Source: a virus
DNA: 64,000 nt
Direction: 5' to 3' (one strand)
Virus record (IMG/VR): IMGVR_UViG_3300043570_004127
Coordinates: 96,001-160,000 of that record
In this document: piece after piece, positions 1-64,000 of the stretch
Layout: each line of letters begins with the position of its first letter
How positions within the stretch are numbered: position 1 is the stretch's first letter
Translations under genes and position numbers: made by a program
Notes under the pieces: model-generated
Seen by the model: the letters and a program-made list of their open reading frames with translations, nothing else
What the model was told of the DNA's origin: nothing
Database searches by the model: none

Positions 1-383
1 TCTTGGTCTTCGCCAAAGAATGTTATGTTATTGAATGCTTCGCGACCGCGTTCCGATTTAAGGTTAAATTGAACTCTCGTATAGAGTCCACCCACGCCAT
101 TTGCTCGCATTTTTGCAGGCAAACGTGGGTCGTTTGGACCAACCTCGTAGATGTCTAAAACTTTACCAATAGGCTCATTCCAGTTGTGACCCCAAACGAC
201 TCGTGGCTTACGTCTACGGAGCGAGGAATCAAAGCAACCAGGCAAGCAAATGTCGCCAACACTGTCCTTGTTCCCAATAGCGGCAGTGAAACATTCAACG
301 ATACCCAATGCCTCATTGGTGCTTATCTGTCCAGGCATGGACTTGTATTGAGTTTCAGTAAAGTTTTCGGTAATATTTGTCAT
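1..383 (-). CDS. HK97-type prohead maturation protease (5' part; runs off the window's left edge)
   Basis: Not in the ORF track. Hand translation from ATG at 383: MTNITENFTETQYKSMPGQIS...GIVECFTAAIGNKDSVGDICLPGCF...PRVVWGHNWNEPIGK...GGLYTRVQFNLKSERGREAF. These are U35/S78-type protease motifs, and the gene lies directly downstream of the portal. Confidence 0.85.
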   Translation of the reverse strand, partial: MTNITENFTETQYKSMPGQISTNEALGIVECFTAAIGNKDSVGDICLPGCFDSSLRRRKPRVVWGHNWNEPIGKVLDIYEVGPNDPRLPAKMRANGVGGLYTRVQFNLKSERGREAFNNITFFGEDQ

Positions 384-482
384 TGTTTACGCGCTTTCAG
401 AGAACTGTATTCACAATAATAAGCGCTGGAGACACTCTTTTGGCATAAGAGCGGATTAAATTACTGGACTTTAATTAAAGTC

Positions 483-2735
483 TCAGTTCAAGCCGAATTT
501 TAATCTGCAACGACAGTTCATTGTCATGCGAGCTGGGGATAGTGGGTCGCCTGGGAACCTAATTACATCATCACCAACATTGAATGCATCGCCAACACTA
601 ACCGTTTTCCCGTCGAGAAGTCTGTGCTCTGCTCTTGTTTTTGAATCCTTCAAAGAAATCCAAGTTTTTGATGCCGCACCAACCTGTTTTGCTCCAAAGT
701 AGACACCAGCATTATATGAAGTCTGCGCCTCATGTTCAGCAATGACCCTTTGCTTCTTGGAAATTAGATTAATAAAGATTGCCACCAGGGCAGCCTTTAG
801 CATTCCGGAACGGTCCTCGTCATCTTCAAGCGCAGAGGATATAAGTATGGCTGCTGCTATTTCTTCCTTGGTTGATGAGTTGACTTTTTGCATTCTTTCA
901 ATTTGTGCATCAATCAACTGTTTGATTTCTTCTTCATCAATTTCTGTCGGCATTCCTGTCTGTTCATTTATCAGACGAGCTGCGTCATTTGTAATACCGG
1001 AAAGAAGCGGTCTGAAGTCTTCAAGCATTTGCTTGTCCCAAACATCAATGTCAAAAATTAAACTCGATTCTAGGGAGCCTGCTGCAAGTGCCTTTTTTGA
1101 TTTTGCGCCCATGGCCTTTTCAAGGACAACTCGTTGCTGCCGTTCGAAAAATCTATCTAAATTTCTATCCAAAATTTCAATCCAGCGTTTTGAGTTTTCT
1201 TCTGCTTTTGAGTCCCAGTCATCGATTTGTTTGTTATCTGATTTTGACTGCATCGTCGGTTCGTATGCAGACAACGCACTCGGTGACATTTGTGGTTGTC
1301 CACCCTGCTCTGCTGCGAGTGCTTCAGTCATAGTGTTTGGCTTTTGATTCATGTCAACTATTTGTGCCGGTATCTCTTGGTCTTGCGGCGCACCTTCAAC
1401 TGGAACCTCTGGTGTTGGCATTACCCCCGCTGCTGCGACGCCAGGCATACCTGGCTGTTGTCCAGCCGCTGCAGCATCGGCTGCTTGCTTGGCGGAGTCA
1501 AACTCTTTGTCTGTATAACCAATCGGAGTAAGGTTTGGATTGGCAAGAAGAGCCTGCATGAGGTCTGATTTGATATGAATTCTTCCGGTTGCGGCTCGAT
1601 ACTCGTTGCCACTTATAAGACCATTCTGAAATTCGTCTAACAAATATCTTTCACGCTCTTGCTTGTAGAGAATAAGGATTGGTACATCAGACGTATCGAA
1701 GTCAATATAAAACTCATCGTCCAGTTCGTCTAATGCCCGACCAATCAACTCCATGTGCGGAAGCATTGTCTCGTTCCAAAAAACCCTATGTTCTTCAGCG
1801 GCATTTGAGAATGTTCGACCGGATGCATTGCCAATAACGGATTCCGGAACACCGAAGGATGCAAGGATTTCCTCTTTTGTAATCTGTCGCATCTGTATAT
1901 AGTTGGCATCACGAGGGGATGCACCTGTATCGACGTAATCAACACCGTCGTCAGATGAGACAACAGTTATAGAGCCAGCCCTATTTATATTTCCACGAAA
2001 TCTACTGCGAAGCTCATCTTTGTCATCGTCATCAATTTCTCCTTTTACAACAAGCAAGCCGCCTGGCCGACCGTCGTTAAGAAGGAAGTTGCGATTATAT
2101 ATTTTAGAAAGGTTTTCAATTTCAATGGCGATACCAGCAGACTCAAGTGGAGTCATGGACAGGTATGGGTCTAGTGGATGTGGCTTTCTTACCCAGCAAA
2201 CATCTTCCGGCTTTAGGATTACCTTTGTTCCGTTTCGCATATCAACTTCAAAACCGGAAACAAACTTTTTCGGGTCAGGTATTGGCGATGTGTGTTGTGG
2301 CGGAAGTAATTGAAGGGCGATGATTCCACCATCACGACCGCGTACTTTTTCAATAAATGCCCCACGTGAGGACATTAACAATTGAGAGGAAAGTCTGTAT
2401 CTAAAAACAAATGAGTTTTCACCCATGTTTGATTTAGAGTTCAAAATATCCAATATTTTGTTACTCTGATTGTCTGTGACAATTTTCCCAGTTGGGGAAT
2501 TATCTTTTCGCAACATTGCAGGTAGGCGGGCCTGATTTCCTGCTATCGCATCAATGCACCTGTTAACCCAGGTGACCTTGGCCATTCCTTCTCTGTAGGC
2601 ACGCTCAATATCCCAAGAGTCTCGATATGGCTTTCCAGCCTGGCTTGGGTTGAACGCGACAGGAGCACCTGGCCCGAGTATCGATTTCTGTCCTGGTGAC
2701 TGGAGAGATTTGTTTTGCGAAGAGTTCCACGCCAT
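483..2735 (-). CDS. Portal protein (HK97 family) fused to a C-terminal MuF/SPP1 gp7-like head morphogenesis domain
   Basis: Portal motifs: WVNRCIDAIA, LQLLPP, MTPLESA, NDGRPGGLL, EILASFGVPESVIG, TFSNAAE. C-terminus KTWISLKDSKTRAEH...FPGDP...NCRC is MuF-like. Confidence 0.9.
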   Translation of the reverse strand: MAWNSSQNKSLQSPGQKSILGPGAPVAFNPSQAGKPYRDSWDIERAYREGMAKVTWVNRCIDAIAGNQARLPAMLRKDNSPTGKIVTDNQSNKILDILNSKSNMGENSFVFRYRLSSQLLMSSRGAFIEKVRGRDGGIIALQLLPPQHTSPIPDPKKFVSGFEVDMRNGTKVILKPEDVCWVRKPHPLDPYLSMTPLESAGIAIEIENLSKIYNRNFLLNDGRPGGLLVVKGEIDDDDKDELRSRFRGNINRAGSITVVSSDDGVDYVDTGASPRDANYIQMRQITKEEILASFGVPESVIGNASGRTFSNAAEEHRVFWNETMLPHMELIGRALDELDDEFYIDFDTSDVPILILYKQERERYLLDEFQNGLISGNEYRAATGRIHIKSDLMQALLANPNLTPIGYTDKEFDSAKQAADAAAAGQQPGMPGVAAAGVMPTPEVPVEGAPQDQEIPAQIVDMNQKPNTMTEALAAEQGGQPQMSPSALSAYEPTMQSKSDNKQIDDWDSKAEENSKRWIEILDRNLDRFFERQQRVVLEKAMGAKSKKALAAGSLESSLIFDIDVWDKQMLEDFRPLLSGITNDAARLINEQTGMPTEIDEEEIKQLIDAQIERMQKVNSSTKEEIAAAILISSALEDDEDRSGMLKAALVAIFINLISKKQRVIAEHEAQTSYNAGVYFGAKQVGAASKTWISLKDSKTRAEHRLLDGKTVSVGDAFNVGDDVIRFPGDPLSPARMTMNCRCRLKFGLN

Positions 2736-2744
2736 AAAGTGCGA

Positions 2745-2912
2745 TTATTCCAGTCCTAGTAGAAACCCGAGGGCGCCAGAACAAACCCCTGCGGTAATAA
2801 AGCCCACAGGCAACGAAATGTAAAAAGCGCCAATTGTTGTCATAATTATAAATGACACCATGAGCATATTGGCAGTTCTCCGTCTAGTAAACCATTGTAG
2901 TACTTTTTTCAT
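2745..2912 (-). CDS. Small membrane protein (55 aa) upstream of the portal
   Basis: Hand translation MKKVLQWFTRRRTANMLMVSFIIMTTIGAFYISLPVGFITAGVCSGALGFLLGLE has two hydrophobic segments. Small TM genes often sit next to HK97-type portals. Confidence 0.65.
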   Translation of the reverse strand: MKKVLQWFTRRRTANMLMVSFIIMTTIGAFYISLPVGFITAGVCSGALGFLLGLE

Positions 2913-2978
2913 ACACCCACCGGTTCTGCATCTTTCATATGGTTAAATACTAGTACGAAATACGTTGATGACAGGAAC

Positions 2979-4286
2979 ATGATGACAAATTGGAACGAAG
3001 TACTCAGATACCTAGAACCCAAGAAGCCTTTGTACTGCCCTGAAGAGGCATCGATTACACAAAGAGTATTCCTTAGAACATACGACATAGAAGCCCTTTT
3101 TGGTGGTGCAGCAGGCGGAGGAAAATCGTCTGCGTTGCTGATGGCTGCTCTCCAATACGTTGATATACCTGGCTATTCTGCAATTCTTTTCAGAAGAACT
3201 TATGCCGACTTGTCTCTGCCTGGAGCCTTGATGGACCGTTTTAAGTCGTGGATTGCAATGCATGACGATGTGCACTGGAACGCAAATAGCTTCATAGCTA
3301 CCTTCCCGTCAGGCGCAAGAATTTCTTTCGGTTACCTAAACAACGTTGGCGACTATCTTCGTTACAAGGGTTCTGAATTTCAGTTTATTGGTATGGACGA
3401 GGTTACCGAAATTAGAGAATCTGATTATCGCTATCTCTTTTCTCGTCTACGTCGTCCATCAACTGGTGAATTATCAAAAGTCCCACTAAGGATGAGGACT
3501 GCGTCTAACCCTGCACCCAATTGGGTTAGACAGAGGTTTATCGTTGAGGGACGTGAGCACGGTCGGATATTCGTTCCATCCATGCTTACCGATAACCCAG
3601 GAATTGACGCTGAGTCATACCGACAGGCGCTATCCGCCCTTGACCCCATTGAGCGCAGACGGCTGGAAATGGGCGACTGGTGGGCAACTAGCCTCGGAAC
3701 GATTTTTGATAGAACAGCATTTGTCCCAATTGACCCGATAGATGTGCCACAAGTCACATCATCAGCTAGGGCTGTTAGATTCTGGGACCTTGCAGCAACC
3801 GAGCCAAGCCATTCAAACCCAAATCCCGACTGGACCGTAGGCACTTTGATGCTTTTCGACCAAGGAATCGCCTATGTCTTGGATGTCAAAAAGGCCCGAG
3901 TAAAGAACGAACGGGTTGAGCAATTAGTGGCTCAAACAGCCTATGAAGACGGCCATACGGTGACGATACGAATGGAGCAAGAACCAGGTTCGTCAGGAAA
4001 GGCCCTAATCGACCAGTATGCCCGCTACATCCTTCCAGGGTATGACTTTGGTGGAATTCGGTCTACTGGGGACAAATTAACTAGGGCACGCCCTTTTTCT
4101 GCGGCCGTAGCCAACGGTAACGTTCGGGTTGTCCAAGCCCCATGGCTATCGGATTGGCTTGATGAATTTTCTGCATTTCCAGAAGCATGCGACCACGACG
4201 ACCAGGTTGACTCTGCCGTTGGAGCTTTTACACATTTAACTGGTTTGGGGTTGCCACAGAGGAGACCAGTCTCTATAATCATCTAG
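2979..4286 (+). CDS. terL: Terminase large subunit
   Basis: Walker A GGAAGGGKS, Walker B FIGMDE, ASNP coupling motif, nuclease motifs WDLA and HDDQVD. Confidence 0.93.
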   Translation: MMTNWNEVLRYLEPKKPLYCPEEASITQRVFLRTYDIEALFGGAAGGGKSSALLMAALQYVDIPGYSAILFRRTYADLSLPGALMDRFKSWIAMHDDVHWNANSFIATFPSGARISFGYLNNVGDYLRYKGSEFQFIGMDEVTEIRESDYRYLFSRLRRPSTGELSKVPLRMRTASNPAPNWVRQRFIVEGREHGRIFVPSMLTDNPGIDAESYRQALSALDPIERRRLEMGDWWATSLGTIFDRTAFVPIDPIDVPQVTSSARAVRFWDLAATEPSHSNPNPDWTVGTLMLFDQGIAYVLDVKKARVKNERVEQLVAQTAYEDGHTVTIRMEQEPGSSGKALIDQYARYILPGYDFGGIRSTGDKLTRARPFSAAVANGNVRVVQAPWLSDWLDEFSAFPEACDHDDQVDSAVGAFTHLTGLGLPQRRPVSIII

Positions 4287-4317
4287 GAAGACCTACAAAC
4301 CTAACTATTGGAGACAT

Positions 4318-4827
4318 ATGAATATTGAGGGGAAAGAAGCCTGGAATAAGGCTTTGGACGATGCAAATCGTTCATTAATGGAATTAGAGCGCGCTTTTAG
4401 CAAGCTCGGAGAAAGCAAGGACATTGAAACTGTTTGCTCCGCATTGGTAGAAGCACACCTGCTCAAAGCAAGCATGTCCGTGGCTTACGACTCTCTTTGC
4501 CACATCGTCGATGGAGTGATGGGAAGTCTCCCAGAATTCATTACAACCGATGGAAGCAAAGTTGAAAAACGAGCCGGCAATGACCGCAAGAAGTGGAGGC
4601 ACGAAGAACTTGCGCAGAACATTGCGTCACGTTTAAGCGATATGTCGGTTGATATGTCAACTGGTGAAATCACAATGACACCGCAAGAAATGGTTGTCAA
4701 ACTTCTTGACTACTGTGCGCCATCATACTGGCGAGTAAAAGAACTTGCAAAAATTGGAATTTCCGCAGATAAGTTCTGCGAGGTAGAAGAAAAAGAAGCA
4801 AGCATTATCGTACGAAAGGCTAAATAA
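4318..4827 (+). CDS. Hypothetical protein (recombination module)
   Basis: 169-aa ORF with GGAG RBS, immediately upstream of the Sak-like gene. Confidence 0.6.
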   Translation: MNIEGKEAWNKALDDANRSLMELERAFSKLGESKDIETVCSALVEAHLLKASMSVAYDSLCHIVDGVMGSLPEFITTDGSKVEKRAGNDRKKWRHEELAQNIASRLSDMSVDMSTGEITMTPQEMVVKLLDYCAPSYWRVKELAKIGISADKFCEVEEKEASIIVRKAK

Positions 4828-4828
4828 A

Positions 4829-5473
4829 ATGTCAGACATATACCAACAACTATCAGAGTCGTTCCCACCAGAGATGGTGCGTTCAGTTAATAAAAGTGGA
4901 ACGAATCTTCTATACATCCCAGTTACCGAAGTAACCAACCGTCTCAATAAGGTTCTCGGTGTTGGGAAGTGGTCGCGCGAGGTAATCAAGTGTGAACGCG
5001 ACGCAATTGATACTGACTGGATTATGGCTCATGTCCGCATTACTTGGCTTGCAACGGATGAGCACCCAGCCGTATCTCGCGATGGAATTGATGCAGCAAA
5101 GATTATGCGCACCAAGCAAGGTCAGATTGTCGACCTTGGCGATGCGTACAAGAGTGCAGAGTCAAACGCGTTCAAGAAAGCAGCCCAAAGCCTTGGTGTC
5201 GGTTTGTACTTATCTCGTACTGACGACGCAATCGAAATCGAACAAGCAATGGATGCTGTTCCAGCAAATGCTGATGCTCATCCAATTTGGGACAACTTCA
5301 TTGGTATTAGCAAGAAATTCAATGCTGAGCAAAAAGCCGAACTCCGCTCCAAGTGGAGCGAATGGAGTGGTGGAAAAGCCGTTCCAACAAAAGACACGGT
5401 GACATCTGCAGAGGCTGATTTCCTTCATGTTGAAGCAGTTGCGATTGCTTTCTCCGAAAAGAAGAAAGACTAA
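4829..5473 (+). CDS. Rad52/Sak-like single-strand annealing protein
   Basis: LYIPVTEVTNRLNKVLG..W and YKSAESNAFKKAAQSLGVGLYL are Rad52/22-family motifs. Confidence 0.85.
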   Translation: MSDIYQQLSESFPPEMVRSVNKSGTNLLYIPVTEVTNRLNKVLGVGKWSREVIKCERDAIDTDWIMAHVRITWLATDEHPAVSRDGIDAAKIMRTKQGQIVDLGDAYKSAESNAFKKAAQSLGVGLYLSRTDDAIEIEQAMDAVPANADAHPIWDNFIGISKKFNAEQKAELRSKWSEWSGGKAVPTKDTVTSAEADFLHVEAVAIAFSEKKKD

Positions 5474-5475
5474 AC

Positions 5476-6264
5476 GTGACAACGGAGTTGAATCCACTCC
5501 CACCACACCTTTCAGCATCATCTATTGGGACATTCCAACAATGTCCGCTACGTTTCAAGTTGTCGCGAATCGATAAGATTTCGGAACCGCCAACCCAGCA
5601 GACGTTGATGGGGAATTTTGTTCACGACACCCTTGAGTATTTCTACAACACATATCAACCAGAAGACCGCTCGCTTTCTAACGCGCAACATTCTGCTCGA
5701 TTTGTTTGGGAATCATCTGGATGGGTGGAACGTGTAACGCCGTATCTTCGGACATTATCTATAAATGACTTCCGATGGAATTCATGGTGGTGTATCGAGA
5801 ATCTTTTCGGACTTGAAAACCCTGGGATAATTCATCCTCGTGGAGTTGAGTTTGAGGTCAACGGTGCAATCAATGGAGTTGTAATCAAGGGTTTTATTGA
5901 CCGCTGGATACATGACGAAGACAAAATAACCATCAGTGATTACAAGACTGGAAAAGTTCCATCTTCGCGCTACATGGAAGGTAAGTTTTTTCAGTTGGTC
6001 CTTTATTCCCTGCTCCTCAAGGAGATGGGGATTACATCAGAAAACACAGAACTTGAATTGCTCTATCTAAAAGATGGGGTTCGTAAGACCAATAAGCCAA
6101 AAGAAATTGATTATGAGTCAGCAATAAACTTAATAACAACGGTAAAAAGGGAGATAGACCAAGCTTATGAAGACAACAAATGGCCAGCTGTTCCGTCGCG
6201 ACTCTGCGACTGGTGCGTTTACAAATCAAGTATCTGCAGCCATTGGAACAAAAAAAATGAATGA
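5476..6264 (+). CDS. PD-(D/E)XK RecB/Cas4-like exonuclease
   Basis: LSASSI..FQQCPLRF, GNFVH, GFIDR, DYKTG, QL..Y and C-terminal CDWC..C (Fe-S ligands). Confidence 0.88.
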   Translation: MTTELNPLPPHLSASSIGTFQQCPLRFKLSRIDKISEPPTQQTLMGNFVHDTLEYFYNTYQPEDRSLSNAQHSARFVWESSGWVERVTPYLRTLSINDFRWNSWWCIENLFGLENPGIIHPRGVEFEVNGAINGVVIKGFIDRWIHDEDKITISDYKTGKVPSSRYMEGKFFQLVLYSLLLKEMGITSENTELELLYLKDGVRKTNKPKEIDYESAINLITTVKREIDQAYEDNKWPAVPSRLCDWCVYKSSICSHWNKKNE

Positions 6265-6748
6265 TGAGACTTTTGCTCGGATTGTCGCAGAAGATGTAAA
6301 AAACAACGTAACCGAAAGCCAGCGAGAATATTTGATGCTCCCACAGAATCGGGCACGCTGGAAGTTTGCATTAAAAGTCTTGTCCGAAAATATCAGTTCA
6401 CAAATAAAGGACATCAACGCAGACAAGGAGGCCGACAGTATTCGTTATTCGGCACTTGGTTCGCAGGGGAAGTCGATGCTTGTCGAATCAGGTGCTGCCT
6501 ATGACGCGAAGCTCAATAAGATTAGTCGCTTCATGTTCTACGTTGAAAGCCGTCTTAATTTTGTAGAAAACCTCGTTGAGGATGAGTCTGAGATGTCTCG
6601 AAAAGAGCTCTTAGAAGCAGCAATTCACAAGTATCTTGAGATGCTTGATGAGATGGACTTTGAACGCACCGAACTTGACGATGCACTTGAGCACGCATTG
6701 ATTAACAACTCCCTATCTGCGTTTGACTCAGTTACACTTGAAGAGTGA
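6257..6748 (+). CDS. Hypothetical helical protein
   Basis: Start moved to ATG 6257, which overlaps the upstream gene's end. Coupled to the next gene. Confidence 0.6.
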   Translation: MNDETFARIVAEDVKNNVTESQREYLMLPQNRARWKFALKVLSENISSQIKDINADKEADSIRYSALGSQGKSMLVESGAAYDAKLNKISRFMFYVESRLNFVENLVEDESEMSRKELLEAAIHKYLEMLDEMDFERTELDDALEHALINNSLSAFDSVTLEE

Positions 6749-7047
6749 GATATAGGTCAAAGAAAAAAGAAGAAGAGTACAAACTACGAAGACCTCTCGT
6801 TATTCGCTTGCTCGAAGAGCGACCATGGTGCGAGGCATGTTCAAAATTTGCCGAACACGATGAAGTTGTTACCTATACAAGAAACAGAAGCAGCGACATA
6901 CATGAAATTATTCGTCGTTCACAGGGCGGCTCGATACTCGATGAAGAGAATCTCATGTCGGTATGTAGGCCGTGCCACATGAGAATCGGAAACTATCCGC
7001 AGTTGGCTTTTGACCTAGGTCTGGCTAAGCACGGCTGGGAGCGTTAG
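6745..7047 (+). CDS. HNH-like endonuclease / Zn-finger protein
   Basis: CxxC...DIHE....SQGG....ENL..VCRPCH pattern. Confidence 0.7.
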   Translation: MRYRSKKKEEEYKLRRPLVIRLLEERPWCEACSKFAEHDEVVTYTRNRSSDIHEIIRRSQGGSILDEENLMSVCRPCHMRIGNYPQLAFDLGLAKHGWER

Positions 7048-7078
7048 GTTTTAACTAGCTAAGAGTTTTTGGGTATAA

Positions 7079-7115
7079 AAAAACCACCTCACCCACTAGT
7101 GATGAGGTGGTTTTT
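7079..7115. terminator. Bidirectional intrinsic terminator
   Basis: AAAAACCACCTCA...TGAGGTGGTTTTT inverted repeat between the convergent genes 6745-7047 and 7130-7480. Confidence 0.85.
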
Positions 7116-7129
7116 GTTAAAGGGTTTAT

Positions 7130-7480
7130 TTAGCCTTGGATTACGGTGAATGCAACTGTCATGTTTGAACCAGCAGTGCCGGAACCGACAGCCGATACGT
7201 CAAGGCTGACAAGAGCGCCTTGTGTGAAATCGCAGTTGGCTGCAGTAAGCGTGCCTTCGTCTGAAGTTCCTGCAGCTGCGATTGAGAACGCTGCTGCTAC
7301 ATCAGAACCGACTTTAAGGTCTGCGGTAAGTGCTGAACCTGCTGGTGCTGTGGTTACGGCTACGTAAGCGCCGGTGATTCTGCCAGCAAACGGCATGGCC
7401 ATTGTGACGATGCTGCTGGTTGACAATCCACCAGCAATGTTCATTGTGATGGTTGTTGGTGCGAGTACTGCTGTTGACAT
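7130..7480 (-). CDS. Small beta-rich virion/decoration-like protein (paralog of 62699-63115)
   Basis: ATG 7480 with AGGAG RBS. Shares VxTAPxGSxxxxD and xxLDVxxVGS...GxNxTV with 62699-63115. Confidence 0.6.
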   Translation of the reverse strand: MSTAVLAPTTITMNIAGGLSTSSIVTMAMPFAGRITGAYVAVTTAPAGSALTADLKVGSDVAAAFSIAAAGTSDEGTLTAANCDFTQGALVSLDVSAVGSGTAGSNMTVAFTVIQG

Positions 7481-7592
7481 TTTTTCTCCTATGTATAAAT
7501 GGGGTACGCGAAAAAGTATACACCAAACAATCTTGACCAAAGGAGAATAAAAAAAAACGTTTATTTTACGTGAGTGAAAAATGTTGCGGGTG

Positions 7593-7598
7593 TATTGT
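7593..7598 (+). promoter_or_regulatory. -10 element for sRNA-1
   Basis: TATTGT lies 6 nt before the rRNA-antisense 17-mer, the same spacing seen at leaderless genes in this window. Confidence 0.55.
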
Positions 7599-7604
7599 TG
7601 TAAT

Positions 7605-7667
7605 CCTTAGGACCGTTATAGGCGCGAAAGTCGGGTGGGGAAACTCACTCGGCTTTTGCGTTTTTTT
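7605..7667 (+). ncRNA. Candidate sRNA-1: 5' seed antisense to 23S rRNA helix 69, followed by an 18-bp GNRA-capped terminator hairpin
   Basis: CCTTAGGACCGTTATAG (7605-7621) is the reverse complement of 23S CUAUAACGGUCCUAAGG. Hairpin 7622-7661 has 5 G-U pairs and a GAAA loop, then a U-run. Confidence 0.7.
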
Positions 7668-7715
7668 GTTTTACAAACACCATAAAGCTATTTACTTTCG
7701 TAAGGCATCGCTGAG

Positions 7716-7724
7716 TGTTACTCT
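7716..7724 (+). promoter_or_regulatory. Extended -10 (TGn-TACTCT) for sRNA-2
   Basis: TGTTACTCT about 6 nt upstream of the structured segment starting at about 7730. Confidence 0.55.
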
Positions 7725-7729
7725 GAAAT

Positions 7730-7865
7730 CCTCTAGCCGGTAGCCGTTTCCAAGGGAAGAAAGGCAGGTGGTCAAAGAGTCTAGTGATTTTTCACGGCAA
7801 AACAATTCCTCTATGCTCCGAGGACATTGGAAACCCGCCTGATGCTAGAGGTCAGGCGGGTCTTT
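7730..7865 (+). ncRNA. Candidate sRNA-2 / structured leader with a 16S 3'-end complement and a terminator
   Basis: AGAAAGGCAGGTGGTC (7758-7773) resembles the complement of the 16S 3' tail. Long-range pairings 7730-37/7844-51 and 7746-53/7827-34. Terminal hairpin 7833-7861. Confidence 0.6.
7833..7865 (+). terminator. Intrinsic terminator hairpin
   Basis: ACCCGCCTGAT-gctagag-GTCAGGCGGGT followed by CTTT. Confidence 0.7.
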
Positions 7866-7888
7866 GCTGTACGGGGTAGTATTCGTCT

Positions 7889-8404
7889 GTGAAACTACTT
7901 GGACTAGACCTTTCTCTCACTTCTACTGGGTACTGTTTCGACGGTGAGAGCGGCGTTATCGCCACTGGCCTTTTAGGGACCGAACGTCTCGAAGCAGTAA
8001 AAGATGATATTTCGAATTTATTATTAGCTAATAAAATTGATTGTGTTCTTCTTGAAGGCTACTCATTTGCGTCTCGTAGCGGGCAAGCGTTTTCTATTGG
8101 TGAGCTAGGTGGAGTTATTAGACTTTTGATACACAATCTAGGGATAAATCTCATAGAGATACCCCCAACATGTAGGGCCAAGTTTGCAACAGGAAAAGGG
8201 AACGCCTCCAAGAATGAGGTTATCTCAGCAATATCTGCCCGAACCGGAATCGTGTGGGGGAATCCTGGCGCTGATGATAAATGTGATGCTTGGATTCTTG
8301 AAGAGATGGGTCTTGCTCGTCTCGGCAAACAAAGATATTCTTGGCCAGACGTAAACATGTCTGCTCTGGAGAAGATAGATTGGACTCCTCTCGAAGGGAA
8401 TTAA
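7889..8404 (+). CDS. ruvC: RuvC-like Holliday junction resolvase
   Basis: LGLDLSLTSTG, LLEGY, ELGGVIR, KFATGKGNASK, DxCDA. Confidence 0.85.
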   Translation: MKLLGLDLSLTSTGYCFDGESGVIATGLLGTERLEAVKDDISNLLLANKIDCVLLEGYSFASRSGQAFSIGELGGVIRLLIHNLGINLIEIPPTCRAKFATGKGNASKNEVISAISARTGIVWGNPGADDKCDAWILEEMGLARLGKQRYSWPDVNMSALEKIDWTPLEGN

Positions 8405-8407
8405 TAC

Positions 8408-8746
8408 GTGGACCGCAGCAAACCGATTAGCCAAGTTGACATCGAGCAAGAGCTTCTTCGCCTGATGGATATTTTGGAAAACGAAACAGAAGCATTCGAA
8501 CAACTCGCTGTTGATGCAGCCAAAAAAGAAGCAATGTTCAAGGGTGAATGGGCAAAGCAATACCTTTCCGCAAAGGGTTCAATCAAAGAGCGTGAAGCAT
8601 GGTCGGACTACAAGCTTGCAGACCAGATATTGGATTACAAAATCGCAGAAGGCCTCGTAAAAGCAAAGCGTGAAAAACTTCTTTCATTACGTACGAGCAT
8701 CGATGCACTGCGCACACTGAACGCAAACGTGCGAGCACAAGTATGA
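8408..8746 (+). CDS. Hypothetical coiled-coil protein
   Basis: 112-aa helical ORF coupled to both neighbours. Confidence 0.6.
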   Translation: MDRSKPISQVDIEQELLRLMDILENETEAFEQLAVDAAKKEAMFKGEWAKQYLSAKGSIKEREAWSDYKLADQILDYKIAEGLVKAKREKLLSLRTSIDALRTLNANVRAQV

Positions 8747-9309
8747 GTAAAAAGTATGTAGGACCAGAGTCTATTTCAATTGATGTAAAAACCCTGAACG
8801 AACCGGAGTGGCGAGCCACACATGTTCTCAAACCAGACCTGGAATTACTCCAACAATCAGTAGTTGATTACGGTCTCCTATCACCAATCATCGTCCAAAA
8901 AAAAACACTGCAAATAATCGACGGTTATCATCGTTGGATTATTTTCCGTTCTAATAAAGAAATCATGTCACGACATGAGGGGAAGATTCCTGCTCTCATC
9001 TTTGACATCGACGAGATAGATGCAATGATGATGCACCTGCGGCTAAACCGAGGGCGTGGGAACATATTTGCCAATAACATGTCAAGAATTATCAAAGATG
9101 TCTATTACAGCGAGAAGTATGACATCAACGAAATCCAAGAACTTTTGAACATGAACGTCATTGAAGCAGACATGATGCTCGATGGCTCACTCTTAAAGAG
9201 TAGAAAAGTCAAGGACCATACGTACTCAAAAGCATGGGTTCCAATTGAGGTTCCATCTGGCAAAGTAGAGAAAGCAGTTCTTGAACGACCTCCAAACGTT
9301 GACCGCTAG
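8743..9309 (+). CDS. ParB/Srx-like nuclease-domain protein (IbrB-like)
   Basis: LQQSVVDYGLLSPIIV...IIDGYHRW...LNRGRG. Confidence 0.8.
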   Translation: MSKKYVGPESISIDVKTLNEPEWRATHVLKPDLELLQQSVVDYGLLSPIIVQKKTLQIIDGYHRWIIFRSNKEIMSRHEGKIPALIFDIDEIDAMMMHLRLNRGRGNIFANNMSRIIKDVYYSEKYDINEIQELLNMNVIEADMMLDGSLLKSRKVKDHTYSKAWVPIEVPSGKVEKAVLERPPNVDR

Positions 9310-9364
9310 CAGACGTAAGTAAAATGGTGTAAACTTTGGTAAAACTTGTCCACAGTGAGGTTTT

Positions 9365-9544
9365 ATGCCAACACCAAGCAATGCAACCGATAGCGAACTA
9401 ACGCCTCCTACAAGAGCAAGAATTTTGCCATCCCGAGACAGGAATCAGCGTCCTAGTTTTTTGCGTCGCGCTGCGGCTTCAGGCCTAAATCGTCTAGCTA
9501 ATATTGTTTCGCCACAGCAGCGGCCAGCCGCTGGCACAGCGTAA
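9365..9544 (+). CDS. Small basic protein (59 aa)
   Basis: Hand translation MPTPSNATDSELTPPTRARILPSRDRNQRPSFLRRAAASGLNRLANIVSPQQRPAAGTA, with GAGG RBS and an upstream TAAACT -10. Confidence 0.5.
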   Translation: MPTPSNATDSELTPPTRARILPSRDRNQRPSFLRRAAASGLNRLANIVSPQQRPAAGTA

Positions 9545-9557
9545 AAGGTAATTCTAC

Positions 9558-10433
9558 ATGCTCGATACAACGGAAATGCTCGTTTCCGACAATGACCTCA
9601 GCATATATATGGATATATCTTTTTCCATGCGTCAGAAGGACGCGGCGGAGTTTGTCCTAAAGGGTCTACAGATGGAATTAGAAGCTTACCTAGGTAGGCC
9701 GGTAAGGCCTCAGGATTTTACGGAGAGCCATGTCATACCAAGCTCCTACGTTGGAATTCCTGCAACATCCTTCTTCTATGATTCAAGTCTTAACTCAACT
9801 GGGGAGAGCCTTAATTATTTAATGCCCGCAATAAATATTTCCTTGAGGAATACTCCAGTTATTAAAGTGACAGAAGTTAAGTTTAGAAATATTGCTGCCC
9901 CATATCAATTAATGGGCGAAGCTGTGACCCGTACCTGCGACATAACCGCCGCTCAACAAACTTCTGCATCAGTAACATACACATCGACCGGACACAGTCT
10001 AACGGTTGGTCAAACAGTGTCGATTAAAAACACAACTCCCTCAACATACAATCTTTCAAATAAACAGATAGTCTCCATAACATCAAATACTTTTACAGTT
10101 GCTGAAGTTGTTGGTTCGCTCGGTACTTATGTTAGTGGTGGTGTTGCAACAGCAACAGGAAATGATTATGTCGTTCATCGTTACGGTCTTGAGCTTTTTA
10201 GGGGATTTGCCAACGATATAGTTGATGTCACTTATCGCGGAGGCCTCGAAGGCGACATACAGGAAATGTTCAAGCTAATGATTCTTCGCGCTGCAACACG
10301 TGAAATGCAAAACATGCATGACGACGTTGTTGGTATAAAAGATTTGAATTCCAGGAACGTTGCTCCGCTTGAGACTGGATTCCTGGAAAAAGAACTAAAT
10401 GCTATGAAAACTTACAGGCGAAGAAGAATTTAA
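9558..10433 (+). CDS. Head-tail connector/adaptor with an inserted small beta domain
   Basis: ELEAYLGR N-terminus, VDVTYRGG, basic C-terminus YRRRRI. First gene of the neck module. Confidence 0.7.
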   Translation: MLDTTEMLVSDNDLSIYMDISFSMRQKDAAEFVLKGLQMELEAYLGRPVRPQDFTESHVIPSSYVGIPATSFFYDSSLNSTGESLNYLMPAINISLRNTPVIKVTEVKFRNIAAPYQLMGEAVTRTCDITAAQQTSASVTYTSTGHSLTVGQTVSIKNTTPSTYNLSNKQIVSITSNTFTVAEVVGSLGTYVSGGVATATGNDYVVHRYGLELFRGFANDIVDVTYRGGLEGDIQEMFKLMILRAATREMQNMHDDVVGIKDLNSRNVAPLETGFLEKELNAMKTYRRRRI

Positions 10434-10894
10434 TGGCTGAAACAGAAATCAAAATCTCCACACGGGGACTGGGGTCGATGATTGCTAGCCTAGAAAAAAA
10501 AATAGTTAGAGCACAGGATTTTGCTCCAATTTTTCCAAAGGCAAAGGCAGAAATTGCTTTATCAACTGCCGCAAACTTTACATCCAATGGTCTCTTGGTT
10601 GGCGGGTGGTCTCCTCTTGACGCACAGTACGGCGCCTGGAAGATGACTCGTTTTCCCGGAGCACCACCAATGGTTCGTACTGGAAGATTGTTTGCAAGTT
10701 TGACATCTCAGAATATGGCGTCTGTAAACATTGCCCCAAAATCATTTACCATTGGGACAAACGTCGAGTATGCAAAGTTTCACCAATATGGAACTTCCAA
10801 AATGGCAAAGAGAAAAATACTTTTTGTTCCTGCGGAGTTTTCTGCAAAGTTTGCAAACGATGCCGCCAAATGGGTTAACTCAGGAAACATCTAA
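10433..10894 (+). CDS. Virion morphogenesis / tail completion protein (Mu gpG / P2 gpS-like)
   Basis: WSPL...RTGRLFASL...IGTNVEYAKFHQYGT.KMAKR. Confidence 0.8.
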   Translation: MAETEIKISTRGLGSMIASLEKKIVRAQDFAPIFPKAKAEIALSTAANFTSNGLLVGGWSPLDAQYGAWKMTRFPGAPPMVRTGRLFASLTSQNMASVNIAPKSFTIGTNVEYAKFHQYGTSKMAKRKILFVPAEFSAKFANDAAKWVNSGNI

Positions 10895-11541
10895 TGGAAC
10901 CAGCCGAGTTGATGTATGGGGCTCAGTTTGCAAAAAAGTTTGTAACCGACTACCTAAAAACCGATATCCCAAATCGATTGGTCATGTACAGAAACGGCTG
11001 GAACCTTGACGACATTGTTCTACCCAATCCTGAATCATATTTGACATATGAGCCTCTTGCCCTTGATGCGTGGCCCACGATAATTACAGTGGTTCTTTCA
11101 ACCAAGACCTTCGATAGGCGTGGTTTTGCAAATGGCCTAGACCCTCTTTATAGAGTTGTATACGGTATGAGAACATACGTATGGGTCCGCACGGAGGGTT
11201 CTGAGCAGACAACCGATATGCGCGACAGATTGACCACCGTTGTCCGCTCCGCACTCCTTGACTACCCGTGCCTTCAGAGGGATGGGGCTGACAGGGAGGC
11301 AATGATTGACGAATCTACGGTTGGCGAAGAATTTTCGGATTTAACCCTTCTCAAAGGTGACAGAGTTCTTGCGGGAGCATATATCGCCTACGACCTAGCA
11401 ATAGACGAAGTCATAGCCAGACAGAATATTGCCGATGAAGTGACGAGATTTGAATTTGAGGTGGGACAAAACCCACTCTCTACGGCGATTTCCGGAATCA
11501 CAAACTTTGACGGAACTCCGGTTTCTATATCTGCAGACTGA
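10894..11541 (+). CDS. Putative tail terminator / neck protein
   Basis: Position just before the sheath and size; no specific motif recognised. Confidence 0.5.
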   Translation: MEPAELMYGAQFAKKFVTDYLKTDIPNRLVMYRNGWNLDDIVLPNPESYLTYEPLALDAWPTIITVVLSTKTFDRRGFANGLDPLYRVVYGMRTYVWVRTEGSEQTTDMRDRLTTVVRSALLDYPCLQRDGADREAMIDESTVGEEFSDLTLLKGDRVLAGAYIAYDLAIDEVIARQNIADEVTRFEFEVGQNPLSTAISGITNFDGTPVSISAD

Positions 11542-11542
11542 C

Positions 11543-11908
11543 ATGGACGATAGTTTCTTTCAACCACTAGACAACTATACAGAAAAACTGGATAGCTCAT
11601 ATTCCGACTGCGTCCAAATACAGAATTTATCTGGGGGAATACTTCAGGCCGTAGAGGGCATTTATATGAGAAACTATTCATTCGGACTTGTTTCTAAAAG
11701 CAACAAGAATATCGAAAAGTTTTTAAAGCAAAGAAAAATAAAAGTCTATGAATTCTCTGTGGTGAAAGCTGCAAAGAAAAAGAAAACTGAAGAAAAAAAG
11801 AAGATTGAGATGCCCCCAGCAGAAAAATCAGGACAAAGCATTGACATCGGTAATTTAACAGCACTATTTACCAAAGAAGAAAGCAACAAAAATCAAGACG
11901 AGATTTAA
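11543..11908 (+). CDS. Hypothetical protein with a Lys/Glu-rich C-terminus
   Basis: ATG 11543 directly after the upstream stop. Confidence 0.5.
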   Translation: MDDSFFQPLDNYTEKLDSSYSDCVQIQNLSGGILQAVEGIYMRNYSFGLVSKSNKNIEKFLKQRKIKVYEFSVVKAAKKKKTEEKKKIEMPPAEKSGQSIDIGNLTALFTKEESNKNQDEI

Positions 11909-12008
11909 GCGTTCCGGTTAAAACGTACGCCAAAATCAAGCTGCGAGTAGTTATACTCTCAGTAGTCTCATAACAAATAGTTCCGATTTAAATGGGACGG
12001 AGGAAACA

Positions 12009-13469
12009 ATGCCAGGCATAATTGTAACCACATCAGTTCGTACGGGTCCAACAAACACTCAGACAGCAGCGACCGCGACAATGTTCGTAGTCGGTGTAAC
12101 AGAGCGCGGGCCAGATGGCACCTCGCATCTTGTTACCAGCATCTCTGACTTCCAAGATATTTTTGGTGGTTACGTTTCGGATGGCTGGACATACCAAACT
12201 ATTGAAACATTCTTCGAAGAAGGTGGCGCACGTGCATACGTGTCACGTGTCGTCGATGAAAGCGCAGTAGAGGCAAGTATCGATTTGTCGGTTTCGGGCA
12301 GCGTTGCTGTAAGCCTTTTGGCATCAGGAACCGGAACATGGGCAAACACATCAGCCCTTGGTGGGTTGACCGCGCAAGTGACGCACCCATCTGCTACGAC
12401 TTTCAAGGTATTGATTGCTCTGAATGGAACACAAGTTTTCGCCAGTCAGTCACACACATCGATTGCAAACTTTGTCGAGGAAATAAACAACAACTCAACC
12501 GCAGCCTTGTACCTGACAGCTTCTGCTGGAACTACAACCACTAGACCTGCGGTAATGGCTGCAACAGCTTTCTCTGGTGGAACAAACGGTTCAGCACTTG
12601 TTGATGCAGATGTTGTAACAGCGCTTAACACTTTTACATCGAACCTTGGACCAGGCTCTGTCTGTGCTCCAGGATTCACATCGACAGCAGTTCGTACTGC
12701 CCTTCTCGACCATGCAGAAGATAACAACCGTATCGCGCTCATGGGATTTGACAAGGAAGACACGGCTTCACAGGCAATCGCGGACGTGACTGATTTCTCG
12801 GGTCTGGCAAATGCCCAGTTTGGTGCATTCTTCTACCCATGGGTAAAGATTCCAAACGGAACTCTCACTTCGGTGATTCCACCAGAGGGATACGTCGCTG
12901 GAAAACGCGCACAGGTGCAAAATCAGTTCGGTGCATGGAATCCGTACGCTGGCGAAAGAACAGAATCAGATTTCGTAACCGGGCTTTATACATCGCTTTC
13001 GAAGTCCGAGGCTGACGCGCTCGATGCCGGTTTCGTTAACCCAATCAGAGTAATTAACGGCACCGTACGTGTTTATGGTGCTCGTTCGGCCTCTGATGAC
13101 ACCGACAACTACAGATTCATCATGGCTCGCGAAGTTCTTAACCAGATTACGTACGAAGCAGAACAGGCTCTTGAAGCACTGTTGTTCTTGCCAATCGACG
13201 GACGTCGGTCAACTTTCTCGCGAGTTGCTGCAACGCTCACCGCAATCATGGACAGAATCCGCATTGGCGGTGGCCTCTATGAAGCATTCGGTGCAGATGG
13301 AAAACAAATCGACCCTGGCTACACAGTTCAGGTTAATGAAGCGAACAACCCGCTTACCCAGCTTGCAACTGGTGTCATCAAGGCGAAAGTTGGAGCAAGA
13401 GTCTCCTCGATTGGTGACACAATTGAAGTAGAAATTACAAAGTCCAATCTAACGGCGACGTTGGTATAG
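12009..13469 (+). CDS. Contractile tail sheath protein
   Basis: MPGI, GVTERGP, FFEEGG.RAYVSRV, FYPW, PP.GYVAG, VNPI..VYGARS. Strong GGAGG RBS. Confidence 0.92.
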   Translation: MPGIIVTTSVRTGPTNTQTAATATMFVVGVTERGPDGTSHLVTSISDFQDIFGGYVSDGWTYQTIETFFEEGGARAYVSRVVDESAVEASIDLSVSGSVAVSLLASGTGTWANTSALGGLTAQVTHPSATTFKVLIALNGTQVFASQSHTSIANFVEEINNNSTAALYLTASAGTTTTRPAVMAATAFSGGTNGSALVDADVVTALNTFTSNLGPGSVCAPGFTSTAVRTALLDHAEDNNRIALMGFDKEDTASQAIADVTDFSGLANAQFGAFFYPWVKIPNGTLTSVIPPEGYVAGKRAQVQNQFGAWNPYAGERTESDFVTGLYTSLSKSEADALDAGFVNPIRVINGTVRVYGARSASDDTDNYRFIMAREVLNQITYEAEQALEALLFLPIDGRRSTFSRVAATLTAIMDRIRIGGGLYEAFGADGKQIDPGYTVQVNEANNPLTQLATGVIKAKVGARVSSIGDTIEVEITKSNLTATLV

Positions 13470-13485
13470 GTTCACGGAGGAATAT

Positions 13486-13932
13486 ATGGCATCAGGTAAA
13501 TTAGCTCAGAGGCAAATAATTGCCGAAATCACACCCCTTGCGGGTGGTGACGTAGTGGGTCCAGCCCTTTCCGGATACTTTGCACAGGTATCTGGTGGCG
13601 AAATCACGGCCGCCGTTGAAAAGATTTACGTCGGTGGAACACCGTTCCCCGAAGTACTTTGCGCCCCTTCAGAAGTCGGCGACATGACCCTCACTAGGCA
13701 TTACGATACAGACCTTCGAACCATCATGAAGGACCTCCGCCTTGTTGTCGGTCGTGCGTACTACGAATTGAAGATTTACGACACAGACTGCGACCTTAAA
13801 AACTCACAGTCAGAGCGCATTTATTCCAAGGTTCTTTTGACGGGTCTTTCGGAACCAGAAGGTGATGCATCAAGCGGTGCACCAGCAACCATCGCGTTGA
13901 CCTTCGCTGTTTCTGGCGCTCCAACTCAATAA
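13486..13932 (+). CDS. Tail tube protein
   Basis: Follows the sheath. FAQVSGGEI and GDMTLTR are gp19-like. Confidence 0.8.
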   Translation: MASGKLAQRQIIAEITPLAGGDVVGPALSGYFAQVSGGEITAAVEKIYVGGTPFPEVLCAPSEVGDMTLTRHYDTDLRTIMKDLRLVVGRAYYELKIYDTDCDLKNSQSERIYSKVLLTGLSEPEGDASSGAPATIALTFAVSGAPTQ

Positions 13933-13979
13933 GTATTGACATCCGCCACTAAGGGCATAGCCCTGATAGTGTTGCGGCC

Positions 13980-14489
13980 ATGACAAACTTCTACCAAGAA
14001 CAAAACGAACTGTCCAAGCCTGCTCCATCTTTCGACGGAGCTGACGAAAATGTGCTTGACGCACTTAAAGCTGTTATCTCCAAAAAGGTACAGCGGAACG
14101 AAATATTCATCAACGTTCCAGAGCGTCCGGGCGTCACACTGTTGATTAGTCCGAATATCACGCAGAACCAAATCAAAGCGTGGCAAAAGAATTCCGGCTC
14201 GGAGTCCAAGAACGGTATTGATGCAACCAAGTTTGCATGTCAAGTCATTGGTCATACAACAAAAGGCATCTTCCTCAATGGCGAAGAAGTCCTTGAAGAT
14301 GGCAAGTCGCTCGGCTTTGCATCTCCAGCCGTACTCAAGATGACTGGTGCTGCACGCGCACTCCCAGATGGTGTTCAAATGTTTTTCGGTCTCGACCCAC
14401 ACGTCGAGTCTGCTGCTCTTGCAATCATTGATGCTGCAGGTTACGGTGACACCGTAGAACAGCAAGAAAACCCCTCGAATCAGTCCTAG
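13980..14489 (+). CDS. Tail assembly chaperone (G)
   Basis: Between tube and tape measure; ends ENP at a slippery site. Confidence 0.75.
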   Translation: MTNFYQEQNELSKPAPSFDGADENVLDALKAVISKKVQRNEIFINVPERPGVTLLISPNITQNQIKAWQKNSGSESKNGIDATKFACQVIGHTTKGIFLNGEEVLEDGKSLGFASPAVLKMTGAARALPDGVQMFFGLDPHVESAALAIIDAAGYGDTVEQQENPSNQS

Positions 14490-14665
14490 AAGAATTAAGC
14501 GAAGACACGCGCATTCAGACGGCTGCGCGTCTAGGTGAGGTTTTCGGTACAGACCCAATAAAACTACTCAATTGCTCGTTCGAGGAATGGGTAATTAGGC
14601 TTGCTTGTGCTAAAGTTGTTCAAGAAGACCGCGAGGCAGCCGAGAGAAAATCTAACGGCTTCTAG
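14468..14665 (+). CDS. -1 frameshift extension of the tail chaperone (GT)
   Basis: Slippery heptamer A AAC CCC (14468-74). The -1 frame is open to TAG 14665 (..VLEELSEDTRIQTAARLGEVFGTDPIKLL...) and has no ATG of its own. Confidence 0.75.
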   Translation, partial: KPLESVLEELSEDTRIQTAARLGEVFGTDPIKLLNCSFEEWVIRLACAKVVQEDREAAERKSNGF

Positions 14666-14700
14666 TGTGTCGCAGATATTTATCTAAGGCATAAGAGACT

Positions 14701-17700
14701 ATGGCAGCTGACGAACGCGCAACGATAACTATTGACGTAGACGTCAAAAATCTGAATAGGCTTCAGCAGGTTACCGCTGCGCTTGAAGCAATGGGCGTCG
14801 CATCCGAAGTAAACGCCGCTAAGTTCGGCAATCTTACGGGAGCAATGACTGGTCACTCAAGGGCATCAAATAAAGCATCAAAAGATTCACAAAGACTATA
14901 CGAGAAAATAAGCATACTCGACAAAGTAAGCATGCAATTTACTAAACAAGCGCGAAAGTTGATGCTTGGAGTAATGGCTATGAGCATTGAATTCGGCGTA
15001 TCTGCTCTCGCCTTGGCCTCAGTCAACGCACTGTTCGTTATAGGAAAAGTTCTTGTAAAGAGCTATCAACTTGCAATGCAGGGACTGGCCGCAGGTCTCG
15101 CATCGGTTGGCGTTGCCGCTATTGCCGCCGCCGCTGCGTTTAGCGAAATGCAAACAGCTCAATTCGCATTTAGATACTCGAGCGATTCAACGACTAATTC
15201 AATGGATAAATCCTCGCTCGCGCTCAGAGGTTTATACAAGGACACTCAGTTAAACATCTACGGCATGAAAGCTCTTTCTGCAGCATTTGCTGGAGTGAGC
15301 AAGAATTCTACGTTTACTGCTGGTTCGCAAAAGATGCTCCAGGGTTTTTCAGATTTTATTGCATCAAGTGGTGACCCAACGAAAGCGATGCAGGCAGCAG
15401 CTAATGCTATTGGTTTAATCCAGAAAAAACAAACTGGAACGTCAAAGCAGATGTCCACAGAAGCAATTAATGCAATCAAACAAATAAACCCAGCTTTGGC
15501 TGATTTGGCCAAAAAGGGTGGTGGTGGATTTGGCAATAAAGATAAATTTATTGAGGCTTTGCTTGATGGTTCACTTGCAGAAAAATCTGGTGTTGCTGGT
15601 GCTGCATCCAATGTTGCCGGAACACTTTTCGCCCAATTCAAAAGCTACCTAACAAGTTCTTTTGTTGAATTAGCAGATGTTGGTAAGCGTGTGCTTGAAC
15701 CAGTCAAGAAGGCAATGCATGCAATATTTACTAGCTTGACCAAGAATTTTAGACGGATTAGTTCTGACCTTGTAGCTTTTGGTCAAGGACCATTCCTCAA
15801 GTCACTCGTTACTGCTGTTGACAAGCTCGGCGAGTTTGCAGTCATGCTTATCAGGAAGGTCCTTCCCACAACTGAGGGTTTCTCTAAAAGGATAAGCGGA
15901 ATCTTTTATCAGTTACAAAGATATTTTTATCAGGTTACAACATCGTTGGACAAAATGCGTGACGGTGGGACCATTGTTATCAAAACTTTTGGTGAACCAA
16001 TACTCGAAATATTTAAACAGATTGGTAAAAGTGCTCGAAACATCGGGGAGCTAGCGGTGAAGCACAAGGATAGCTTCCTTAAATTCGGAGAAGCCCTAAA
16101 AAATATTGTTGTTGGATTTTTTGATTTATCAAAAACTTTTAAAGAAGCATTTACTGGAGCCTTGCCGGTTATCACAACCGTCCTTAACGCTATTGCAAAA
16201 ATAGTTTCGGCGGTGAACAAAGTTTTTGGAATGCTAACGGGTCCCAACAACCCAATAGGTTCTGCTATAGGAATATTCGCAATGGGCGGAATGGCGCTTA
16301 AAGGTACCAGAGCTGCACAAAGGAAAAGGAGATATTCGGGAAGTGGTGGTGGTGGTATTCCTGGATACAACGAAGTCAGCGAAATGGACTGGGCTGCTAG
16401 AGGACTGCCAATGCCCAGCAATGCAAGCGGAGCAGCAACCGCAGCAGGTGGTGGAACATCCCTAAGCGGTGCAATGGCCGTAGCCGCAAGTGCTGCATCA
16501 GAAGCTCTAACAACAGGTCTTGCCCCTGGAATAGGTTCTGTTACTGGTGCTTCCAATGCAGCTGCAACAGCATTAAACAAACTCGCAACCACGGCAAGCG
16601 GAGCATCAATGAAGGGCGGCATGAAGGGTGGGTCGGTCGATGACTATGGATACATCGAAAAGATGCCTACGCGTTTGCCTGGACAATCACAAGCCGACTA
16701 CATGCGAGATAGAACAAGATACATAATGAATAATAGGGGCGACGACTTACGTGACCTTGAATCTCGCGGTCCCCTATACGAACCATTGATTGCACCAGAT
16801 GGACGAGTTGGTAGTGGAGGAGGGAGAACTCCACAAATAAACCGCGGTCAAAGATATGACTCATTTGGATTACCAATTGCTGGGGGCGCAGCGACAACCA
16901 GAGAGCAATACAAATCTCAACGGTTTGATATAAGCAAAAAATCAGATGCTTTTGCACGCTTACTGGGTTATAGCGACACTACCGCTGGACGCGCAGCTGA
17001 CAGCCTGTGGAATTCGCCCGAATTTTTGAACTCTGCAGCTCAAGACAGTATGACCAGAAGTCAAAAATTGATGTCATTTTTACGTCCTAAGGGCAAGAGG
17101 GCATCTGACCTATATGCGGAAACTAAAGGTGGTCTGAAATCATTTTTGCCAAACACGGGCGCAACGATGAAAGGTCAGGCTCTACAAGTAAAAGACACCT
17201 TAAAGAATTCCCCACAAGCGCTTAAGTCATTTTGGAGAGGTTCTGGTGGCGGGATAACTGGAGCAATGTCAGGTGGCGGCACAACTGGTGCATCTGCGGC
17301 CGCTGGTGGAGGTCGAGTGATTAATGCTGGTCCAGGAAGTATCAGGGACATTGGACTGAAGGGGAAGCTTGGATACTTGGGAGGTAGAACCTTATTTGGT
17401 CAAGGGTATAAAGGCGGAACCTTCGGTACAGAACTGAAGAATTTGGTCACCGGCAAGAACATGAGAGACCGTTATCAAATGTCTCTAGCTAATCAGCAAG
17501 CTGTTTTTGCGAAGAATAATCCAGAAGCCGCTGCAGCAGGCGTAAAGATGCAGGGCAGCAGACTGAAGGCAATGAAGGCTGCAACAAAAGCAAATCTCAG
17601 CGGCCTTGGTGGTATGGGTGCAATGGCTGCTGGTTACGCGGCTAGCAGATTTGGCAATGAAGAAAATATGGGCGCTCTGCAAGCTGGTGCTGGAATGATG

Positions 17701-19716
17701 GCGGTAAATCCGCTTCTTGGTATTGCCACTGCTGGACTAGGAAGCGCAATGTCAGCAAAAACAAAAATGGGTGGTGTTGCTTCCGGTGCTGCCGGTGGCG
17801 CGGCACTTGGAATGATGGTTGGTGGACCACTCGGTGCCGCTGCAGGAGCTCTACTAGGTGCGACGTTTGGTTTTTTTAAAGCAAAAGCAAACCAAAGCAA
17901 AATGGTTAAAGATGCGGTCAAGAAAATTGGCATGAATCAACTTGCTGGAATAGCTGCGAAAGCTGTTGAAGGAGCGTTGATAGGTACCACAAATCTTGCA
18001 CGAAAGAAGATGGCGGATACTAGTAAATTAGCCGATGCTTTCAGAGGTGCAAAAACAGAAGAGGAAAGAAAGAAAGTTCTCGCTCAATACTCCACTGGTC
18101 CTGGTGCAATTCTTTCCGGCAATACATTAAGCCTTGCAACTGGTAGCAATTACACCTCTACACAAGAACAATTGGATAAAAACGTCGAAGAACAAAAAAA
18201 ATTAACTCCAATGTTCAACCGTTTCGACGGCGTAATGAAAGCGCTCGGTGGAACCACCAAAATGACGTCTGCCGAAATATTTGATTTGGCAATGCGCAAA
18301 AACGTAGACCTGTATGACAGCACCCAGAGCCTTGCTGACATCACCAAGAAGCTCGGTATTGGAATGGCAAAAACAGCCCAGCAGATGAAAGATGCGTTTA
18401 AGGACATACGCATTGGTGCTCAGGGTGTGTATAACGAGTACAAAAAAGGAAAAGAGATAAAGGACTCACTGCAGGGTGCGGGAAACACTCTAAGAGGTGG
18501 GAATAACTCCGCAGACGCAATGGCTGATTATCTCAATAAATTTGGCGACTATCTAGATTACAAAAAACCCAACTCTCCGCTCTCAAACATTGTCCAAACA
18601 ATAAAGTCATTTGGTAGTGGCGAGGCTTTTGGTACCGGTGCATACTTCCAAAAAGGAGGGGTTCTGAGTGGTGTAACACAGACCGCAGAAGCACAGGCAC
18701 TGGGCGCTGATTACACGTCTCAATTAAAAATAGGCGCTGCCGAAACAGTTGCAAATCAACTTGGTTCACAGTTACTGGGAGCAAACATTCAGGGTGTTGA
18801 CCCAACCTTGTTGCGCAATCAAATCAAAGGTCGAACACTGAACCTTATGAGCACCGTAGAAGCTGGAAGCGCAGCCGGAGCAACAGAAGAACAAAAAACA
18901 GCTGCAGCTGCTGCAGCAGCCCAAATAAAACAAATTGAAGAATTTGTGTTGGACCCAACCAAACTTCAGGGCAAGACCGCTGGTCAGGCCACGGATATGC
19001 TCAACAAGCTTTTGTATGGTGGTTCGAAAAATTCGCCGTTTGGCAAAGGTCAGCTTTCGCTTGAGAACGTAGCCAAGGATTTAATCGAAGTAAAACTTGA
19101 TAGGGACCAGTTGGAGAAAGATTTCTCGGCTGCCGTCAGTGCGGCTTTTGCACAAACATTAGATTCGCCAGACTGGTGGAATCAGGCTCCAAACTGGTGG
19201 AACTGGAAATTCGACCCTGCCACTGGACAGTTCTCGCCACCAGACACACGGTCCCCACGACGTGGCCGTATAGGCGACACAGGAGCCCCTAGAGCGCTTG
19301 GAGCCACAATGTCGGCACATAATGCTATGAACTCAAAACTGACCGGAAAACGCACCGTAACAAGCTCATTCAGAACAAACAACCTAGGTTCTCCAAGTAG
19401 CGACCATGCAGCCGGAAGGGCGTATGACCTTACAGGACAGAACCTGGGCCAGTACGCGTCGCTAGCTAAGGCGTCAGGAGGTTTTGCTGAGTTCCACGGT
19501 GCCGCTAGTTCCAGGCATCTTCATGTTGTTCCTTCACTTGCACCATCTGGAGATACATCTAGTCCGATGAGTTCCAACATGTCACCTACTGGAACCACGT
19601 ACAACGGCGGAAACATATCAATTACCATTGTTGAGTCTAAAGATGCCAGAGCAACAGCAAGGGAAGTCGCTAACGAAATTATTGCTATGCAAAAGAACGA
19701 AAGAAGGAGAATGTAA
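14701..19716 (+). CDS. Tape measure protein with a C-terminal M15/LAS-type peptidase-like domain
   Basis: 1671 aa, Ala/Gly-rich and helical with TM-like stretches. C-terminal TSSFR...SDHAAGRAYDL...HLHV. Confidence 0.88.
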   Translation: MAADERATITIDVDVKNLNRLQQVTAALEAMGVASEVNAAKFGNLTGAMTGHSRASNKASKDSQRLYEKISILDKVSMQFTKQARKLMLGVMAMSIEFGVSALALASVNALFVIGKVLVKSYQLAMQGLAAGLASVGVAAIAAAAAFSEMQTAQFAFRYSSDSTTNSMDKSSLALRGLYKDTQLNIYGMKALSAAFAGVSKNSTFTAGSQKMLQGFSDFIASSGDPTKAMQAAANAIGLIQKKQTGTSKQMSTEAINAIKQINPALADLAKKGGGGFGNKDKFIEALLDGSLAEKSGVAGAASNVAGTLFAQFKSYLTSSFVELADVGKRVLEPVKKAMHAIFTSLTKNFRRISSDLVAFGQGPFLKSLVTAVDKLGEFAVMLIRKVLPTTEGFSKRISGIFYQLQRYFYQVTTSLDKMRDGGTIVIKTFGEPILEIFKQIGKSARNIGELAVKHKDSFLKFGEALKNIVVGFFDLSKTFKEAFTGALPVITTVLNAIAKIVSAVNKVFGMLTGPNNPIGSAIGIFAMGGMALKGTRAAQRKRRYSGSGGGGIPGYNEVSEMDWAARGLPMPSNASGAATAAGGGTSLSGAMAVAASAASEALTTGLAPGIGSVTGASNAAATALNKLATTASGASMKGGMKGGSVDDYGYIEKMPTRLPGQSQADYMRDRTRYIMNNRGDDLRDLESRGPLYEPLIAPDGRVGSGGGRTPQINRGQRYDSFGLPIAGGAATTREQYKSQRFDISKKSDAFARLLGYSDTTAGRAADSLWNSPEFLNSAAQDSMTRSQKLMSFLRPKGKRASDLYAETKGGLKSFLPNTGATMKGQALQVKDTLKNSPQALKSFWRGSGGGITGAMSGGGTTGASAAAGGGRVINAGPGSIRDIGLKGKLGYLGGRTLFGQGYKGGTFGTELKNLVTGKNMRDRYQMSLANQQAVFAKNNPEAAAAGVKMQGSRLKAMKAATKANLSGLGGMGAMAAGYAASRFGNEENMGALQAGAGMMAVNPLLGIATAGLGSAMSAKTKMGGVASGAAGGAALGMMVGGPLGAAAGALLGATFGFFKAKANQSKMVKDAVKKIGMNQLAGIAAKAVEGALIGTTNLARKKMADTSKLADAFRGAKTEEERKKVLAQYSTGPGAILSGNTLSLATGSNYTSTQEQLDKNVEEQKKLTPMFNRFDGVMKALGGTTKMTSAEIFDLAMRKNVDLYDSTQSLADITKKLGIGMAKTAQQMKDAFKDIRIGAQGVYNEYKKGKEIKDSLQGAGNTLRGGNNSADAMADYLNKFGDYLDYKKPNSPLSNIVQTIKSFGSGEAFGTGAYFQKGGVLSGVTQTAEAQALGADYTSQLKIGAAETVANQLGSQLLGANIQGVDPTLLRNQIKGRTLNLMSTVEAGSAAGATEEQKTAAAAAAAQIKQIEEFVLDPTKLQGKTAGQATDMLNKLLYGGSKNSPFGKGQLSLENVAKDLIEVKLDRDQLEKDFSAAVSAAFAQTLDSPDWWNQAPNWWNWKFDPATGQFSPPDTRSPRRGRIGDTGAPRALGATMSAHNAMNSKLTGKRTVTSSFRTNNLGSPSSDHAAGRAYDLTGQNLGQYASLAKASGGFAEFHGAASSRHLHVVPSLAPSGDTSSPMSSNMSPTGTTYNGGNISITIVESKDARATAREVANEIIAMQKNERRRM

Positions 19717-19718
19717 TC

Positions 19719-20354
19719 ATGGCACTTTCAGTGACAGGGAGACCAGTGGCACAATCGACTTATACCGGAATCAGCTTTAATGCTCTCAAAAGAACAGCTA
19801 GGAACGGTTCAGCGTTTCGTGCAATGAATCAAATAAACTCGTTTGTCCGTGGGAAAAAACCGCTTGAATACCTGTTTCTTTATGCTCCGGCATCGTTTAC
19901 CCATGAGGGCTATGGCGTTAACCTAAACGAAATACAGAGACCATATTTAGCACCAATCGTTGATGTGACTGGTGGTAAAGCACGAAAGGCGAGTTTTCAG
20001 TTCATCATTACTGACGCGGATGACTCTTTCTTTACTGCCGTAGATGATGAAATATCCTATGTTCAAGCATTTGCCGACAACGGAATACCGGTCAGTTTTA
20101 ATTCAGTTCATAAACAATTAGATTCTTCTTTTTGGTACATAGACAACATGACATTTACTCATGCGCGCTCCAACCTAGCTGGCAGAACAGTGAGCGCTCA
20201 GTGCGATGTTTCCCTAACAGAGTACCTACCTTCATCAAAAAACTTCATCCAACTCCCAAGGTTTAAGTATGGGAATATTACTCAGATAACTAAGAAAAAG
20301 ATTACGACTCCAGGAGTGGACCCGGACGACATTGCGGCAGCGCTTAAAGGATAA
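19719..20354 (+). CDS. Tube initiator / baseplate hub-associated protein
   Basis: Position after the TMP. RPYLAP and VSLTEY resemble P2 gpU / CIS tube-like proteins. Confidence 0.55.
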   Translation: MALSVTGRPVAQSTYTGISFNALKRTARNGSAFRAMNQINSFVRGKKPLEYLFLYAPASFTHEGYGVNLNEIQRPYLAPIVDVTGGKARKASFQFIITDADDSFFTAVDDEISYVQAFADNGIPVSFNSVHKQLDSSFWYIDNMTFTHARSNLAGRTVSAQCDVSLTEYLPSSKNFIQLPRFKYGNITQITKKKITTPGVDPDDIAAALKG

Positions 20355-20363
20355 ACACTTACG

Positions 20364-21779
20364 ATGTTTCCTGATTATCCAACTGCTGACGAAGCAAAAA
20401 TAAGTGCGTCATATATTCTTGCTTATGGAAATATAAATCTTCGCACCCGTCCATTGTCTCTTCTTGTCAGCGGAAAAGTTGACGCATCTTTTTGCTTCCT
20501 TCACCCGACAGTTTTTGATGATGGTACTCCGATATTTGCTTTAATACCGCAAGTATCGGATGACGGAAGAAAATTGACTCAAAAACAAGCCATAGATTTG
20601 TATCAAATTTCTAATAGGCATTTCGGCAAATTTGCATTTAAGGTAGCCGGAAAACCACCGGTACACCCAGCGCGTCTATATCAGAACGTTCTCATTGCCA
20701 GAGAACTCGCTATTTTGAAATCTCAAAAAGCGGCAGGAATAGTAGCCGGAGACGCATACTTTCCAGTATCTCTCAATCCAGACGAGAACAAACGAAATCT
20801 CAGCGGAATACTGCAAGTAACAGATTTATTTGGAGCAGCCCAAAAGTATTTCGAGGAAAACTTATTCGAGGTAACAGTTGACTACAAGATGGACATGGGC
20901 TCAGAAGTCACGTTCAAGGTCATGGATAATGGCTACAACATGATGGATAAAAACTATTTTGTGGTACGAAGGGACATCACCTACAGAGGACGCAATTACG
21001 AAATAGCCGCTGTTAATTCCGGACCCGGGGAGGGTGGTTCACCAATAATCAGTGTTTCTGCCAGAAATAAAGGGATACAGCAAATGCGCAGAGATAAACT
21101 TCCGAGAACGATAAGCGGTGGAACGGCCTACGAATACGCAGCCGCAGCTGCCAAAAAATTTGGTATGGGGTTTATTGGTCAGAAAACAAACACGGTCCAC
21201 TCCACATTTAAGTCGGGTGGTTCAAATAACAATAAATCAACATGGGATGTTTTGAAAGACCAAGCGCAGGGCAATCAATATGTGGTTTTCGAAATTGACA
21301 ACATTCTAATATTTGGTTCTCATCAGTGGCTAATGTGGAAATTTGGGAACTGGATGAAGGGGGGGAAGAGGTTTGTTCCATTATTATATGTACCAGGATT
21401 TACTGGAGAGGATTTAAGTAAAGTACTCATTGATTCGGACGATACCTCGAACATTTTTCAACTCGAAAAATGGCACACTTTCAATACTGACGACCAAGAC
21501 CCTATGGCTGCCACGGGAAGCTGCAGTGTATTAATGCCAAACGGTGGTGCCTTGAGGCCAGGAATGACGGCCGTATGCGGACCATACCCTGACTATTTCT
21601 ATGGTGGCTACATAATCACAGACGTGAACTATACTGAAGGTTCTCCAGGCCCAGCAAGTGTCTCATTTAGAACGCCAGAAGAACCCCGAAATCAAAAAGG
21701 GCTCCCAATCAAGCCAAGAACAGGTAGCAAGCCAGCAATCCCAATCCCGGTTGGAAGCGTATCCGTAGTTGCGGTGTAG
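20364..21779 (+). CDS. Baseplate hub protein with an extra N-terminal domain
   Basis: Position, plus STWDVLK, LRPGMT and YIITDV hub-like motifs. Confidence 0.65.
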   Translation: MFPDYPTADEAKISASYILAYGNINLRTRPLSLLVSGKVDASFCFLHPTVFDDGTPIFALIPQVSDDGRKLTQKQAIDLYQISNRHFGKFAFKVAGKPPVHPARLYQNVLIARELAILKSQKAAGIVAGDAYFPVSLNPDENKRNLSGILQVTDLFGAAQKYFEENLFEVTVDYKMDMGSEVTFKVMDNGYNMMDKNYFVVRRDITYRGRNYEIAAVNSGPGEGGSPIISVSARNKGIQQMRRDKLPRTISGGTAYEYAAAAAKKFGMGFIGQKTNTVHSTFKSGGSNNNKSTWDVLKDQAQGNQYVVFEIDNILIFGSHQWLMWKFGNWMKGGKRFVPLLYVPGFTGEDLSKVLIDSDDTSNIFQLEKWHTFNTDDQDPMAATGSCSVLMPNGGALRPGMTAVCGPYPDYFYGGYIITDVNYTEGSPGPASVSFRTPEEPRNQKGLPIKPRTGSKPAIPIPVGSVSVVAV

Positions 21780-21786
21780 GACAATC

Positions 21787-22194
21787 ATGACTTTTTATGA
21801 CCACATAGACGATTTTAGCAACCCGGTTAAGGGTAACGCTGGCGCAAAACGTCCTGTAGGGCTGTATCTGGGTAAGGTCGTTCGTGTTTCTGGGGGGATA
21901 TTTATATCCATACCAACGCTTGCTCCTGGTAGTACTTTTGGCCCCTGTAAAACATTTGGAAGTTACCCAGTGATTGGTCAATCTATTTTATGTGGATTCC
22001 TTGACGGTAAATTTGAAGAACCTGTCGTAATAGGTAAATCTACTCAGTCAAAAGTCTTGAAAGATGTAGATACTCCAGTCGACAGCACCGATGGAAGTAA
22101 TAAACTATATGTGGACACTCAGATAGCAAACCTGCTTTCTTATGTAAATACGCAGCTAGCGACAAAGGCGAACAACGGTCATGGACACTCTTAA
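21787..22194 (+). CDS. Baseplate spike (gpV/gp5 OB-fold-like)
   Basis: GLYLGKVV...P.IG..ILCGFLDG..EPVVIG, ending in HGHS (possible metal-binding tip). Start moved to ATG 21787. Confidence 0.7.
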   Translation: MTFYDHIDDFSNPVKGNAGAKRPVGLYLGKVVRVSGGIFISIPTLAPGSTFGPCKTFGSYPVIGQSILCGFLDGKFEEPVVIGKSTQSKVLKDVDTPVDSTDGSNKLYVDTQIANLLSYVNTQLATKANNGHGHS

Positions 22195-22483
22195 ACTCCC
22201 AATAGTATTTGATAAGGGTAGGGTTGGTTTGTTGCAGGAAAATACCCGTGATTACTATAACCAGGCCGTAGCTATTGCGTGCCGAATCGAAAAGGGCGAG
22301 TTGGCTCTTGAGCCAACATATGGTGTAAAAGATTCTACTTTTGAAACATTTAGGAAATCCGAGCTAAATTACACGCTTTCAACATTCTGGCCAGAAATTC
22401 GAATAGTAAAACTTGAACAAGACAGGCCTGATAAAAACGGCTCATCTCGTTTGCTTATCGATTTTGCTTTTGAGGGAGAGTAA
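22181..22483 (+). CDS. Baseplate wedge gp25/gpW-like
   Basis: KGE..LEPTYG, WPEIRI; 100 aa, upstream of the J-like gene. Confidence 0.8.
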   Translation: MDTLKLPIVFDKGRVGLLQENTRDYYNQAVAIACRIEKGELALEPTYGVKDSTFETFRKSELNYTLSTFWPEIRIVKLEQDRPDKNGSSRLLIDFAFEGE

Positions 22484-22485
22484 TC

Positions 22486-23979
22486 ATGGCATCTCCGGAT
22501 TTTTCGAACTACATCGACCTAACAGTAAACGACAAGCAACCAGATGAGATATACAACGAGGCTGTTGATTATGCAAAAATAGCATTGCCCGAGTTTTCTC
22601 CTCGCTCCGGAACGGTTGAGGATGCAGTTTTGCAATCAACAGCGTACATGGCTGGCGTTACATCTGGAGCGATAAACCGACTTCCGAATGGCCTCATGGA
22701 AGGAATAATGAGGTTAATCGGTGTTGTTAGAAAAGAAGCAACATTCGGTTCTGTGGATGTTGAATTTACCCTTAGCGGTGATGGACTAACGGTTCCAGCT
22801 GAAACAATTGTTTACTTCCAAACGACGGATGGAGACATAACGGTTCAATATCCATTTATTCTATCGGCCGATACAACTGCTGTTAGTAGTGAGTCGACAG
22901 TAACCGCCACCCTAACATCCCAAATCGGTGGAATCCTGCCAACAATGGACATCGGAACAATTCTTAGTTTGTCGCAAGCAAATACTGTTGTTCTGTCGGC
23001 AGCGACCGCGTCGAACGTAACGCAGGGAGCAAGAGCAGAAACCGAAGCCGAATATTTTGAAAGGGCAACTACTTACTTGGAATCGCTTTCCTCCTGTCTC
23101 GCCACGGCCAAACAGGTTGAGAACTATATTCTTGCAAACTATTCCGAAGTATATAGATGCAAGGTTTACGATTTAACACAAGCGATTACCTACGAAGCAC
23201 CCGCGAGTGCCGTAAATGCTGAAAAATCCGGATACTCAACAACCGTTCTTGCGGATTCCGATTTCGTCATAGCTCTCTATCAGCTCGACTCTCAGATAGT
23301 TAGAGCCGTGACTCCTTCATTGTCTCTCTCTAGTTATGAATCAACAATTCCTTCTGGACATTACATTGGAGCATCGGTTGGGGCTTCGGCTGGAAGCTCT
23401 TCGGTTGCTTACTCAGATTCAGCATCCGTGCTCGGGCAATATGGTCCTATAAGCCTTATTGCACTTGAATCGCTGCTTCTCGCAGACGTAGGCGACAACC
23501 CAGGGCATTTTGTTATCTTCATGTGCGACCAGGACGGAATGCCGGTTCTATCCAGTATTAAAAATGAGATTTACACTGATGTGGCTGAAAAAATCACAGC
23601 CGGTTTAACCTTTAAGATATTAGACGCATTTCCAGTGGACATCGATTTCACTGTAACTATTTCTGTTGATGCAGAGTTCGGAGCGAGCACTGTTGCCACA
23701 TCGCTAGCCGCAGACCTCGAAACGTACATGTCCGTTGCGGAATGGCCAAACTGGAACTCTTTTGTCCGTATATTCGACGTCGTTGTAAGGTCAAGCAAGA
23801 TTGCCGGAGTATCTTACGTTTACAGCGTTACACCATCGATACCAACTTCGGCAGAAGGTGCAATGGAGGGAAATGAAGACCTTCTCTCTGAGGTAACTGA
23901 CGATGGAAACCTTCTTGGTTATCAATTTCTTTATGCTGGAGTGATGCCTAGGGCGACAGTGGAAGTGCTCGTTATTTAA
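22486..23979 (+). CDS. Baseplate J-like protein
   Basis: LPEFSPRSG, GVVRKEA, GARAETEAEYFER. Confidence 0.85.
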   Translation: MASPDFSNYIDLTVNDKQPDEIYNEAVDYAKIALPEFSPRSGTVEDAVLQSTAYMAGVTSGAINRLPNGLMEGIMRLIGVVRKEATFGSVDVEFTLSGDGLTVPAETIVYFQTTDGDITVQYPFILSADTTAVSSESTVTATLTSQIGGILPTMDIGTILSLSQANTVVLSAATASNVTQGARAETEAEYFERATTYLESLSSCLATAKQVENYILANYSEVYRCKVYDLTQAITYEAPASAVNAEKSGYSTTVLADSDFVIALYQLDSQIVRAVTPSLSLSSYESTIPSGHYIGASVGASAGSSSVAYSDSASVLGQYGPISLIALESLLLADVGDNPGHFVIFMCDQDGMPVLSSIKNEIYTDVAEKITAGLTFKILDAFPVDIDFTVTISVDAEFGASTVATSLAADLETYMSVAEWPNWNSFVRIFDVVVRSSKIAGVSYVYSVTPSIPTSAEGAMEGNEDLLSEVTDDGNLLGYQFLYAGVMPRATVEVLVI

Positions 23980-23980
23980 T

Positions 23981-25252
23981 ATGGGCGCCATAACCAACAG
24001 GCTTTCTGGTGCGCAGTTCACGCTTTCGGAGTTCGGCACTGCCAATTCATGGACCAGCGATGACATGGGCATTTCTGTTGATACAACTTCAGAGCTTTGG
24101 ACTTCTTCGGCCAACAAGCAACTTGCATTAACAATTCTTAACGACGACCATACTGGGACAATACGATTAGATTCTGCAGAAATAGGTTTAAGTGATTTAA
24201 CTAAACCCATCATTTTTACATGTGGTATAAAAATGCCATCTGGAGGAACGGTTGAAGTTAGTCTTGGGCACTCTAGCCAAGAAGAAGAAAACTCTGTCAA
24301 TACCCTCAAGGCAGTGCAGGGCTCGACATCCGTAGTTAACGCAGTTGGAGTTGTAAACCCACAATGGTTCATATTTAGAAGCGACCCGATTATCCCGATT
24401 TCTCCTGTTGGCACAACGGGAATGACAATCCACATAACTTTTACAGCAAACGACGCAACCGCACCTATCTACTTTACTTTGCCGGTTCTATGTCAAAATT
24501 ACGAATTTGCTTCAAAAAACACAATACTTAGCAGCGTGGCGCAGAATATACCAAGAGTGTTTTTGGATATTGACTTTGAACAGACCAGTGGGATAGACCT
24601 CCCATTTATGAGATTGCTTGATATTTTTACAAATGGACTGGATGAATCATATCAACAAATGGGAAAATACGCATATCTGGATATCGAACAAGGCTACAAC
24701 GACTCGGACAACACAACAAAAAGTACGCTAGTCAATCCTGACGTGGCCGACTTTGAAACGCTTACATGGTTGTGTAAATTTACGGGAACAAAACCCGTAA
24801 CACGATACGAATCATCACTAGATACGGTGACAGTACCATTTATTTTGGGAGATGAAATTTCCTCTGGTTCACTTCTTGACAGCGATGATGGTTTGCTGCT
24901 TACCAGTTACACAGAATTGAGTCCTCCGGTTTTCACGCTTGCGAAACAAGTTGAACTACTTAGTTGGCAGGTTGACAATGGGTATTATGGGATTAATGCT
25001 GGTACTCTTCCTGCCGTTGTGGATGCAGCTAAACAACAGCTAACAGGGGAGAAATCAGTTGTTGTGGAGTATGACTATGAAACAACACCATGGGTAATCA
25101 ATCTTTCCAGTGAGTGGTATGAGACATACGGCTCAACGGGCGAGGAAGATGTTGGGAGTTCATCAAAACTCGTTTTGGGTGCTGTTGAATATGCCCGTCC
25201 GCTCGGGGTGAAAATAACACACACAATGACGCATACCGTGACCATACAATGA
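23981..25252 (+). CDS. Baseplate wedge protein (P2 gpI-like C-terminus)
   Basis: TLTWLCKFTG, GTLPAV..AAK, ARPLGVKITH. Confidence 0.65.
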   Translation: MGAITNRLSGAQFTLSEFGTANSWTSDDMGISVDTTSELWTSSANKQLALTILNDDHTGTIRLDSAEIGLSDLTKPIIFTCGIKMPSGGTVEVSLGHSSQEEENSVNTLKAVQGSTSVVNAVGVVNPQWFIFRSDPIIPISPVGTTGMTIHITFTANDATAPIYFTLPVLCQNYEFASKNTILSSVAQNIPRVFLDIDFEQTSGIDLPFMRLLDIFTNGLDESYQQMGKYAYLDIEQGYNDSDNTTKSTLVNPDVADFETLTWLCKFTGTKPVTRYESSLDTVTVPFILGDEISSGSLLDSDDGLLLTSYTELSPPVFTLAKQVELLSWQVDNGYYGINAGTLPAVVDAAKQQLTGEKSVVVEYDYETTPWVINLSSEWYETYGSTGEEDVGSSSKLVLGAVEYARPLGVKITHTMTHTVTIQ

Positions 25253-25346
25253 TTTTGCTTATTGGTACATCTATTGACGTAAATAATTGACATAAATTTA
25301 ATAGGTTATAATTTAGAGACTATCGACGATAAAGGCCCTAGTAACC

Positions 25347-26633
25347 ATGACAATCCAGACATTTACAGCAGGACAAAGACTGACAGCGCTTCAGCTGAAC
25401 ACGCTCCAGGCAAGTGATTTTAATTTTACACGTAACGTTCGAAATGATTTGACGTACACTTTCGCCCTTTCAGATAAAGGTAAATTGGTAGAAAGCACTA
25501 ATGCTGGTGCGGCTGTTTTCACGATAGCCAATGACAGTTCTGTCGAATTTACCGTCGGCGACAGAATCGATGTTCTTCTTGCTTCTGTTGGCTCGGTAAC
25601 CATTTCTCCTGCCTCTGGGGTGACCCTGTATGCCGAGGGCGACATCACAACAGTTGCCTCAGCATGGACAAGGCTCACCCTTATCAAGAGAGCGGAAAAT
25701 TCCTGGGTTATGACCGGTACTGGAATGTCTGTCCAGACCGTGGAACTAGACGACCTTGCAGTCACGACTGCAAAAATCGCCAACCTCAACGTTACAACTG
25801 GAAAAATAGCAGATGATGCGGTTAACGGCGACAAAATTGCGGACTCTTCTGTAACCTCGGCACACATTGTTGATGGGACCATCGTCAACGGGGACGTCAG
25901 TGCTTCTGCAGCGATTGCTTATAGCAAATTGAATCTTGGGACGTCAATCGTTAATGCTGATGTGAGTGCATCTGCTGCGATTGATTATGCCAAGTTAAAT
26001 CTTGGCACATCAATTGTTAATGCTGACGTCAGTGCATCTGCTGCGATTGTTGACACAAAACTTGCAACCATCTCAACCGCCCTAAAGGTATCGAACTCAG
26101 CAACGACAGCAACGAATGCTAATACGGCTTCTGCAATTGTTGCCCGCGATGCTTCTGGCGACTTTTCCGCTGGAACCATTACTGCAAATTTGACAGGCAT
26201 AGCAACCTATACGGCGGAGTGGGTTCTTGGAGCAAATGGTTCTAGTCACTACACTTTTGCAGGACCAGGTTTCACTGGTTCTGAAGACGACCCCATCCTC
26301 CACCTGGTTAGAGGGCAAAAATATAAATTCACAAATACGATGGGAGCTCATCCGTTCAGAATCCAAAGCACTGTAAATGGTTCTACGGGAACTGCGTACA
26401 ATGACGGAATAACAAACAACGATGTTTCGAACGGAACATTAATTTGGGATGTTCAGTTTGACGCTCCTACTGTCCTTTACTACCAATGCACTGCTCACGG
26501 AACAATGGGTGGCGCAATTTATATTGTTAACGACACTGCTTCAATGATTGGTACTCGCACTGTGTTCGTTCAACAAGCTACGCCAACCGCTCTTGCGACT
26601 GGGGATATCTGGTTCCAGGTAACAGGACTCTAA
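25347..26633 (+). CDS. Tail fibre-associated protein: N-terminal baseplate anchor, shared docking module, repeats, cupredoxin-like C-domain
   Basis: QTFTAGQRLTA, YTFALSDKGKLV module, VTTAKIAD repeats, AHPF...YYQCTAHGTMGG. Confidence 0.7.
   Translation: MTIQTFTAGQRLTALQLNTLQASDFNFTRNVRNDLTYTFALSDKGKLVESTNAGAAVFTIANDSSVEFTVGDRIDVLLASVGSVTISPASGVTLYAEGDITTVASAWTRLTLIKRAENSWVMTGTGMSVQTVELDDLAVTTAKIANLNVTTGKIADDAVNGDKIADSSVTSAHIVDGTIVNGDVSASAAIAYSKLNLGTSIVNADVSASAAIDYAKLNLGTSIVNADVSASAAIVDTKLATISTALKVSNSATTATNANTASAIVARDASGDFSAGTITANLTGIATYTAEWVLGANGSSHYTFAGPGFTGSEDDPILHLVRGQKYKFTNTMGAHPFRIQSTVNGSTGTAYNDGITNNDVSNGTLIWDVQFDAPTVLYYQCTAHGTMGGAIYIVNDTASMIGTRTVFVQQATPTALATGDIWFQVTGL
25880..26062 (+). 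repeat. About 3 imperfect 66-bp tandem repeats (IVNADVSASAAIxxxKL)
   Basis: Seen directly: aatgctgaygtsagtgcatctgctgcgattg recurs. Confidence 0.8.
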
Positions 26634-26634
26634 T

Positions 26635-28521
26635 ATGGCAATTCAATGGGGTGCATACGTTGGCCCTGCGTCAGGCTCAGGATTTAGTACTTCCAACAGG
26701 ATGCGCGTTGGCGTTGAGCTTACCGCTTCAACTCCAGCGTCAGGTCTGGATACAACCAGCACCATAACTGCTCAGATGTACACCCAGAACGAATTGTCTG
26801 GTACATCAAACTGGAATGATGCTCAAACACTGTCATCCGTTGCAAGCGTTGCTGGAGCCACATGGGGAGCGGGTGGTGCGGCTTTTACAAACCAGGAGTC
26901 AAACGGAATAACTGCTAGAGGTGTTCTTAAAACCTACACCTATACATACTCAACCTACGGTTCCAGCCCTGGAAATATCTCTTTCCAAGCAACTCTCGGT
27001 GGAGCGTTTAACGGCATCACTCCGACCGTGACTGCAACTCTTGCAATTCCCGCAAGACCTGTTACAACGACTACCACAACTACTACAACTACTACCACAA
27101 CGACCACACCAGCACCGCCGTTTTTCCCGCCAGAATTTACACCGGCAACGACTACAACAACGACTACCACTACGACGACTACGCTCCCTCCGGCTACTGC
27201 TCCAGGCGCACCAACAACAGTTCTCGGAACTGCTGGTAATGCTCAGGTTGCATTGTCTTGGACAGCTCCAGCTTCGAATGGTGGGGCATCGATTACCGAT
27301 TATGTAGTGCAGTATTCTTCTGACTCGGGCTCAACATGGGCAACATTTGCTGACGGTACATCAACTGCAGCGTCCGCCACAGTAACGGGTCTGACGAACG
27401 GAACAAGCTACATATTCCGTGTCGCAGCAGTGAACAGTGTTGGGACTGGAAGTTACTCAACATCATCGTCGGCAGTGACGCCGGTAACTACGCCGGGGGC
27501 ACCAGTAACGATTACCGCAACTCCTGGTAGTGGAGAAGTTGGATTGACATGGCTTGCCCCTGCATCAACAGGTGGGTCAAGCATCACTGATTATTCCGTT
27601 CAATATTCTTCTGACTCGGGTGGAACGTGGAGCTTGTTTTTTGAGGGCGTGTCAACCGCAACATCAGCAACTGTTACAGGCCTGACGAACGGAACGAGTT
27701 ACACATTCCGTGTTGCTGCGACAAACAGTGTTGGGACTGGACCTTACTCATTGTCATCGTCGGCAGTGACGCCTTCTGCTGCAACAACTACGACTACAAC
27801 CACCACTACAACTGCTGCCCCTACGACGACTACAGCTACAACCGCTGCTCCTGGTGTGAGTATCTCCAAGGTTTGGAATGGTTCATCCTGGGTTGCTACA
27901 ACCCCCCAGGTATGGAACGGAACGGCATGGGTGTCAGCAATATCCCGCGCATGGGATGGTATTCAATGGGTGGCTCCAGGGGCTACGACTACGACGGCTG
28001 CTCCAACGACAACTACCACTACCACGACGACGCTTGCTCCAACGACTACAACAACGACTACCACTGCCGCCCCTACGACTACAACAACGACTACCACTGC
28101 CGCTCCTACGACTACGGCTGCGCCTACAACAACTGGAGCCCCTCCATGCTTCGGTTGTACTACTGCCTCGTGGGACGGTGTCACGTATTCATGCGATGGC
28201 ACAATGAGTTACGAGTATTGGACGGCTGGATGTCCTGGATGTACAGGTGAAGGCGGATATAACGGAGCCTACAGAGACGGGAAGTGCGGTTACACGGCAC
28301 CCGTGACCACCGAGGCCACGGCTGCACCAGTTGTTTGCACTCCTTTCGACGGATATTCCTGGACTGGGGGCTATTACTATGGAGCACTCAACGAAGGTGG
28401 AGCGAGCTGTGCAACTTGGTGTAGCTGCAACCCAGTCACCAATGGCTATAGTCAATCTGTATGGAAAATATACGCCAAAGCCGGTTGTGGAAACGCCAAC
28501 CTATTCATAGGCTGTAGTTAA
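26635..28521 (+). CDS. FN3-domain virion protein with mucin-like Thr-rich linkers and a 12-Cys C-terminal domain
   Basis: Two FN3 repeats (W.AP...GG..ITDY.VQYS...VTGLTNGTSY.FRVAA.N.VGTG.YS), Thr runs, a PPFFPP motif and WNG..W repeats. Confidence 0.8.
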   Translation: MAIQWGAYVGPASGSGFSTSNRMRVGVELTASTPASGLDTTSTITAQMYTQNELSGTSNWNDAQTLSSVASVAGATWGAGGAAFTNQESNGITARGVLKTYTYTYSTYGSSPGNISFQATLGGAFNGITPTVTATLAIPARPVTTTTTTTTTTTTTTTPAPPFFPPEFTPATTTTTTTTTTTTLPPATAPGAPTTVLGTAGNAQVALSWTAPASNGGASITDYVVQYSSDSGSTWATFADGTSTAASATVTGLTNGTSYIFRVAAVNSVGTGSYSTSSSAVTPVTTPGAPVTITATPGSGEVGLTWLAPASTGGSSITDYSVQYSSDSGGTWSLFFEGVSTATSATVTGLTNGTSYTFRVAATNSVGTGPYSLSSSAVTPSAATTTTTTTTTTAAPTTTTATTAAPGVSISKVWNGSSWVATTPQVWNGTAWVSAISRAWDGIQWVAPGATTTTAAPTTTTTTTTTLAPTTTTTTTTAAPTTTTTTTTAAPTTTAAPTTTGAPPCFGCTTASWDGVTYSCDGTMSYEYWTAGCPGCTGEGGYNGAYRDGKCGYTAPVTTEATAAPVVCTPFDGYSWTGGYYYGALNEGGASCATWCSCNPVTNGYSQSVWKIYAKAGCGNANLFIGCS

Positions 28522-28557
28522 GCGCAAATTCTATTCCTAGAATAAACAGGAGAATAC

Positions 28558-28794
28558 ATGTCAGACGCACCAAGATTCATCAACCCACGAGAAACACCAG
28601 ACGGATTCGAATGGTTTGCCTTTGTTGTAGATGGCGAAGTGGCTTGGTCGGAGCCTGTACCAATCCAAGAAGAAGCAAAAATTGCTGCACTTTTGTCTGG
28701 TGTGCAAGCGGTACGTCTTGCCGGAGATGAAAGATTCACGGTTATTTCTGGATACGGATACACGGATGGTGTATTCACTCCTCCGACTGTCTAA
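28558..28794 (+). CDS. Small fibre-associated hypothetical protein
   Basis: AGGAG RBS. FAFVVDGEV...G..Y.DG.F.PP. Confidence 0.6.
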   Translation: MSDAPRFINPRETPDGFEWFAFVVDGEVAWSEPVPIQEEAKIAALLSGVQAVRLAGDERFTVISGYGYTDGVFTPPTV

Positions 28795-28824
28795 ATTTTC
28801 CTTATATTGATGTAGGATGCCTTT

Positions 28825-29055
28825 ATGACAAGTCCATGGCAAGAGTATAAAAAAAAGCTCGGCGACACACGTCCGTGGGATTTGGTAAACCCACATATTG
28901 AACACGTTTCCGAGGACGTTTCATCAGCGCGATACGCAATATGTGAAGCGTGTCCAAGTTTGCTAAAACTTACCCACCAGTGCAAAGAATGTGGTTGCTT
29001 CATGAAACTAAAAGTAAAACTACCTGCAGCAGCTTGCCCGCTCGGCAAATGGTAG
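28825..29055 (+). CDS. Small Cys-rich protein (DUF6171-like, CxxC...CxxCGC...CPxxKW)
   Basis: RYAICEACP...QCKECGCFM..K..L..A.CPLGKW. Leaderless -10 TAGGAT. Confidence 0.75.
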   Translation: MTSPWQEYKKKLGDTRPWDLVNPHIEHVSEDVSSARYAICEACPSLLKLTHQCKECGCFMKLKVKLPAAACPLGKW

Positions 29056-30068
29056 TAAAAGAGAATTTAAATAAGTACAAGATAACCGATGCCCAAATAG
29101 ACCCATTCGGTTACTGTAACGCGAAGTGCTGGTTCTGCCCTGTCAGGTATCAAAAGAATCCCCCACATGCAGCAAAGCATATGCCGGTTGATTTATTGGA
29201 CAAGATATTTTCTGAGTTGATAAAAGAAAAAGAAAAACCAAACGGTGTAGTTGAAGCAAACTTTAATCATTTTTATACCGCTCACTACAATGAGATTTTG
29301 CTATACAAGCACTTGGACGAGATGCTGTATTTGGCCAAATGTTATGGGTTAAAAACCATGATACTTTCAAACGGTGTCAATCTCACCGAAGAAAAGGTGG
29401 AGATACTCCAACGACACAAAGACGTTATAAGCGGAATCAATTTAAACATTCCCGCATTTGAGGATGGTTTATGGCAGGAACGTTCAGGAGTCACAAGATA
29501 CGATTTTGACCATGTAAGACAAAACGTATTACGAACAATGGAAGCGTTTCCAGAATACACAGCAAATGGAGCGTTTTCAATAGGTGTAAATATACCCACC
29601 GCGCCGCACATGGAAGAAAATGGCGGACGGATGGAGATGCTCGAGAATGCACCAAAGATAGATTTGGACCCCTTGACAGGAGAATCTCCGACACAAGTCG
29701 CATTGGCTAAATCGCTATTTCCCGGTCTCACTGTTTATCCAGTGGAATCATTAATTGATAGGGCTGCGATACTGGCAGAACATAAAGTGATTGATAATGC
29801 CAAAGCAATTTTGAGGTACAACAAAGGCGATAAAACTAGAGTAGTTGGTTGTTCTAATGGAACAATTGGGCGAATATATGGCTGGCTGCATGTCAACGCC
29901 CTTGGGGAAGCGTTTCTCTGCTGTAACGATTATGACTTTGACTATACTTTTGGCAACATGAACGACAGCACACTCGACGAGATATGGCGTAGCGACGAAC
30001 ATGCCGCAATGATAGAGAGAGCCTTGGGTTCAATATGTGTGTCTTGCGCAAGCGCTATATGGAAATGA
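29049..30068 (+). CDS. Radical SAM protein with a SPASM/Twitch domain
   Basis: CNAKCWFC motif; C-terminal GC...G.AFLCC.D...FGN....L.EIW...CVSC. Start moved to ATG 29049. Confidence 0.9.
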   Translation: MVVKENLNKYKITDAQIDPFGYCNAKCWFCPVRYQKNPPHAAKHMPVDLLDKIFSELIKEKEKPNGVVEANFNHFYTAHYNEILLYKHLDEMLYLAKCYGLKTMILSNGVNLTEEKVEILQRHKDVISGINLNIPAFEDGLWQERSGVTRYDFDHVRQNVLRTMEAFPEYTANGAFSIGVNIPTAPHMEENGGRMEMLENAPKIDLDPLTGESPTQVALAKSLFPGLTVYPVESLIDRAAILAEHKVIDNAKAILRYNKGDKTRVVGCSNGTIGRIYGWLHVNALGEAFLCCNDYDFDYTFGNMNDSTLDEIWRSDEHAAMIERALGSICVSCASAIWK

Positions 30069-30069
30069 T

Positions 30070-30993
30070 ATGGCATCGATATTCATACAAATACCTTCTT
30101 ATAGGGATTTTGAATTAAACAAAACTGTTGCCAGCGCAGTGACCAATGCGAGCGGAGCAAACAAGCTTTCGTTTGGTATTCATAACTGCATTTTGTTTGA
30201 TGGCGAAATAGAAGTTAAAACAGATTACCCAGAATGGGTCACTATTAACTCGGCGACAAGTATTGCACCGCAAAACATAGGCCTACAGCAGGCAAGGTAT
30301 TTAGCAAACGAGTTTTACGACGGAGAAGACTACTACCTTCAAATTGACTCGCACATGCGATTTTTCGAAAATTGGGACGCATCACTCATCAACGATATAC
30401 GCTACTATCAAAACCTGGGCTTGCCTAAGCCACTTATTACTCAGTATCCGCCAGCTTATACATACAACGACGACGGAAAAGAAAACATTCAATTCAATCA
30501 GCCGTTTTATCAATGTGGAATCTGGTTTGGCGAGAAGGTAGAAAATTTTAAGGAAACCCTAATTCCCACACAGCAAGCTCGGGTTCTTTTTGATACTTGT
30601 GGATTTATTAAATCTGTTTCTGGCGGTTTTATATTCACACTCGGAAGTTTTGCAAAAGTTAAACCAAATCCAAAAATTGCCTTTTGGGGAGAGGAACCAC
30701 TGATTGCCGCAAGGGCTTTTACTCATGGATTCGACCTGGTGATGCCCTTCTCTCACAATGTGTCTCATTTATATCACTCTCAACAGACATTTGCCAAAAC
30801 ACGTCGCCACCACATATGGGGTGATTTTTCAGAAATCTGGGGGATGATGGATGCTGAATCCAGAACAGAATACAAGAGAATATTCACCGAACGAATAATT
30901 GGCGAAGGGGCATTAGGGACAGAACGCACCCTAGATGAATACGAGGAGTTTTCTGGTTTAAATTTCAGAGACGGAACCATAACCTCATTATGA
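30070..30993 (+). CDS. Gnt1/GT60-like polypeptide (hydroxyproline/Thr) GlcNAc transferase
   Basis: IFIQIPSYRD, YYLQIDSHMRF..NWD, F.GEE..IAARAFTHG.D, HLY are signature motifs of the Skp1-HyPro GlcNAc-T family. Confidence 0.85.
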   Translation: MASIFIQIPSYRDFELNKTVASAVTNASGANKLSFGIHNCILFDGEIEVKTDYPEWVTINSATSIAPQNIGLQQARYLANEFYDGEDYYLQIDSHMRFFENWDASLINDIRYYQNLGLPKPLITQYPPAYTYNDDGKENIQFNQPFYQCGIWFGEKVENFKETLIPTQQARVLFDTCGFIKSVSGGFIFTLGSFAKVKPNPKIAFWGEEPLIAARAFTHGFDLVMPFSHNVSHLYHSQQTFAKTRRHHIWGDFSEIWGMMDAESRTEYKRIFTERIIGEGALGTERTLDEYEEFSGLNFRDGTITSL

Positions 30994-31568
30994 AGAATCT
31001 CAAAAAGATAAGTGACGATATATATATTGTAAACCTTGTTAGCGGTCGACTTGCTGCGAGGATTATGGATTCCATAAAATTACTCGAAAAGAAAGAGCCA
31101 TGTGGAGGAAGTGAACGAAACCAGTTTACGACACATTCCATAAGTGATTCCGCCTGTGTTGGTGGAATAAGACTTACAACAATTCTGCAATCGATATTCA
31201 AGAGACTAACAAATCAATACTTTCTGAGTACTGGCGTAAGACTAGAAGTTCCATCGTTCCCGAATCAAAGCTGCAATATCAAGAGTCAAGTCAAAGGCCA
31301 ATCACACGGGGTGCATACCGATGGAGGGGACAAGGATTACGGAATTGGCAGGATTCTCCACTCGTCGGTTATATGCCTAAATGATGACTACGAGGGCGGG
31401 AGCACGCAGTTTTACCTAACTGGGACAATGGAAGAACCAAACATTGATATTGACATAAAACTCAAGGCAGGTCAAGCATTAATATTTGACGCGAATCTGA
31501 ACTATCATGGGGTTACCGAAGTCCTATCTGGGACTAGGTTTAGCTTGATTCAATTTTGGAGAGAGTAG
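30990..31568 (+). CDS. 2OG-Fe(II) dioxygenase (prolyl-hydroxylase-like)
   Basis: HTD...LNDDYEGG...HGV...RFS. Confidence 0.85.
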   Translation: MKNLKKISDDIYIVNLVSGRLAARIMDSIKLLEKKEPCGGSERNQFTTHSISDSACVGGIRLTTILQSIFKRLTNQYFLSTGVRLEVPSFPNQSCNIKSQVKGQSHGVHTDGGDKDYGIGRILHSSVICLNDDYEGGSTQFYLTGTMEEPNIDIDIKLKAGQALIFDANLNYHGVTEVLSGTRFSLIQFWRE

Positions 31569-31570
31569 TC

Positions 31571-32641
31571 ATGAATACAGATAGCGATAACAGATTCTAC
31601 GGAACGACACCAGATGTCCGCAATGACGAAACTGTGTCCGAAATCTTTAACATGCAATTTGAAGATTTGGGTGGTGGGGTAATTCGTTTCCCGGCAGCAA
31701 TAGATGTTGACAAAGACATGCTTTTACCGTATATAGATAAAAACTCAAAATCCGCGCACGAACAAAGATGGACGTGGGCCAAGGATGAAGAAGGCAATGA
31801 CTACGCAATAAACGAAGATGGCAACAAGTTTTCTCCAGAACAGGTAAAGATGGTTCCAGTAAGACTGCTTGAAGTAGTTAACTCTGGGACAGAGCCAGAG
31901 ATGATAGAAGTGTTTAGATACTGGGAAGACACTATTTACAAGTGTCTCCTGCGGTACATAGATATATTCCCAATGGTCCTTGGAACAATCTGGTGGAGAA
32001 CCAAGGGTCACGTAATGCGCTATGACGAGGGGGCATTCCTTGGCATACACAACGACAACGACTCAAATTACAGGGCCACAGGTGGCGAGCGATTTGTGCC
32101 GCGTGGACAAATACAGATGCGTCAAGTTGTGGCGGTGATGTTCTACATTAACGATTGTGTTGAAGATGAATCAGAACTAGATGGCACAAACTTCACTGGT
32201 GGGGAATTAGTTTTCCCATATCTCGGAATAAAGAACACTCCAAAAACCGGGGATGTTGTTATCTTCCCTGCAAACTACATTGCAACACATGGAGTTGAGC
32301 CAGTGAAAAAGGGCGTCCGATATGGATACCTTGAATTCTTCAGTCAAGGAAGCAGTCACGATGAAGTTGGAATTAACGTTTCAGAACCAGATAAATGTGA
32401 TGGCTGGTGTAGGCCACACTTCATAGATGCGCTTTATGACGACTACAAGCACTACTGCAAGCAAACCGAATTCATGGGGAATGGTGATTCAGCAAAAGAC
32501 GCAAACGGAATGTTTAAAGCAAATCCGGTTTATCAAAACAGAACGCTTGAAGGTGAAAACGGTCTAAAGAAGGCTTATTCACATTCCCAGGTTGTATACG
32601 ACAATGAGCAGCGCGGCAGGGAACACAGCAGCTTGTACTAA
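31571..32641 (+). CDS. 2OG-Fe(II) dioxygenase (LGGG subfamily)
   Basis: HND...FTGGEL.FP...FPANY..THGV...RY. Start moved to ATG 31571. Confidence 0.85.
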   Translation: MNTDSDNRFYGTTPDVRNDETVSEIFNMQFEDLGGGVIRFPAAIDVDKDMLLPYIDKNSKSAHEQRWTWAKDEEGNDYAINEDGNKFSPEQVKMVPVRLLEVVNSGTEPEMIEVFRYWEDTIYKCLLRYIDIFPMVLGTIWWRTKGHVMRYDEGAFLGIHNDNDSNYRATGGERFVPRGQIQMRQVVAVMFYINDCVEDESELDGTNFTGGELVFPYLGIKNTPKTGDVVIFPANYIATHGVEPVKKGVRYGYLEFFSQGSSHDEVGINVSEPDKCDGWCRPHFIDALYDDYKHYCKQTEFMGNGDSAKDANGMFKANPVYQNRTLEGENGLKKAYSHSQVVYDNEQRGREHSSLY

Positions 32642-33372
32642 GTGTTTTCTACGATACCAACGTGAACATAACCCTGCCCGGAATGCTGAACATCTGCTGC
32701 AAGACTATTTAGCTTGTTTTCTTCCTGAACCTCCATCTTTGCATCCCCTTGGCAGAACCACTGCAGATAAGAATTCCTTACCCCGGATGTGATTGGCTCA
32801 ACTTCATGACAGCCCATAAATGACGACGGATATATCAAAACCGAGCCAACTTTTGGACGTACGGTTATACCCCACGGCCTGAATCTTATATTTCCTCCCT
32901 CGTATTCCTCATTGAGGGCCATTGAACCAGTAAGGGTGTTGTGGAGCGGGAAGGTGTTCAGAACATTCCCTTCCTTGTCGTAAGGTAGGGCACAGTCGCT
33001 ATGCGGTCCAATAGTTTGACCAATTGAGTACGAAGCAATCTGCCCACCTGTTCTCCAGCCAATACACTCAATTGCTACTGGGAACGAGCGACAATATTCA
33101 ATTAGGCATCTATAAATGCCGTCATTAATCAAGGTTGTTATTTCTTTTGTGAATTCGGAGCCGTATGAAAGTCCATTAAACCTGGTTGGCATTTTTAATA
33201 CGTGCTCTTGCGTAACCGCGTAACCGCCATCATTGGTTAATGACTCAACATTCACGCCATGCGTTGCATCTAGATTTTCAGCAAAAATTCTTTCAAGATA
33301 TGCCTCGAAATTGGATGCGTCTACCACATCTTCAAACAGCATTACCCCGTTCCCAAGATGCTTCACAATCAT
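32638..33372 (-). CDS. 2OG-Fe(II) dioxygenase (LGGG subfamily)
   Basis: HSD...LNEEYEGG...HEV...RNS. Confidence 0.85.
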   Translation of the reverse strand: MIVKHLGNGVMLFEDVVDASNFEAYLERIFAENLDATHGVNVESLTNDGGYAVTQEHVLKMPTRFNGLSYGSEFTKEITTLINDGIYRCLIEYCRSFPVAIECIGWRTGGQIASYSIGQTIGPHSDCALPYDKEGNVLNTFPLHNTLTGSMALNEEYEGGNIRFRPWGITVRPKVGSVLIYPSSFMGCHEVEPITSGVRNSYLQWFCQGDAKMEVQEENKLNSLAADVQHSGQGYVHVGIVENT

Positions 33373-34241
33373 GAGTGCATACTTTCAACCAGGCTGTGAC
33401 CAACCGAAGTTTTTCCTGGGTCGACCTTATTTAGGTAATCAGTAAAGTCGGAGCGAAGTGTTGGCATGTACACATTGGTTGCGGTTTTTGCCAACTCAGG
33501 CGACTCCACTGGGTCAACTATGTGCTCGTTAACAGCCTCGTTTGGTGTTCCGTGGGAATACCATCCAAGATACGTGTACCTACTACCGCCGGTAGTCTCC
33601 TTGACTTCATGAGCAGCCATGTAGTTCGACGGGAACATCAATATGTCGCCGGCGGAAGGTTTGTAGTCAATGTCAAGATAATTAAAGTAATGATGCCCGC
33701 CTTCAAAATTATCGTTCAAGTACACAATGCATGAGATTGTGTTTCTCGTGGCCAGCTGGTCGTGTGGGTGAGGGAATCCATAGGCATAGTCGGCACTCGT
33801 GTCGGAGTGCGGCCCAAGAAACTTACCACCATTCTCCACAGAATAAGAAACCAGGTGACCTTTTACTTTCCACCAAACGTTCTTGTATGCCAAGGGGAAA
33901 AGATAGAAGTATTTGAGTAGATATGCGTCTTTTGATTTCTCCACAAACTCCAGAAAATCACTTATGTCCTCATCTGGATTCTGGTGTATTCGTGAACCGC
34001 GGCGAGGCATTTGATTCACTCCGTCGGCATCAAAATAGTACCCACTTCTATTTATGAATGCAGGTTCACCTGTCTCTGGGTCTATTGCCTCTTCGTACAT
34101 TTGAGCGCGTTCTTCCGCGACTTGTTTTTCTGCAAATGCGCTTGCCCAATCGTTGTCGAAAGAGATGGCTCCACTAAAAACAACCACTCCACCGCCGAGG
34201 TGTTTGGGCTCCACATCGTTGAACTTCTGCTCTTGATTCAT
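33369..34241 (-). CDS. 2OG-Fe(II) dioxygenase (LGGG subfamily)
   Basis: HSD...YLNDNFEGG...FPSNY..AHEV...RYT. Confidence 0.85.
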   Translation of the reverse strand: MNQEQKFNDVEPKHLGGGVVVFSGAISFDNDWASAFAEKQVAEERAQMYEEAIDPETGEPAFINRSGYYFDADGVNQMPRRGSRIHQNPDEDISDFLEFVEKSKDAYLLKYFYLFPLAYKNVWWKVKGHLVSYSVENGGKFLGPHSDTSADYAYGFPHPHDQLATRNTISCIVYLNDNFEGGHHYFNYLDIDYKPSAGDILMFPSNYMAAHEVKETTGGSRYTYLGWYSHGTPNEAVNEHIVDPVESPELAKTATNVYMPTLRSDFTDYLNKVDPGKTSVGHSLVESMHS

Positions 34242-34259
34242 ACAGTGTATGATAGCCCA
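34242..34259. promoter_or_regulatory. Bidirectional overlapping -10 elements driving two divergent leaderless genes
   Basis: Plus strand: TATGAT (34248-53), 6 nt, ATG 34260. Minus strand: TATCAT (34254-49), 7 nt, ATG 34241. Confidence 0.6.
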
Positions 34260-34583
34260 ATGAGCGAAAAAAACGAGGCATTCAATAGGTGGACTGAAAT
34301 AATGGTTCAGGAGTTCGCCAAGCTACCTAATATGGTCGAAAAAGATGGCTACAACAATTGGGCAGACAACATACTCCCAGGCCAAATCGAGGACAAGTAT
34401 TACACGGTCGGCCGCACTGGAGCAGAAGCAATGATGGCTTTCTGGGGAGACATTGCCGATGGCAAGATGGCCGACTTGTTAAATGAGTTCAACGTACCAA
34501 ATCCACTTGGGCTAATACACTCATCAAGCACGCTTGCTAAACACCTTTTTGTGACCGAAAAGATGTTCTCAAAAAAAACTTAG
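34260..34583 (+). CDS. Hypothetical protein (107 aa), counter-oriented within the enzyme array
   Basis: ATG 34260 (MSEKNEAFNRW...). Fills the gap exactly; its stop overlaps the stop of the 34580 gene. Confidence 0.65.
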   Translation: MSEKNEAFNRWTEIMVQEFAKLPNMVEKDGYNNWADNILPGQIEDKYYTVGRTGAEAMMAFWGDIADGKMADLLNEFNVPNPLGLIHSSSTLAKHLFVTEKMFSKKT

Positions 34584-35440
34584 TGGTCGTCGGCCCTGCT
34601 TAGATAGTCAACTTTTTCTTGCGGAGCATTCGAAATAGAACCATACTTTTCAATTAAATGGTTTTCATAATCCTTGATTATCGAAGGCAGCCACCATTGA
34701 CCGTTGTTCTGGAACATCGTTTCTTCTGGATGCGCTGGTGAGCATCCGCGCTCATCATCTTGCGAACCCTGAGCAAACCATGTCAGGTAGGAATACCTTA
34801 CCCCTCGTGTTACTTCGTTTATCTGATGAGCACCTATATAGTTTGCCGGCATCAGAACAATCGCGCCGGTTGACGGAGCAATATCTATATCGAAATACGG
34901 GATTGTCATGGTTCCACCAGAGAACGAATACTCAACTGATTCGTCATCGGTGCAGTCGTTGAAATATACAAGCGCTGAAAGAACGTTGCGTGTTGCATGT
35001 TGTTCTTTGGGCTCTCTACCGTAGCGATAGTTCACATCGTTGTCGGCGTGAAATCCAAGACCGCCGCTTTTTGCATACCTCAAAACATGACCAGGGCTCT
35101 TCCACCAGAGACACTGCAGGACAGCGGGAAACATTTCTATATAATGCAAAAGTGCGCCGTATATTGCTTTTTCACATTCTTGGAAAAATGGGATATCCAA
35201 GCTTCCTATCCTTATTGGAGCTTTATCCATGTCCTCTAGGTCGTAGATGAACCCACCCTTATTAATTGCGTGGAGTGGATTGCCGTCTTCATCCTTAATA
35301 ATCGTGTACGAGTTATTGAAAGCTTCATCCTTCTTTTTGTCAAGATACTCAAATGCCTCTTTTTGTGGAATATTGATTGCATTCTTAAAAATTACAGTTC
35401 CGCCGCCAAGGTGTTCTGGATTAAAGTTGAAATTGCTCAT
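34580..35440 (-). CDS. 2OG-Fe(II) dioxygenase (LGGG subfamily)
   Basis: HAD...YFND...GG...PANY.GAHQI...RYS. Confidence 0.85.
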   Translation of the reverse strand: MSNFNFNPEHLGGGTVIFKNAINIPQKEAFEYLDKKKDEAFNNSYTIIKDEDGNPLHAINKGGFIYDLEDMDKAPIRIGSLDIPFFQECEKAIYGALLHYIEMFPAVLQCLWWKSPGHVLRYAKSGGLGFHADNDVNYRYGREPKEQHATRNVLSALVYFNDCTDDESVEYSFSGGTMTIPYFDIDIAPSTGAIVLMPANYIGAHQINEVTRGVRYSYLTWFAQGSQDDERGCSPAHPEETMFQNNGQWWLPSIIKDYENHLIEKYGSISNAPQEKVDYLSRADDH

Positions 35441-36048
35441 AAAAGAGATTGTACAGCCTGGATGATGGTCATATCCATCTCGCTAGTTTCTACTGTTTCT
35501 GCTAGTGGTTTAACGCTAAATCTAAATCTGTACATCTGCCTGCCGTCTTTGCCAACTATAAATTTTTCGTAATAAGCATGTATTTTCTGCACCGCCCCAC
35601 CGGCAAGGTTTTGACCCTGGGCAGCAGACAGACTGGTTCCAGCTTTTGTATCATCAACAAGCCTTTTTGCATACCCTTTCATATGTGAGCATATTGGGTG
35701 TTCGTTATCTCCATTGATTTCCACTTTTTCCGTAATAGGAAAAGTCACAAATGGGTAAACTTCTTTAATAAAGTTAGATATTTCATGGTTATCCAAAGGC
35801 TCCATGTTCCAGAATTGGTTAGTTGGAACTCCTACAACGCTAAAATCATCAAACATTTCATGCAGTTTCTGGAGTTCCCACAGATTTTTGGAAGTTCTCC
35901 CGTATGACCAAATGCGACTACATTTTGGCTCGTACCCCGCTTTTGAACCAAAAGGGAAAAAGAGCGTTACTTTACCCTTAAGGCTAGAAAGTATGTTCTC
36001 ATCCCCATCTATCGATTTGATTGGTATGTCGTAAATTGATTGATTCAT
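35437..36048 (-). CDS. Glutathione-peroxidase-fold protein (divergent active site)
   Basis: SIYDIPIKSIDG..LKGKV, GVPTNQF..EP, FPITEKVEING.NEHP, EKFIVGKDG. Confidence 0.8.
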   Translation of the reverse strand: MNQSIYDIPIKSIDGDENILSSLKGKVTLFFPFGSKAGYEPKCSRIWSYGRTSKNLWELQKLHEMFDDFSVVGVPTNQFWNMEPLDNHEISNFIKEVYPFVTFPITEKVEINGDNEHPICSHMKGYAKRLVDDTKAGTSLSAAQGQNLAGGAVQKIHAYYEKFIVGKDGRQMYRFRFSVKPLAETVETSEMDMTIIQAVQSLL

Positions 36049-36950
36049 GACAAATGTCCGGCTATTGAATATTCCGCAAACTGACCAATCTTCGCCAAAC
36101 CCACAACATCACCATTTTCTTCATCGATAGAAAATCTTATACTTATTTCGGCTATTACTGGTGTATCCACAGAGAACGATGCATCGAACGAGGTATCCGT
36201 ATTAGTAAAACTCTCTATAAAGTACTTCCCGGTTGAATTAAATATTTCAGCAACATTTCCTTTTATCCCAAGGTTCACATCTTCTTTTCCAAATGGGGTG
36301 TTAATCCTAAGACAGTAAAACTTATCATACCCACCATTTTCATTTTCGGCGGAGCGAGAGTACGCAGTCCAGTCTTGGGTTGGTTTTACGTTAGGGTCTT
36401 TCGGTGCAAAATTTGCACTTACGACCAAACGTGCTTCCTCTCTGTTTCGATGCCTATTTGTCATGTGTGTTAAATAGGAATTAAAGATTATCAAATCTCC
36501 TGTTTCCGGTTTTATCTCTATGGAGTTTTCGATTGTGTTTCCAGCATTCACTAGAAATATCAAATCGGCGCTTCCGTCTGGGGCGCACGGATAGTAAGCG
36601 ATTGAGAAATACTCTTCGGGGTGTAGATGCGTGTTTGATTTGTGGGAGTGTGCCGAGACCGACTGCCCAAATTCAAGGCTCAGTGTCCATATGTCGCTCA
36701 TAACCATCTCTCGACCAACCGCGGTTGAAACTCGTTCCGTCAACTTGTCAATGAGCTTTTCTGACTCAATCATTCCAAATGGATATTTTCTATCTTCGTA
36801 ATATGTGTGATGCTTGTCGTCCATAAACGAATCGTCTATTTCTCCGTGAGCACCAGCAATCTCTTCCAGAAGTTTGGAATTATCAATACCGATTATCTTC
36901 GTTTTAAGGACATCAATCGACACCAGGTTTATTTTCTCAATATCACTCAT
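36045..36950 (-). CDS. Putative 2OG-Fe(II) oxygenase (TIGR02466-like) with a C-terminal beta domain
   Basis: HSH...FSIAYY...GDLIIFNSYL.H...RLVVSANF. Confidence 0.75.
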   Translation of the reverse strand: MSDIEKINLVSIDVLKTKIIGIDNSKLLEEIAGAHGEIDDSFMDDKHHTYYEDRKYPFGMIESEKLIDKLTERVSTAVGREMVMSDIWTLSLEFGQSVSAHSHKSNTHLHPEEYFSIAYYPCAPDGSADLIFLVNAGNTIENSIEIKPETGDLIIFNSYLTHMTNRHRNREEARLVVSANFAPKDPNVKPTQDWTAYSRSAENENGGYDKFYCLRINTPFGKEDVNLGIKGNVAEIFNSTGKYFIESFTNTDTSFDASFSVDTPVIAEISIRFSIDEENGDVVGLAKIGQFAEYSIAGHLS

Positions 36951-37617
36951 AGAAGAATTCGCCTAATTTTAGCGCAGTTGGTGGATTGTCTCGATGCCAC
37001 ACGTTTGTGACCATGACTTGCCTGATTCCGCTCTTTGCAGGTGTGGTCCCATGGACAACGTGGCCAGTATCAAAAATGATTACACGGTTACCCTTGTAGG
37101 CGATTCTTTCACGCTCTTCAACTGGAACTAATAACGTGTTGATGTTTTCAGACTCAATAGCCAGTTTTTCTCCATCTTTCAAAATGGCTTTATTGTATAT
37201 TTCAACAAAACCACCATCCTGATTGTCGAGACCATAGAATATCGAGCCAGTCAATGGGCCACTAAAAGTCTTTGACTCCTGGTAAAGAAAGGTGTCTTCA
37301 TCGACATGAACATCAAGATACTGGCCTGGGAGATAGGTTCTTGTCCAGTACTCAATACCGAGGATTTCGCTTGTATCGCATGGAAGGTTGTCTTCCCAAA
37401 TTGCCTGAACGACCCGCTTCCTTAATGTGTTTGCTGGAGTGGACCACCATCCATCCCAAAACATATATGGAGCAAAACAACTTGACTTTTCGTAATGGTA
37501 CGAATTCAGCTCTGTAGCTAATCTTTCGTCAGAGCCCATTGACTCTGGGAAAAATAGTTTGTCAGCTAATACATCTTCATACAAAGAATCATTGAGTGCA
37601 TTGTCTTTTATAATCAT
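36943..37617 (-). CDS. 2OG-Fe(II) dioxygenase
   Basis: GIEYW...HVDED...GNRVIIFD..HG....R. Confidence 0.75.
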   Translation of the reverse strand: MIIKDNALNDSLYEDVLADKLFFPESMGSDERLATELNSYHYEKSSCFAPYMFWDGWWSTPANTLRKRVVQAIWEDNLPCDTSEILGIEYWTRTYLPGQYLDVHVDEDTFLYQESKTFSGPLTGSIFYGLDNQDGGFVEIYNKAILKDGEKLAIESENINTLLVPVEERERIAYKGNRVIIFDTGHVVHGTTPAKSGIRQVMVTNVWHRDNPPTALKLGEFFYE

Positions 37618-38348
37618 GATTCTCCTTTGACGACAATAGTCATTCCGTAAAACAGAGGAACGTGATACACGCTGCAGCCGGATATCCTCTTAAGCGCTTC
37701 GTGGTATCCCCAGATTGGAGTTGCCTTTGTGTGATTGTTGTACAGAAACATACTGTCAGAGGTATTTTGGATTATCAGAATCCCGTTATCCTCGAGCCTG
37801 TCGACAAAGGCGCTAACAGGGATTAGTGGATTCTCCATATCCTGCGACCAAGAGAGCATCATGTCGTACTTATTGTTTACATGCTTTTCAAAATCCTGCA
37901 TTGTAACGACGTCATAGTCGTCAATTGGGTCTTGGAACTTTTCATACAGACTAAGTTTTTTGTTGTTGAGAAAGGTAATGTGGGCCCCATGTATCGACTT
38001 AAAAACCTTTAATCTGAACCTATCGAGACCACCTGAAATTGCCAATACATTTTTCTTCTTTGAGATATCCATAATCCCAAGAATTAGAAGAATCGACATC
38101 CATTGAGCCTGACCATACGCACTTGAAAGATTTGGTCTTGGATAATGGACAACGAACTCATAATCGCTCGCACCGCCGGTGGCAATATTCCTTCTATCAA
38201 TACCAACCGTATTGAAAAGATACTCGGCTATAGCGACAGAGTGACCACCATCTTCGCGGTTGCATTGGTCTGCATATTCTTCCCAATTAAACTGAAGAGA
38301 ACTAAAATCAAAAGAAACTTCAGGTTCATACCTTTTATCTTGTTCCAT
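37614..38348 (-). CDS. Methyltransferase-fold-like protein
   Basis: KNVLAI, KYDMML, DRLEDNGILII resemble class I SAM-MTase elements, but the motifs are degenerate. Confidence 0.45.
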   Translation of the reverse strand: MEQDKRYEPEVSFDFSSLQFNWEEYADQCNREDGGHSVAIAEYLFNTVGIDRRNIATGGASDYEFVVHYPRPNLSSAYGQAQWMSILLILGIMDISKKKNVLAISGGLDRFRLKVFKSIHGAHITFLNNKKLSLYEKFQDPIDDYDVVTMQDFEKHVNNKYDMMLSWSQDMENPLIPVSAFVDRLEDNGILIIQNTSDSMFLYNNHTKATPIWGYHEALKRISGCSVYHVPLFYGMTIVVKGES

Positions 38349-38616
38349 TTGTCACCTCGTATAGAGCAGCCTGCACATCAAACCAAGCACGGCGGACATT
38401 TCTTGTCAGTGTGATATTTTGTCTTTTTATATAGTCCTTAACACTGGAATCAATTTCGGTGTCATGGTCATATCGGTATCTGTCTCGAATTGCGTTTACG
38501 CAATCGTCTATTGTGATTTCGTCAAAACGCGATTCATCAAACCCGAGTATGAACAAGTATGCTGCAAGCTGTTCTGAACGATACGCCAAATCGGCAACTG
38601 GGTCATACCTGCTCAT
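38335..38616 (-). CDS. Hypothetical protein
   Basis: 93-aa ORF overlapping both neighbours in the operon. Confidence 0.6.
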   Translation of the reverse strand: MSRYDPVADLAYRSEQLAAYLFILGFDESRFDEITIDDCVNAIRDRYRYDHDTEIDSSVKDYIKRQNITLTRNVRRAWFDVQAALYEVTNGTR

Positions 38617-38794
38617 CTTTTTCCTTTTTCACATCAAACATTGCTACACCTTGACACATTGATACAGGCTTACCAGCAACATAATAGACACCGGTGCTTG
38701 AGTCCCATTCAATAATCTCGTTATCCCACTCTTCGGCGTCAGTTATTGCTTCACCTTTTCTGGTGCTCATCTTGAAGTCTTGTGGCTCATCCAT
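38603..38794 (-). CDS. Small acidic hypothetical protein
   Basis: 63-aa ORF coupled to its neighbours. Confidence 0.55.
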   Translation of the reverse strand: MDEPQDFKMSTRKGEAITDAEEWDNEIIEWDSSTGVYYVAGKPVSMCQGVAMFDVKKEKDEQV

Positions 38795-39002
38795 CTTTAA
38801 GTGCTTCCAATGCGGAGTACTCGTTTGACATAAGCCTAAAAGCGTTGTACTCTATTGTTCCTTCTTCGTGCGTATTTTCCCCAGAATACACGGGGGTCAT
38901 ACCCTCGCTCGCCATCAACTGACTCATCTCCCCTATTGACGCGGTCAGAAATCGTGCAGCCCTATTCTTTGCCATTAGAGGGTCATATTTTCCAAGTTTC
39001 AT
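38787..39002 (-). CDS. Small hypothetical protein
   Basis: 71-aa ORF; ATGA overlap with the upstream oxygenase. Confidence 0.55.
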   Translation of the reverse strand: MKLGKYDPLMAKNRAARFLTASIGEMSQLMASEGMTPVYSGENTHEEGTIEYNAFRLMSNEYSALEALKDG

Positions 39003-39616
39003 AAAAGTTCACGTATCCTCTCGTGCAGGCCAACAAGCTTATCAGTCGTATAAAAAGATGCAAGGGTGTACCTATCCCCACTGAGAACAGGCTTTACCTC
39101 GTGTCTAAACTCGGAGCCGCTTGGGAAGAAAACTAGCTGATTTGCTTTCGGCTTAATCATCAGGTCAAGTTCTTCAAAATACAACTCACCCCCATCGTAA
39201 TCAGCATTGAGGTAGAGGATTGATGAGTACTCATTTAGGACTTCAGACATCTGGTTGTTTGGGTCGTAGTTTCTGAGTGGCTCTGGATTGCCCCCGTAGT
39301 ATCCTTCTGCATCTGCGTGCATTTTAAGATACGAGCCAGGCAGGTACTTTCTTAAATACGGTTCATACAAGAAGCACAACCTCCTACCCACCGTGGCGGA
39401 TACGAGCGCCAATGCTCTAGATGAGACGTCTATGCGTTCCTGGCAGTCTGGTCTTTCGGTATATCTTTCACCGTCTAGATACTCCTGCCAGGTGTTATCC
39501 CAATGAATGAATTCCTTGCACTTATAAAGAATTTTTGACAATTCGTCACTCGTTGCAAAGTTGTCAACAACATGAACATTTCTTATCAATAAATCTTTAT
39601 AATCAAGCATCGACAT
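38999..39616 (-). CDS. 2OG-Fe(II) dioxygenase
   Basis: HAD...YLNADYDGGELYF...FPS...HEV...RYT. Confidence 0.88.
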   Translation of the reverse strand: MSMLDYKDLLIRNVHVVDNFATSDELSKILYKCKEFIHWDNTWQEYLDGERYTERPDCQERIDVSSRALALVSATVGRRLCFLYEPYLRKYLPGSYLKMHADAEGYYGGNPEPLRNYDPNNQMSEVLNEYSSILYLNADYDGGELYFEELDLMIKPKANQLVFFPSGSEFRHEVKPVLSGDRYTLASFYTTDKLVGLHERIRELL

Positions 39617-39618
39617 TA

Positions 39619-40323
39619 TTATTGTCCTGGAATTTTTAGTTTTGGCATTCCCTTGAAAGTGGGTCCAATTTTATTCCCGTCAGCGTCAAGGCCAGTCTTT
39701 ATTCCTTTTGTCCATGTCCAAGGATTCTCTTCGTTGTTTTTCATCTTCACATCGCCATACTTTGCGCGGCTCTTCATAAGCTCCATGTCATCTGAAAGGT
39801 TGCCGATGGTGAATTCAACATTCTCCAAAACGGTACTTTCAAATATTGAGAAAAACATGAATGGCATTCCAGCCTCAAACAAGACAGGTTCACCAATCTT
39901 GTTTATCTTCCAGTTCATTTGGAACTCATCGGGCCACCAACTACTTGGAATGATTGCAGAGAGTGCTTGTGCGTCATCTCTTATGTAGTTAGGCGAACCA
40001 CCAATAAATGTCTCGTACCCTGGTTCGGTTCCGAAAATCCAACCGACAGAGAAAGAAACCATTCCGATTATTCCACCGTAGGCAATCTGTCTGCCGCCGT
40101 ATGAACCGCCTTCAAGTATTGTTGGGACTGTATTACCGCCGTCCCACTGGGCAATAACGTCTTGCGGAAGAACAAGTTCCCAGCCATACACATTGGCTAC
40201 CGTCATTGGCAGGCATTGATATGCATGTTTTTTGTATGTTTCATCCATCCAGTCACGATTGATTCTGGATTGTCGAATCTCTGGTGGGTTATCGTGTGTT
40301 CGTTTTAGATTCACCTTAACCAT
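39619..40323 (-). CDS. DUF6065-family protein
   Basis: RDWMD...HAYQCLP..AN.YGWE, T.PGY, G.PN, F.MNWK, F..G.PF. Confidence 0.75.
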   Translation of the reverse strand: MVKVNLKRTHDNPPEIRQSRINRDWMDETYKKHAYQCLPMTVANVYGWELVLPQDVIAQWDGGNTVPTILEGGSYGGRQIAYGGIIGMVSFSVGWIFGTEPGYETFIGGSPNYIRDDAQALSAIIPSSWWPDEFQMNWKINKIGEPVLFEAGMPFMFFSIFESTVLENVEFTIGNLSDDMELMKSRAKYGDVKMKNNEENPWTWTKGIKTGLDADGNKIGPTFKGMPKLKIPGQ

Positions 40324-40858
40324 AAAGAATTGCCATCTCCTCTGCTAGGACGCGGTTTAATAATTTTGCTGATTTTGGTAGCGTTCTTATTCTCCAAAAA
40401 CCACCAAACAAATCTTTCACTGCATCCGCATGCGGACCAGACAGGTACATTGTTTTTTCGCCAATGTCGTCACTTGATGGTTCGGTAATTGGCCAACCGC
40501 GTAGGGCTCCCTCCACATACTTGACCCCTTTGGGAACGAGTATGTTTTCAAGGTCGGCGTCATTTGAATCAGCCCACATTGCGTTCAGGTCGATATATAT
40601 GCCTTTGAAATTCCGTGAAACTATTTCCTGGCCAAGCTCAAACGGGTCGAAGTTCTTTGCAATACAAAAAAAGAACTCACTCTTTTCTACGAGCGCATCA
40701 AACGTGAGAACGTCCTGTATCCCAAACTTTTCCGCACGGGCCTTAGTTTCGTCAGAGCGGCCCTCGGACGCCCATATGCATTCATGACCGTACAAAGAGC
40801 AAGAGTACGCGACGGTTGAACCCATTGCCCCAGGAGAGTAGATTCCTACGACCGCCAC
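40316..40858 (-). CDS. NAD(P)-binding oxidoreductase (6PGD/beta-HAD N-terminal domain only)
   Basis: VGIYSPGAMG, WASEGRS..T..RA, YIDLNA, YLSGP. Confidence 0.75.
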   Translation of the reverse strand: MAVVGIYSPGAMGSTVAYSCSLYGHECIWASEGRSDETKARAEKFGIQDVLTFDALVEKSEFFFCIAKNFDPFELGQEIVSRNFKGIYIDLNAMWADSNDADLENILVPKGVKYVEGALRGWPITEPSSDDIGEKTMYLSGPHADAVKDLFGGFWRIRTLPKSAKLLNRVLAEEMAILYG

Positions 40859-41523
40859 TACTGACTAAGTGGAGCCTTTACTCCATCGTAGCTGCCCTTG
40901 ATGTCGTGGTTTCTGTCGTTGTAGTCAAACATTGTTACCGCTGAGTACTTGGTTCCACTTATCACGGGTTTTGCTGCGTGGGCATAGATAAAGGTTGACG
41001 GGAACATAACAATGTCTCCAGCTTCGGGCTTAAATGTCAAGTCCAAGTATGGAAACCATAGTTCTCCACCTTCGTAGTCATCGTTGAAATATCCGACAGA
41101 AGAAACTGTACATGTGTAAGAAAACCCATGGTCTGTGTGCACCTGGAAGTGTTGGCTTTCTTTGTACCGAATAAAGTTAATGGCTTCCATGTATTCCATG
41201 TTTATGTTGTAGCGACTCTGGTAATCAGTCATGCACGCACGTATGGCACCAGCCGTGTCTGCATATATATTTTTTAGCTCTGCAAATTGTGGATACTGTT
41301 GAAGGTATTCAATATGTGTTTCCCCAATTTTGCAGTCAACACAGTCTCGGTACTCTGGCATTTTTTGCGAGTATCCAACAAGGGCTTCGTTCCACTTGAA
41401 TAGACCTACCGTACTATTTCCTATAGTCGCCTCTAGACGATTAATTATGTCCAATTCTTTTGGTAGTGCATTTTTGTAGAGAAGAATCCCTAGGCGCGGG
41501 TCGCTGAGTATTTCGGTTTCCAT
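40858..41523 (-). CDS. 2OG-Fe(II) dioxygenase (prolyl-4-hydroxylase-like)
   Basis: HTD...YFNDDYEGGEL.FP...FPS.F.YAH.A.PV..GTKYS. Confidence 0.9.
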   Translation of the reverse strand: METEILSDPRLGILLYKNALPKELDIINRLEATIGNSTVGLFKWNEALVGYSQKMPEYRDCVDCKIGETHIEYLQQYPQFAELKNIYADTAGAIRACMTDYQSRYNINMEYMEAINFIRYKESQHFQVHTDHGFSYTCTVSSVGYFNDDYEGGELWFPYLDLTFKPEAGDIVMFPSTFIYAHAAKPVISGTKYSAVTMFDYNDRNHDIKGSYDGVKAPLSQ

Positions 41524-41577
41524 AGTCCCAGTCTATACATATCGGAGATGTCCATACGCCACCTGGAGATACGTGAT

Positions 41578-42462
41578 TTAGAGCGGAAGGAATGCTTCTG
41601 CAAAATGTATCTGCCTATGAATCCCGGGGTGGACCGAATCGACAGCCTCATCCCAGAACTCCACATTATCTCCGTCGTGCTCACACCCGTCAATCATTAA
41701 CGATTCATTTGGGTTGATGAAATTTTCAATCCCAAGTACGGAATAGACGCGATTATCTACAGGGTCCCACGAGTAAAACTTAAAATTTATTTCTTCTATG
41801 GAGCAGAAATCCTGGAGATTCTTTAAAGAGTTCAATGAGTTTTGGATAACAATATCTAAAGATATCTCTTTACCTCTTGAGCGCCCTGGGAAGAAATTTT
41901 CATGAGACAGAAACTCACGGTCTCTTTTCGACCAGGCGAACCTCTCCCTGTACGGGGGTGTGTCTACGCTTATCCATTGTCTACCTGCTTCTGGGGCGAG
42001 GAAAAGTAAATGTTTTGGTTTGCCATAAATCTTAATGAATTCAAAGACAGCTGTAGTAATCTGCTGAATCGAGCCGCCAGGTATTCCTAGTTGGTTAAAA
42101 GAAAGTTGTGTTCTTTCGCCGACGACATACGGCCAGGAGAGACCAGTGCTTAGTCCTATTCCGGCAGTGAAAGAGCATCCTGCGGCAAGTATTTCAGCAT
42201 TTCTTATGAATTCTTTACCTATAATCCCATTTTTGTTTACGTGGTATTTTACGTTCTCATGCGGTTTATGTGAAGCAGAATCATTCGTGTCCAAGCCAGA
42301 TTCTTTGTAACTAAAAAAACTTGGATTAAATTGTGCTTCACCGCAAAAATCTATAACGTCTTTCGAAAACATGTTTTCGTAAACGTTTTGCAAACGCTTT
42401 TCGTATATTTTTCGATAATGGTTTTCGCGCATCCTGTCAAAGCCCAATGTTTTTACCCGCAA
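41578..42462 (-). CDS. SGNH/GDSL-like hydrolase/acyltransferase
   Basis: GCSFTAG...SWP...NQLGIPGGS...D.VHPG...H. Start uncertain. Confidence 0.7.
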   Translation of the reverse strand: MRVKTLGFDRMRENHYRKIYEKRLQNVYENMFSKDVIDFCGEAQFNPSFFSYKESGLDTNDSASHKPHENVKYHVNKNGIIGKEFIRNAEILAAGCSFTAGIGLSTGLSWPYVVGERTQLSFNQLGIPGGSIQQITTAVFEFIKIYGKPKHLLFLAPEAGRQWISVDTPPYRERFAWSKRDREFLSHENFFPGRSRGKEISLDIVIQNSLNSLKNLQDFCSIEEINFKFYSWDPVDNRVYSVLGIENFINPNESLMIDGCEHDGDNVEFWDEAVDSVHPGIHRQIHFAEAFLPL

Positions 42463-42493
42463 CCTTCACAAACGCTTCATCCATTACTGCAGT

Positions 42494-43156
42494 CTATACG
42501 GTAGTAAAGAATCCTTGTGACATATAGCGGGTACCGGAGATAATCGGCCTCACGCCATGGGCCATATCTTCGTGCCAAGTGTGCGACCAAATCAGTAAAG
42601 AATTAGCTTTTGGTTTTATCGATAGTCCAAGGATTGGCATGTATAACTCACCGCCCTCGTAGTCGTCATTGACGTAGTAGACGCATGAAAAGTCAGTGAC
42701 TGCGCCAGCCTTATCCAAAAACACGCCGTCGCAGTGAAGGCCCATATTGTCGCCTTCTTTGGCCATCGACAACCAGGGACCGCTTTCAAAATAGGTCTTA
42801 TTCCCGTAAGTGTCTTTTATTGTGTCTCTGACATTTATCAACATCCACGACAGAATTTTGTTAACCTTCTCATCTGCTGGTATATGCATGGAAATTTTGT
42901 AATTATCCCCGTTTGTCATGTAGCCACCAGAACTAATTTCATCCCTGGTTGGCAAGAAAGAGGTTTGGAAGGTTATCTCTGGGTTAAGAGAATGGGTCTT
43001 TTTCTTCCAACCAATCTCTGGGTTATGACCAACAAACTCAAATTTATCTTCATTATTCTCGCAATATGCTTTTACTACTCCCCATTCATCTTGTGGTAGG
43101 TAGTCAACGAACAAACCTATTCTTGGCGTATTGGTAAGAAGAGGTTCGTGTCCCAT
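42494..43156 (-). CDS. 2OG-Fe(II) dioxygenase
   Basis: HCD...YVNDDYEGGELY...HGV...RYM. Confidence 0.88.
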   Translation of the reverse strand: MGHEPLLTNTPRIGLFVDYLPQDEWGVVKAYCENNEDKFEFVGHNPEIGWKKKTHSLNPEITFQTSFLPTRDEISSGGYMTNGDNYKISMHIPADEKVNKILSWMLINVRDTIKDTYGNKTYFESGPWLSMAKEGDNMGLHCDGVFLDKAGAVTDFSCVYYVNDDYEGGELYMPILGLSIKPKANSLLIWSHTWHEDMAHGVRPIISGTRYMSQGFFTTV

Positions 43157-43157
43157 A

Positions 43158-43775
43158 TCATTCGACCGTAAAGAATGCTGGGGATGTGTATCGCTCGCCG
43201 CTCGTGACCATTTTCACACCATGTAGATAGTTGATGTCCCCAGGGTGGATTACGGCAAGACCAGGCTCTGGCTTTACGACGATGTCGTGTTCTGGATAGT
43301 AAAGTTCTCCGCCTTCGAAGTCGTCGTTCCAATAGAAAAGCGAATTGATGTCGTATGTTGGGAACGGATTTGGTGAGCCATCATTCATCTGCTTATCCGC
43401 ATGTGGGCGTTGTTCAATCCCACCAAACCACCGAACTATGCATGGTGGCCGTTTCTCTAGTTTGCAATTAAAAATCTCACCTGCAGTCACAGCCATCTTG
43501 TCGAGATAGAAATCAATAAGGTCGTACACCTCTTTGTTGATTCTCTCCAAAATAGTCGAAGTACATTGCCTATTGTTCCAATACGCAGCATTATAAGTGC
43601 ATACGCCGTTTTCGTCAAAGATGTCCGTGTCCGAACCATTTGACCATTCTTTTATGGTCCTAGCAAATGACGAGATGATAGATGCATCTTTTTCATCAAT
43701 GAAGTTCTTTATGACGTGGATATTTTCTGGGCCAGTGCCGAAAAATCCAGGTTCTATCTTCCATGGTGAATTCAC
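43158..43775 (-). CDS. 2OG-Fe(II) dioxygenase
   Basis: HADK...YWNDDFEGGELYY...HGV...RYT. Confidence 0.88.
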   Translation of the reverse strand: MNSPWKIEPGFFGTGPENIHVIKNFIDEKDASIISSFARTIKEWSNGSDTDIFDENGVCTYNAAYWNNRQCTSTILERINKEVYDLIDFYLDKMAVTAGEIFNCKLEKRPPCIVRWFGGIEQRPHADKQMNDGSPNPFPTYDINSLFYWNDDFEGGELYYPEHDIVVKPEPGLAVIHPGDINYLHGVKMVTSGERYTSPAFFTVE

Positions 43776-43802
43776 GGAATAAGACTACATCACCCTTAAG
43801 GC

Positions 43803-44693
43803 TTAATTGAGCCCCAGATATTCATCGATATCAAGACTGATTAGGTCAAGGGACACGTCTACACCCTTTTCCTTTACCTGTGGGTCAATCCATGGTTCGC
43901 CATCATCTTTTGGACCTACGAATGGCTTCCAGTCTTTTTCACCATTGTCTAGAAACTTCTCATCAAGCCACGGATATATTTCGCCAAAGACGTCTCTTTC
44001 GCCGAGCAAGAAACCATTTGAGTATCTCTTGGTTTTGGTTCCAGTTCTGTCAATCAAGAACTTTGTGAAGTTCCCCGTAATTGGAAAGGCGCGTTTTGCG
44101 TCTTTTGGAACATCTTCAGAAATACCCGACCAAGGCACTGATTCTCCAGTATATGGAACACCAAGTTTATTTAGTGTCGCGTTATAGCCCTCTGTTAGGT
44201 AGTACCAAAGAGTATTCTGTGTCTGGGATATTTCCGTATTTGGAACAAAATCGGACTCATATGTAACTTTGTCAACTCTGCCATTAGTGAGTTCTGAGAA
44301 CTCAAATGTGGTTCCAAAGTTCTCTTCCGCGTACTTTTTGGCAAATTCACCAACCGACATATCAATATTGTTCACTGTGCAGTACGAGGCAATCCCATCC
44401 TGGAATTCTTTGTACCCATGGCACTGAAAGTCATCGACAACAATCGCAATAATGTCAAAGTCTGGTTCATTCTTGTAACGCTGATTTAGCTTCTCTATAA
44501 TGCCGTGCTGTGGAATATTGCCACAACCTGCAGCAACGTTGAATAAAAGGGTTACCTTGCCTTTTCTGTTGGCCAGAATATCTTGCACTTTTCCATCGCT
44601 AGAGGCAATTGGTATGTCATAAAGCGAAATCGGATGAACGACCTCTGAGGCCACTGCGTGTTCACTGTTTAGGTAGTTTTCAATCGACGTCAT
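43803..44693 (-). CDS. Glutathione-peroxidase-fold protein with insertions
   Basis: KGKVTLLFNVAAGCGNIPQH...GNFTKFLIDRTG. Confidence 0.8.
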   Translation of the reverse strand: MTSIENYLNSEHAVASEVVHPISLYDIPIASSDGKVQDILANRKGKVTLLFNVAAGCGNIPQHGIIEKLNQRYKNEPDFDIIAIVVDDFQCHGYKEFQDGIASYCTVNNIDMSVGEFAKKYAEENFGTTFEFSELTNGRVDKVTYESDFVPNTEISQTQNTLWYYLTEGYNATLNKLGVPYTGESVPWSGISEDVPKDAKRAFPITGNFTKFLIDRTGTKTKRYSNGFLLGERDVFGEIYPWLDEKFLDNGEKDWKPFVGPKDDGEPWIDPQVKEKGVDVSLDLISLDIDEYLGLN

Positions 44694-45268
44694 TTTGCCA
44701 ACTCGTTTTCAATCATTTCTGATAGTTTTTGGAGCTCTACTTCAGGAGACTCACATCTTCCATCATTGTAAGCATACTCAAGCAGCACACCATTGGTGAT
44801 TCTGGCTACTCTTTCGCCCTTTTTGTTAACCAAGAACTTTTCAAAGTTTCCAGTCATGTCTTGCTTGAGTCTTTTTTCGTCTTCCGTCATGAGGGTTTGA
44901 TACAGCTCATGTGGAGTGTTTTGTTTTTCTTCTTGCTTTTCGTGCCATGAAACAATTAGTTCAGAGAAATCAAACGAAGCGTTCCATTCGTTGACACCGT
45001 AATCCCTTGCGTGCTTTGCATCTCTTACGCCGTCTGCGTACTCTCCGTAGGTAACTCCACCGCCGCAGAAATCATTTGTGGGAACAGCAACAACGTTGAA
45101 TCCAAGGTCTTTGTATTTCTGATAAAGACCCTCAATAATTCCAAACTGGGGTGCGTTTCCACAGTGTCCAGTCGTATTAATGATTAGCGTTACCTTGCCT
45201 TCAGAGTCCTTGAGAATATCTCGTTCGCCATCCCATGACTTGAGGTCGATGTCGTAAATTGATTTCAT
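44690..45268 (-). CDS. Glutathione-peroxidase-fold protein
   Basis: GKVTLIINTTGHCGNAPQF..E.LYQKYKD.GF.V.AVPTNDF...GNFEKFLV. Confidence 0.85.
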   Translation of the reverse strand: MKSIYDIDLKSWDGERDILKDSEGKVTLIINTTGHCGNAPQFGIIEGLYQKYKDLGFNVVAVPTNDFCGGGVTYGEYADGVRDAKHARDYGVNEWNASFDFSELIVSWHEKQEEKQNTPHELYQTLMTEDEKRLKQDMTGNFEKFLVNKKGERVARITNGVLLEYAYNDGRCESPEVELQKLSEMIENELAK

Positions 45269-45271
45269 TTT

Positions 45272-46075
45272 CTACTTAAACCTCGGAGGGAAGTATGGAG
45301 GAAAGAACGGAGGAAAAAATGGCGGGAAAAATGGTGGGAAAAATGGCGGGAAATAAGGTGGGAAAAATGGCGGGAAGAAGGGTGGGAAGTATGGCGGGAA
45401 AAACGGTGGAAAAAATGGCGGGAAGTAAGGTGGAAAAAACGGTGGGAAAAACGGCGGAAAGTAGGGCGGAAAGAATGGCGGAAAGAATGGCGGGAAGTAA
45501 GGTGGAGCTACTGGGGTAACCGAGTTTGATGCTGCAGAAGTCGCAGTGCCGAAGGCGGTCGACGCAGTCACAGTAAACGTATAGGAGGTGCCGTTAGTAA
45601 GGCCGGAGACGGTGATAGGAGACGTTCCAGTGCCCGTAAGCCCTCCAGGCGATGAAGTGGCCGTATAAGTCGGAGAACCCGTCCCTGTGGCTCCTGCGGT
45701 GTATGCAACGGTTGCCGAGGCATTACCGCCAGTCGCAGTACCAATTGTTGGTGCGGATGGACCAACACCCATGACAAGCGAAGAACTCACTTCGGATGAA
45801 TCTGACTCAACTCCGGTTGACGAAATTGCTACAACAGTGAACGTTCTTGTTGTTCCTGCTGTCATTCCACTTACTACGATTGGGCTGGAATTTCCAGTGG
45901 CTGTTTGACCAGAGTCTGAGGTCGCCCTATAGGTTACGGTTCCCTTGCCTATATAGCTAGATGCGGTAAAAACAACGCTTGCCGATGTTCCTGTAGCGAG
46001 CAGCGGCGTACCAATCGTTGGCGCTGTAGGTTTCTTGCCTCCAGAATCGACTTGTTTGTTGCTTGAAACGGCCAT
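45272..46075 (-). CDS. FN3-domain protein with a C-terminal (PP[F/Y]F)x19 repeat tail
   Basis: Two FN3-like domains (SPI.VSGLTNGTSYTFTV), then 19 PPxF units. Confidence 0.85.
   Translation of the reverse strand: MAVSSNKQVDSGGKKPTAPTIGTPLLATGTSASVVFTASSYIGKGTVTYRATSDSGQTATGNSSPIVVSGMTAGTTRTFTVVAISSTGVESDSSEVSSSLVMGVGPSAPTIGTATGGNASATVAYTAGATGTGSPTYTATSSPGGLTGTGTSPITVSGLTNGTSYTFTVTASTAFGTATSAASNSVTPVAPPYFPPFFPPFFPPYFPPFFPPFFPPYFPPFFPPFFPPYFPPFFPPFFPPYFPPFFPPFFPPFFPPFFPPYFPPRFK
45278..45505 (-). repeat. 19 x 12-bp coding repeat (PPFF x12, PPYF x6, PPRF x1) with varied codons
   Basis: Counted directly from the sequence. Confidence 0.95.
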
Positions 46076-46078
46076 AAG

Positions 46079-46858
46079 TTATGTAGCTGAAAGGTCTCCC
46101 GTTGCCACCCATGTATCTGATGCTCTTTTTAGAAGCGTAACACCTGACCACTGAGCGCGCAGATAAACACCTGGAGTTGCGTTCACGGTGACACCAGCGC
46201 CTGCAAGGATTCTCGTCTTGCCAGTTCCTGTTTGAAGAACCTGTATTTGGCTACCGATTGGGAAAGCCACCGACGAGTTTGGAGGTACTGTCAAGTCATT
46301 CGCAGAACCAACACCCATTTCAACAATCTTATTTTTGTCGGCAAGTACAAGTGTGTAGCTTGCGGCTTGCGCGTTTGTCAAGATATCTGCAATTTTTCCC
46401 TGAGCAATATTTGCAGAAGAGCTTATGTCCCCGTCAACAATTGTTGAGTCAGCAATCATTGCCGACGTAATTGTCCCAGAGTCCGTAAGCGTTACTGCTG
46501 TTCCAGCAATCTTTGTTTTGTCAATGGCAGCAGAGGCGTTTACATCGGCGTTGACTATGACACCAGAGCTAATTGCCGCAACACCCGAAGAGTTGATTAC
46601 CACATCACCTGTTGAGTCAACCGCAGTTGCTACTCCAGAGCCATTAAAAACTATTATCTGGCCTGCCGTAGCGTTGAATATTTTTTGCAACCCAACTGTT
46701 CCATCAACAAGAGTAGAGCCACTTATTGAATCAGTTGTGTACATGGCTGTTGGGATAGTTACTAAAATCCAACCAGAACCGTTATACGTCCAAGTCTTAC
46801 CGGCACTTGAGTGCTGGTCGCCGGATTGAGCACCCGATGGGAAGTCAATCGCTGCCAT
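46079..46858 (-). CDS. Short fibre/adaptor protein with a C-terminal docking module
   Basis: N-terminus IDFPS..GD...GKTWTYNG.W; C-terminus YTLVLADKNKIV...VPPNSSVAFPIG...WVATGDL. Confidence 0.7.
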   Translation of the reverse strand: MAAIDFPSGAQSGDQHSSAGKTWTYNGSGWILVTIPTAMYTTDSISGSTLVDGTVGLQKIFNATAGQIIVFNGSGVATAVDSTGDVVINSSGVAAISSGVIVNADVNASAAIDKTKIAGTAVTLTDSGTITSAMIADSTIVDGDISSSANIAQGKIADILTNAQAASYTLVLADKNKIVEMGVGSANDLTVPPNSSVAFPIGSQIQVLQTGTGKTRILAGAGVTVNATPGVYLRAQWSGVTLLKRASDTWVATGDLSAT

Positions 46859-46860
46859 GA

Positions 46861-49617
46861 TTAAGCCTGTGCTTCAGTCCATGAAAGACGAGCAAACACG
46901 TTTACCGAAGCAGAACCAAGGTTACGTACGAGCACGTGAACCACGTCTGGACCATCTGGGAAGATGCCGGTCGTAGTTGCTGTGCCGCCGCCACCAAGAA
47001 CCGAGTTACCAAGGTCTCGAACTGCTCCGAGGTCAATTGAGTTTGCACCAGTTCCTACAAAGAAACCACCAGTCACTTCACCGCCAGAGACGGTTGTTGT
47101 TGTACCGCCGTAGTCGGCCACTTGAGCAAGTGACGAAGTAACCGTGTATGGCTTGGCCCAAGTTTTTCCTGAAGATGGAACGCCATTAAGTACGGCTGTA
47201 ATCAACAAGTTTGCCGAAGACGTAGTTGTGGTTACGTCCAATGCTCGTAGAACCAACTGCATTCTGTTGATAAGTTCTCTTTCACCAAATCCTGCAGAAG
47301 TACCGTTATCCGCAGAAGGAGCAACTCTGATTGCAAGCAGGGCATTGGTTGCTCCTGCAGCCACAGAAACGGCAGAGGTTGAACCATACGTAAACACGAG
47401 CGACTTATCGTCGTCGTATAGTCCGTCCATAATTGCTGAAGTACCCCAGTGAGAAATCGATGGAGCATATGTTGGGAATGCAAGTTCAACACCGATTGGG
47501 TTTGTTGCTGAGTAAGTCCAAGACAGCGCGGCGTTTGTACCCATTGGGACAACGTTTACGGTTGGGTTTGCACCAGTGACAGCGGCACTCAGCTTGATGT
47601 TGGTGCCGTCAATTTGCTGAATGAATGTTCCGTCTGGAACATCTGTTCCGTTCACTCTTTGTCCAACCTGAAGGCCGGCCGCAGAAGCAACAGTTCCATC
47701 GTTTGACCCAGCAGCAATTGTCAAGGCAAGCGAAGCGTTGCCTGTTTGCTGTCTTGTCAATCCAGTGAATGTAGTTGCTGTTTTGCCGGTGTAGTTAACA
47801 TACTCCCAACCATGTGTTTGGTTGAAACACGCAAGCGTTCCCGAGTTTGGAAACCCTGTTGTGCTGTTTACGGTCATGGTCGTTTCAATGTTTGAAAGCG
47901 ATGCTGCCATATATGTAAACGGCGGGTTTGATGTAGTTTCGTATCGTGCTGGAAGGTTTCCTGAACGCATGTACGCTTCAGAGTTGATGTTGTTATTAGA
48001 AATCTTGTGACAGTAAGTTACTTTGCCATTTGTTGCACGCATACCCCAGCGAATAGCGCCAGCACCGTACCAAGAGTAGTCAATGTAAAACATTTGCATC
48101 TTGGAAAGGTCAACGTTGTAACCAGATGCTCCGGTTCCATCAAACTTGTCCAAGTTCCACTCAGACTGAGGGTATCTTTCATCTACCGTTCTTGAGCAGA
48201 TTACATATGAAGTTGTAGCTCCGCGATACGCAGGACTTATTGTCATCGACGTATCGCTTGCTATATCTGTAATTCTGTAAGAAGACCCACGGAGTACGAT
48301 TCTGTCTCCGATGTTTAGCTGCTTTGAAAATCTTGTTGGAAACGCGGCATTTGTTTGAGTGATGGTGCACGAACCATTAGTCGCTGTTACTTTTCCAGAG
48401 ATTTGGAAAGTTGATGAGCGCTTAACTGCATAAAGCGTTTGACCATCAAACTCAAAGAACACTCCGTTTTGGTCATCAAACAATCCGAGTCGGTTTTCAT
48501 TGCCGTACCATCCGGTTACGGTTATGTAATAAGGGCCAGAAGCAGTTGCTGCGGATGGAGTCGATTCCGGCGTGTACGTAAAAGTGTTGTAACCAGTAAT
48601 TGTGTAAACGTTAAATGTTCCGTTGTATCCAGTTTCAGTTGCACCGTAAGTAACGATTACCGAACCTGGATAAAGGTTGTGCTTTTCTTTTGTCTGAACA
48701 GTCACCAATCCAGTTCCTGATGAATAAGTGAGCGAGTCAACCTGAAGGGCTGGCTTCAACAGTGTTCCAGACGACATCTGAATTCCCTTACCTGACTGGT
48801 AACGGAAGTAACGACGCGTTTGACGAACTGCTGTTTCATAGTTTGATGTGCCGTTATTCGTAAAGATAACACCGCCGTCAAATGGTCTGTGTAAAAATTG
48901 ACCAGACGGAACAACATATACAGCAGCAGAAGTGGCCGTCAGTGTTCCTGTTGGCGTTGCTGGGACATAAACAACGAATTGCGTGGCGCTGATTATTCTT
49001 GCAACAAAGTTTGAACCGTTTGGAGGGTTTGTTCCAGATGTGGTTATACCCGTAATTGCAACTTCGTTACCAATCGACAAACCGTGAGGAATTGTCGTTG
49101 TTACGGAAACTGCGTTTCCTGTATAAGAAACAGTTGGAGCCCCACCAATTGCAGCACCAGCAAAAAGACTACCAGTAAAAATGATTGTCTTGTTTGCGTC
49201 AAGGATTGATGTAACTGAGCCCGTGTTTACGGCTTTGCCAGTGTATGTAAACGATGTGTTTGAAGTAACAGACTCGACCAAGTAGTTTCCGTTAGCAATT
49301 GCAAGGTATGTGTCTCTTACCGAAATCGGAGTTCCAACAGCAATACCAGTAGTGCTTGGAAGCGATACGGTAACAGTCCTTGACGATGTGCTCATCGTGA
49401 TTCCTGTTATACCCGAAATCGGGGAAGCAGTGTCATACACGAATGGGCGTGCTCCAACGTTCGTATGGTTTTCCCACTTGGAAATCTGGGTACCATATTC
49501 AAAGTCGGTGTCAATCAGCGCCTGTGGCTGAGAGATGCGCAACTTTTGGACTGGGTCAATCAGCACCTCCTCAGGTGTTATTGGTGTCAGACCTGCAGGG
49601 ATTTGGTTAGCTGCCAT
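46861..49617 (-). CDS. Large virion structural / fibre protein (918 aa)
   Basis: KLRISQPQALIDTDFEYG, RQTRRYFRYQSGK, IDYSWYGAG..RWG, and repeated HGL.xG.V.I.G beta modules. Confidence 0.7.
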   Translation of the reverse strand: MAANQIPAGLTPITPEEVLIDPVQKLRISQPQALIDTDFEYGTQISKWENHTNVGARPFVYDTASPISGITGITMSTSSRTVTVSLPSTTGIAVGTPISVRDTYLAIANGNYLVESVTSNTSFTYTGKAVNTGSVTSILDANKTIIFTGSLFAGAAIGGAPTVSYTGNAVSVTTTIPHGLSIGNEVAITGITTSGTNPPNGSNFVARIISATQFVVYVPATPTGTLTATSAAVYVVPSGQFLHRPFDGGVIFTNNGTSNYETAVRQTRRYFRYQSGKGIQMSSGTLLKPALQVDSLTYSSGTGLVTVQTKEKHNLYPGSVIVTYGATETGYNGTFNVYTITGYNTFTYTPESTPSAATASGPYYITVTGWYGNENRLGLFDDQNGVFFEFDGQTLYAVKRSSTFQISGKVTATNGSCTITQTNAAFPTRFSKQLNIGDRIVLRGSSYRITDIASDTSMTISPAYRGATTSYVICSRTVDERYPQSEWNLDKFDGTGASGYNVDLSKMQMFYIDYSWYGAGAIRWGMRATNGKVTYCHKISNNNINSEAYMRSGNLPARYETTSNPPFTYMAASLSNIETTMTVNSTTGFPNSGTLACFNQTHGWEYVNYTGKTATTFTGLTRQQTGNASLALTIAAGSNDGTVASAAGLQVGQRVNGTDVPDGTFIQQIDGTNIKLSAAVTGANPTVNVVPMGTNAALSWTYSATNPIGVELAFPTYAPSISHWGTSAIMDGLYDDDKSLVFTYGSTSAVSVAAGATNALLAIRVAPSADNGTSAGFGERELINRMQLVLRALDVTTTTSSANLLITAVLNGVPSSGKTWAKPYTVTSSLAQVADYGGTTTTVSGGEVTGGFFVGTGANSIDLGAVRDLGNSVLGGGGTATTTGIFPDGPDVVHVLVRNLGSASVNVFARLSWTEAQA

Positions 49618-49922
49618 TATGCAATCTCCATTCCACTGATGTGGAAGCTGATAGAGGTGGCATTGGCGCCACCTTTAATTGTTTTTGTTGTAGCCAAAAC
49701 CTGTTTGATATCAAGAGTAAAAATACCCTTTGCTGGAACCACTACGGCAGATGCAAGTGCGACATCATCAAGTGAAAGCGTAAAAGTACCATCCGTAGCA
49801 GCAGTGTTTGTGACAATTATGTTTGTCACAATCGTCGAAGTTGAGGATGGCACGGTATATAGAATCGTGCTAGTAGTCGTAGTAGCCGCACCCCTAAATA
49901 ATGCTTTAGCTGAATTAGCCAT
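49617..49922 (-). CDS. Small virion structural protein
   Basis: LYTVPSST.TIV.NI.V.N beta-sandwich type, coupled to the 918-aa gene. Confidence 0.65.
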   Translation of the reverse strand: MANSAKALFRGAATTTTSTILYTVPSSTSTIVTNIIVTNTAATDGTFTLSLDDVALASAVVVPAKGIFTLDIKQVLATTKTIKGGANATSISFHISGMEIA

Positions 49923-49938
49923 TGATTTCTCCAGTCAT

Positions 49939-52900
49939 TTAATACGCTCCCATGATAGACGCAATTTCCACGTCGCTAGTGTTAGTCGAGCTGTTAACAA
50001 GAATCCAAGCACCGTCATAGTAAACAAACATTTCATTAGTCGTGCTCTTGAACCACATCTGGCCGTCTGCAGCGTTCGCTGGAGCGGCATCCTGGGTCAC
50101 AGCACCGATACCAGAAGCACCAATTTCAATCCAGTACGAGTCGTAGTAGACGAATGTAACTGCAGAATCTGACTCAAACCAAAAATCTCCGGTCGATGGC
50201 GATGGCGGAGCAGTAGTGCTGACCGTCATTGTTGCGCCAGCAGCTATTTCTGTGTAGTTTGTACCGTCGGATGTAGCTTCCCATCGGTCTATTGATTCAT
50301 TCCATCTAATGTCAACGTTTGGCTCGGTGCCTCTTTCGACAACAACTCCCGCATTTAGCGTTGGGGAACTAGTCACATTTGAGTTAAGCGTAATAATACT
50401 GTCGGCAACGTTCAGGTTTGCCTGACTTGTCGAAGTCTGACTACCAGTAACAACTAGGTTGTCAACCGTTATTGTGTTAAAAGTTACCGAGGATGAAGTT
50501 GCAACGTTTTGCCCAATGGAAATAGTAGGAGTTGCACCTTCGCCAGCGTTGTCTGTGATTGTTACACCAGTACCCTGTACCAGGTTTGCTACGTAACTAC
50601 CAGTTGTATCCGTTCCCAGAGCAACAGAGTCTGCAGCGATTGTCGCAGTAAGCGTTGCGTTTCCAAGATTAGTGAAAGTAACGGAACCACTCAAGTCTCC
50701 ACCGAGTGTGAGTATCGGCGAAATACCTGTAATCGTTGGACTTGTGAGAGTCTTATTCGTAAGTGTATCGGTTGTGTCTGTTCCGACGAGTTGGGTCGTG
50801 GCGTTTGGAAGAGAAATGATTCTGTCTGCGGTTGGGTCAATTGCAACAATCGTTGTCTCATAAGAGTCAGCAGTGGAACCCTCAAAAGTTATTGCACCAG
50901 CAACATACACCAAGAATGAACCTGAAGCATTGTTTGCTGCCGGCCCAACAGTTGGTTCGTATGTAAAAGTCGTGGAGTCTGGAACAGAGGTGATTGAATA
51001 AGTTCCGTTATATCCAGTTTGTGTTGCTCCGGAAACCGTTATTCTTGCGCCAACAGACAGACCGTGACCAACTGCTGTTACGGTTGCAAGTCCGGTTATG
51101 CCGCTATAGGCAATTCCTGTTGCGTTGACTTGCGCATTACCGATACTCATGTTTGCAAATGTCGGAGAATCTGTTGTTCCGATTGCTTGACCGATATTGA
51201 TTGTTGGGTTACCAGCTTCGGCAGCTGTTCCGTTTGTTAGAGAAACACCTGTTCCGGCATTGATTGAAGATACAAAGTTTCCGCTTGTGTCTGTTGATAA
51301 ATCGATTACATCTGGTACCCAAGCAGAACCATTCCATTTCAAGAACTCGCCCGATGCTGGAGATGGAGCGGTTACGTCTGAAAGCGCATCTAGACCATGA
51401 GTGCCTATTGAGGTTACGGTTCCAGAACTACCAGTTACATCTCCAAAAACATTTCCAGTCAGTGTTCCAGTTACGTTTCCTGCGACGTTTCCGGTTAGGT
51501 TTCCAGTTACGTTTCCATTTACGTCTCCGAACAATGTCGAGGTGACTCTTGCGAAAGTTACTGAGGCGTTAGTCCCAACGTCCTGACCAATTGAAATGGT
51601 CGGTACCGATGATGGACCAGTTCCGCTAGATACCGTAAGGCCTGTTCCAGCAACGAGTGAAGAAACATAGTCACCACTGGTGTCACTGCCAAGTGTGACT
51701 GCGTTTGGTGCGACTACTGCGTTTATGACAACATCTTGGGAGCCGTTAAACGTTACAGAGCCGCTCATGTCCCCTGTCAAACCAATTGAGCGACCAACAT
51801 AAAGAGTGTTGGCTGTTGAGGCGTTTCCTGTTAGCTCTGCAGTAATTCCTCCAGCGACAAAGTTTCCACTTCCATCGCGCATAACAATTGTGCTTGCCGT
51901 GTTATTTGGTGTTGCGTTAGAACCAACAGATACGTTTGCACCCTCGCCAGTTCCAGAAACTGTAATTCCCGTACCGACCGAAGCGGAAACGCTTTGTACG
52001 TAATCTCCAGTTGTGTTTGTACCTAATGGAATTAAAACATTATTTGTTGTAATACCAAGTACGCGACCATATCCGTCTATGCTCACAGCCTCTATGAAGT
52101 TGGACGAACCAGATACAGACGAGCTATTTGACTGAGCAATTGATGGGAGAGCAAGAACATTTTCTGTTATCTCCAAACCATTACCTGGCACCAGTACGGC
52201 CTTGCCGCTTACCTGTGACCAAACAATAGGCTCGGTGCCAACAACGTGCACCATTTCTTCTAGTTCGTTTAGGTATACACTGCCGAAAGATGTAAGAGCA
52301 AAAGTTTGCAACATGTTAACGTCGCCAGTTGCCACTCTTACTGATTTTCCGTACGTGACTTGACCGAATGTTGAGTTATCAAAGTCAACTGCTCTTGTCA
52401 ACTCCCATGTCGAAGTTGAGGTACCGGCTGCTGTGACTTTGTAAATTCCGTTATGGATGTTATTAGCTTGGTCTTTAATTAAGACGCGATAATTCAACGA
52501 TGCTGGTGCTCCGTCGATAGAAAGAACGCCGTTAGTTGTTGCTGTAAGTTTTGCTCCAACGCCAGTTCCGCCGTTTTTATCAGCGCTTCCATCGGTGTAT
52601 GTTGGAGAATTTGTGAGGGGTCCTGTTGTTGCCGCGTATACGTCGTTGTGCCACAGCTGTTGCCTCAATTTTGTTACTACTGTTGCCGTTGTCTCGACTG
52701 GTGAGTAAACGGAACCATCGTTTGTAAGTTCCCATACATCGGATGTTTCGTTGTATTGGAGCAGAACATTTGCTGATGTTCCACGCTCAATCTCAATACC
52801 GGCATTTTGAGATGGGGCTCCAGTTTCATCGTTATTGAGAGTGATGATGTTGTCGCCAATTTCCAAATTGGTTGTGTTCACATAGGAAACCGAACCAGAT

Positions 52901-54069
52901 ACAGTCAATGTTCCAGTAACAACCAAGTTGTCATCAACGGTTGTTGTTCCCCCACTTGAATTAAGTGTCAAACCACCGGATGTAGTGTCAATTGTGTTTG
53001 CATCTGTGACACCAACTCTTATTGCATCGAGATATGCTCCGGCAAATGTTGGGCTATCTGCAGTTGAAACAGCTTGACCAATGGATATTGTTGCGTTTGA
53101 ACCTTCACCTGGGGTGTGACTTATTGTTATACCGGTGCCACCGGTTACTTCTGTCATGTAGTTTCCGGTTGTATCGGTTCCTAGTGCTACAGAGTTTGGC
53201 TGAACGGCGGTGGTTATGGACACATCGCCAGAACCGTCAAACGCAACAGAGCCAGCAATATCGCCAGTGAGAGATATTGTTCTTGATGTCTGAAGAGCCG
53301 CAGCAGTCGAAGCGTTTCCTGTGAGATTTCCTGTTACGTCTCCAAGCACATGAGCGAATTGCACTGATGATGAAGTTCCGACTGCTTGTCCAATTGCGAT
53401 AGTAGGTGATGCTGATTCTCCGGAATTATTCGAAAGAGTTACACCGGTTCCAGCAACAAGTGAGGTCACATAGTCACCAGTTGTATCGGTGCCTAGGGTT
53501 ACAGAGTTAGGCTGAACGGTTGCCGTAATGTTTATGTTCTGTGAACCATCAAAAGATGCAGAACCAGCGACATCACCGCTGACTTCGATTGTTCGCGCAG
53601 TTTGCAAAGCACTTGCCGTGCTTGCGTTGCCAACAACCCCTGCGGTGACAGCAGCAAACGTGACCGACGAAGAAGTCCCAACGGCCTGGCCAATTTCAAT
53701 GGTCGGTGTAGCTTTCTCACCAGAGTTGTTGGTTAGTGTTACACCAGTTCCAGCGACAAGGTTCTGAACAAAGCTGCCTACAGTGTCATCCCCAAGGTTT
53801 ATTGGGTCATTTATCCAGGCGGTTCCGTTCCAGCGGAGGTAGTCACCGTTTTGTGCACTCGTTATGACTACGTCACCAAGCGCATCAAGGCTTGCGTTGT
53901 CAATACTTCCATAAAAATAAGGAAGGACATTCCATTGTGACGAACCATTTCCGAGCTTTATCTTGTTGGTGTTGGTTTCTAGACCGATTTCACCACCAGC
54001 GAGAACCGGGTTAGAGCTAGCCCAGTTCGTAGACGTGTCGCGACGGAAAAGAATTTTTTTATAAGCCAT
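49939..54069 (-). CDS. Long tail fibre with an Mtd_N/hyaluronidase-like N-terminus
   Basis: FRRDT..NW...NPVL..GE.GLETNT.KIK.GNG...W..LPY, LGTDTTG repeats, C-terminal GDxW repeats. Confidence 0.8.
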   Translation of the reverse strand: MAYKKILFRRDTSTNWASSNPVLAGGEIGLETNTNKIKLGNGSSQWNVLPYFYGSIDNASLDALGDVVITSAQNGDYLRWNGTAWINDPINLGDDTVGSFVQNLVAGTGVTLTNNSGEKATPTIEIGQAVGTSSSVTFAAVTAGVVGNASTASALQTARTIEVSGDVAGSASFDGSQNINITATVQPNSVTLGTDTTGDYVTSLVAGTGVTLSNNSGESASPTIAIGQAVGTSSSVQFAHVLGDVTGNLTGNASTAAALQTSRTISLTGDIAGSVAFDGSGDVSITTAVQPNSVALGTDTTGNYMTEVTGGTGITISHTPGEGSNATISIGQAVSTADSPTFAGAYLDAIRVGVTDANTIDTTSGGLTLNSSGGTTTVDDNLVVTGTLTVSGSVSYVNTTNLEIGDNIITLNNDETGAPSQNAGIEIERGTSANVLLQYNETSDVWELTNDGSVYSPVETTATVVTKLRQQLWHNDVYAATTGPLTNSPTYTDGSADKNGGTGVGAKLTATTNGVLSIDGAPASLNYRVLIKDQANNIHNGIYKVTAAGTSTSTWELTRAVDFDNSTFGQVTYGKSVRVATGDVNMLQTFALTSFGSVYLNELEEMVHVVGTEPIVWSQVSGKAVLVPGNGLEITENVLALPSIAQSNSSSVSGSSNFIEAVSIDGYGRVLGITTNNVLIPLGTNTTGDYVQSVSASVGTGITVSGTGEGANVSVGSNATPNNTASTIVMRDGSGNFVAGGITAELTGNASTANTLYVGRSIGLTGDMSGSVTFNGSQDVVINAVVAPNAVTLGSDTSGDYVSSLVAGTGLTVSSGTGPSSVPTISIGQDVGTNASVTFARVTSTLFGDVNGNVTGNLTGNVAGNVTGTLTGNVFGDVTGSSGTVTSIGTHGLDALSDVTAPSPASGEFLKWNGSAWVPDVIDLSTDTSGNFVSSINAGTGVSLTNGTAAEAGNPTINIGQAIGTTDSPTFANMSIGNAQVNATGIAYSGITGLATVTAVGHGLSVGARITVSGATQTGYNGTYSITSVPDSTTFTYEPTVGPAANNASGSFLVYVAGAITFEGSTADSYETTIVAIDPTADRIISLPNATTQLVGTDTTDTLTNKTLTSPTITGISPILTLGGDLSGSVTFTNLGNATLTATIAADSVALGTDTTGSYVANLVQGTGVTITDNAGEGATPTISIGQNVATSSSVTFNTITVDNLVVTGSQTSTSQANLNVADSIITLNSNVTSSPTLNAGVVVERGTEPNVDIRWNESIDRWEATSDGTNYTEIAAGATMTVSTTAPPSPSTGDFWFESDSAVTFVYYDSYWIEIGASGIGAVTQDAAPANAADGQMWFKSTTNEMFVYYDGAWILVNSSTNTSDVEIASIMGAY

Positions 54070-54251
54070 TAAGCATCGCCTCCGTCAGCAACTAATTCTT
54101 CGTTCGATACATTCAATTCAATGTTTGCGAACCCACCGTCAATTATCGCAGATTTAAACCTCTGCCAACGGAACCCGTTCCAACTCCAAGATTTACCCGC
54201 AACAAAAAACTTGTCATTTGTTGACGGAGAAACAGGGAAAACAATTGGCAT
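54069..54251 (-). CDS. 60-aa adaptor-like mini-protein
   Basis: N-terminus resembles that of 46079-46858 (FP.SP...GKSW.WNG.W); two DGG motifs; leaderless -10. Confidence 0.6.
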   Translation of the reverse strand: MPIVFPVSPSTNDKFFVAGKSWSWNGFRWQRFKSAIIDGGFANIELNVSNEELVADGGDA

Positions 54252-54314
54252 GAGGCCAATTATCTCACAAGACAGTCTTTTATGGACACTAGTCTGTTGT
54301 TTTCCGTTAGCTTT

Positions 54315-54902
54315 TTACCACCAATTAGCAATGGAGTACTTGGTGCCGCTTATTACTGGTTTTGCTTCATGCCTGAATGGTGCTCCAGATGGGAAAATTA
54401 CAACATCCCCGGCTACCGGCTCATAAGTAAAATTTAAATCCTGAAAATATAACTCTCCGCCTTCATAGTCGTCATTGAGGTAAGCAACTGCCGAGGCATA
54501 ACGTCTGGTTCTTTCACCATTGTCTAGATGGGATACATAGTGCTCGCCAATTGAGTATTTCAAGATTTGGTAACCAAGTGTTGAGTTGGATTTAATGCTA
54601 AGACCAAATTTGTTATTAAAGTGCTGCAGGCATGGCAGAACGCATTCGTGGATTTTGTTTGCCAGCATGACCTCTGCGGATGACTCATCGCCTTTCTGGG
54701 TCGGCGCTGGGGTGAACATTAGTTGGTTTGTCCTTACATCAGATATAAATACTTTGCCTTCGGTGTCGATAACCGTTGATTGACTCCAGTCGCCCTTGCT
54801 GTCTGTGGAAATATTTAATAATTCTGAAGCTTCTATTATCTCAAAAGGGTAAGCGATTGCGTTCCTGTAAATACATACACCATTGACATTGATGTGCTTC
54901 AT
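54315..54902 (-). CDS. 2OG-Fe(II) dioxygenase (prolyl-4-hydroxylase-like)
   Basis: YQILKY..G.HY..HLD...YLNDDYEGGELYF...FPS..PF.HEA.PV..GTKYS. Confidence 0.9.
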   Translation of the reverse strand: MKHINVNGVCIYRNAIAYPFEIIEASELLNISTDSKGDWSQSTVIDTEGKVFISDVRTNQLMFTPAPTQKGDESSAEVMLANKIHECVLPCLQHFNNKFGLSIKSNSTLGYQILKYSIGEHYVSHLDNGERTRRYASAVAYLNDDYEGGELYFQDLNFTYEPVAGDVVIFPSGAPFRHEAKPVISGTKYSIANWW

Positions 54903-54970
54903 TTTAGAACTCCGCTATCTCTACTGGTGCTACAAGTTATTTGAAAAACAATGTAGCTTGCAGACCAACC

Positions 54971-55435
54971 TTAAACCTCGTTGTTGCTTTGTGTTCTGCT
55001 TTCAATTGCCGTCTTTGCAAACTTATTAACAAAATTTGCTGCTGATTCAGTTGTTTTCAACTCTGACCAACTATCGCTAAATGAAAATTGACGCTGATAT
55101 TCTTGTTCATAATCTGCGACTATCAAGCCAACGAGCCTGGTCATCACTCCTTCTCGCTGATGGTCTGGATGGGTCATGGCCACCCATGGCTTTCTGATTC
55201 CATCCATCATGTAGTCGATGTACACACCAACTAGCAGTCCGTCATCATTTCTAAGCATGTTAAAAGTAAATGGCATCGCATAACCAGGGTTTATTGATGG
55301 CCAAATAAATTCCCTTACCATCTTGCTGAATCCTGGTTCCCCATATTCTCCAACAAGGTTTTCCATGGTAAGCCAGTCTGCAAAGTGGTCAAACTCCGCT
55401 TTAGGTGATATGTCTTGCCAATTATCATCACTCAT
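54971..55435 (-). CDS. GNAT-like acetyltransferase fold protein
   Basis: THPDHQREGVMTRL resembles GNAT motif A (V.P..R..G). Confidence 0.55.
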   Translation of the reverse strand: MSDDNWQDISPKAEFDHFADWLTMENLVGEYGEPGFSKMVREFIWPSINPGYAMPFTFNMLRNDDGLLVGVYIDYMMDGIRKPWVAMTHPDHQREGVMTRLVGLIVADYEQEYQRQFSFSDSWSELKTTESAANFVNKFAKTAIESRTQSNNEV

Positions 55436-55447
55436 GATTAAACCTTA

Positions 55448-56494
55448 TCAAATACATGCACATTCTCCCTTGATGCAAATTAGATAACACCCAGCGGTAG
55501 TTTCAGGCGGCGGCGGAGGCGGCGGAGGCGGCGGAGGCGGCGGCGGAGGAGGCGGAGGAGGAGGAGGAGGAGGAGGAGGAGGAGGAGCATCAGGTGAAGT
55601 TTCCGAACAGAAAACGGTGTCTGAATCTGCATAACCGAATCTTTGAACCTTTAGATATGCGGAACGCGATTCTGAATAGCCAAGTCCTGTCCAGCCTTGA
55701 CTTGTACCGAATGTGTCGTTAGGGCAAAGGCCGCCAGCACAGTCAAAATAGTTGTAGAAATATCCACCGCTAGAGTTTGCAACATATGTTTGGTCGGCTG
55801 GTTCTAAGTAATTGCTAAAGTTGATTCCAACACGTCCTAGTGTATCGTCGTCCATCGCAAATTGAGGGGTTGGTATTTTGCTATTCAACGGAGTGATTGA
55901 ACTAGACGCAGTCGAGTAGCTTCCAGTTCCAATTGTATTTACTGCAGCTACTCGAAACACATATGCGAACCCGTTGGTTAAGCCAGTTACCGTCACCGAC
56001 GTCAAAGTTGACGCAGCGCGACTAAACGTCGTCCATGTTGAGCCACTGTTTGAAGAATACTGAACCGTGTAGTCACTGATTAACGAACCAATCGATGCTG
56101 GAGCTATCCATGAAACAGCAGCCGTAGTATTTCCATAAGTGCTTGGAAGAGTTACTGTTGGTGCGAGTGGTGCGGAAGGAACCCCACCGAGAACAAGCGG
56201 ACTAGATGCTGTTGATACTGGAGATTCTGTCGCCGATGTGTCATCAATTGCAACAGCGGTAAAAGTGTAGGTTTGACCAGCAGTTAAACCAGAAGATATT
56301 GAAACACTTGCCGAGCTAGATGTTTCGGTTACTCCGTTGCTTGCAATGACCCTGTAACGAACTGCTCCCGATTTACCTTTGTACCCAGTATGCGTGATTG
56401 TTACAAGAGCATTACCAAGTGCATCGACGGCTCCAACTACTGCGGTTGGTGGTTCAATGAACTTTCCACCACTTGCCTGATTGCCCGGAATCAC
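55448..56494 (-). CDS. FN3-domain protein with a poly-Pro(27) run and a Cys-rich C-terminal peptide
   Basis: FN3 motif VTGLTNG.AY.FRVAAVN..GTG.YS; P27, then ETTAGCYLICIKGECACI. Confidence 0.8.
   Translation of the reverse strand: MIPGNQASGGKFIEPPTAVVGAVDALGNALVTITHTGYKGKSGAVRYRVIASNGVTETSSSASVSISSGLTAGQTYTFTAVAIDDTSATESPVSTASSPLVLGGVPSAPLAPTVTLPSTYGNTTAAVSWIAPASIGSLISDYTVQYSSNSGSTWTTFSRAASTLTSVTVTGLTNGFAYVFRVAAVNTIGTGSYSTASSSITPLNSKIPTPQFAMDDDTLGRVGINFSNYLEPADQTYVANSSGGYFYNYFDCAGGLCPNDTFGTSQGWTGLGYSESRSAYLKVQRFGYADSDTVFCSETSPDAPPPPPPPPPPPPPPPPPPPPPPPPPPPETTAGCYLICIKGECACI
55505..55585 (-). repeat. Poly-proline tract (27 CCT/CCG codons)
   Basis: (GGA/GGC)n run on the plus strand. Confidence 0.95.
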
Positions 56495-59400
56495 GACGCC
56501 GCCAAGTCACCTATAACAAACCACTCGTTTGCATTTTCTGTTTTGACTATTGTGCACGAAGAGTATCTGGCCCTCAAGTAAACACCCGGTGTTGCGAGGA
56601 GTGTCACTCCGGCACCTGCAAGAATTCTTGTCTTACCAGTTCCTCGTTGAATAACGGTGATGCTTGTACCAGTTCCAAATGCAACACTCGAAGCCGGTGG
56701 AACAGTCAGGTCATTGGCAGAGCTTGAGTCCATAATAATGATTGTCTCTGCAGCATCACCAATCGCAAGTGTGTAGTTGCCAGCCTTTGCACTGAGTGAT
56801 TGAACACCCGTTGTTGAAACTGAAGCTGTAGAACCTTCCCCCTGAGTATGGGAGATAGCAATACCAGTACCAGCCACTACTTCCAGCATGTAATTGCCAG
56901 TTGTGTCAGTTCCCAAAGCAATTGAACCGTTCAGTGCAACTGTTCCGCTCGCATCCGGAAGGCTTACAGTCCTATCTGCAGTTGGGTTAACAACGGTAAG
57001 TACTGTTTCAAACTCATCTGTTGTTGAACCCTCAAATGTGATGAAATGTGGTTCTGGAAGATAGATACCATGAATTCTCGGAGTTCCACCAGTAGCCGTA
57101 ATTTCTGGTCCATTAATAGTTGGCGTCGTAAGAGTTTTATTGGAAAGAGTTTGGGTTGTATCTGTTCCAACCAGAGTTGTGGTTGCATCAGGAAGAGTTA
57201 TAGTTCTGTCTGCAGTTGGGTCTGTTACAACAAGGGACGTTTCGTAATCGTCCGCGGTGGCTCCTTCAAAGATAACTCCGCCACCCACAGTTACACTTCC
57301 TGCAACAGTGAGATGACCTGGGTCAGAAATGGACGAAGATGCAAGAATTTGAGCTGAACCTTGTATCTCTGTTTTGCCACCACCAACTGCAGCGTTTGAA
57401 GTTACTCGCACGAACCTCGTTGCCTCTTGGCTTATCAATTCAACGGTGCCAGTGTTTGGTGCAATAAACCTTATTCCGCTAGCCGTTCCAGCATTATCAG
57501 CCAAAAGCGCACTTCGTGCTCTTCCGTCAGTAAAGTATAAATTTGTAGTTCCCTCTGTTACGTTGTCAGAGTTACCCGTTGTATCGGTTCCTAGGTTGAT
57601 TGGGTCATTGGTCCAATAGCTTCCATTCCATTTTAGAAAATCTCCCGATGCAGGGGAGTTGAAAGCCCGCACTGGACGAACATAGAGTGAGTTACTCTTT
57701 GCGGAAAAACCTTGTCCGCCGTCACCTAGATTTTCATATTTGGCTTGTGTTGCGCTGTGTTCCGTAGAGCTCCAGTAATTATTGCTAAGCAATCCAGGAA
57801 TGGTGCCAGCTTCTAAACTTTCGACTGCATAGAGTTCTTGTAACTCATCAATTGATGGAAGGAACCAGTCTGAAAAACCACCATATTCATATCCGGATGC
57901 GTATGCAGCCGCGCTAGTTGCGGAAACATTTCCAGACTGAGCAACAATGTCTATCGTGTTTTGAGCACCGAAGCCGAATCCGGTTGCATCTGCCCCAGAA
58001 ACCGCCAATGATTGGTTTCCACCAGTAGCCCAACTTCTTTGAACCTGGGACGCAGATGGTGCAACTTCGAAATACTTGCCAGTAGAGTTACCAGTTGTAT
58101 CTGGAGTAATGAAAATTATCCCGCCAGCCGGACCAGTCGCACCAATTTGATATGCGGTTGAAACATCTGGGAGGTCGCTAAGGCTGGTAAGGGATGCTGC
58201 AGATATGTCAGCCGTAGTTCCAATTTCTAAATATGCGCTACCGTCTTCCGTGATTTCCCACTTGTCAGATGTCTCGTTCCAGCGAAGCGCAACATTCGCC
58301 GAAGAACCACGTTCAACTTCAATCCCAGCGTTTTCCGTTGGGGCTGCAGTCACGTTGCTATTAAGAACAACGAGATTGTCGTCAACCATCAACTCTGTGG
58401 TGTTAATTGCTGTCGTTGTTCCAGAAACCGTCAGGTCTCCAGTTATTGTCAAATTCGCAAATGTAACAGATGCGCTTGTTCCAACTGCCTGACCAATTGC
58501 GATAGTCGGAGTCGCCGTTTCTCCAGAGTTATTGGAGAGGGTTACGCCCGTACCTGCAACGAGAGATGAAACGTAATCTCCAGTTGTTTTGACACCAAGG
58601 GCAACAGTGTTGTCTGGAAGCGTTACCGTCCCAGTAAATGTTGGAGATGCAAGCGGTGCTTTAAGGTCAAGCGCAGTTTGCGTTGCTGTAGATACTGGCT
58701 TGTTCGCATCTGATGTGTTGGTTACGTTGCCGAGACCAACCATCGTTGCCGAAACTCCAGAAACAGTTCCAGTGAATGTCGGGCTAGCGAGTGGCGCCTT
58801 ATCATTCAATTGTGTTTGAATTGCAGAGGTTACACCATCTACATAATTGAGTTCAACAGTTGAAAGAGTTGCCCCATCAAGAATGTTTAGCTCTGCAGCT
58901 GTAGACGTAACTCCAGTTAAGTCTGTCGGCGCGATAGATATATCTGACGAACCATTAAATGACTGTCCAGCAATATTTCTTGCTGTTTGCAGTGTAGTTG
59001 CAGTTGAAGCATTTCCAATCAGTGGAGCAGTAATCGCAGCAAACTGCACCGATGATGAAGTTCCAACTGCCTGTCCAATTGCAATAGTCGCATTCGAACC
59101 TTCGCCAGGGGTGTGTGTAATCGAAACGCCTGTTCCCTGCGTAAGGTCAGACATATAATTTCCACTCGTGTCGGTTCCAAGGGTAATTGAATTTATTTGG
59201 ACTGTTGCTGATATGGAAACATCTTGCGAACCATCGAAAGACACAGAACCCGATACATCACCCGATAAAGAGATTACTCGTGCCGTCTCCAAAGTTTCTG
59301 CTGTAGTCGCATTAATTGTTCCACCAAGTAAGTTTGTTACTGAGTCGTTATACCAGTCGTAACCGTCAAACGCAAGAACATCTCCCTCGGCTGCAGCATC

Positions 59401-60123
59401 TATGTATACGTTGTCTAGTTCATCCAGCAATGGGAACTCTGGAGTTAATGTAACTTGTTGCCACGAACCTGAATAGTATGTATAGAGTTCAAGCTCGCTT
59501 GAGTTGTACCAAAGGTCACCGACTCTTACCTCGTCGGTTGGCTCCGTGTCCGAAACAGTAATAAAGTGGATTGTTTCGTTAATCCAAGCAGAAGCGGAGT
59601 TCTTGTAAACCAGGAAATCCCCTTCTTCGGCATCGCTAATTGTTACGTCACCAATGTCGTTCAGGTTGTTGATTGTCGGAATTGAAGCCCACTCAACACC
59701 AACCGATGCCGAGTTATTTGCCTTGAGAAAGTATCCGTCGGTTCCAACGCCAAGTCTGAAAAGACCGTTACCGTCGGTTACAAGCAGGTCGCCTTTTGTC
59801 GTTAACTTGCTTACAAGTTCGTTTGCTTCATCAGCGTCGTTAGCTGTAAATACTGGGTAGATGACAGAGCCAATTTGGTGCTCTGAAGCGGTGGTGTCAT
59901 CCTGGGCTCTAACGAGAGTGAGTGTTGAACCAGATATGGTTGCAAGACACTTTTCTTCAGTGAGTGAAGACGGATTTATGACAACATAGAAAGGGATGCC
60001 AGCAATTGATGGCCATCCAGTGGTCGCCGCAATGTCAACAGTTGTCCCAACGTTAGTTAAGAGTGTTGTTGTAGTCGTATTGCGAGCCGCGCCCGAATAT
60101 TGTTTGCGTGTATATGCTGCCAT
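56491..60123 (-). CDS. Long tail fibre with an internal DUF1566/C-type-lectin-like domain and a C-terminal docking module
   Basis: LGTDTTG repeats; DWFLPSIDEL...YWSSTE...YVRPVRAF; C-terminus YTLAIGDA...VPPASSVAFGTG...WFVIGDL. Confidence 0.8.
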   Translation of the reverse strand: MAAYTRKQYSGAARNTTTTTLLTNVGTTVDIAATTGWPSIAGIPFYVVINPSSLTEEKCLATISGSTLTLVRAQDDTTASEHQIGSVIYPVFTANDADEANELVSKLTTKGDLLVTDGNGLFRLGVGTDGYFLKANNSASVGVEWASIPTINNLNDIGDVTISDAEEGDFLVYKNSASAWINETIHFITVSDTEPTDEVRVGDLWYNSSELELYTYYSGSWQQVTLTPEFPLLDELDNVYIDAAAEGDVLAFDGYDWYNDSVTNLLGGTINATTAETLETARVISLSGDVSGSVSFDGSQDVSISATVQINSITLGTDTSGNYMSDLTQGTGVSITHTPGEGSNATIAIGQAVGTSSSVQFAAITAPLIGNASTATTLQTARNIAGQSFNGSSDISIAPTDLTGVTSTAAELNILDGATLSTVELNYVDGVTSAIQTQLNDKAPLASPTFTGTVSGVSATMVGLGNVTNTSDANKPVSTATQTALDLKAPLASPTFTGTVTLPDNTVALGVKTTGDYVSSLVAGTGVTLSNNSGETATPTIAIGQAVGTSASVTFANLTITGDLTVSGTTTAINTTELMVDDNLVVLNSNVTAAPTENAGIEVERGSSANVALRWNETSDKWEITEDGSAYLEIGTTADISAASLTSLSDLPDVSTAYQIGATGPAGGIIFITPDTTGNSTGKYFEVAPSASQVQRSWATGGNQSLAVSGADATGFGFGAQNTIDIVAQSGNVSATSAAAYASGYEYGGFSDWFLPSIDELQELYAVESLEAGTIPGLLSNNYWSSTEHSATQAKYENLGDGGQGFSAKSNSLYVRPVRAFNSPASGDFLKWNGSYWTNDPINLGTDTTGNSDNVTEGTTNLYFTDGRARSALLADNAGTASGIRFIAPNTGTVELISQEATRFVRVTSNAAVGGGKTEIQGSAQILASSSISDPGHLTVAGSVTVGGGVIFEGATADDYETSLVVTDPTADRTITLPDATTTLVGTDTTQTLSNKTLTTPTINGPEITATGGTPRIHGIYLPEPHFITFEGSTTDEFETVLTVVNPTADRTVSLPDASGTVALNGSIALGTDTTGNYMLEVVAGTGIAISHTQGEGSTASVSTTGVQSLSAKAGNYTLAIGDAAETIIIMDSSSANDLTVPPASSVAFGTGTSITVIQRGTGKTRILAGAGVTLLATPGVYLRARYSSCTIVKTENANEWFVIGDLAAS

Positions 60124-60146
60124 GATTACTCCTAGTTTACTTCATC

Positions 60147-62258
60147 TCAACTAACAAGGGCCTGAAGACCCCAGTATCCAGCTGTGATTCCTTGAATTGG
60201 GTCTGCGTCATACAATGCTGTTTGTCCGGATACACCAGAGCCACTTGCAGTGCGAATATTCGTTACACGTCTTACTGCTGAATCACCAGCTGTTGCCCCA
60301 CCAGAAGCTGTCGCCGACCTGAGGAATGTGATGACTTCACTCAGGTTGGTTGAAGAACTGGTTCCGCTTCCAGATGCGGTTCTTGGCGCCGTATGCAAAC
60401 CTGTTGCACTATCGCCAACAGTCGCTCCACCTGTAGCTGTTCCCGAACGAATATTGCTGTAGAGCGTTAAGTTGCTAGAGCCACCGATTCCTGAGCCAGA
60501 AGCAGTTCTGAAAACAGTTCTAAGTTGCTGAGACACAAGTTCACTGCTCTGACCAGATGCGTTTGCGGTTCGTGGGGCGATGTGCTCCCCTAAAGCGGTG
60601 TCCCCAGCTGTTGCAGAACCAGAGCCATTAGCGGTTCTGATGTTTGAGTACAGAATAGTGGTTGCAGAAGTCCCAAATCCAGAACCTGATGCAGTTCGTA
60701 TGAATGTTGTGACAATTGAAACGGATGAGCCACCGACACCTGAGCCACTTGATGTTCTCGGAGCAGTATGTAGACCGTTGGATGAATCTGAACCCTGTCC
60801 GGAACCACTGGCGGTTCTGACCGGAATTCCAATTGAGGAAGAACTTTCCGAACTGCTTCCACTTCCATCTGCCGACCTAGGTGCAACATGAAGACCAAGA
60901 GCGGTATCTCCAGCAGTCGCTGAACCTGCGCCTACCGCGCCTCTTGGCGAAGTATGTCTTCCGTTTGCCACCTGTGTCGATGTTCCAGAAGATATTGAGG
61001 TTCTGTGCAGAGTCTTTGTTTCGTCGGTACTCTGTGTCCCAGCTCCGGAACCATTGGCGGTTCTTGGTGAGACATGGAGGCCATTTGCTTCGTCTCCAGC
61101 AGTTGCTCCACCAGAAGCACTCGCCGAACGAAGATTGCTATAGAGGATTGAATTACTGGAACCGCTGGTTCCTGCGCCCGATGCAGTTCTAGGGGCAGTA
61201 TGTAGACCAAGAGCTTCATCGTTAACTGTCGCCCCACCATCCCCATAGGCAGTTCTAATTTTTCCGTATCTGTAGGATATGAGTGAGTCAGACTGTCCTG
61301 ATGCAGAGCCACTCCTGCGAACACTGTGCAATTGTTCTGATGTTGACGAACCAATTCCAGTAGCGGATATGGTCCTGAGTAATGTATTTTTTTCTTCCGA
61401 AGACGACGAGCTGCTACCTGAAGCATTTGCAGTTCTAAGATTTGAATGAAGCGTTAGGGCGGTATCGCCCGCTGTCGCAGAGCCTGAGCCGTAACCAGTT
61501 CTAAGGTTGGAATGGACGATTGCGTTATTTGAAGTTCCAGAACCACTAGCCGAAGCGGTTCTGAGATGTGTATGAAGGGCCAGGACAAACGAATCACCAT
61601 TTCCTGAACCGGTAACACTTCGTGGAGAAATGATAAGTCGTGTTGCAGACTCGCTTGATTGTGCAGTATCACTTGCGGTACGTGGCGACGTGTGCAGCCC
61701 AATTGCTGTTGAATTACTAGTTGCCGAGCCTGAAGCAGAAACAACAGATGTTCTAACCCTCGTTGACGATTCGCTTGACTGGCCAGAACCGGATGCACTC
61801 CTAGGTGCAGTGTGTAGTCCGAGCGCCTCATCACCAGCGGTTGCACCACCGGATGCAGTTGCACCTCTAAGGAATGTAATTACTTCGCTTAGGTTGGTTG
61901 ATGAGCCATTTCCGCTTCCGCTTGCTGTTCTCGGCGAAATATGAAGGCCAGTTGCGGAGCTGTTTCCTTCTGCAGAAGCAGAAGCTTGTCTTGGCGAAAC
62001 ATGAAGACCAATTGCTTGGTCGCCGGCTGTCGCGGAACCAGAGCCAACACCACCTCTCGGGGATGTGTGAAGTGAGACAATAGCGTGGCTAGATGTAGCA
62101 GATGCCGAAGCGGTTCTTGGTGCTGTATGCAGTTGCGACGCAGACGAAGAACCGATTGCTGTAGCGGAGGCAGTCTCCGATACTGTTTTAAAGCCTACAT
62201 AGAACGACGACGTCCCTCGGAATGGCTCCGAGAAACCGATTATCTCTTGTTCATCCAT
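60147..62258 (-). CDS. Ser/Gly/Ala/Thr-rich repetitive virion protein
   Basis: Many ~25-aa repeats of the form LH(T/V)(A/S)PRTASGSG..AGD.A.G. Confidence 0.75.
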   Translation of the reverse strand: MDEQEIIGFSEPFRGTSSFYVGFKTVSETASATAIGSSSASQLHTAPRTASASATSSHAIVSLHTSPRGGVGSGSATAGDQAIGLHVSPRQASASAEGNSSATGLHISPRTASGSGNGSSTNLSEVITFLRGATASGGATAGDEALGLHTAPRSASGSGQSSESSTRVRTSVVSASGSATSNSTAIGLHTSPRTASDTAQSSESATRLIISPRSVTGSGNGDSFVLALHTHLRTASASGSGTSNNAIVHSNLRTGYGSGSATAGDTALTLHSNLRTANASGSSSSSSEEKNTLLRTISATGIGSSTSEQLHSVRRSGSASGQSDSLISYRYGKIRTAYGDGGATVNDEALGLHTAPRTASGAGTSGSSNSILYSNLRSASASGGATAGDEANGLHVSPRTANGSGAGTQSTDETKTLHRTSISSGTSTQVANGRHTSPRGAVGAGSATAGDTALGLHVAPRSADGSGSSSESSSSIGIPVRTASGSGQGSDSSNGLHTAPRTSSGSGVGGSSVSIVTTFIRTASGSGFGTSATTILYSNIRTANGSGSATAGDTALGEHIAPRTANASGQSSELVSQQLRTVFRTASGSGIGGSSNLTLYSNIRSGTATGGATVGDSATGLHTAPRTASGSGTSSSTNLSEVITFLRSATASGGATAGDSAVRRVTNIRTASGSGVSGQTALYDADPIQGITAGYWGLQALVS

Positions 62259-62280
62259 GAGGGGTTACTCCCCTTGTGGA

Positions 62281-62643
62281 TTATTCGAGTGTCAGTGTAA
62301 GAGAGGTGATTTCGAAAGTGTCACCTGCGGTAACTGAAGCAGCTGCAGAGAGAGCACCGTACCAGAGAGCGTTGCCACTGGTTTCTGCATCCCACAGTGA
62401 CCAGTGAGTATAGACTTCTGTTGCAGCAACGTTTGTCCATTCAACTGTTCCGCTTGAGGCCTTCGAGCCACCTGACGCAGCGCTGAAAGAAACAGCCTTT
62501 CGACGTGTATCTACAGCTGGGGAGCCAGTTGCATTTTCTCCCGGGTCGCCAAGATGAAGCTTGAGGTACGCAGCGGAAGCCGAGTATGCCGTAGCACTCA
62601 AGGTGTCGAGTAATTTATTTTCTAAGTAACTTGAAATTGTCAT
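62281..62643 (-). CDS. Virion structural protein
   Basis: SYLENKLLD...YL.LH.GDPGE...HWSLWDA.T.GN.L..GAL, a common small fibre-associated family. Confidence 0.75.
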   Translation of the reverse strand: MTISSYLENKLLDTLSATAYSASAAYLKLHLGDPGENATGSPAVDTRRKAVSFSAASGGSKASSGTVEWTNVAATEVYTHWSLWDAETSGNALWYGALSAAASVTAGDTFEITSLTLTLE

Positions 62644-62698
62644 GTTAATGATGCCTTTGTGCTAGGGGCCGGTTTATACCGCTTGCTACAAGAATACA

Positions 62699-63115
62699 CT
62701 AAGGAGTGAATTCTATTTGTACGGTTAGGTTTTGTCCTGGATTCAAGGAGCCAACTTGGTCAACATCGACCGATATGTAATCCCCAGTAGTAAGTGAAGT
62801 CGTATTTGGCGTTGAAGTTGACACTACGTTTTGACCAGCGTAAATCTGCGGTTTTGGGTTTGTTGTAAAAACACTTGTGCCGTTTTTGTTAACGTCAATA
62901 ATTATTGATGAACCAGTTGGGGCGGTACCGACCGAAGCCCTGACGTTACTAAGTGTGATTGCCCCAGGAATGTAGAACCTGGCGCTTCCAACACCGACAC
63001 TCAATGTTCCTGGAACGGTAAATACTTGGACCTGATGGAGGAATTGCTGCACACCAGGACCCCTGGTCGCGGTGACGATTACCCTGTTTTGTGTATTTGT
63101 TACTTGGTTTGTCAT
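62699..63115 (-). CDS. Small beta-rich virion protein (paralog of 7130-7480)
   Basis: VRASVGTAPTGSSIIIDVNKNGT...GDYISVDVDQVGS..PG.NLTV. Confidence 0.7.
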   Translation of the reverse strand: MTNQVTNTQNRVIVTATRGPGVQQFLHQVQVFTVPGTLSVGVGSARFYIPGAITLSNVRASVGTAPTGSSIIIDVNKNGTSVFTTNPKPQIYAGQNVVSTSTPNTTSLTTGDYISVDVDQVGSLNPGQNLTVQIEFTP

Positions 63116-63510
63116 TTTGTGACCTCCTGGGAAAGCGTAAATACACCCTCGATAACCCTGTCTATTTCGTTATTTGGGGAAATTATCTCTATGTCGTACA
63201 CACCAGAAGAGGTAATGTCCAATGTATCCTCGGCGCGAATGAATAGCCTCAACCCACCGGGCTCTTCATCCAGGAATATTCGGCCGTTCTCCGTAGTGAG
63301 GGTGATTAACGATGTTGCCGAGTTGACGTATTTTCGGACTGTCATTCTTGCTCGATACTCGGAAAGCTCCCAATTTAGGTATTCTGGGCATACATTCGGG
63401 TCTTCGCAATCAGCGGGATATTCAGGATTTGGGTATTGCAAAATCATCAAAATGTCAAATGTAGAACCCTGCTGACAGGCTATGTTGTACTTTCCAGCAA
63501 TCATTGACAC
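63112..63510 (-). CDS. BppU/LtfC-like structural protein
   Basis: AGKYNI..QQGSTF...Y.ARM.VR...LTTENG.I...GVYDIEI...R.IEG.F. Confidence 0.7.
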   Translation of the reverse strand: MSMIAGKYNIACQQGSTFDILMILQYPNPEYPADCEDPNVCPEYLNWELSEYRARMTVRKYVNSATSLITLTTENGRIFLDEEPGGLRLFIRAEDTLDITSSGVYDIEIISPNNEIDRVIEGVFTLSQEVTK

Positions 63511-63577
63511 GTGTTTTCTCCAATCAAATACCTAAAAGATTGTAGATGAGATAACACCCTTGTGGGTGTACGTGTAT

Positions 63578-63793
63578 TTAAAGGACTGAGCCAGAATCCT
63601 TGTTTGAGCCAACATTCTTGAGGCCCATCGCCATGGCGATTGAAGCGGCAACAGCCACAACACCGATTTTCACATTTGCCATGTCGGTAAGCGCGTTGAA
63701 GTCAGAACCAGCTACGACCCAGGCGCCAAGGTATGCCTGAACGAATGTCTTTGCTGCTCTTTCGGCTGTATCTACAATGAATTTGCTGTTCAT
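63578..63793 (-). CDS. Putative holin (r1t-like)
   Basis: AERAAKTFVQA motif and two hydrophobic segments; 71 aa. Confidence 0.75.
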   Translation of the reverse strand: MNSKFIVDTAERAAKTFVQAYLGAWVVAGSDFNALTDMANVKIGVVAVAASIAMAMGLKNVGSNKDSGSVL

Positions 63794-63907
63794 GATTTTC
63801 TCCTAGTTCGGGTCGTTCCCGTTGGTCCATCTTACCCGATGAGACATGCAACCAAAGTCAAGTGAATAGCATATTCCTGGATAGTCCTTATCGTATAAAC
63901 TCGACAA

Positions 63908-64000
63908 GTGGAAAAATATATTTCAGAATTTGGCCTATACCCGATTGTCATACGCCAATCTAGGTATTCGGGAATATACGAGGGTGGCTTGTGGTTCGCG
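63908..64000 (+). CDS. Hypothetical protein (5' part; runs off the window's right edge)
   Basis: TAAACT, 6 nt, then GTG; open frame MEKYISEFGLYPIVIRQSRYSGIYEGGLWFA. Confidence 0.55.
   Translation, partial: MEKYISEFGLYPIVIRQSRYSGIYEGGLWFA

Follow-up and report, generated by a model that had tools for sequence, protein, structure and literature searches.

The 405-nt gap between two divergent genes of a lake-water phage raises the question of whether two small RNAs predicted within it form one system that acts on both subunits of the host ribosome. Helix 69 of 23S rRNA makes up the central intersubunit bridge of the ribosome, and mRNAs dock at the 3' tail of 16S rRNA. The preliminary description of this locus proposed that two adjacent RNAs, the first matching helix 69 in the 50S subunit and the second matching the anti-Shine-Dalgarno (anti-SD) sequence in the 30S subunit, make up a coordinated cassette for translation takeover or ribosome protection. 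Here, we find both units, referred to as RNA1 and RNA2, on the + strand where they had been proposed, and we describe their folds, their complementarity to rRNA and their distribution among related phages.

Results

The RNA genes lie between a divergent gene and a RuvC-led operon

The window, i.e., the whole 64-kb stretch of DNA that was analyzed, forms part of a 79.5-kb IMG/VR virus record that is ~54% complete, and DNA of this phage is present in many lake-water metagenomes. Neither the region nor the surrounding 7 kb had a blastn match in cultured phages. The TerL protein has only ~41% identity to proteins of Gordonia phages, Brevibacterium phages and psiM2, and this similarity hints at an actinobacterial host without assigning one. 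For comparison, we recruited 160 related viral loci using RuvC and the 117-aa protein. The two RNA genes are co-oriented and lie within the 405-nt gap bounded by the following genes:

7130..7483, − strand, divergent 117-aa gene without known function
7889..8404, + strand, gene for a RuvC-like Holliday junction resolvase (phrog_159, E 1.4e-30)

RuvC is the first gene of a long rightward operon that includes ParB-like and tail-sheath genes. Among ~96 viral contigs, identity of the 117-aa protein reaches 93%, and the protein has no PHROG family match. Assembled contigs from four lake metatranscriptomes covered only the 117-aa gene and are uninformative on the expression of RNA1 and RNA2; because this gene is the sole part of the region under such contigs, it is probably highly expressed and may be structural. 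Between this gene and the convergent HNH endonuclease gene (6745-7047), a hairpin with flanking A-runs and T-runs (7085-7115) resembles a bidirectional terminator. At the gathering threshold of Rfam 15, no family matched in the whole window, and a permissive scan of 7400-8000 returned noise only (E 0.3-6, 13-18 bits). No tRNA or tmRNA was found.

RNA1 is a conserved hairpin RNA with an unpaired 5' tail

RNA1 and its upstream elements comprise the following features:

about 7605-7671, + strand, RNA1, ~65 nt, with a -10 box, an unpaired 5' tail, a hairpin and a U-run
7564-7569, + strand, TTTACG hexamer, 22 nt 5' of the -10 box
7593..7598, + strand, -10 box TATTGT (TAnnnT in relatives)
7605..7621, + strand, 5' tail (seed) CCTTAGGACCGTTATAG, 17 nt, perfect antisense of 23S rRNA and invariant among relatives
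7620..7663, + strand, hairpin of 16-20 bp (20 pairs in the terminator scan)
7664..7675, + strand, U-run 3' of the hairpin, an intrinsic terminator in this phage according to the terminator scan

RNA1 has a predicted folding energy of −30.8 kcal/mol (z −5.5), and in the minimum free energy structure the 5' tail is free over about 15-17 nt. Because of its many G.U pairs, the hairpin folds on the + strand only. Judging from its conservation and covariation, RNA1 belongs to a widespread, previously undescribed phage RNA family. First, the stretch 7584-7665 retains 91-97% DNA identity among phages in which RuvC identity is only 50-70%, and the core 20 nt of the element are unchanged even in the most distant relatives. 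Second, in the 16-bp core of the hairpin, 570 of 570 cells are paired over 36 distinct sequences, with compensatory changes in 11 of the 16 pairs; in a control with slid partners, pairing was 35-54%. Third, in 44 of 47 distinct relatives, a TAnnnT hexamer ends 7-8 nt 5' of the invariant block; this hexamer occurs in 13 versions, TATAAT among them. This fixed distance points to a host-type transcription start at ~7605 and puts the antisense block at about +1, in agreement with the start that had been predicted for it.

As proposed, each unit has its own -10 box, i.e., TATTGT for RNA1 and an extended TGtTACTCT for RNA2, and both are conserved. In both promoters, the -10 TAnnnT box is preceded, at a distance of exactly 22 nt, by a TTRACA/TTTACT hexamer (7564-7598 and 7693-7724). 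This spacing is too long for the hexamer to be a standard sigma-70 -35 element, and the hexamer may be the site of a regulator or reflect a promoter form particular to the host.

Each unit had also been ascribed its own terminator. This holds for RNA2, in which the terminator is conserved, and it holds for RNA1 in this phage but not across relatives: The U-run after the RNA1 hairpin is present in the window, L002 and L160, and many relatives have a non-U sequence at this position. In many relatives, RNA1 is located 70-85 nt before RuvC and has no U-run. In these relatives, RNA1 would thus form a 5' leader and not a free small RNA (sRNA), with transcription from P1 continuing into RNA2 or RuvC. 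With its own promoter and a conserved seed at the 5' end, RNA1 resembles seed-plus-terminator trans-acting sRNAs. By eye, the RNA1 tail had no consistent complementarity to RNA2 or to the RuvC leader.

The RNA1 tail is complementary to helix 69 of 23S rRNA

Over all of its 17 nt, the RNA1 tail (7605-7621) is perfectly antisense to the 23S rRNA segment CTATAACGGTCCTAAGG, as checked on a real rrn operon (L166, Neobacillus; 16S at 1792-3341, 23S at 3551-6486), and the match to helix 69 in the preliminary description is thus borne out. In E. coli numbering, the target is C1914-G1930, which comprises the helix 69 loop, its 3' strand and the linker to H70. The next-longest complement to 16S or 23S rRNA on either strand of the 64-kb window is 13 nt.

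The same complementarity recurs in relatives. When 194 distinct RuvC-upstream regions were compared with a 62-nt 23S segment, 73 regions had a longest complement of 16-18 nt on the RNA strand, and a further 25 had one of 10-15 nt; on the opposite strand of the same 194 regions, it was always ≤9 nt. Variant seeds cover differing, overlapping pieces of 23S rRNA at about 1910-1941, as in the following 23S-complementary stretches:

L227, ACCTTAGGACCGTTATAG, 18 nt
L083 type, GACCGTTATAG
L090 type, TACCTTAGGAC
L178/L183/L267, TCGCTACCT, with weaker matches downstream
L357 (from another phage group), 28 nt that include GAATTTCGCTA, extended to 31 nt by one G.U when the L166 copy is the partner

These extensions reach past the shared core and, therefore, could not have been inherited from it. 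That diverged lineages match overlapping parts of 23S rRNA over up to 28-31 nt excludes chance, and also a promoter for a phage RNA polymerase, as the source of the RNA1 match. On the strength of these alignments, the complementarity of RNA1 to 23S rRNA greatly exceeds what chance would produce, and it has been kept or lengthened in several lineages. The predicted duplex energy of RNA1 against whole rRNA is −31.4 kcal/mol, compared to a mean of −19.4 and a minimum of −29.4 kcal/mol for random 21-mers; an energy-only null discriminates poorly for RNA1, and exact-match statistics are the better test.

Substitutions within the seed are of two kinds. A-to-G variants (L033-L038; L067) preserve pairing as G.U, and a recurrent U-to-C change near the 3' edge of the seed, opposite A1916, costs one pair. 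Upstream of RuvC in the distant relatives L090, L092, L093, L152 and L161, only TACCTTAGGA(C) is retained of the seed; this remnant is flanked by one hairpin on its 5' side and by another, different one on its 3' side, and the complementarity has moved toward 23S 1922-1932.

The 23S target is identical at ~150 sites in 83 Pseudomonadota genomes, one copy excepted, and is contained in all 13 rrn copies of the Neobacillus genome. Because the target is invariant across the bacteria sampled, the seed cannot indicate the host class, contrary to an earlier suggestion that it might. The deviating helix 69 sequence suggested for Actinomycetia in the preliminary description is, in our view, doubtful. 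In L166:5490-5515, a Neobacillus mesonae rrn copy, and in L167, the 23S sequence reads ACCTATAAC rather than the usual AACTATAAC, i.e., there is a C at the normally universal A1913. Only two to three such cases occur among 185,579 genomes, and they may be real rare variants or assembly errors.

The RNA1 17-mer is present in a single copy per complete genome, and no phage-encoded complement of the tail was found at ≤3 mismatches in the window and four complete relatives. In 185,579 prokaryote genomes, the exact 17-mer had nine matches, which are rare 23S variants or chance coding matches; no match was accompanied by the hairpin, and no prophage or host copy of RNA1 was found in these genomes. 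A full-text literature search returned no RNA comparable to RNA1.

RNA2 carries a conserved SD-like block and a terminator

RNA2 and its upstream elements comprise the following features:

about 7730-7870, + strand, RNA2, ~140 nt, with a separate promoter, hairpins supported by covariation, a pseudoknot that involves a loop, and a terminator
7693-7698, + strand, TTTACT hexamer, 22 nt 5' of the extended -10, in conserved alignment columns
7716..7724, + strand, extended -10 TGtTACTCT, in conserved alignment columns
7730..7737, + strand, 5' pseudoknot strand CCTCTAGC, whose partner is the terminator loop GCTAGAGG at 7844-7851
7761..7773, + strand, SD-like block AAGGCAGGTGGTC, in which the GGTGGT part is invariant
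7784..7795, + strand, hairpin P3 (GTGA...TCAC) followed by a conserved GGCAAA, 100% paired, 3 of 5 pairs compensatory
7833..7870 (stem 7833-7861), + strand, intrinsic terminator and conserved TTTGCT tract, 11 pairs, 100% paired, 3 compensatory

RNA2 has a predicted folding energy of −52.1 kcal/mol (z −2.8), and its terminator ends ~25 nt before the RuvC start. In an alignment of 25 relatives (~165 columns), the extended -10, a 5' CATCTAGCC, AGAARGG..GGTGGT, the hairpin with GGCAAA, and the terminator with TTTGCT are conserved, and the middle is variable. The pseudoknot is paired in 89% of cells, with an A-U to C-G change in this phage and its nearest relative.

Between the SD-like block AAGGCAGGTGGTC and the 16S tail GGAUCACCUCCUU, a duplex of 12 bp is predicted that includes one G.U pair and a single bulged C and has an energy of −17.0 kcal/mol. 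This energy is equaled by 0.35% of 2840 genomic 135-nt windows and by 1.9% of dinucleotide shuffles, and the strongest of 48 real ribosome-binding sites in the window is weaker at −14.9 kcal/mol. In 25 of 25 RNA2 relatives, the block is the best site for the 16S tail (−16 to −20.6 kcal/mol), and in the L117-type lineage it gives 14-15 contiguous pairs. The anti-SD match claimed for RNA2 is, therefore, conserved and unusually strong, but it is imperfect: The bulged C interrupts the GGAGG core nearly always, leaving no clean GGAGG, and the block is predicted to be paired internally in most relatives. No conserved start codon lies behind the block, and the nearby GTG (7784), 11 nt past GGTGGT, is not conserved; a small open reading frame with a true ribosome-binding site at this position was rejected on these grounds.

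The internal partner of the block differs between lineages. In the window, L003, L069/L072, L076 and the L083 type, it is the 5' arm of the terminator, and elsewhere it is a downstream RCCRCC segment. Because the block can pair with the terminator 5' arm, it is a candidate antiterminator; this pairing occurs in some lineages only, and only via wobble-compatible changes, whereas the terminator itself is well supported. These pairings raise the possibility that RNA2 is purely a cis-acting attenuator or riboswitch-like leader, in which the block would be conserved as an antiterminator or helix strand and its likeness to an SD sequence would be a by-product of a G-rich stem. The near-constant bulged C and the conserved position of the terminator adjoining RuvC are what such a leader would display. 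However, GGTGGT is invariant although its partners vary, the L117-type lineage has uninterrupted pairing with the 16S tail, the duplex energy falls in the top 0.35% of genome windows, and no Rfam family was matched. We consider a purely cis-acting RNA2 somewhat unlikely. As far as its sequence and predicted pairing allow a comparison, RNA2 is as close to a STAB-SD-type stabilizer or an antiterminator as it is to a ribosome sponge.

RNA1 and RNA2 occur together and separately

The exact RNA1 17-mer occurs in at least 115 viral contigs, with a strong hairpin 3' of it in all those listed. RuvC lies ≤500 nt downstream in 98 of the 115 contigs listed; RNA2 is nearby in 56 of these 98 and absent from the other 42. 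Nine of the listed contigs belong to another phage group, in which RNA1 stands alone beside an endonuclease gene, without RuvC or RNA2, and has a small 5' GAAA hairpin and a U-tail. Members of this second group are L357:6190-6240, L365, L375, L377, L379, L408, L442, L445 and L449. In all of them except L357, TAGCGGTC is located between the hairpin and the U-run, and the seed can pair with this segment; possibly, this is a self-masked form of RNA1.

Covariance models R1 and R2 recovered four layouts, i.e., RNA1-RNA2-RuvC, RNA2-RNA1-RuvC, RNA1 alone and RNA2 alone. Among complete genomes, G003 contains both RNAs at a distance of 2.7 kb, only RNA1 is present in G009 (by model and by pattern), G005 has only RNA2, directly upstream of RuvC, and G006-G008 have neither. 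Since each RNA occurs alone in complete genomes, RNA2 is missing from 42 of the 98 listed RuvC-linked contigs, and one phage group has RNA1 only, the pair is not obligatory. RNA1 and RNA2 are frequent neighbors, yet separable modules. The proposed co-occurrence and synteny are, thus, partly borne out: The two are found in three arrangements, but their order varies and each is also found by itself.

These distributions bear directly on the idea of one coordinated system, in which RNA1 would grip helix 69 of the 50S subunit and RNA2 the anti-SD sequence of the 30S subunit for translation takeover or protection. Both complementarities are conserved; the RNAs co-occur as RNA1-RNA2, as RNA2-RNA1 and, in G003, at a distance; a single transcript would carry both where RNA1 lacks a U-run; and about two thirds of the phage genes have a weak SD sequence or none, so that a block on the anti-SD sequence could favor these genes. 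Set against this are the complete genomes with either RNA alone, the listed RuvC-linked contigs without RNA2, the second phage group with RNA1 and no RNA2, and the predicted internal pairing of the RNA2 block. Of the cassette in the preliminary description, what stands is that both units are structured RNA genes often found together; the obligatory pairing of the two does not. A coordinated two-subunit system is possible as a minority reading, and we regard it as quite unlikely.

The proximity to RuvC also allows for RNA1 acting only in cis, as a 5' leader of the RuvC operon in which a stabilizing hairpin is preceded by a tail for a protein or RNase, with the rRNA match as a relic of captured rDNA. 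The 98 listed contigs with RuvC close downstream, many without a terminator between RNA1 and RuvC, agree with such a leader. The nine contigs in which RNA1 stands alone with a U-tail and without RuvC do not, and a relic would be expected to decay, yet no part of the element varies less than the tail, and diverged lineages lengthen the 23S complementarity in different directions. We find it doubtful that RNA1 is a cis-acting leader only. Finally, the 17-mer ends in TATAGG directly before the hairpin and resembles SP6/K11 (T7-class) promoters (TTAGG...TATAG), but a role as promoter for a phage single-subunit RNA polymerase, with the hairpin as the 5' stem-loop of the transcript, was rejected as most improbable, given that there is one copy per 150-170-kb complete genome even at 3 mismatches, that no PF00940 match was found in its own contig and four complete relatives (a weak test, as control genomes were also silent), and that a host-type -10 box lies at a fixed upstream distance.

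Discussion

We give an even chance to a scenario in which RNA1 and RNA2 are two independent, separable modules that head the RuvC-led operon, with RNA1 pairing with 23S rRNA in trans and RNA2 serving as a structured leader or sRNA. From the genes, folds, conservation and complementarities described above, we infer the following binding events and physiological effects. A host-type promoter would start RNA1 at the first bases of its 17-nt single-stranded tail, and the long hairpin would stabilize the RNA and, in this phage, also serve as terminator. Selection would maintain the complementarity of the tail to 23S 1914-1930. In mature 50S subunits, the bases of 23S 1914-1930 are in helix 69, are paired and include m3-pseudouridine 1915. 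Because mature helix 69 is paired and modified, access to it is uncertain, which argues for a pre-50S target. Most likely, RNA1 would therefore pair in trans with host 23S rRNA before this segment is folded or modified and would, thereby, interfere with the formation of helix 69, with late steps of 50S maturation or with the joining of the subunits; alternatively, the duplex might create a double-stranded site for RNase III. RNA2 would be transcribed from its own promoter and end at the conserved intrinsic terminator just 5' of RuvC. Its block may bind the 16S 3' tail of the 30S subunit in the manner of a STAB-SD or may bind the terminator 5' arm as an antiterminator, and in both cases it would modulate the stability of the RNA and the read-through into RuvC.

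In its architecture, RNA1 is similar to RybB, OmrA/B-type sRNAs and prophage DicF, with which it shares its own promoter, a single-stranded conserved 5' end at ~+1, a length of ~65 nt and, in this phage, a U-run that follows the 3' hairpin. It differs from them in that its complement is 23S rRNA rather than mRNA and spans 17-31 contiguous nt rather than the usual 7-12, in that its U-run is not conserved, and in that its target is a predicted one. The C/D and H/ACA guide sRNAs of archaea and eukaryotes also have long antisense elements to functional centers of rRNA, including helix 69. By contrast to these guides, RNA1 has no guide-RNP genes nearby and is found in a bacterial/viral setting; on reading 7605-7671, neither C/D (RUGAUGA, CUGA) nor H/ACA motifs were found.

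For RNA2, the closest parallels are leader elements. The STAB-SD of Bacillus thuringiensis cry3A (Agaisse and Lereclus 1996) is a noninitiating, SD-like 5' element at which 30S binding blocks RNase J1 (PMC4113751). Like the STAB-SD as described in PMC4113751, the RNA2 block is SD-like, is located in a 5' UTR >100 nt before the start codon, does not support initiation and is complementary to the 16S 3' end. RNA2 agrees with STAB-SD elements in having an SD-like sequence in the 5' UTR without a start codon at initiation distance, and in its complementarity to the 16S 3' end. It differs in that its block is embedded in a larger conserved, pseudoknotted fold that is followed by a terminator. Like attenuators, riboswitch leaders and the short, terminated leader RNAs that precede phage late operons (lambda 6S/tR'), RNA2 is structured, promoter proximal and ends at an intrinsic terminator immediately 5' of the gene that opens a long operon, and one of its upstream strands may compete for the terminator 5' arm. 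RNA2 differs from these leaders in having no known ligand, leader peptide or antiterminator protein, and no Rfam match.

In Rfam and in a full-text literature search, we found no phage or bacterial small RNA that targets helix 69 or the 16S tail. The broader idea that small RNAs of many uncultured phages are direct ligands of host rRNA, with RNA1 binding helix 69-H71 and RNA2 binding the 16S tail in trans such that, jointly or each by itself, they would reprogram, stall or shield ribosomes during infection, is tentative and, in our estimate, unlikely. If true, it would represent RNA-based control of translation without a described precedent. An invariant RNA1 region tracks an invariant rRNA segment in well over 100 lake-phage contigs, and this makes RNA action on ribosomes testable; because the 23S target is universal, seed mutants can be tested in any laboratory bacterium. 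Even under the more ordinary readings, i.e., a 5' stabilizer and an attenuator, phage gene regulation would gain, with RNA1 and RNA2, two new families of structured RNA.

A further observation concerns relatives that have RNA2 only. In L069, L072 and L174:1600-1640, GACAAGGAA is located just 5' of the SD-like block. It is a 9-nt complement of 23S UUCCUUGUC (H70/71), a length at chance level in the control, but the segment that it matches adjoins the RNA1 target region.

Follow-up and report, generated by a model that had tools for sequence, protein, structure and literature searches.

Small RNAs of the RybB and OmrA/B type, as well as those encoded by prophages, act in trans, with a seed at the 5' end and a stem-loop at the 3' end. 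For the takeover of translation by phages, proteins and tRNAs are the known means, and the known phage small RNAs target mRNAs, other small RNAs or replication. The locus reported here lies in a 64-kb stretch of DNA from an uncultured tailed phage (the window, to which all positions refer) and resembles the RybB/OmrA/B-type RNAs in possessing a candidate promoter of its own, a short, unpaired and conserved 5' seed and a stable 3' hairpin, here followed by a U-run, within about 60 nt. In seed and target, however, it departs from them. RNAs of the RybB/OmrA/B type address mRNAs or other small RNAs via seeds of 7–12 nt and usually with the help of Hfq, whereas the phage seed comprises 16–17 nt, is invariant and complements a functional centre of mature 23S rRNA. 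Actinobacteria, which are the likely hosts, are not known to possess Hfq.

Antisense pairing with a large-subunit rRNA transcript is documented for Helicobacter pylori, where an RNA antisense to the 23S-5S transcript shows pairing in vivo and RNase III processing (PMC6582327). That RNA is host-encoded, acts in cis opposite the precursor leader and is involved in rRNA maturation, whereas the phage RNA would act in trans and matches helix 69/70 within the mature rRNA. A cis-antisense RNA to an rRNA precursor of the H. pylori type was rejected for the present locus, as it is phage-encoded among portal, terminase and sheath genes. The same target helix has been addressed with peptide nucleic acids (PNAs), and according to Kulik et al. 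(2017), cited in PMC12828698, an antisense oligomer against helix 69 can block translation and bacterial growth; these PNAs are man-made, short and of a different backbone, while the phage element is a natural RNA. In addition, MazF-mt3 and MazF-mt6 of Mycobacterium tuberculosis act in the same neighbourhoods, namely 23S helix/loop 70 and the 16S anti-Shine-Dalgarno tail (PMC5408214), but these are proteins cleaving UUCCU (1939–1943), while the phage RNA would bind 1914–1930 without cleaving. A phage small RNA antisense to 23S rRNA was not found in the literature. Likewise, cultured phages gave no DNA match to positions 6500–9500 or 7560–7900, the seed plus the first hairpin bases had no match in 185,579 bacterial and archaeal species genomes, and Rfam showed no match at or above gathering score in the whole window, with noise alone at E values up to 10 in 7400–8000. 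The statement of the first-pass annotation that no phage small RNA of this type has been described is thus in line with the literature, Rfam and the cultured phages.

The source phage and its anti-23S RNA element

The source is a 79.5-kb IMG/VR virus record (IMGVR_UViG_3300043570_004127), judged 54% complete, which belongs to an uncultured tailed phage. Its genes include those for RuvC, an exonuclease, portal, large terminase and tail sheath. The closest cultured phages are those of Gordonia and Brevibacterium when comparing the terminase (39–42% identity) and those of Streptomyces, Gordonia and Mycobacterium when comparing RuvC (not more than 41% identity). An actinobacterial host would fit the TAnnnT promoters lacking a -35 box, the leaderless ruvC, the hairpins without U-runs and the complementarity of a second RNA to a 16S tail ending CCUUUCU, while a WhiB gene as further host clue was not found in the 79-kb record. 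The host 23S sequence was assumed from the universality of the target. A Shine-Dalgarno motif is present at 32 of the 63 phage starts, compared to a background of 12%. Besides, nine of the 63 predicted window proteins match PF13640 (2OG-Fe(II) oxygenase), more paralogues than is usual in a single phage, and the window also encodes two glutathione-peroxidase-like proteins and one radical SAM/SPASM protein.

The following features can be deduced at the element and in its vicinity:

7130–7480, minus strand: divergent upstream gene encoding 116 aa, with its own Shine-Dalgarno motif and no family match
7593–7598, plus strand: -10-like promoter box TATTGT, read from the sequence, followed by a spacer of six bases (7599–7604) to the seed
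7605–7621, plus strand: seed CCTTAGGACCGTTATAG, 17 nt, exact complement of 23S rRNA C1914–G1930
7622–7661, plus strand: hairpin of 18 bp with a GAAA loop (7640–7643) and five G-U pairs, directly adjoining the seed
7662–7669, plus strand: U-run (seven T, then G), the tail of an intrinsic terminator in this phage
7731–7868, plus strand: second small RNA, with a -10-like box at 7719–7724, a conserved block at 7757–7773 and a terminator at 7833–7861
7889–8404, plus strand: gene of a RuvC-like Holliday-junction resolvase (phrog_159, E 1.4e-30), the constant downstream neighbour in the loci sharing this layout (class I, see below)

The -10 hexamer located six bases before the 17-mer, as well as the 18-bp hairpin with its GAAA loop, five G-U pairs and subsequent U-run, were seen as the first-pass annotation had described them. 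Terminator scan and folding extend the stem to 20 pairs (7620–7663). The annotation had further deduced a plus-strand RNA from the G-U pairs, and this assignment holds in view of the fold energies, as the plus strand reaches -30.8 kcal/mol (z -5.3), with none of 200 shuffles being as good, versus only -11.9 kcal/mol (z -1.1) for the minus strand. In the fold model, the seed is predicted to be unpaired, with a probability of at least 0.75 at positions 1–15. Transcription probably starts at or beside the first seed base. At the element, no -35 box passes the sigma-70 scan, and in relatives a TAnnnT hexamer with varying inner bases is found 6–7 nt upstream of the seed. Assigning the hairpin as intrinsic terminator to an upstream gene was rejected, since the gene at 7130–7480 is on the minus strand and begins rather than ends beside the element.

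The anti-23S element belongs to an optional cassette, which is located between the divergent 116-aa gene and ruvC. Among relatives, some carry both RNAs, some only one of the two (either the anti-23S RNA or the second RNA) and some none; in the loci L242 and L255, for example, the cassette is missing and the divergent gene directly adjoins ruvC. The conserved block of the second RNA (7757–7773) complements the last approximately 15 bases of a Gram-positive-type 16S 3' tail with one bulge and one G-U pair, where the sequence used for this match is what we take to be the 16S 3' end of Gram-positives. Block and terminator are the only conserved parts of the second RNA in 40 distinct relatives. 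The downstream ruvC is apparently leaderless, with a TAGTAT box (7877–7882) located 6 nt before the GTG start at 7889, an arrangement which is kept in relatives and is typical of Actinobacteria. In four loci bearing only the anti-16S RNA (L189, L191, L192, and L193), an HNH-endonuclease-like gene replaces the divergent 116-aa gene.

Conservation of seed and stem in related phages

The exact 17-mer is present in at least 114 viral contigs, and matches to the 17-mer without the following G amount to 15. When sorting the loci into classes by flank and context, only L093 among the 114 matches listed turned out to be real 23S rDNA. Among the same 114 matches, 89 loci share the layout of the window (class I), 13 represent a second layout (class II), and three further layouts are found at 3, 2 and 1 loci (classes III to V, respectively), with another 5 loci residing inside tRNA arrays that were left unclassified and outside the family. 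As searching with the 17-mer fixes the seed, relatives were resampled without it, via a hairpin pattern and via the RuvC protein. The 24-nt hairpin pattern retrieved 35 loci, of which 4 bear T at seed position 1 and the remaining 31 the exact seed. Searching with the RuvC protein yielded 80 loci at 60–96% identity, 74 of which possess the element; the seed is exact in 43, bears one change in 29 and two changes in 2, and is absent in 6 of these loci. With a second RuvC sample, started from a divergent member, the element was found in 123 of 160 loci of both samples, corresponding to 51 distinct versions. In these versions, the majority-base frequency is 0.98 at seed positions 2–17, compared to 0.79 in the first stem bases and 0.54–0.66 in the 20 nt upstream. 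The first-pass annotation had named conserved flanks around a non-conserved seed as an observation speaking against its proposal; the opposite was found, with the seed being the most conserved part.

Conservation of the hairpin resides in its pairing. In 46 distinct sequences, 99.4% of the cells of 14 in-register stem pairs are paired, although all 14 pairs vary, 12 of them with changes on both sides. None of 500 stem shuffles reaches the observed values, and pairing falls to 32–55% when sliding the stem partner. Searching contigs for the seed followed by a covarying hairpin, as initially proposed, has revealed a conserved family with a covarying stem. Loop and upper-stem lengths vary by 1–10 nt among relatives, which excludes a coding reading; specifically, a small ORF at 7570–7743 was rejected, as hairpin lengths differing by 1, 7, 9, and 10 nt break its frame. 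Taken together, seed-independent sampling, constancy of the seed and stem covariation argue for a conserved gene and not a chance match, and we regard the window element as very probably a real conserved RNA gene. From the description as antisense seed plus stabilising terminator, the part that stands is an unpaired antisense seed with a hairpin behind, while the hairpin is not generally a terminator, as a clear U-run follows it in only 7 of the 51 distinct relatives. In every member, however, the seed abuts the stem without a spacer, and describing the hairpin as a structural module, conserved in this fixed position, is more appropriate. The near-unchanged seed in related phages suggests that an RNA acts on host ribosomal RNA.

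Besides class I, at least four unrelated architectures bear the same 17-mer within longer complementarity (20–28 nt) and with their own hairpins behind. In class II (e.g., L027, L014, and L060), the 5' part is longer and the 3' tail of the RNA pairs with some of the seed; the class II member L060 complements 23S positions 1914–1941, i.e., 28 nt with one G-U pair. A complementarity of 23 nt is present in L067, located between hairpin and terminator behind a gene. L024, again behind a gene, and L007 complement helix 69 over its full length with a bulge of one base, the latter locus showing a TAGAAT box 6 nt upstream. In the flanking DNA compared, these other architectures have no protein in common with the RuvC-linked class I. 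Chance could yield isolated exact 17-mers in a large collection, but the extensions make chance unlikely for these loci. The use of one seed by several unrelated RNA architectures suggests that the strategy was acquired repeatedly.

Some of these loci show further peculiarities. In class II, the anti-23S RNA is located behind a small zinc-ribbon-like gene (L036 on the reverse strand, oriented 8700–9060; likewise L092, L014, and L060) and is followed by a further conserved stretch, which bears promoter-like boxes and seems not to code for protein, so that a cluster of small RNAs may be encoded here. In L024 (reverse strand, oriented 3527–3620), a long gene ends with its stop codon directly ahead of the anti-helix-69 segment and a strong terminator follows the segment; this element could be a small RNA from a 3' untranslated region. 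Matches of 22–25 nt to the same 23S stretch are also found in tRNA arrays of large viral contigs (L002:2618–2642 and L026:10979–11001, also L006, L064, and L100), in sense rRNA orientation relative to the tRNA genes; they may serve either as antisense RNAs or as mimics of helix 69. Interpreting the L002 and L026 matches as group I intron flanks is unsupported, as Rfam finds tRNA arrays only and no intron.

Complementarity to 23S rRNA and possible action on the ribosome

Aligning 7605–7621 to 23S rRNA, as had been suggested, gave the perfect antisense match that was claimed: the reverse complement of the 17-mer is located at 1916–1932 of the annotated 2906-nt E. coli 23S gene copy, which we take to correspond to canonical C1914–G1930. 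Within 23S rRNA, this stretch takes in the helix 69 loop, the 3' strand of that helix and the beginning of helix 70. Complementarity goes no further than the 17-mer on either side, and a 23S rRNA gene fragment was rejected as its source, since similarity is absent from both flanks. When shuffling the window, matches of 13–16 nt against E. coli rRNAs are reached; hence, a 17-nt match in a single 64-kb window, taken by itself, barely exceeds chance and the case rests on conservation across phages. Neither does the phage itself offer a second target, as no other site with up to two mismatches was detected in the window and the 79-kb record contains one exact site. Computed energies favour the seed-target duplex (-28.1 kcal/mol) over the helix 69 hairpin (-6.4 kcal/mol), with a net gain of -21.9 kcal/mol after opening local structure in a 75-nt piece of 23S rRNA. 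The target takes part in base pairs within mature subunits, and many bacteria carry an N3-methyl group on U1915, by which pairing with seed position 16 would be weakened.

The few seed changes observed are mainly of the kind expected from RNA-RNA pairing with the sense rRNA. Pairing is kept as wobble by the changes from C1 to U (with G1930), A8 to G (with U1923), C9 to U (with G1922) and A16 to G (with U1915), the first occurring in several hairpin backgrounds and the second in two, whereas U15 to C, restricted to one clade, and C1 to A are pair-breaking. Counted by inspection and without a tree, about nine change events are wobble-compatible and about three are not, while compatibility would be expected for just 8 of all 51 single changes that the seed allows. 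An adaptation of A8 to G to a host 23S variant was rejected, as U1923C is found in only 13 scattered of the 185,579 species genomes; this rarity indicates that the change is a wobble and not a host match.

From these observations, a mode of action can be proposed. The gene from 7605 to about 7668 on the plus strand would encode a trans-acting phage RNA of about 60 nt, the first 16–17 nt of which stay unpaired and are followed by the stable hairpin without a spacer. The seed would pair with C1914–G1930 of host 23S rRNA whenever this is not locked in 70S ribosomes, i.e., in nascent rRNA, late pre-50S particles and free 50S subunits. Pairing would begin at the exposed loop of helix 69, beside the RNA's own hairpin where coaxial stacking could occur, and from there extend along the helix 69 3' strand into helix 70. 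With helix 69 not formed, bridge B2a could not be established and the bound 50S subunit would be kept from subunit joining. Binding to nascent, immature or free 50S is considered feasible in view of the duplex energetics and of three findings from other systems: helices 67–71 are disordered in late 45S precursors (PMC3737534), MazF-mt6 cuts helix 70, adjacent to the target, in free 50S but not in 70S (PMC5408214), and a helix 69 PNA blocks translation and growth of E. coli (Kulik et al., 2017, cited in PMC12828698). Binding to 70S, on the other hand, is unlikely. Host 23S rRNA is a likely partner of the RNA, while inhibition of helix 69 function or assembly via free or immature 50S is an effect that we put forward more cautiously, as quite possible but short of probable. 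Counting against inhibition, the phage itself needs ribosomes and, with about half of its genes bearing a Shine-Dalgarno motif, an anti-16S RNA would hinder phage translation, too. Likewise, the cassette is dispensable, being absent from some related phages, and the pair-breaking U15 to C of one clade speaks against the proposed pairing.

Several other readings have to be weighed against interference with helix 69. By pairing with helix 69/70 of free subunits and so covering or restructuring this region, the RNA could act as a shield, keeping host nucleases from destroying ribosomes during infection, with the second RNA likewise covering the 16S tail; MazF-type RNases of toxin-antitoxin or abortive-infection systems or decay by RNase E and RNase PH would be the candidate nucleases. 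The two phage RNAs do map beside two known nuclease entry points: in an actinobacterium, MazF-mt3 cuts 23S helix/loop 70 and the 16S anti-Shine-Dalgarno sequence (PMC5408214), and in E. coli, RNase PH acting on the 16S 3' end and RNase E cutting behind 23S residue 1942 are the enzymes that initiate rRNA decay (PMC4931109). Moreover, the 16S 3' terminus is protected by hibernation factors (PMC7913689), the complementarity of L060 reaches 1941, and an optional cassette is what would be expected of a counter-defence gene. Nevertheless, we consider protection unlikely, as the class I seed ends at G1930, 8–12 nt short of UUCCU (1939–1943) and residue 1942, thus leaving these sites uncovered, and as opening of helix 69 would itself disable the subunit. 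To our knowledge, a nuclease specific for helix 69 has not been described either. It is the helix 69 part of the complementarity that stays invariant, which counts against a shield and is the reason for ranking interference with helix 69 first. The constant abutment of seed and hairpin, by which a 17-bp duplex would be stacked on 18–20 bp to give a quasi-continuous helix of about 35 bp in every member, could alternatively point to RNase III cleavage and degradation of new or free 23S rRNA, serving host shut-off or nucleotide scavenging, similar to the cut of the 23S-5S precursor paired with the cis-antisense RNA in Helicobacter pylori (PMC6582327). Such destruction is quite improbable, however, since the phage needs ribosomes and the precedent concerns a precursor leader, not the functional centre of mature rRNA.

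The partner might also be something other than rRNA, i.e., a host or phage mRNA, a seed-reading protein or, with the element as cis-regulatory leader, ruvC, in which case the rRNA match would stem from a captured rDNA fragment or be incidental. The class I element is always upstream of ruvC and most members are without a U-run, making read-through possible. Then again, a -10 box 6 nt ahead of the start codon belongs to ruvC itself, four architectures unlinked to ruvC show the same or longer 23S complementarity, seed variants are wobble-compatible and no other complementary site is present in the phage. Furthermore, a 16-mer remaining fixed while RuvC differs by 40% would need an equally fixed partner, so that a partner other than rRNA is rather improbable. 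Highly improbable is a function at the DNA level, either as a homing endonuclease site shared with 23S rDNA or as a guide directing the neighbouring RuvC-fold nuclease to host rDNA. In favour of this, it can be argued that the 17-mer presumably lies within the I-CeuI recognition site, that a RuvC-fold gene adjoins and that HNH genes are near in some relatives. But only 17 bp of the approximately 26-bp I-CeuI site are present, a hairpin with strand-specific G-U pairs and seed variants of the wobble type argue for an RNA, RuvC is of the 171-aa resolvase type with no extra domain, and in other classes the RNA is found without RuvC. In addition, every class in which signals can be recognised is oriented antisense to rRNA, and targeting of DNA would not depend on this orientation. 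A guide RNA of a TnpB/Cas12/TIGR-Tas-type RuvC nuclease was also rejected, as the neighbour is a 171-aa resolvase, RuvC and RNA each occur alone and the RNA is present as a single copy.

Returning to the preferred interference with helix 69, a broader picture can be drawn, which we offer as a tentative and still somewhat doubtful whole. Phages, probably of freshwater Actinobacteria, would employ an RNA-only anti-ribosome system gripping 23S helix 69/70 and the 16S tail, by which subunits are locked out or nuclease entry points protected, with the 23S stretch having been targeted independently by unrelated architectures. As the target is universal, this idea is directly testable with synthetic RNA and ribosomes of model bacteria. 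If true, the RNA would be a natural counterpart of the synthetic helix 69 antisense antibacterials, and pairing of a phage RNA with a universal functional centre of mature rRNA would represent a new route of host manipulation or counter-defence.

Follow-up and report, generated by a model that had tools for sequence, protein, structure and literature searches.

The window analyzed in this study, which is the whole 64-kb stretch of DNA presented here, is part of a phage record in IMG/VR of 79.5 kb with a completeness estimate of 54%, and the portal gene, large terminase, and tail sheath found in this record identify the phage as a myovirus. An intergenic gap of 405 nt (7484-7888), flanked by a gene for a 117-aa protein and by a RuvC-like gene, holds a putative RNA, referred to here as RNA B, together with a companion, RNA A. 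The genes of the locus and the elements outside RNA B are as follows.

6745-7047, plus strand: HNH gene, converging on the 117-aa gene
7130-7483, minus strand: gene for the 117-aa protein, Ala/Thr/Gly-rich, with a strong Shine-Dalgarno (SD) sequence (AGGAG)
7593-7672, plus strand: RNA A, with a -10-like TATTGT at 7593-7598 and an 18-20-bp terminator hairpin at 7620-7663 that contains five G-U pairs and is followed by a U-run
7877-7882, plus strand: TAGTAT, a -10-like hexamer 6 nt 5' of the GTG of the RuvC-like gene
7889-8404, plus strand: RuvC-like resolvase gene, GTG start (PHROG 159, E 1.4e-30)

The 117-aa protein had matches in approximately 96 viral contigs, with identities of up to 93%, and no family match in Pfam or PHROG and no match among cultured phages. 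In some relatives its gene separates the HNH gene from the RuvC-like gene, and in others (types 3 and 4, see below) it is missing. Between the converging HNH (plus) and 117-aa (minus) genes lies a hairpin (7075-7119) with an A-run and a T-run at its sides, which is likely a two-way terminator.

A DNA similarity search against cultured phages returned no match; for the terminase and RuvC proteins, the nearest cultured relatives are actinobacterial phages (Gordonia, Brevibacterium, and Streptomyces), at approximately 40% identity. No gene for WhiB, an actinophage marker, was found in the 79 kb, and no tRNA or tmRNA genes were found in the 64-kb window. A TAnnnT hexamer stands exactly 6 nt 5' of the start codon in 7 of 75 genes, compared to about one at other distances; examples of these sites are 7877-7889 in the window, 34241 (minus), 35440 (minus), and 64348, and the RuvC-like gene is among the seven. 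This signature suggests leaderless mRNAs at operon starts, a type of mRNA that is common among actinobacteria, and it agrees with the remark in the first-pass annotation of this DNA that the phage appears to use such mRNAs often. Based on the actinobacterial phage relatives and the leaderless signature, the host is probably an actinobacterium. SD use in the phage is weak, with AGGAG-type sequences preceding some genes, such as that of the 117-aa protein. The RuvC-like gene has no SD; a TAG(T/C)(A/T)T-like motif before it is kept in relatives, and a -10-like hexamer lies 6-7 nt before its start in most classes, which suggests that the RuvC mRNA is leaderless and has its own promoter.

Extent and fold of RNA B

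As judged from comparative sequence data, RNA B is a real and conserved non-coding RNA of approximately 140 nt (~7731-7870, plus strand). Its parts, including the complement of the 3' tail of 16S rRNA (referred to here as the box), are listed below.

7716-7724, plus strand: extended -10 TGTTACTCT, with TG at 7716-7717, one base, and the hexamer TACTCT at 7719-7724
7730-7737, plus strand: 5' strand of the pseudoknot, CCTCTAGC, pairing with the P6 loop at 7844-7851
7758-7764, plus strand: box half 1, AGAAAGG, complementary to the terminal 7 nt of the 16S tail (CCUUUCU); without a pairing partner in the consensus fold
7765, plus strand: linker, a bulged C between the box halves
7766-7773, plus strand: box half 2, AGGTGGTC, complement of GAUCACCU with one G-U
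7784-7795, plus strand: P3 hairpin, GTGA TTTT TCAC; 3 of 4 pairs change on both sides, 95.8% of cells paired
7796-7801, plus strand: 5' strand of P5, GGCAAA, pairing with TTTGCT at 7863-7868; nearly invariant
7808-7823, plus strand: P4, a variable hairpin (CCTC...GAGG) from the MFE fold; its length and sequence vary among relatives
7833-7861, plus strand: P6, a GC-rich, terminator-like hairpin of 10 bp from the terminator scan, ACCCGCCTGA / TCAGGCGGGT
7844-7851, plus strand: P6 loop, GCTAGAGG, the 3' strand of the pseudoknot
7862-7870, plus strand: 3' tail of RNA B, CTTTGCTGT, a weak U-tract; its TTTGCT (7863-7868) pairs in P5

The extended -10 and the GC-rich hairpin that the first-pass annotation had placed in 7716-7865 are both present, the latter recovered by the terminator scan. 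Alignments of relatives show that the pattern TGnTAnnnT is kept at a constant distance from the 5' motif of RNA B. A consensus sigma-70 promoter scan found no -35/-10 pair at RNA B, and a conserved TTTACT (7691-7696) lies 22 nt upstream of the -10 hexamer, too distant for a canonical -35. With promoter and transcript ends predicted in this way, transcription would start near 7731 and the box would lie approximately 28 nt from the 5' end.

In the window, the full box is AGAAAGG-C-AGGUGGUC, a two-part element of 16 nt that is unpaired in the RNAalifold consensus. RNAduplex pairs positions 7758-7773 (AGAAAGGCAGGTGGTC) with the tail GGAUCACCUCCUUUCU at -22.4 kcal/mol, through 7 + 8 = 15 base pairs that leave one C bulged and include one G-U, which reproduces the complement given in the first-pass annotation. 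This is the best tail-complement site on both strands of the 64 kb, followed by sites at -21.6 (in a coding region) and -17.6 kcal/mol. The second of these three sites, GGATGGTGGTCC at ~37438-37459 on the minus strand, may be a chance match or an internal SD-like site. The tail sequence is a real one in the presumed host group: among 201 genomes drawn from the class to which an uncultured Actinomycetes MAG belongs, 97 carry GGCTGGATCACCTCCTTTCT (the 16S rRNA of E. coli ends in CCTCCTTA). The variant tail GGACCACC, with GACCACC, occurred in 0 of the 201 sampled genomes of the same class, which speaks against the invariant G of GGUGGUC matching a GACCACC tail of the host. Given this absence, the G in GGUGGUC is read as forming a wobble pair; the type-4 relatives described below have an A at this position.

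The proposed fold is supported by covariation. Changes on both sides were observed in 5 of the 8 pseudoknot pairs, with the type-1 variants CATCTAGC/GCTAGATG and TCCAGC/GCTGGA, and in 7 of the 10 pairs of P6 (96% of cells paired). P5 is found in both the MFE and centroid folds; TTTGCT is invariant across 36 sequences, and compensatory variants of the helix are GGCAG:CUGCU (L069), AGCAAA:UUUGCU (L160), and GCAAGAA:UUCUUGC (L289 class). For the whole structure in the 36-sequence alignment, 88.5% of cells are paired, compared to 35-48% when the partners are slid, and 101 cells are changed on both sides, compared to 37 in shuffles; the fold z-score of 7731-7870 is -2.8. The 5' pseudoknot and P5 thus tie up both ends of RNA B, so that the U-tract of the apparent terminator sits in a helix. 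The original description of a tandem RNA is therefore right in that the RNA is real, and incomplete in that it missed the pseudoknot, P5 with the U-tract, the fixed spot upstream of the RuvC-like gene, and a GTG at 7768. Searches of Rfam at permissive thresholds (riboswitches, T-box, and known sRNAs) gave no plus-strand match in RNA B near the gathering score; the best score was that of sX5, with 13.2 bits against a gathering score of 50, and involved the hairpin only. The GGUGGU of the box resembles a T-box sequence, and a T-box identity was considered and dropped in view of the lack of Stem I, of a specifier region, and of a T-box model match.

The GTG at 7768 lies within the box and opens a frame of 24 codons, so the nearest GTG is not at 7784, as had been stated. 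Frames starting from the 7768 GTG are 4 to 43 codons long in relatives and are shifted by one-base indels, and in 16 of 36 relatives GTA replaces the 7784 GTG, with compensation on the opposite side of the P3 hairpin. No conserved ORF was found in RNA B among the relatives compared. A micro-ORF for which the box would serve as ribosome binding site (RBS) was rejected on these grounds, since neither frame lengths nor frames are conserved. Two further points of the first pass therefore hold: no start codon stands at a functional SD distance, as the 7768 GTG overlaps the box and the 7784 GTG and its frames are not conserved, and RNA B is a non-coding RNA rather than the RBS of a translated small ORF, with the 7784 GTG varying as part of a hairpin.

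Relatives of RNA B and the partner of the box

Searches of viral contigs, for which a DNA pattern and the RuvC-like and 117-aa proteins served as queries, yielded several hundred related loci. More than 70 distinct viral contigs were found to carry RNA B with its box, in every case directly 5' of the RuvC-like gene and in the orientation of that gene, and the segment flagged in the first pass is thus conserved. A first regex applied to 89 distinct RuvC-upstream regions identified both RNAs in 56, A only in 14, B only in four, and neither in 15; some of the regions with A only proved to hold a divergent B, and the count of 60 regions with RNA B from this regex was later extended by the L117-class and type-4 variants. 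The order of the two RNAs differs among classes, with A upstream of B in type 1 and between B and the RuvC-like gene in types 2 and 3; module A is absent in type-4 relatives, which also have no U-tract after the hairpin. In type-1b relatives, P6 is followed by a good U-tract (UUUUUGCUUUU). When 185,579 species genomes of bacteria and archaea were scanned with a pattern, 10 matches were obtained, none of them an RNA B homolog, and the RNA B family appears to be phage-restricted. Its carriers are a family of large uncultured lake phages whose hosts are probably actinobacteria.

The box region is 90-96% identical between contigs in which the RuvC protein is only 60-70% identical. In types 1-3 the box consists of AGAAAGG, a linker of 1-3 nt, and GGUGGUC(C). 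Across all relatives the linker is 0-3 nt long (C, CA, CG, AC, AU, U, CAA, CGA, or UCA) and is absent in the L117 and type-4 classes. The motif GGUG(G/A)UC is invariant in all homologs; at the wobble position, opposite U4 of the tail, most classes have G and type 4 has A. For each of the 43 distinct homologs of types 1-3 a tail duplex is predicted, with energies between -19.5 and -26 kcal/mol that become -6 to -19 kcal/mol once the cost of opening the RNA is included. Two divergent classes occur at the same distance from the RuvC-like gene, with a P3-like hairpin following the box. One has the box (U/G)GAGGGGGUGGUCC, which still pairs with the tail, and recognizable P5 and P6; the type-4 box, AGGGAGGGGGUGAUCC, pairs contiguously over 16 positions (with G-U), at -27 to -29 kcal/mol. 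Where RNA B is missing, RuvC-upstream regions reach only -8 to -15 kcal/mol, and up to -18 kcal/mol where the site lies in upstream coding sequence. These differing boxes keep their complementarity to the tail, which upholds the view that the 16S-tail complement is under the strongest selection in RNA B.

Substitutions were tabulated in 33 syntenic boxes, which were selected for their position and the anchor GGUG(A/G)UC, irrespective of duplex energy. The partners of tail U 9, 12, 13, 14, and 16 vary between A and G, and the partners of tail C are always G; outside the search anchor, A/G variation occurs at 5 of 5 U-opposed and 0 of 3 C-opposed positions (Fisher ~0.02). Variation between A and G opposite U, combined with a fixed G opposite C, is to be expected of a partner whose U and C positions coincide with those of the 16S tail; the sequence of the box's partner is in this way defined base by base, and it equals that of the 16S tail. 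Purine-rich stretches are common protein-binding sites and a GTG lies inside the box, so the SD resemblance could in principle be incidental, the box being kept for a protein partner or a tertiary structure, or as the RBS of a translated micro-ORF. This would leave unexplained a pattern that is a prediction of base pairing, as well as the unconserved ORF length and frame and the independent match of the neighboring RNA A to 23S rRNA, and it is highly improbable.

The substitution pattern defines the sequence of the partner only, not its identity, and the layout of RNA B, in which a promoter is followed by a conserved unpaired segment and a hairpin resembling a terminator, is the one usual for sRNAs. 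RNA B might therefore be a base-pairing sRNA whose target is another RNA with a CCUCC-type, tail-like sequence, such as a host or phage mRNA or pre-rRNA. However, the 79-kb phage record contains no outstanding complementary site: no better partner of the box was found in it, the best site having -23.3 kcal/mol and lying on a non-coding strand. In addition, the partner deduced from type-4 relatives equals the 16S tail over all 16 nt, and no other RNA with that sequence comes near 16S rRNA in abundance. A target of this other kind is improbable. The partner for which the box is selected is likely the 3' tail of 16S rRNA, and docking of RNA B on this tail is well supported by the comparative data. 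A scaffold-only covariance model detected no box-less scaffold among the searched loci; the reach of the model is limited, as it missed the two most divergent classes.

Many type-1 relatives (e.g. L194:1942-2101, L253:1641-1798, and L238:2069-2224) contain a segment (G/A)CCACC(U/A)G(CC) between P3 and P6. The CCACC(U/A)G segment can pair with the box over 8-9 bp, thus resembles the 16S tail, and is absent from the window's own RNA B; it is possibly a built-in mask of the box.

Possible roles of RNA B and RNA A

With the 16S tail as the probable partner, the question becomes what docking could do for the phage. The reading that we prefer, tentatively and at somewhat less than an even chance, is that RNA B is a phage-specific structured non-coding RNA that mimics a very long SD without a start codon and masks the anti-SD in trans. 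RNA B would be transcribed from its own extended -10, in this window as a stand-alone stable RNA, and a scaffold of P3, P5, P6, and the pseudoknot would tie both ends and leave the 16-nt box unpaired. The box would then pair with the 3' tail of the host 16S rRNA and dock RNA B on 30S subunits. With the anti-SD occupied, SD-led initiation would be expected to fall relative to that on the SD-poor and leaderless mRNAs of the phage, and the bound 30S may in turn shelter RNA B.

Masking of the anti-SD is favored by the RNA's own extended -10, by a discrete form with sealed ends that would be suited to accumulate, and by the separate hexamer of the RuvC-like gene. It is also favored by the stand-alone nature of RNA A, which consists of a seed and a terminator, and by the weak SD use and leaderless signature of the phage. 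Several observations weaken it. A pure trap for 30S subunits would have no need of the 1-3-nt linker, by which the GGAGG core is divided in most classes. In many relatives the box can pair with the internal CCACC(U/A)G, at an opening cost of up to 16.5 kcal/mol. A decoy must reach a copy number like that of ribosomes, and the strongly expressed genes of the phage themselves use SDs (AGGAG in the case of the 117-aa gene) and would also be hurt by masking of the anti-SD. Additionally, the target of RNA A, helix 69 of 23S rRNA, is needed for 70S formation, which leaderless mRNAs require. Finally, a role in cis would fit two features, the constant same-strand location 5' of the RuvC-like gene and the missing U-tract of type 4.

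Such a role in cis could be that of a 5' stabilizer of the STAB-SD type, in which the box would recruit a 30S subunit that blocks 5'-to-3' decay by RNase J of RNA B and of read-through transcripts of the RuvC operon. RNA B always preceded the RuvC-like gene in the same orientation (60 of 89 regions and the later variants), the U-tract is weak in the window (CUUUGCUGU), and the absence of a U-tract after the type-4 hairpin implies that RNA B there lies within a longer transcript. The short distance of only ~28 nt between the box and the predicted 5' end is also as expected, and STAB-SD elements, like stabilizers acting against RNase J1, are of a known kind and are mentioned in papers such as PMC4113751 and PMC3997798. 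However, a -10-like hexamer of its own precedes the RuvC-like gene in most classes, so transcription through RNA B is not required; type-1b relatives have a good U-tract after P6, and in types 2 and 3 module A separates B from RuvC. In addition, RNA A, with its seed and strong terminator, is a stand-alone RNA with nothing downstream to stabilize, and the 3' end of RNA B sealed by P5 suggests a discrete RNA. A stabilizing role in cis is unlikely on balance, if far from negligible.

A further possible role would be that of a switch or attenuator, in which the box either pairs with the 5' arm of P6, allowing read-through into RuvC, or is held by a ligand or a 30S subunit, allowing termination. 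In the window, AGGCAGGU (7762-7769) can pair with ACCCGCCU (7833-7840) at -12.9 kcal/mol, with 9 of 200 shuffles equal or better. The pairing beats shuffles in only 2 of 24 distinct homologs, however, and this antiterminator, strong in the window and unconserved, was rejected as a candidate. The U-tract is moreover paired in P5, the RuvC-like gene appears to have its own promoter, and no riboswitch family was matched; a switch of this kind is very improbable.

For masking in trans, the companion RNA offers a possible second arm. The core of RNA A, CCTTAGGACCGTTATAG (7605-7621), is a perfect 17-nt antisense to positions 1914-1930 of E. coli 23S rRNA, which cover the loop and 3' strand of helix 69. 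Nowhere in the 79-kb record is there a longer match to rRNA, and the second longest has 14 nt. The core GACCGTTATAG is kept in all classes, and three of four substitution types keep the pairing via wobble; the remaining one (type 3) breaks the pair opposite A1916. It is very unlikely that adjacent RNAs would each match a functional site of a different rRNA by chance, and this arrangement suggests that A and B act together on ribosomes. As an observation apart, in type-4 relatives (L338:1201 upstream, at ~-144; L303 and L321) the bases just 5' of the box are antisense to 23S 1938-1948, 8 nt from the target of RNA A, with CGACAAGGAAU in L338 and CGACAAGG in the others; this 11-nt match could be due to chance. 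A and B may even be a two-RNA system that grips both subunits, at the 16S anti-SD tail and at 23S helix 69, to reprogram, park, or dismantle host ribosomes, an idea that we regard as rather doubtful. If true, it would be an RNA-based ribosome takeover without described precedent, which could, for example, shift initiation to SD-poor and leaderless mRNAs.

Comparison with known systems

Literature searches turned up no description of a phage RNA pairing with rRNA and no publication on the A/B RNA pair. Phages act on host ribosomes with proteins, and they tamper with this part of the 30S subunit, phage-encoded bS21 being a case in point. A decoy function of RNA B is plausible, and it is probably with an RNA that this phage grips the small ribosomal subunit. 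Should RNA B mask the anti-SD, it would offer a natural means of switching translation between leaderless and SD-led mRNAs, and ribosome specialization of this kind is a long-debated question. Should it instead stabilize RNA in a ribosome-dependent way, the STAB-SD concept would come to include phages of actinobacteria as well as an RNA that is structured and stands alone. Under masking and stabilization alike, RNA B is an abundant, uncatalogued RNA family of lake viromes.

The RybB/OmrA-type sRNAs of bacteria and phages consist of a seed plus a terminator. RNA B resembles them in that a predicted promoter precedes it, a conserved pairing segment is exposed, and a hairpin lies toward its 3' end, and RNA A fits their layout closely; in RNA B the extended -10 is conserved and the hairpin present, with a U-tract that is weak in the window and paired in P5. 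In contrast to these sRNAs, which target mRNA, the probable target of RNA B is rRNA, and no mRNA target stands out in the phage genome. To our knowledge, actinobacteria lack Hfq.

A protein-based counterpart is known in Bacteroidetes, where ribosomal proteins are reported to sequester the anti-SD (PMC7797042). There, as would be the case with RNA B, the anti-SD tail becomes unavailable and the set of mRNAs able to initiate is altered. Sequestration is performed there by ribosomal proteins of the host, whereas RNA B would do so as an RNA in trans, and the likeness is a functional analogy only.

Elements closer to the box itself are STAB-SD of the Bacillus thuringiensis cry3A mRNA and the polypurine 5' stabilizer of phage SP82, which are reportedly SD-like, located near the 5' end of the RNA, and thought to hold a 30S subunit. 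They share with RNA B the complement to the 16S 3' end and the absence of a start codon at a working distance; the box of RNA B would likewise lie near the 5' end as predicted, and SP82 is likewise a phage. However, they are short, unstructured pieces of leader with a complement of ~9 nt, compared to the ~140 nt of structured RNA with a pseudoknot, sealed ends, and a complement of 14-16 nt in RNA B. In addition, STAB-SD resides in an mRNA leader. RNA B in the window shows a predicted promoter of its own, a hairpin resembling a terminator, and a further -10 before the RuvC-like gene, while in type-4 relatives the hairpin is followed by no U-tract.

The small mRNAs rreB and rreR of Alphaproteobacteria are 165 nt long, carry a 16-17-nt complement of the 16S 3' end, and co-sediment with 30S subunits (Hahn et al., PMC5711450). 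The extended SD of rreB binds 30S tightly and suppresses rather than drives translation, and rreB is a chromosomal bacterial gene that encodes a conserved 14-aa peptide with a GTG start (PMC5711450). RNA B is similar in size and also has a long complement of the 16S 3' end; this complement comprises 15 pairs split by a bulge in the window and 16 contiguous pairs (with G-U) in type 4, compared to the 16-17 nt of rreB. While rreB has a conserved small ORF and is located on a bacterial chromosome, RNA B has no conserved ORF and was found in viral contigs only. RNA B is thus new to RNA catalogues and, unlike STAB-SD and rreB, is an ORF-less, elaborately structured, phage-encoded RNA that is paired with an anti-23S RNA.

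Follow-up and report, generated by a model that had tools for sequence, protein, structure and literature searches.

An uncultured phage probably modifies its own fibre accessory proteins, since in a comparison set of about 150 related phage loci and fragments each type of low-complexity protein tail tends to adjoin its own type of enzyme. The DNA analysed here is a 64,000-nt window of IMGVR_UViG_3300043570_004127 (positions 96,001-160,000), which encodes three FN3 proteins, each directly after a fibre gene. We read these as accessory proteins of the fibre tip, set on extended stalks and tailored by enzymes encoded with them, a reading to which we give even odds. Which genes are present, how they are ordered and which of them co-occur is observed directly; we infer location on the virion, docking and every chemical step. 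A first-pass annotation of the window had proposed cassette-specific decoration of the FN3 proteins. The accompaniment of tail type by enzyme content withstands comparison across the loci, whereas the suggested link between Cys residues and radical SAM chemistry, the novelty of each tail and a RiPP logic in the strict sense do not. The features are collected in Table 1.

Table 1. Fibre, FN3 and enzyme genes of the 64,000-nt window (positions count from its first nucleotide).
Feature	Coordinates	Strand	Remarks
Tail-fibre protein, 428 aa	25347..26633	+	module at aa 36-124; C-terminal part related to 'baseplate wedge tail fibre connector' family
FN3 protein 1, 628 aa	26635..28521	+	N-terminal domain, 2 FN3, PPFFPPEF remnant, 12-Cys C-terminal region
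Conserved protein, 78 aa	28558..28794	+	equivalent position occupied in L005, L007
DUF6171-like small Cys-motif protein, 76 aa	28825..29055	+	Pfam PF19668 E 2.6e-5, just below cut-off
Radical SAM enzyme with SPASM	28950..30068	+	CxxxCxxC (CNAKCWFC); Radical_SAM E 1.3e-9, SPASM E 1.2e-9
GT60-family glycosyltransferase (PF11397)	30037..30993	+	Pfam E 4.8e-36, 125 bits against cut-off of 21; IDSH (DxH) in LQIDSHMRF
Two P4H-type 2OG-Fe(II) oxygenases	30990-31568, 31556-32641	+	Pfam
Distal island, six 2OG-oxygenase genes	32638..39616	-	32638, 33369, 34580, 36045 (PF13759), 36943 (below cut-off), 38999
GPx-like protein without catalytic Cys	35437-36048	-	distal island
Two uncharacterised proteins	37614-38348, 38335-38616	-	distal island
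DUF6065 protein, dUTPase-like fold	39619..40323	-	invariant Cys37; co-occurs with PPxF tails
Core PPxF-linked oxygenase A	40858..41523	-	closest solved relative Bacillus anthracis prolyl 4-hydroxylase, PDB 3itq, E 3.8e-5
Core PPxF-linked oxygenase B	43158..43775	-	closest solved relative human prolyl 3-hydroxylase 1, PDB 8k0e, E 1.2e-4
Two GPx-like thioredoxin-fold proteins	43803..45268	-	NVAxxCG-type Cys; immediately follow FN3 gene 2
FN3 protein 2, 267 aa	45272..46075	-	N-terminal SGGKKPTAP, 2 FN3-like domains, (PPxF)19 ending RFK
Short fibre protein, 259 aa	46079..46858	-	module at aa 160-259
P4H-type 2OG oxygenase	54315..54902	-	Pfam E 1.9e-16
GNAT-like protein, 154 aa	54971..55435	-	GNAT via homologues
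FN3 protein 3, 348 aa	55448..56494	-	N-terminal IPGNQASGGKF, 2 FN3 domains, middle domain, P27, C-terminal CYLICIKGECACI
Long fibre, 1210 aa	56491..60123	-	Lcl_C domain at aa 731-819; module at aa 1112-1210

The three fibre genes share a module of about 95 aa, a beta-sandwich present, as first described, in three copies. An HMM built from these copies and searched against all six frames of the whole contig (79,489 bp) found no fourth one, the next match having E > 2. By BLASTP, the C-termini of the short and the long fibre are 58% identical (E 1e-29), and the copy in the 428-aa fibre matches the other two at 39% (E 8e-15) and 28% (E 1e-3). This last copy is N-terminal, not C-terminal, and the homologue of its protein in locus L005 carries the module at both ends. 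Among 80 IMG/VR loci and four others, the module forms the extreme C-terminus of fibres 164-1817 aa long. Its structure is predicted with pLDDT > 90 in the short fibre. In VIA-align comparisons it reaches Z 13.4 to the C-terminus of the Pa223 capsid spike and Z 8-10 to a KP1 baseplate protein, CBA120 TSP4 (residues 80-180) and T4 gp10 (residues 46-149). The module is a beta-sandwich that superposes on the N-terminal domains of T4 gp10 and TSP4, that is, on the 'XD' attachment domain of T4 gp10 and the CBA120 TSPs, over 87-91 residues at Z 8.0-8.9 and rmsd 2.7-3.0, a range in which unrelated common folds also reach a Z near 8. The matched domains serve gp10 and TSP4 in holding other fibres. A role as docking module fits both this predicted attachment-type fold and the near-universal tight coupling to a gene for a GGK-P protein.

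That partner gene encodes an FN3 protein in all three cassettes, with Pfam fn3 above cut-off and a gap of 0-3 nt, in agreement with the first-pass annotation; the junctions read TAA-T-ATG (1 nt), TAA-CTT-ATG (3 nt) and overlapping GTGA (4-nt overlap). The tails, too, are as described. FN3 protein 1 has eight Thr runs of 4-15 residues (up to T15) and 12 Cys, all past residue 504, in a region containing a conserved SYEYW..GCPG..GGYNGAYR.G.CGY domain that recurs in L005, L017 and L021. FN3 protein 2 has 19 PPxF units at aa 191-267, and FN3 protein 3 carries after its P27 a 17-residue end, ETTAGCYLICIKGECACI, with 4 Cys. The tails do not, however, differ afresh with each cassette: in the same 80 IMG/VR loci and four others the next gene usually encodes a protein in which a GGK-P motif precedes FN3 and (PPxF)n, some of these proteins having a Cys-rich end as well, and (PPxF)n is an ancestral, widespread trait of the family. 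G12, G13 and K14 are invariant in the alignment of these downstream proteins. Cassette 1 departs from the docking pattern, its module being N-terminal and its FN3 partner lacking the N-terminal GGK motif of FN3 proteins 2 and 3. No cultured phage carries the FN3-tail family in a collection of 50,697 records.

The layout would be that of an adhesin on a stalk, in which the N-terminal GGK..P motif would dock the protein onto the fibre, followed by FN3 spacers, a low-complexity stalk of (PPxF)n, polyPro or polyThr and sometimes a small Cys-rich end domain. Its place after the fibre gene resembles that of T-even gp38 and of Tfa in Mu, P2 and lambda, which are likewise small proteins encoded directly after the distal fibre gene. 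The gp38 adhesins and Tfa proteins bind the fibre tip, and S16 gp38 uses polyglycine-II helices, whose geometry equals that of polyproline-II. This tightly coupled, classical position would also suit assembly chaperones of the Tfa/gp38 type, helping the fibre tip to fold and perhaps not staying on the virion, with tails that serve assembly instead of host contact. We judge that improbable. It would account for Gordonia phage Lilbeanie and Variovorax phage VBv52, in which a small protein without FN3 comes right after a module fibre, and for the match of the module fold to 6o38, a solved 'chaperone-substrate complex'; FN3 arrays, long rigid stalks and Cys-rich ends typify exposed surface proteins instead, and in PHROG the FN3 parts match minor and major tail proteins. 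Our searches found no sequence or fold homology of gp38 or Tfa to the FN3 proteins, which, unlike them, join FN3 to a low-complexity stalk and whose fibre binding is putative. Since a chaperone role is compatible with tail modification, only the adhesin part of our explanation is challenged by it.

The enzymes listed by the first-pass annotation are recovered: a radical SAM-SPASM protein, a GT60 protein, about 12 P4H-type 2OG oxygenases, three GPx-like proteins and a GNAT-like protein. The cassette borders drawn around them are arbitrary, because cassettes 1 and 2 run from opposite sides into a common enzyme island of about 17 kb, their genes meeting at 32638-32641. Twelve genes have 2OG-oxygenase Pfam matches, eleven to PF13640 (nine above cut-off, with 36943 and 43158 just below) and one to PF13759. 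An HxD...H...R/K pattern is present in 11 of the 12, and the usual H...G[VTI][RK] ending of the family in about nine. HMM match, iron triad and basic 2OG residue place them in the prolyl/lysyl hydroxylase-type 2OG-Fe(II) family, and every closest solved relative is a protein prolyl or lysyl hydroxylase (P4H, P3H1, LH3). Similarly, CxxxCxxC and a C-terminal SPASM domain identify the radical SAM/SPASM enzyme, whose gene probably starts near 29049 (MVVKEN), and an HMM score above cut-off together with the DxH motif assigns the glycosyltransferase to GT60/PF11397. Foldseek matches the model of the DUF6065 protein (pLDDT 82) to dUTPases at E 1e-4, and most of the target-normalised TM values fall at 0.55-0.76. 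The GNAT-like protein has no Pfam or NCBIfam match itself and reads QREGVM at the motif A position; its homologues in L105, L017 and L114 score above the Pfam thresholds for GNAT and have QRKGIG, and its language-model neighbours are all GNAT (score 0.95). No island gene has a Pfam match to a halogenase family or to JmjC, whose MINA clade figures with tryptophan halogenases in the type of array described for cyanophage Syn9 (below), and three island proteins (37614, 40316, 41578) are without a family match.

Whether enzyme content is independent of tail type in relatives had been named as a check on the idea. We ran it on raw counts, with tails classed as PPxF (at least four units), Thr (a run of at least six) or Cys (at least eight residues) and 2OG loci as those with at least three such genes within 10 kb. 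The idea was not refuted: tail types track their own enzymes. Enzyme absences in relatives weigh little, because all contigs are fragments (13-60% complete). The 2OG class was found in 31/36 PPxF loci versus 9/28 others (p 1.7e-5), and DUF6065 in 30/36 versus 2/28. Orthologues of the 40858-type oxygenase occur in 30/33 PPxF loci versus 2/21 others, and those of the 43158-type in 27/33 versus 1/21. When whole contigs were searched, orthologue-level matches to the core oxygenases (48-59% identity) appeared in four of five PPxF contigs and not in the fifth, a 14.6-kb fragment; five non-PPxF sister contigs gave paralogue-level matches at most, or none. DUF6065 tracks PPxF about as tightly as do both core oxygenases, and its fold is not obviously protein-modifying; such tightness is also what lineage confounding would look like. 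Shared ancestry could in fact yield the tail-enzyme associations, because the module tree offers only three well-supported independent contrasts.

A comparable array is known from cyanophage Syn9, where Iyer, Abhiman, de Souza and Aravind (2010) described gp41-gp54 with 10 dioxygenases, a dUTPase-fold protein and halogenases and proposed that it makes secondary metabolites (PMC2938197). As in Syn9, many non-identical tandem classical 2OG-Fe(II) dioxygenases (12 in the window) lie directly downstream of tail-fibre genes together with a protein of dUTPase fold and conserved Cys (in the window, DUF6065 and its C37). Syn9 differs in having tryptophan halogenases, in lacking PPxF, polyT and FN3-tail proteins and in the Gly-rich, not Pro-rich, ends of the neighbours of its array; in the family of the window, a candidate protein substrate is accompanied by particular oxygenase orthologues. 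The island could accordingly be an accessory or secondary-metabolite island that merely lies beside fibre genes, with enzymes acting on small molecules or host targets and tails serving as unmodified stalks (polyproline-II rods, Thr-rich linkers). We regard this as unlikely. In its favour, the Syn9 array follows fibre genes and yet has no PPxF protein, at least three oxygenases occur in the nine non-PPxF loci noted above, the DUF6065 fold is of a nucleotide-enzyme type, and the association counts may reflect kinship. Mere placement, by contrast, does not predict that three tail types should each track a different enzyme family. Nor does it sit easily with the distant 'SSAQDNFL' clade, in which PPxF members have orthologue-level core oxygenases and members with a Hint end or a Pro-poor PFGVFGF repeat have none, or with the absence of NRPS, PKS, halogenase and transporter genes among the island genes scanned. 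The roughly 12 oxygenases also far outnumber the three candidate substrates, which favours the metabolite alternative and leaves most of the oxygenases of the window unexplained.

Under the explanation that we prefer, the tailoring of the fibre accessories, two collagen-type oxygenases, one P4H-like and one P3H-like, would hydroxylate prolines of the (PPxF)n stalk, with the dUTPase-fold DUF6065 protein taking some part. A viral precedent exists in chlorovirus PBCV-1, whose P4H hydroxylates viral Pro-rich (PAPK)n repeats (PMC3634087). Both systems pair a virus-encoded P4H-family enzyme with virus-encoded proline-rich repeats. Whereas PBCV-1, a eukaryotic giant virus, has only one enzyme and another repeat, the window belongs to a tailed phage whose fibre-associated FN3 protein bears an aromatic-proline repeat and which encodes about 12 predicted oxygenases. 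In addition, a 2OG 'prolyl 3,4-dihydroxylase' has been detected in a cyanomyovirus virion proteome (PMC12801897).

The Thr-rich tails have a different partner. Runs of at least six Thr coincide with GT60 in 6/6 loci versus 6/66 without such runs (p 6e-6). Among 23 distinct GT60 loci (GT60 identity 40 to 74%), 17 encode a protein with such a run within 4 kb upstream, and six have no upstream Thr run. In protists, enzymes of GT60 initiate the mucin-type O-GlcNAc modification of Thr-rich domains (PMC8724618, PMC3769586). The enzyme of the window shares the PF11397 family and the DxH motif with the polypeptide alpha-GlcNAc transferases of protists, known from Dictyostelium, from T. cruzi mucins and from the Skp1 PhyA/Gnt1 hydroxyproline pathway, and it adjoins Thr-rich, mucin-like putative acceptors as in the protist mucin system; it differs in working in a bacterial cytoplasm without a Golgi and in its frequent radical SAM/SPASM partner, which has no protist counterpart. 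Since GT60 tracks Thr runs rather than PPxF, a mucin-type reading fits better than one of Hyp-GlcNAc (Skp1). GT60 would add O-linked HexNAc to the Thr runs, and the radical SAM/SPASM enzyme and DUF6171 protein probably cooperate with it. Glycosylation by phages of their own virion proteins is documented: according to Freeman et al. 2023 (PMC10527164, as covered in PMC12619734), mycobacteriophages glycosylate the C-termini of capsid and tail-tube proteins, shown by mass spectrometry. As far as that account goes, phage-encoded glycosyltransferases act there on C-terminal regions of virion proteins, as they would here; they belong to other GT families, target capsid and tail tube and have no hydroxylase or acyltransferase arm described.

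In about 12 loci the radical SAM gene lies next to GT60. Three very different phages (L141, L142 and L158) have its product fused to an uncharacterised N-terminal domain and encoded after polyT proteins with Thr runs of up to 28; the L158 fusion begins with a Cys motif like that of the DUF6171-like protein. Radical SAM tracks GT60 and polyT. A strict version of the first-pass proposal ties it to the Cys-rich tail instead, in a RiPP-like system whose tails are precursor peptides for cassette-specific enzymes and whose 12-Cys tail would receive thioether (sactionine-type) cross-links from the radical SAM/SPASM enzyme. SPASM radical SAM enzymes typically modify peptides, the weak partial NCBIfam matches of this one include peptide maturases, and its gene lies about 0.5 kb past the Cys-rich FN3 gene. 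Even so, we consider such a system very improbable. Tails with at least eight Cys do not track radical SAM (2/20 versus 1/52, p 0.18), L005 has an equivalent Cys-rich domain without radical SAM or GT60, the polyT protein upstream in L141 is not flagged as Cys-rich, the L142 and L158 fusions likewise follow polyT proteins, and many radical SAM homologues occur in phages having none of these genes. Nor do the candidate substrates resemble short precursors with a leader or follower and a released core: they are large, folded, multidomain FN3 proteins of 267-628 aa in a tail-fibre module. Pfam scans of genes 28950 to 45268 and 54315-55435 found no protease or exporter, and Pfam and NCBIfam gave only Radical_SAM and SPASM in the radical SAM protein and no PqqD-like RRE, a domain whose divergent forms can escape HMMs.

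A third pairing involves the GNAT-like protein, which would acylate a protein ending in a spacer and a short Cys motif. Its homologues (E 1e-12 to 1e-14 to that of the window) are encoded directly after proteins with the C-terminal pattern C..C...CC..C...C in L004, L017, L105 and L114. Counting all six relatives, a GNAT gene lies directly after one for a spacer plus short Cys-motif protein in four, as it does in the window; of the remaining two, one has no usable upstream ORF and one a doubtful frame.

Taken further, these pairings would suggest that large aquatic phages run a tailoring factory for virion proteins, in which fibre-tip stalks mature like eukaryotic extracellular-matrix proteins, a possibility that we entertain only tentatively. 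Dedicated oxygenases would hydroxylate the aromatic-polyproline stalk at Pro-3 and Pro-4, in the manner of extensins or mussel-foot proteins. The mucin-like poly-Thr stalk would be O-glycosylated by GT60, after which the radical SAM enzyme might alter sugar or backbone, and the Cys-motif tip would be acylated by the GNAT protein. If this is true, the dioxygenase banks of cyanophages and lake phages, long without an explanation, would serve mainly to tune adsorption organelles.

The first-pass annotation placed one module in three fibre genes of the window, and all three products carry a copy of ~95 aa, with pairwise identities of 58% (E 1e-29), 39% (E 8e-15) and 28% (E 1e-3); an HMM of the three copies found no fourth in six frames of the whole contig. 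Equally borne out were the FN3 gene directly after each module gene (spacing 1 nt, 3 nt and a 4-nt overlap) and the composition of the three tails. The first combines 12 Cys with eight Thr runs, the second is (PPxF)19, and the third has P27 before a 17-residue end that contains 4 Cys. These tails turn out to be members of a larger family. Among 84 related loci (L numbers below denote relatives found in this and the other surveys), the module forms the extreme C-terminus of fibres of 164-1817 aa, and the next gene usually encodes the N-terminal motif K-D-S-G-G-K-K-P-x-x-P or a variant, with G12, G13 and K14 invariant in the alignment, followed by 1-4 FN3 domains and a (PPxF)n tract with n up to ~27. 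The proteins often end in ...F-K or carry a Cys-rich domain after PPxF. Because the tract is so widespread, it is a common family trait, and the window's tails are variants of it rather than a different tail each time. FN3 protein 1 retains a PPFFPPEF remnant, and orthologues of FN3 protein 3 have (PPAPSF)5, (PVDPGF)3 or (PPPS)4 in the position of P27. At the DNA level the PPxF array is only 76-82% regular, and therefore it is maintained as protein sequence rather than being a recent product of slippage.

Features of the window and related loci, with tail-enzyme comparisons (enzymes within 10 kb; raw counts from related, fragmentary contigs)
Feature	Coordinates (strand)	Comparison	With	Without	Fisher p
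Portal	483-2735 (-)
Module fibre 1	25347-26633
66-bp tandem repeat, fibre 1	25893-26049
FN3 protein 1	26635-28521
DUF6171-like gene	28825-29055
GT60	30037-30993	T>=6 run vs GT60	6/6	6/66	6e-6
Meeting point, cassettes 1 and 2	32638-32641
GPx-like	35437-36048 (-)
DUF6065	39619-40323	PPxF>=4 vs DUF6065	30/36	2/28
P4H-like oxygenase	40858-41523
P3H-like oxygenase	43158-43775
P4H-type oxygenases		PPxF>=4 vs >=3 oxygenases	31/36	9/28	1.7e-5
Radical SAM		Cys>=8 vs radical SAM	2/20	1/52	0.18
FN3 protein 2	45272-46075
Module fibre 2	46079-46858
1376-aa fibre	49939-54069 (-)
GNAT-like	54971-55435
FN3 protein 3	55448-56494
Module fibre 3, 1210 aa	56491-60123 (-)
Fibre 1 homologue	L005:10001-11179
Protein with Hint end	L054:10922-12664
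(PFGVFGFS)n proteins	L055:8303-9112, L055:2404-2892
Radical SAM fusions	L141:9026-11020, L158:8813-11029

The aromatic-polyproline repeat is new protein material. tblastn against cultured phages gave no match for FN3 protein 2, a single weak FN3 match for FN3 protein 3 and two for a distant PPxF protein (L068); the low-complexity filter of BLAST masks the repeats, so it is at that sensitivity that the FN3-tail family has no cultured representative. Other ends occur as well. In a sister clade (L050, L054, L056, L059, L075) the protein after the module fibre has at its end an intein-like (Hint) domain (Pfam Intein_splicing E 5e-6, below cut-off), which replaces or comes after the PPxF tract, and L053 combines PPxF with the same end. 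Two proteins of L055 have a Pro-poor (PFGVFGFS)n tail ending in FGFR; the oxygenase match of this contig is weak and paralogue-level only.

The module itself makes up the C-terminal domain of phrog_8780, a widespread 'minor tail protein' family, and is found in 250 cultured phage records with Gordonia phages predominating. The AlphaFold model of module fibre 2 is confident at aa 160-259 and superposes with Z 13.4 on the Pa223 capsid spike, in its C-terminal domain, and with Z 8-10 on a KP1 baseplate protein, CBA120 TSP4 80-180 and T4 gp10 46-149. The T4 gp10 and CBA120 TSP4 domains hold other fibres or spikes, and by this resemblance of fold a docking role is a reasonable prediction. Complex prediction with the fibre module (150-259) and the FN3 N-terminus (1-100) scored 0.00 against a mark of 0.32, which counts neither way. 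In two cultured phages of unrelated hosts, Gordonia phage Lilbeanie (gp35-gp36) and Variovorax phage VBv52, a module-ended fibre is at once followed by a small protein that is not FN3 and has no Pro-rich tail, and this points to a pairing of module and next gene that is older than the FN3/PPxF family. The module of fibre 1 is N-terminal, a correction to the first-pass annotation. Its L005 homologue has two modules (aa 35-127 and 295-392), and there the FN3 gene comes after the C-terminal copy; fibre 1 has lost this copy and gained a different C-terminal domain. The tandem repeat of fibre 1 (2.4 copies, 84% matches) encodes IVNADVSASAAI.Y.KLNLGTS units, and similar 'IVNADxxASAAI' units are present in fibre 2 and relatives.

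Of the viral contig, 79,489 bp long, the window covers 64 kb, which lead from the portal, the large terminase and the tail sheath past a 1671-aa ORF without PHROG match to a long tail-fibre region. At 44% identity, one fibre gene matches virion structural proteins from cyanomyoviruses, S-RSM4 and S-PM2 among them. An identity as T4-like cyanophage was dropped because the PHROG matches of portal, terminase and sheath are to generic myovirus families, with no sign of a T4-like module; megablast of 44000-50000 against phages gave no match. The portal is apparently fused to a Mu F-like head-morphogenesis domain (phrog_2662 aa 37-747, phrog_2468 aa 500-747), at the N-terminus of the 1376-aa fibre is an Mtd_N domain (major tropism determinant, E 4.9e-12), and fibre 3 contains an Lcl_C domain (aa 731-819).

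Surveys anchored on the module, GT60 and the radical SAM enzyme, with 80 non-identical fibre/downstream-gene pairs scored, addressed whether enzyme content is independent of tail type in relatives, and the raw counts associate PPxF with oxygenases and Thr runs with GT60. This did not refute the cassette scheme. A second correction to the first-pass annotation is that cassettes 1 and 2 are convergent, with one shared enzyme island between them. For PPxF, the signal is carried at orthologue level by the window's P4H-like oxygenase (30/33 PPxF loci vs 2/21 others), whose closest solved relative is the Bacillus anthracis P4H (E 3.8e-5), and its P3H-like oxygenase (27/33 vs 1/21), closest to human prolyl 3-hydroxylase 1 (E 1.2e-4). 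Searching whole contigs recovered orthologues of 48-59% identity in four of five PPxF contigs, two apparent exceptions included, and no match in the fifth, a 14.6-kb fragment. Five sister contigs without PPxF gave paralogue-level matches or none; their downstream proteins have an intein-like domain, (PFGVFGFS)n or some other non-PPxF sequence at the end. The contigs are related and fragmentary, and the module tree offers three well-supported independent contrasts, too few for any test. DUF6065 goes with PPxF nearly as closely as the two oxygenases do, and the dUTPase-like fold of its model does not suggest protein modification; lineage confounding would also give that pattern. tblastn of DUF6065 against cultured phages found nothing, and neither the module gene nor GT60 nor DUF6065 retrieved anything useful from solved structures by sequence. 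About 10 of the window's 12 oxygenases and the three GPx-like proteins are left without explanation.

The pairing of Thr runs with GT60 is the strongest of the three tailoring arms. In the GT60-anchored set, a same-strand gene no more than 4 kb upstream encodes a T>=6 protein in 17 of 23 distinct loci, with GT60 identities of 40-74%. For the GT60 acceptor, the survey thus favours Thr runs over hydroxyproline. About 12 loci have a radical SAM enzyme next to GT60. In L141, L142 and L158, from phages with fibres otherwise unrelated to the window's, radical SAM/SPASM is fused to an N-terminal domain of ~330 aa without Pfam match, whose HDSD motif perhaps marks a glycosyltransferase. The genes directly before these fusions encode proteins with Thr runs of up to 28, and the L158 fusion includes a DUF6171-like Cys motif similar to the small gene of the window. 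A link from radical SAM to Cys, as in thioether formation, is not supported, since the Cys-rich tail does not track the enzyme; L005 has the same Cys-rich domain as the window, yet radical SAM and GT60 are absent nearby. The GNAT arm is the least defined. Homologues of the 154-aa protein exceed the Pfam GNAT cut-offs and carry motif A, and in L004, L017, L105, L114 and the window the GNAT gene directly follows a protein ending in a low-complexity spacer and C..C...CC..C...C. Relatives, too, have GPx-like genes in their oxygenase islands, but these genes go with neither PPxF nor Cys-rich tails; a role in forming disulfides in the Cys-rich tails was rejected (no association, 7/24 vs 10/40). Of the window's three, the one at 35437-36048 lacks the catalytic Cys of NVAxxCG, which is present in the others.

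Taken together, we give an even chance to the composite reading that the FN3 proteins are fibre-tip accessories tailored by co-encoded enzymes. Each would start with a docking motif and continue through FN3 spacers into an extended stalk, which in some cases bears a Cys-rich knob. GT60, a family that modifies protist mucins (PMC8724618, PMC3769586), would add O-HexNAc to the Thr runs, with the radical SAM enzyme and the DUF6171 protein in its pathway; the P4H-like and P3H-like oxygenases would hydroxylate PPxF prolines, and the GNAT would acylate the protein ending in the Cys motif. A viral precedent is the P4H of PBCV-1, which hydroxylates prolines of viral Pro-rich repeats (PMC3634087). The 'RiPP-like' frame is unsuitable because the proteins are large and structural, with nothing suggesting leader, recognition element or release; extracellular-matrix-type glycoprotein maturation and mycobacteriophage virion glycosylation (Freeman 2023) are closer analogies. 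Alternatively, such arrays have been proposed to serve secondary metabolism, the authors' reading for cyanophage Syn9 and the sole published proposal that we found for cyanophage 2OG-oxygenase banks (PMC2938197). In line with this, arrays occur without PPxF: in Syn9 the dioxygenase array gp41-gp54 directly follows the fibre genes, and neighbouring proteins have Gly-rich, not Pro-rich, ends. The long Gly-rich C-terminal regions belong to gp36, gp38 and gp39, between fibres and array, and are candidate array substrates.

In our literature search, neither the FN3-(PPxF)n family nor PPxF fibre proteins nor hydroxylation of phage fibres turned up, and no paper linked phage oxygenase banks to a protein substrate. 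To our knowledge, tandem 2OG-oxygenase banks of cyanophages have been on record since 2007-2010 without a substrate. The polyT-GT60-radical SAM pairing, the Cys-motif-GNAT pairing and the failed radical SAM-Cys link are additions of this analysis. The locus and its relatives give testable substrate-enzyme pairs, namely (PPxF)n with two oxygenases, Thr runs with GT60 and radical SAM, and the Cys-motif end with GNAT. If tailoring of the FN3 proteins is confirmed, a virion protein of a tailed phage would for the first time be known to undergo prolyl hydroxylation, virion glycosylation in phages would gain a second case with a different mechanism, and phages would vary their host-recognition gear by chemistry as well as by sequence.
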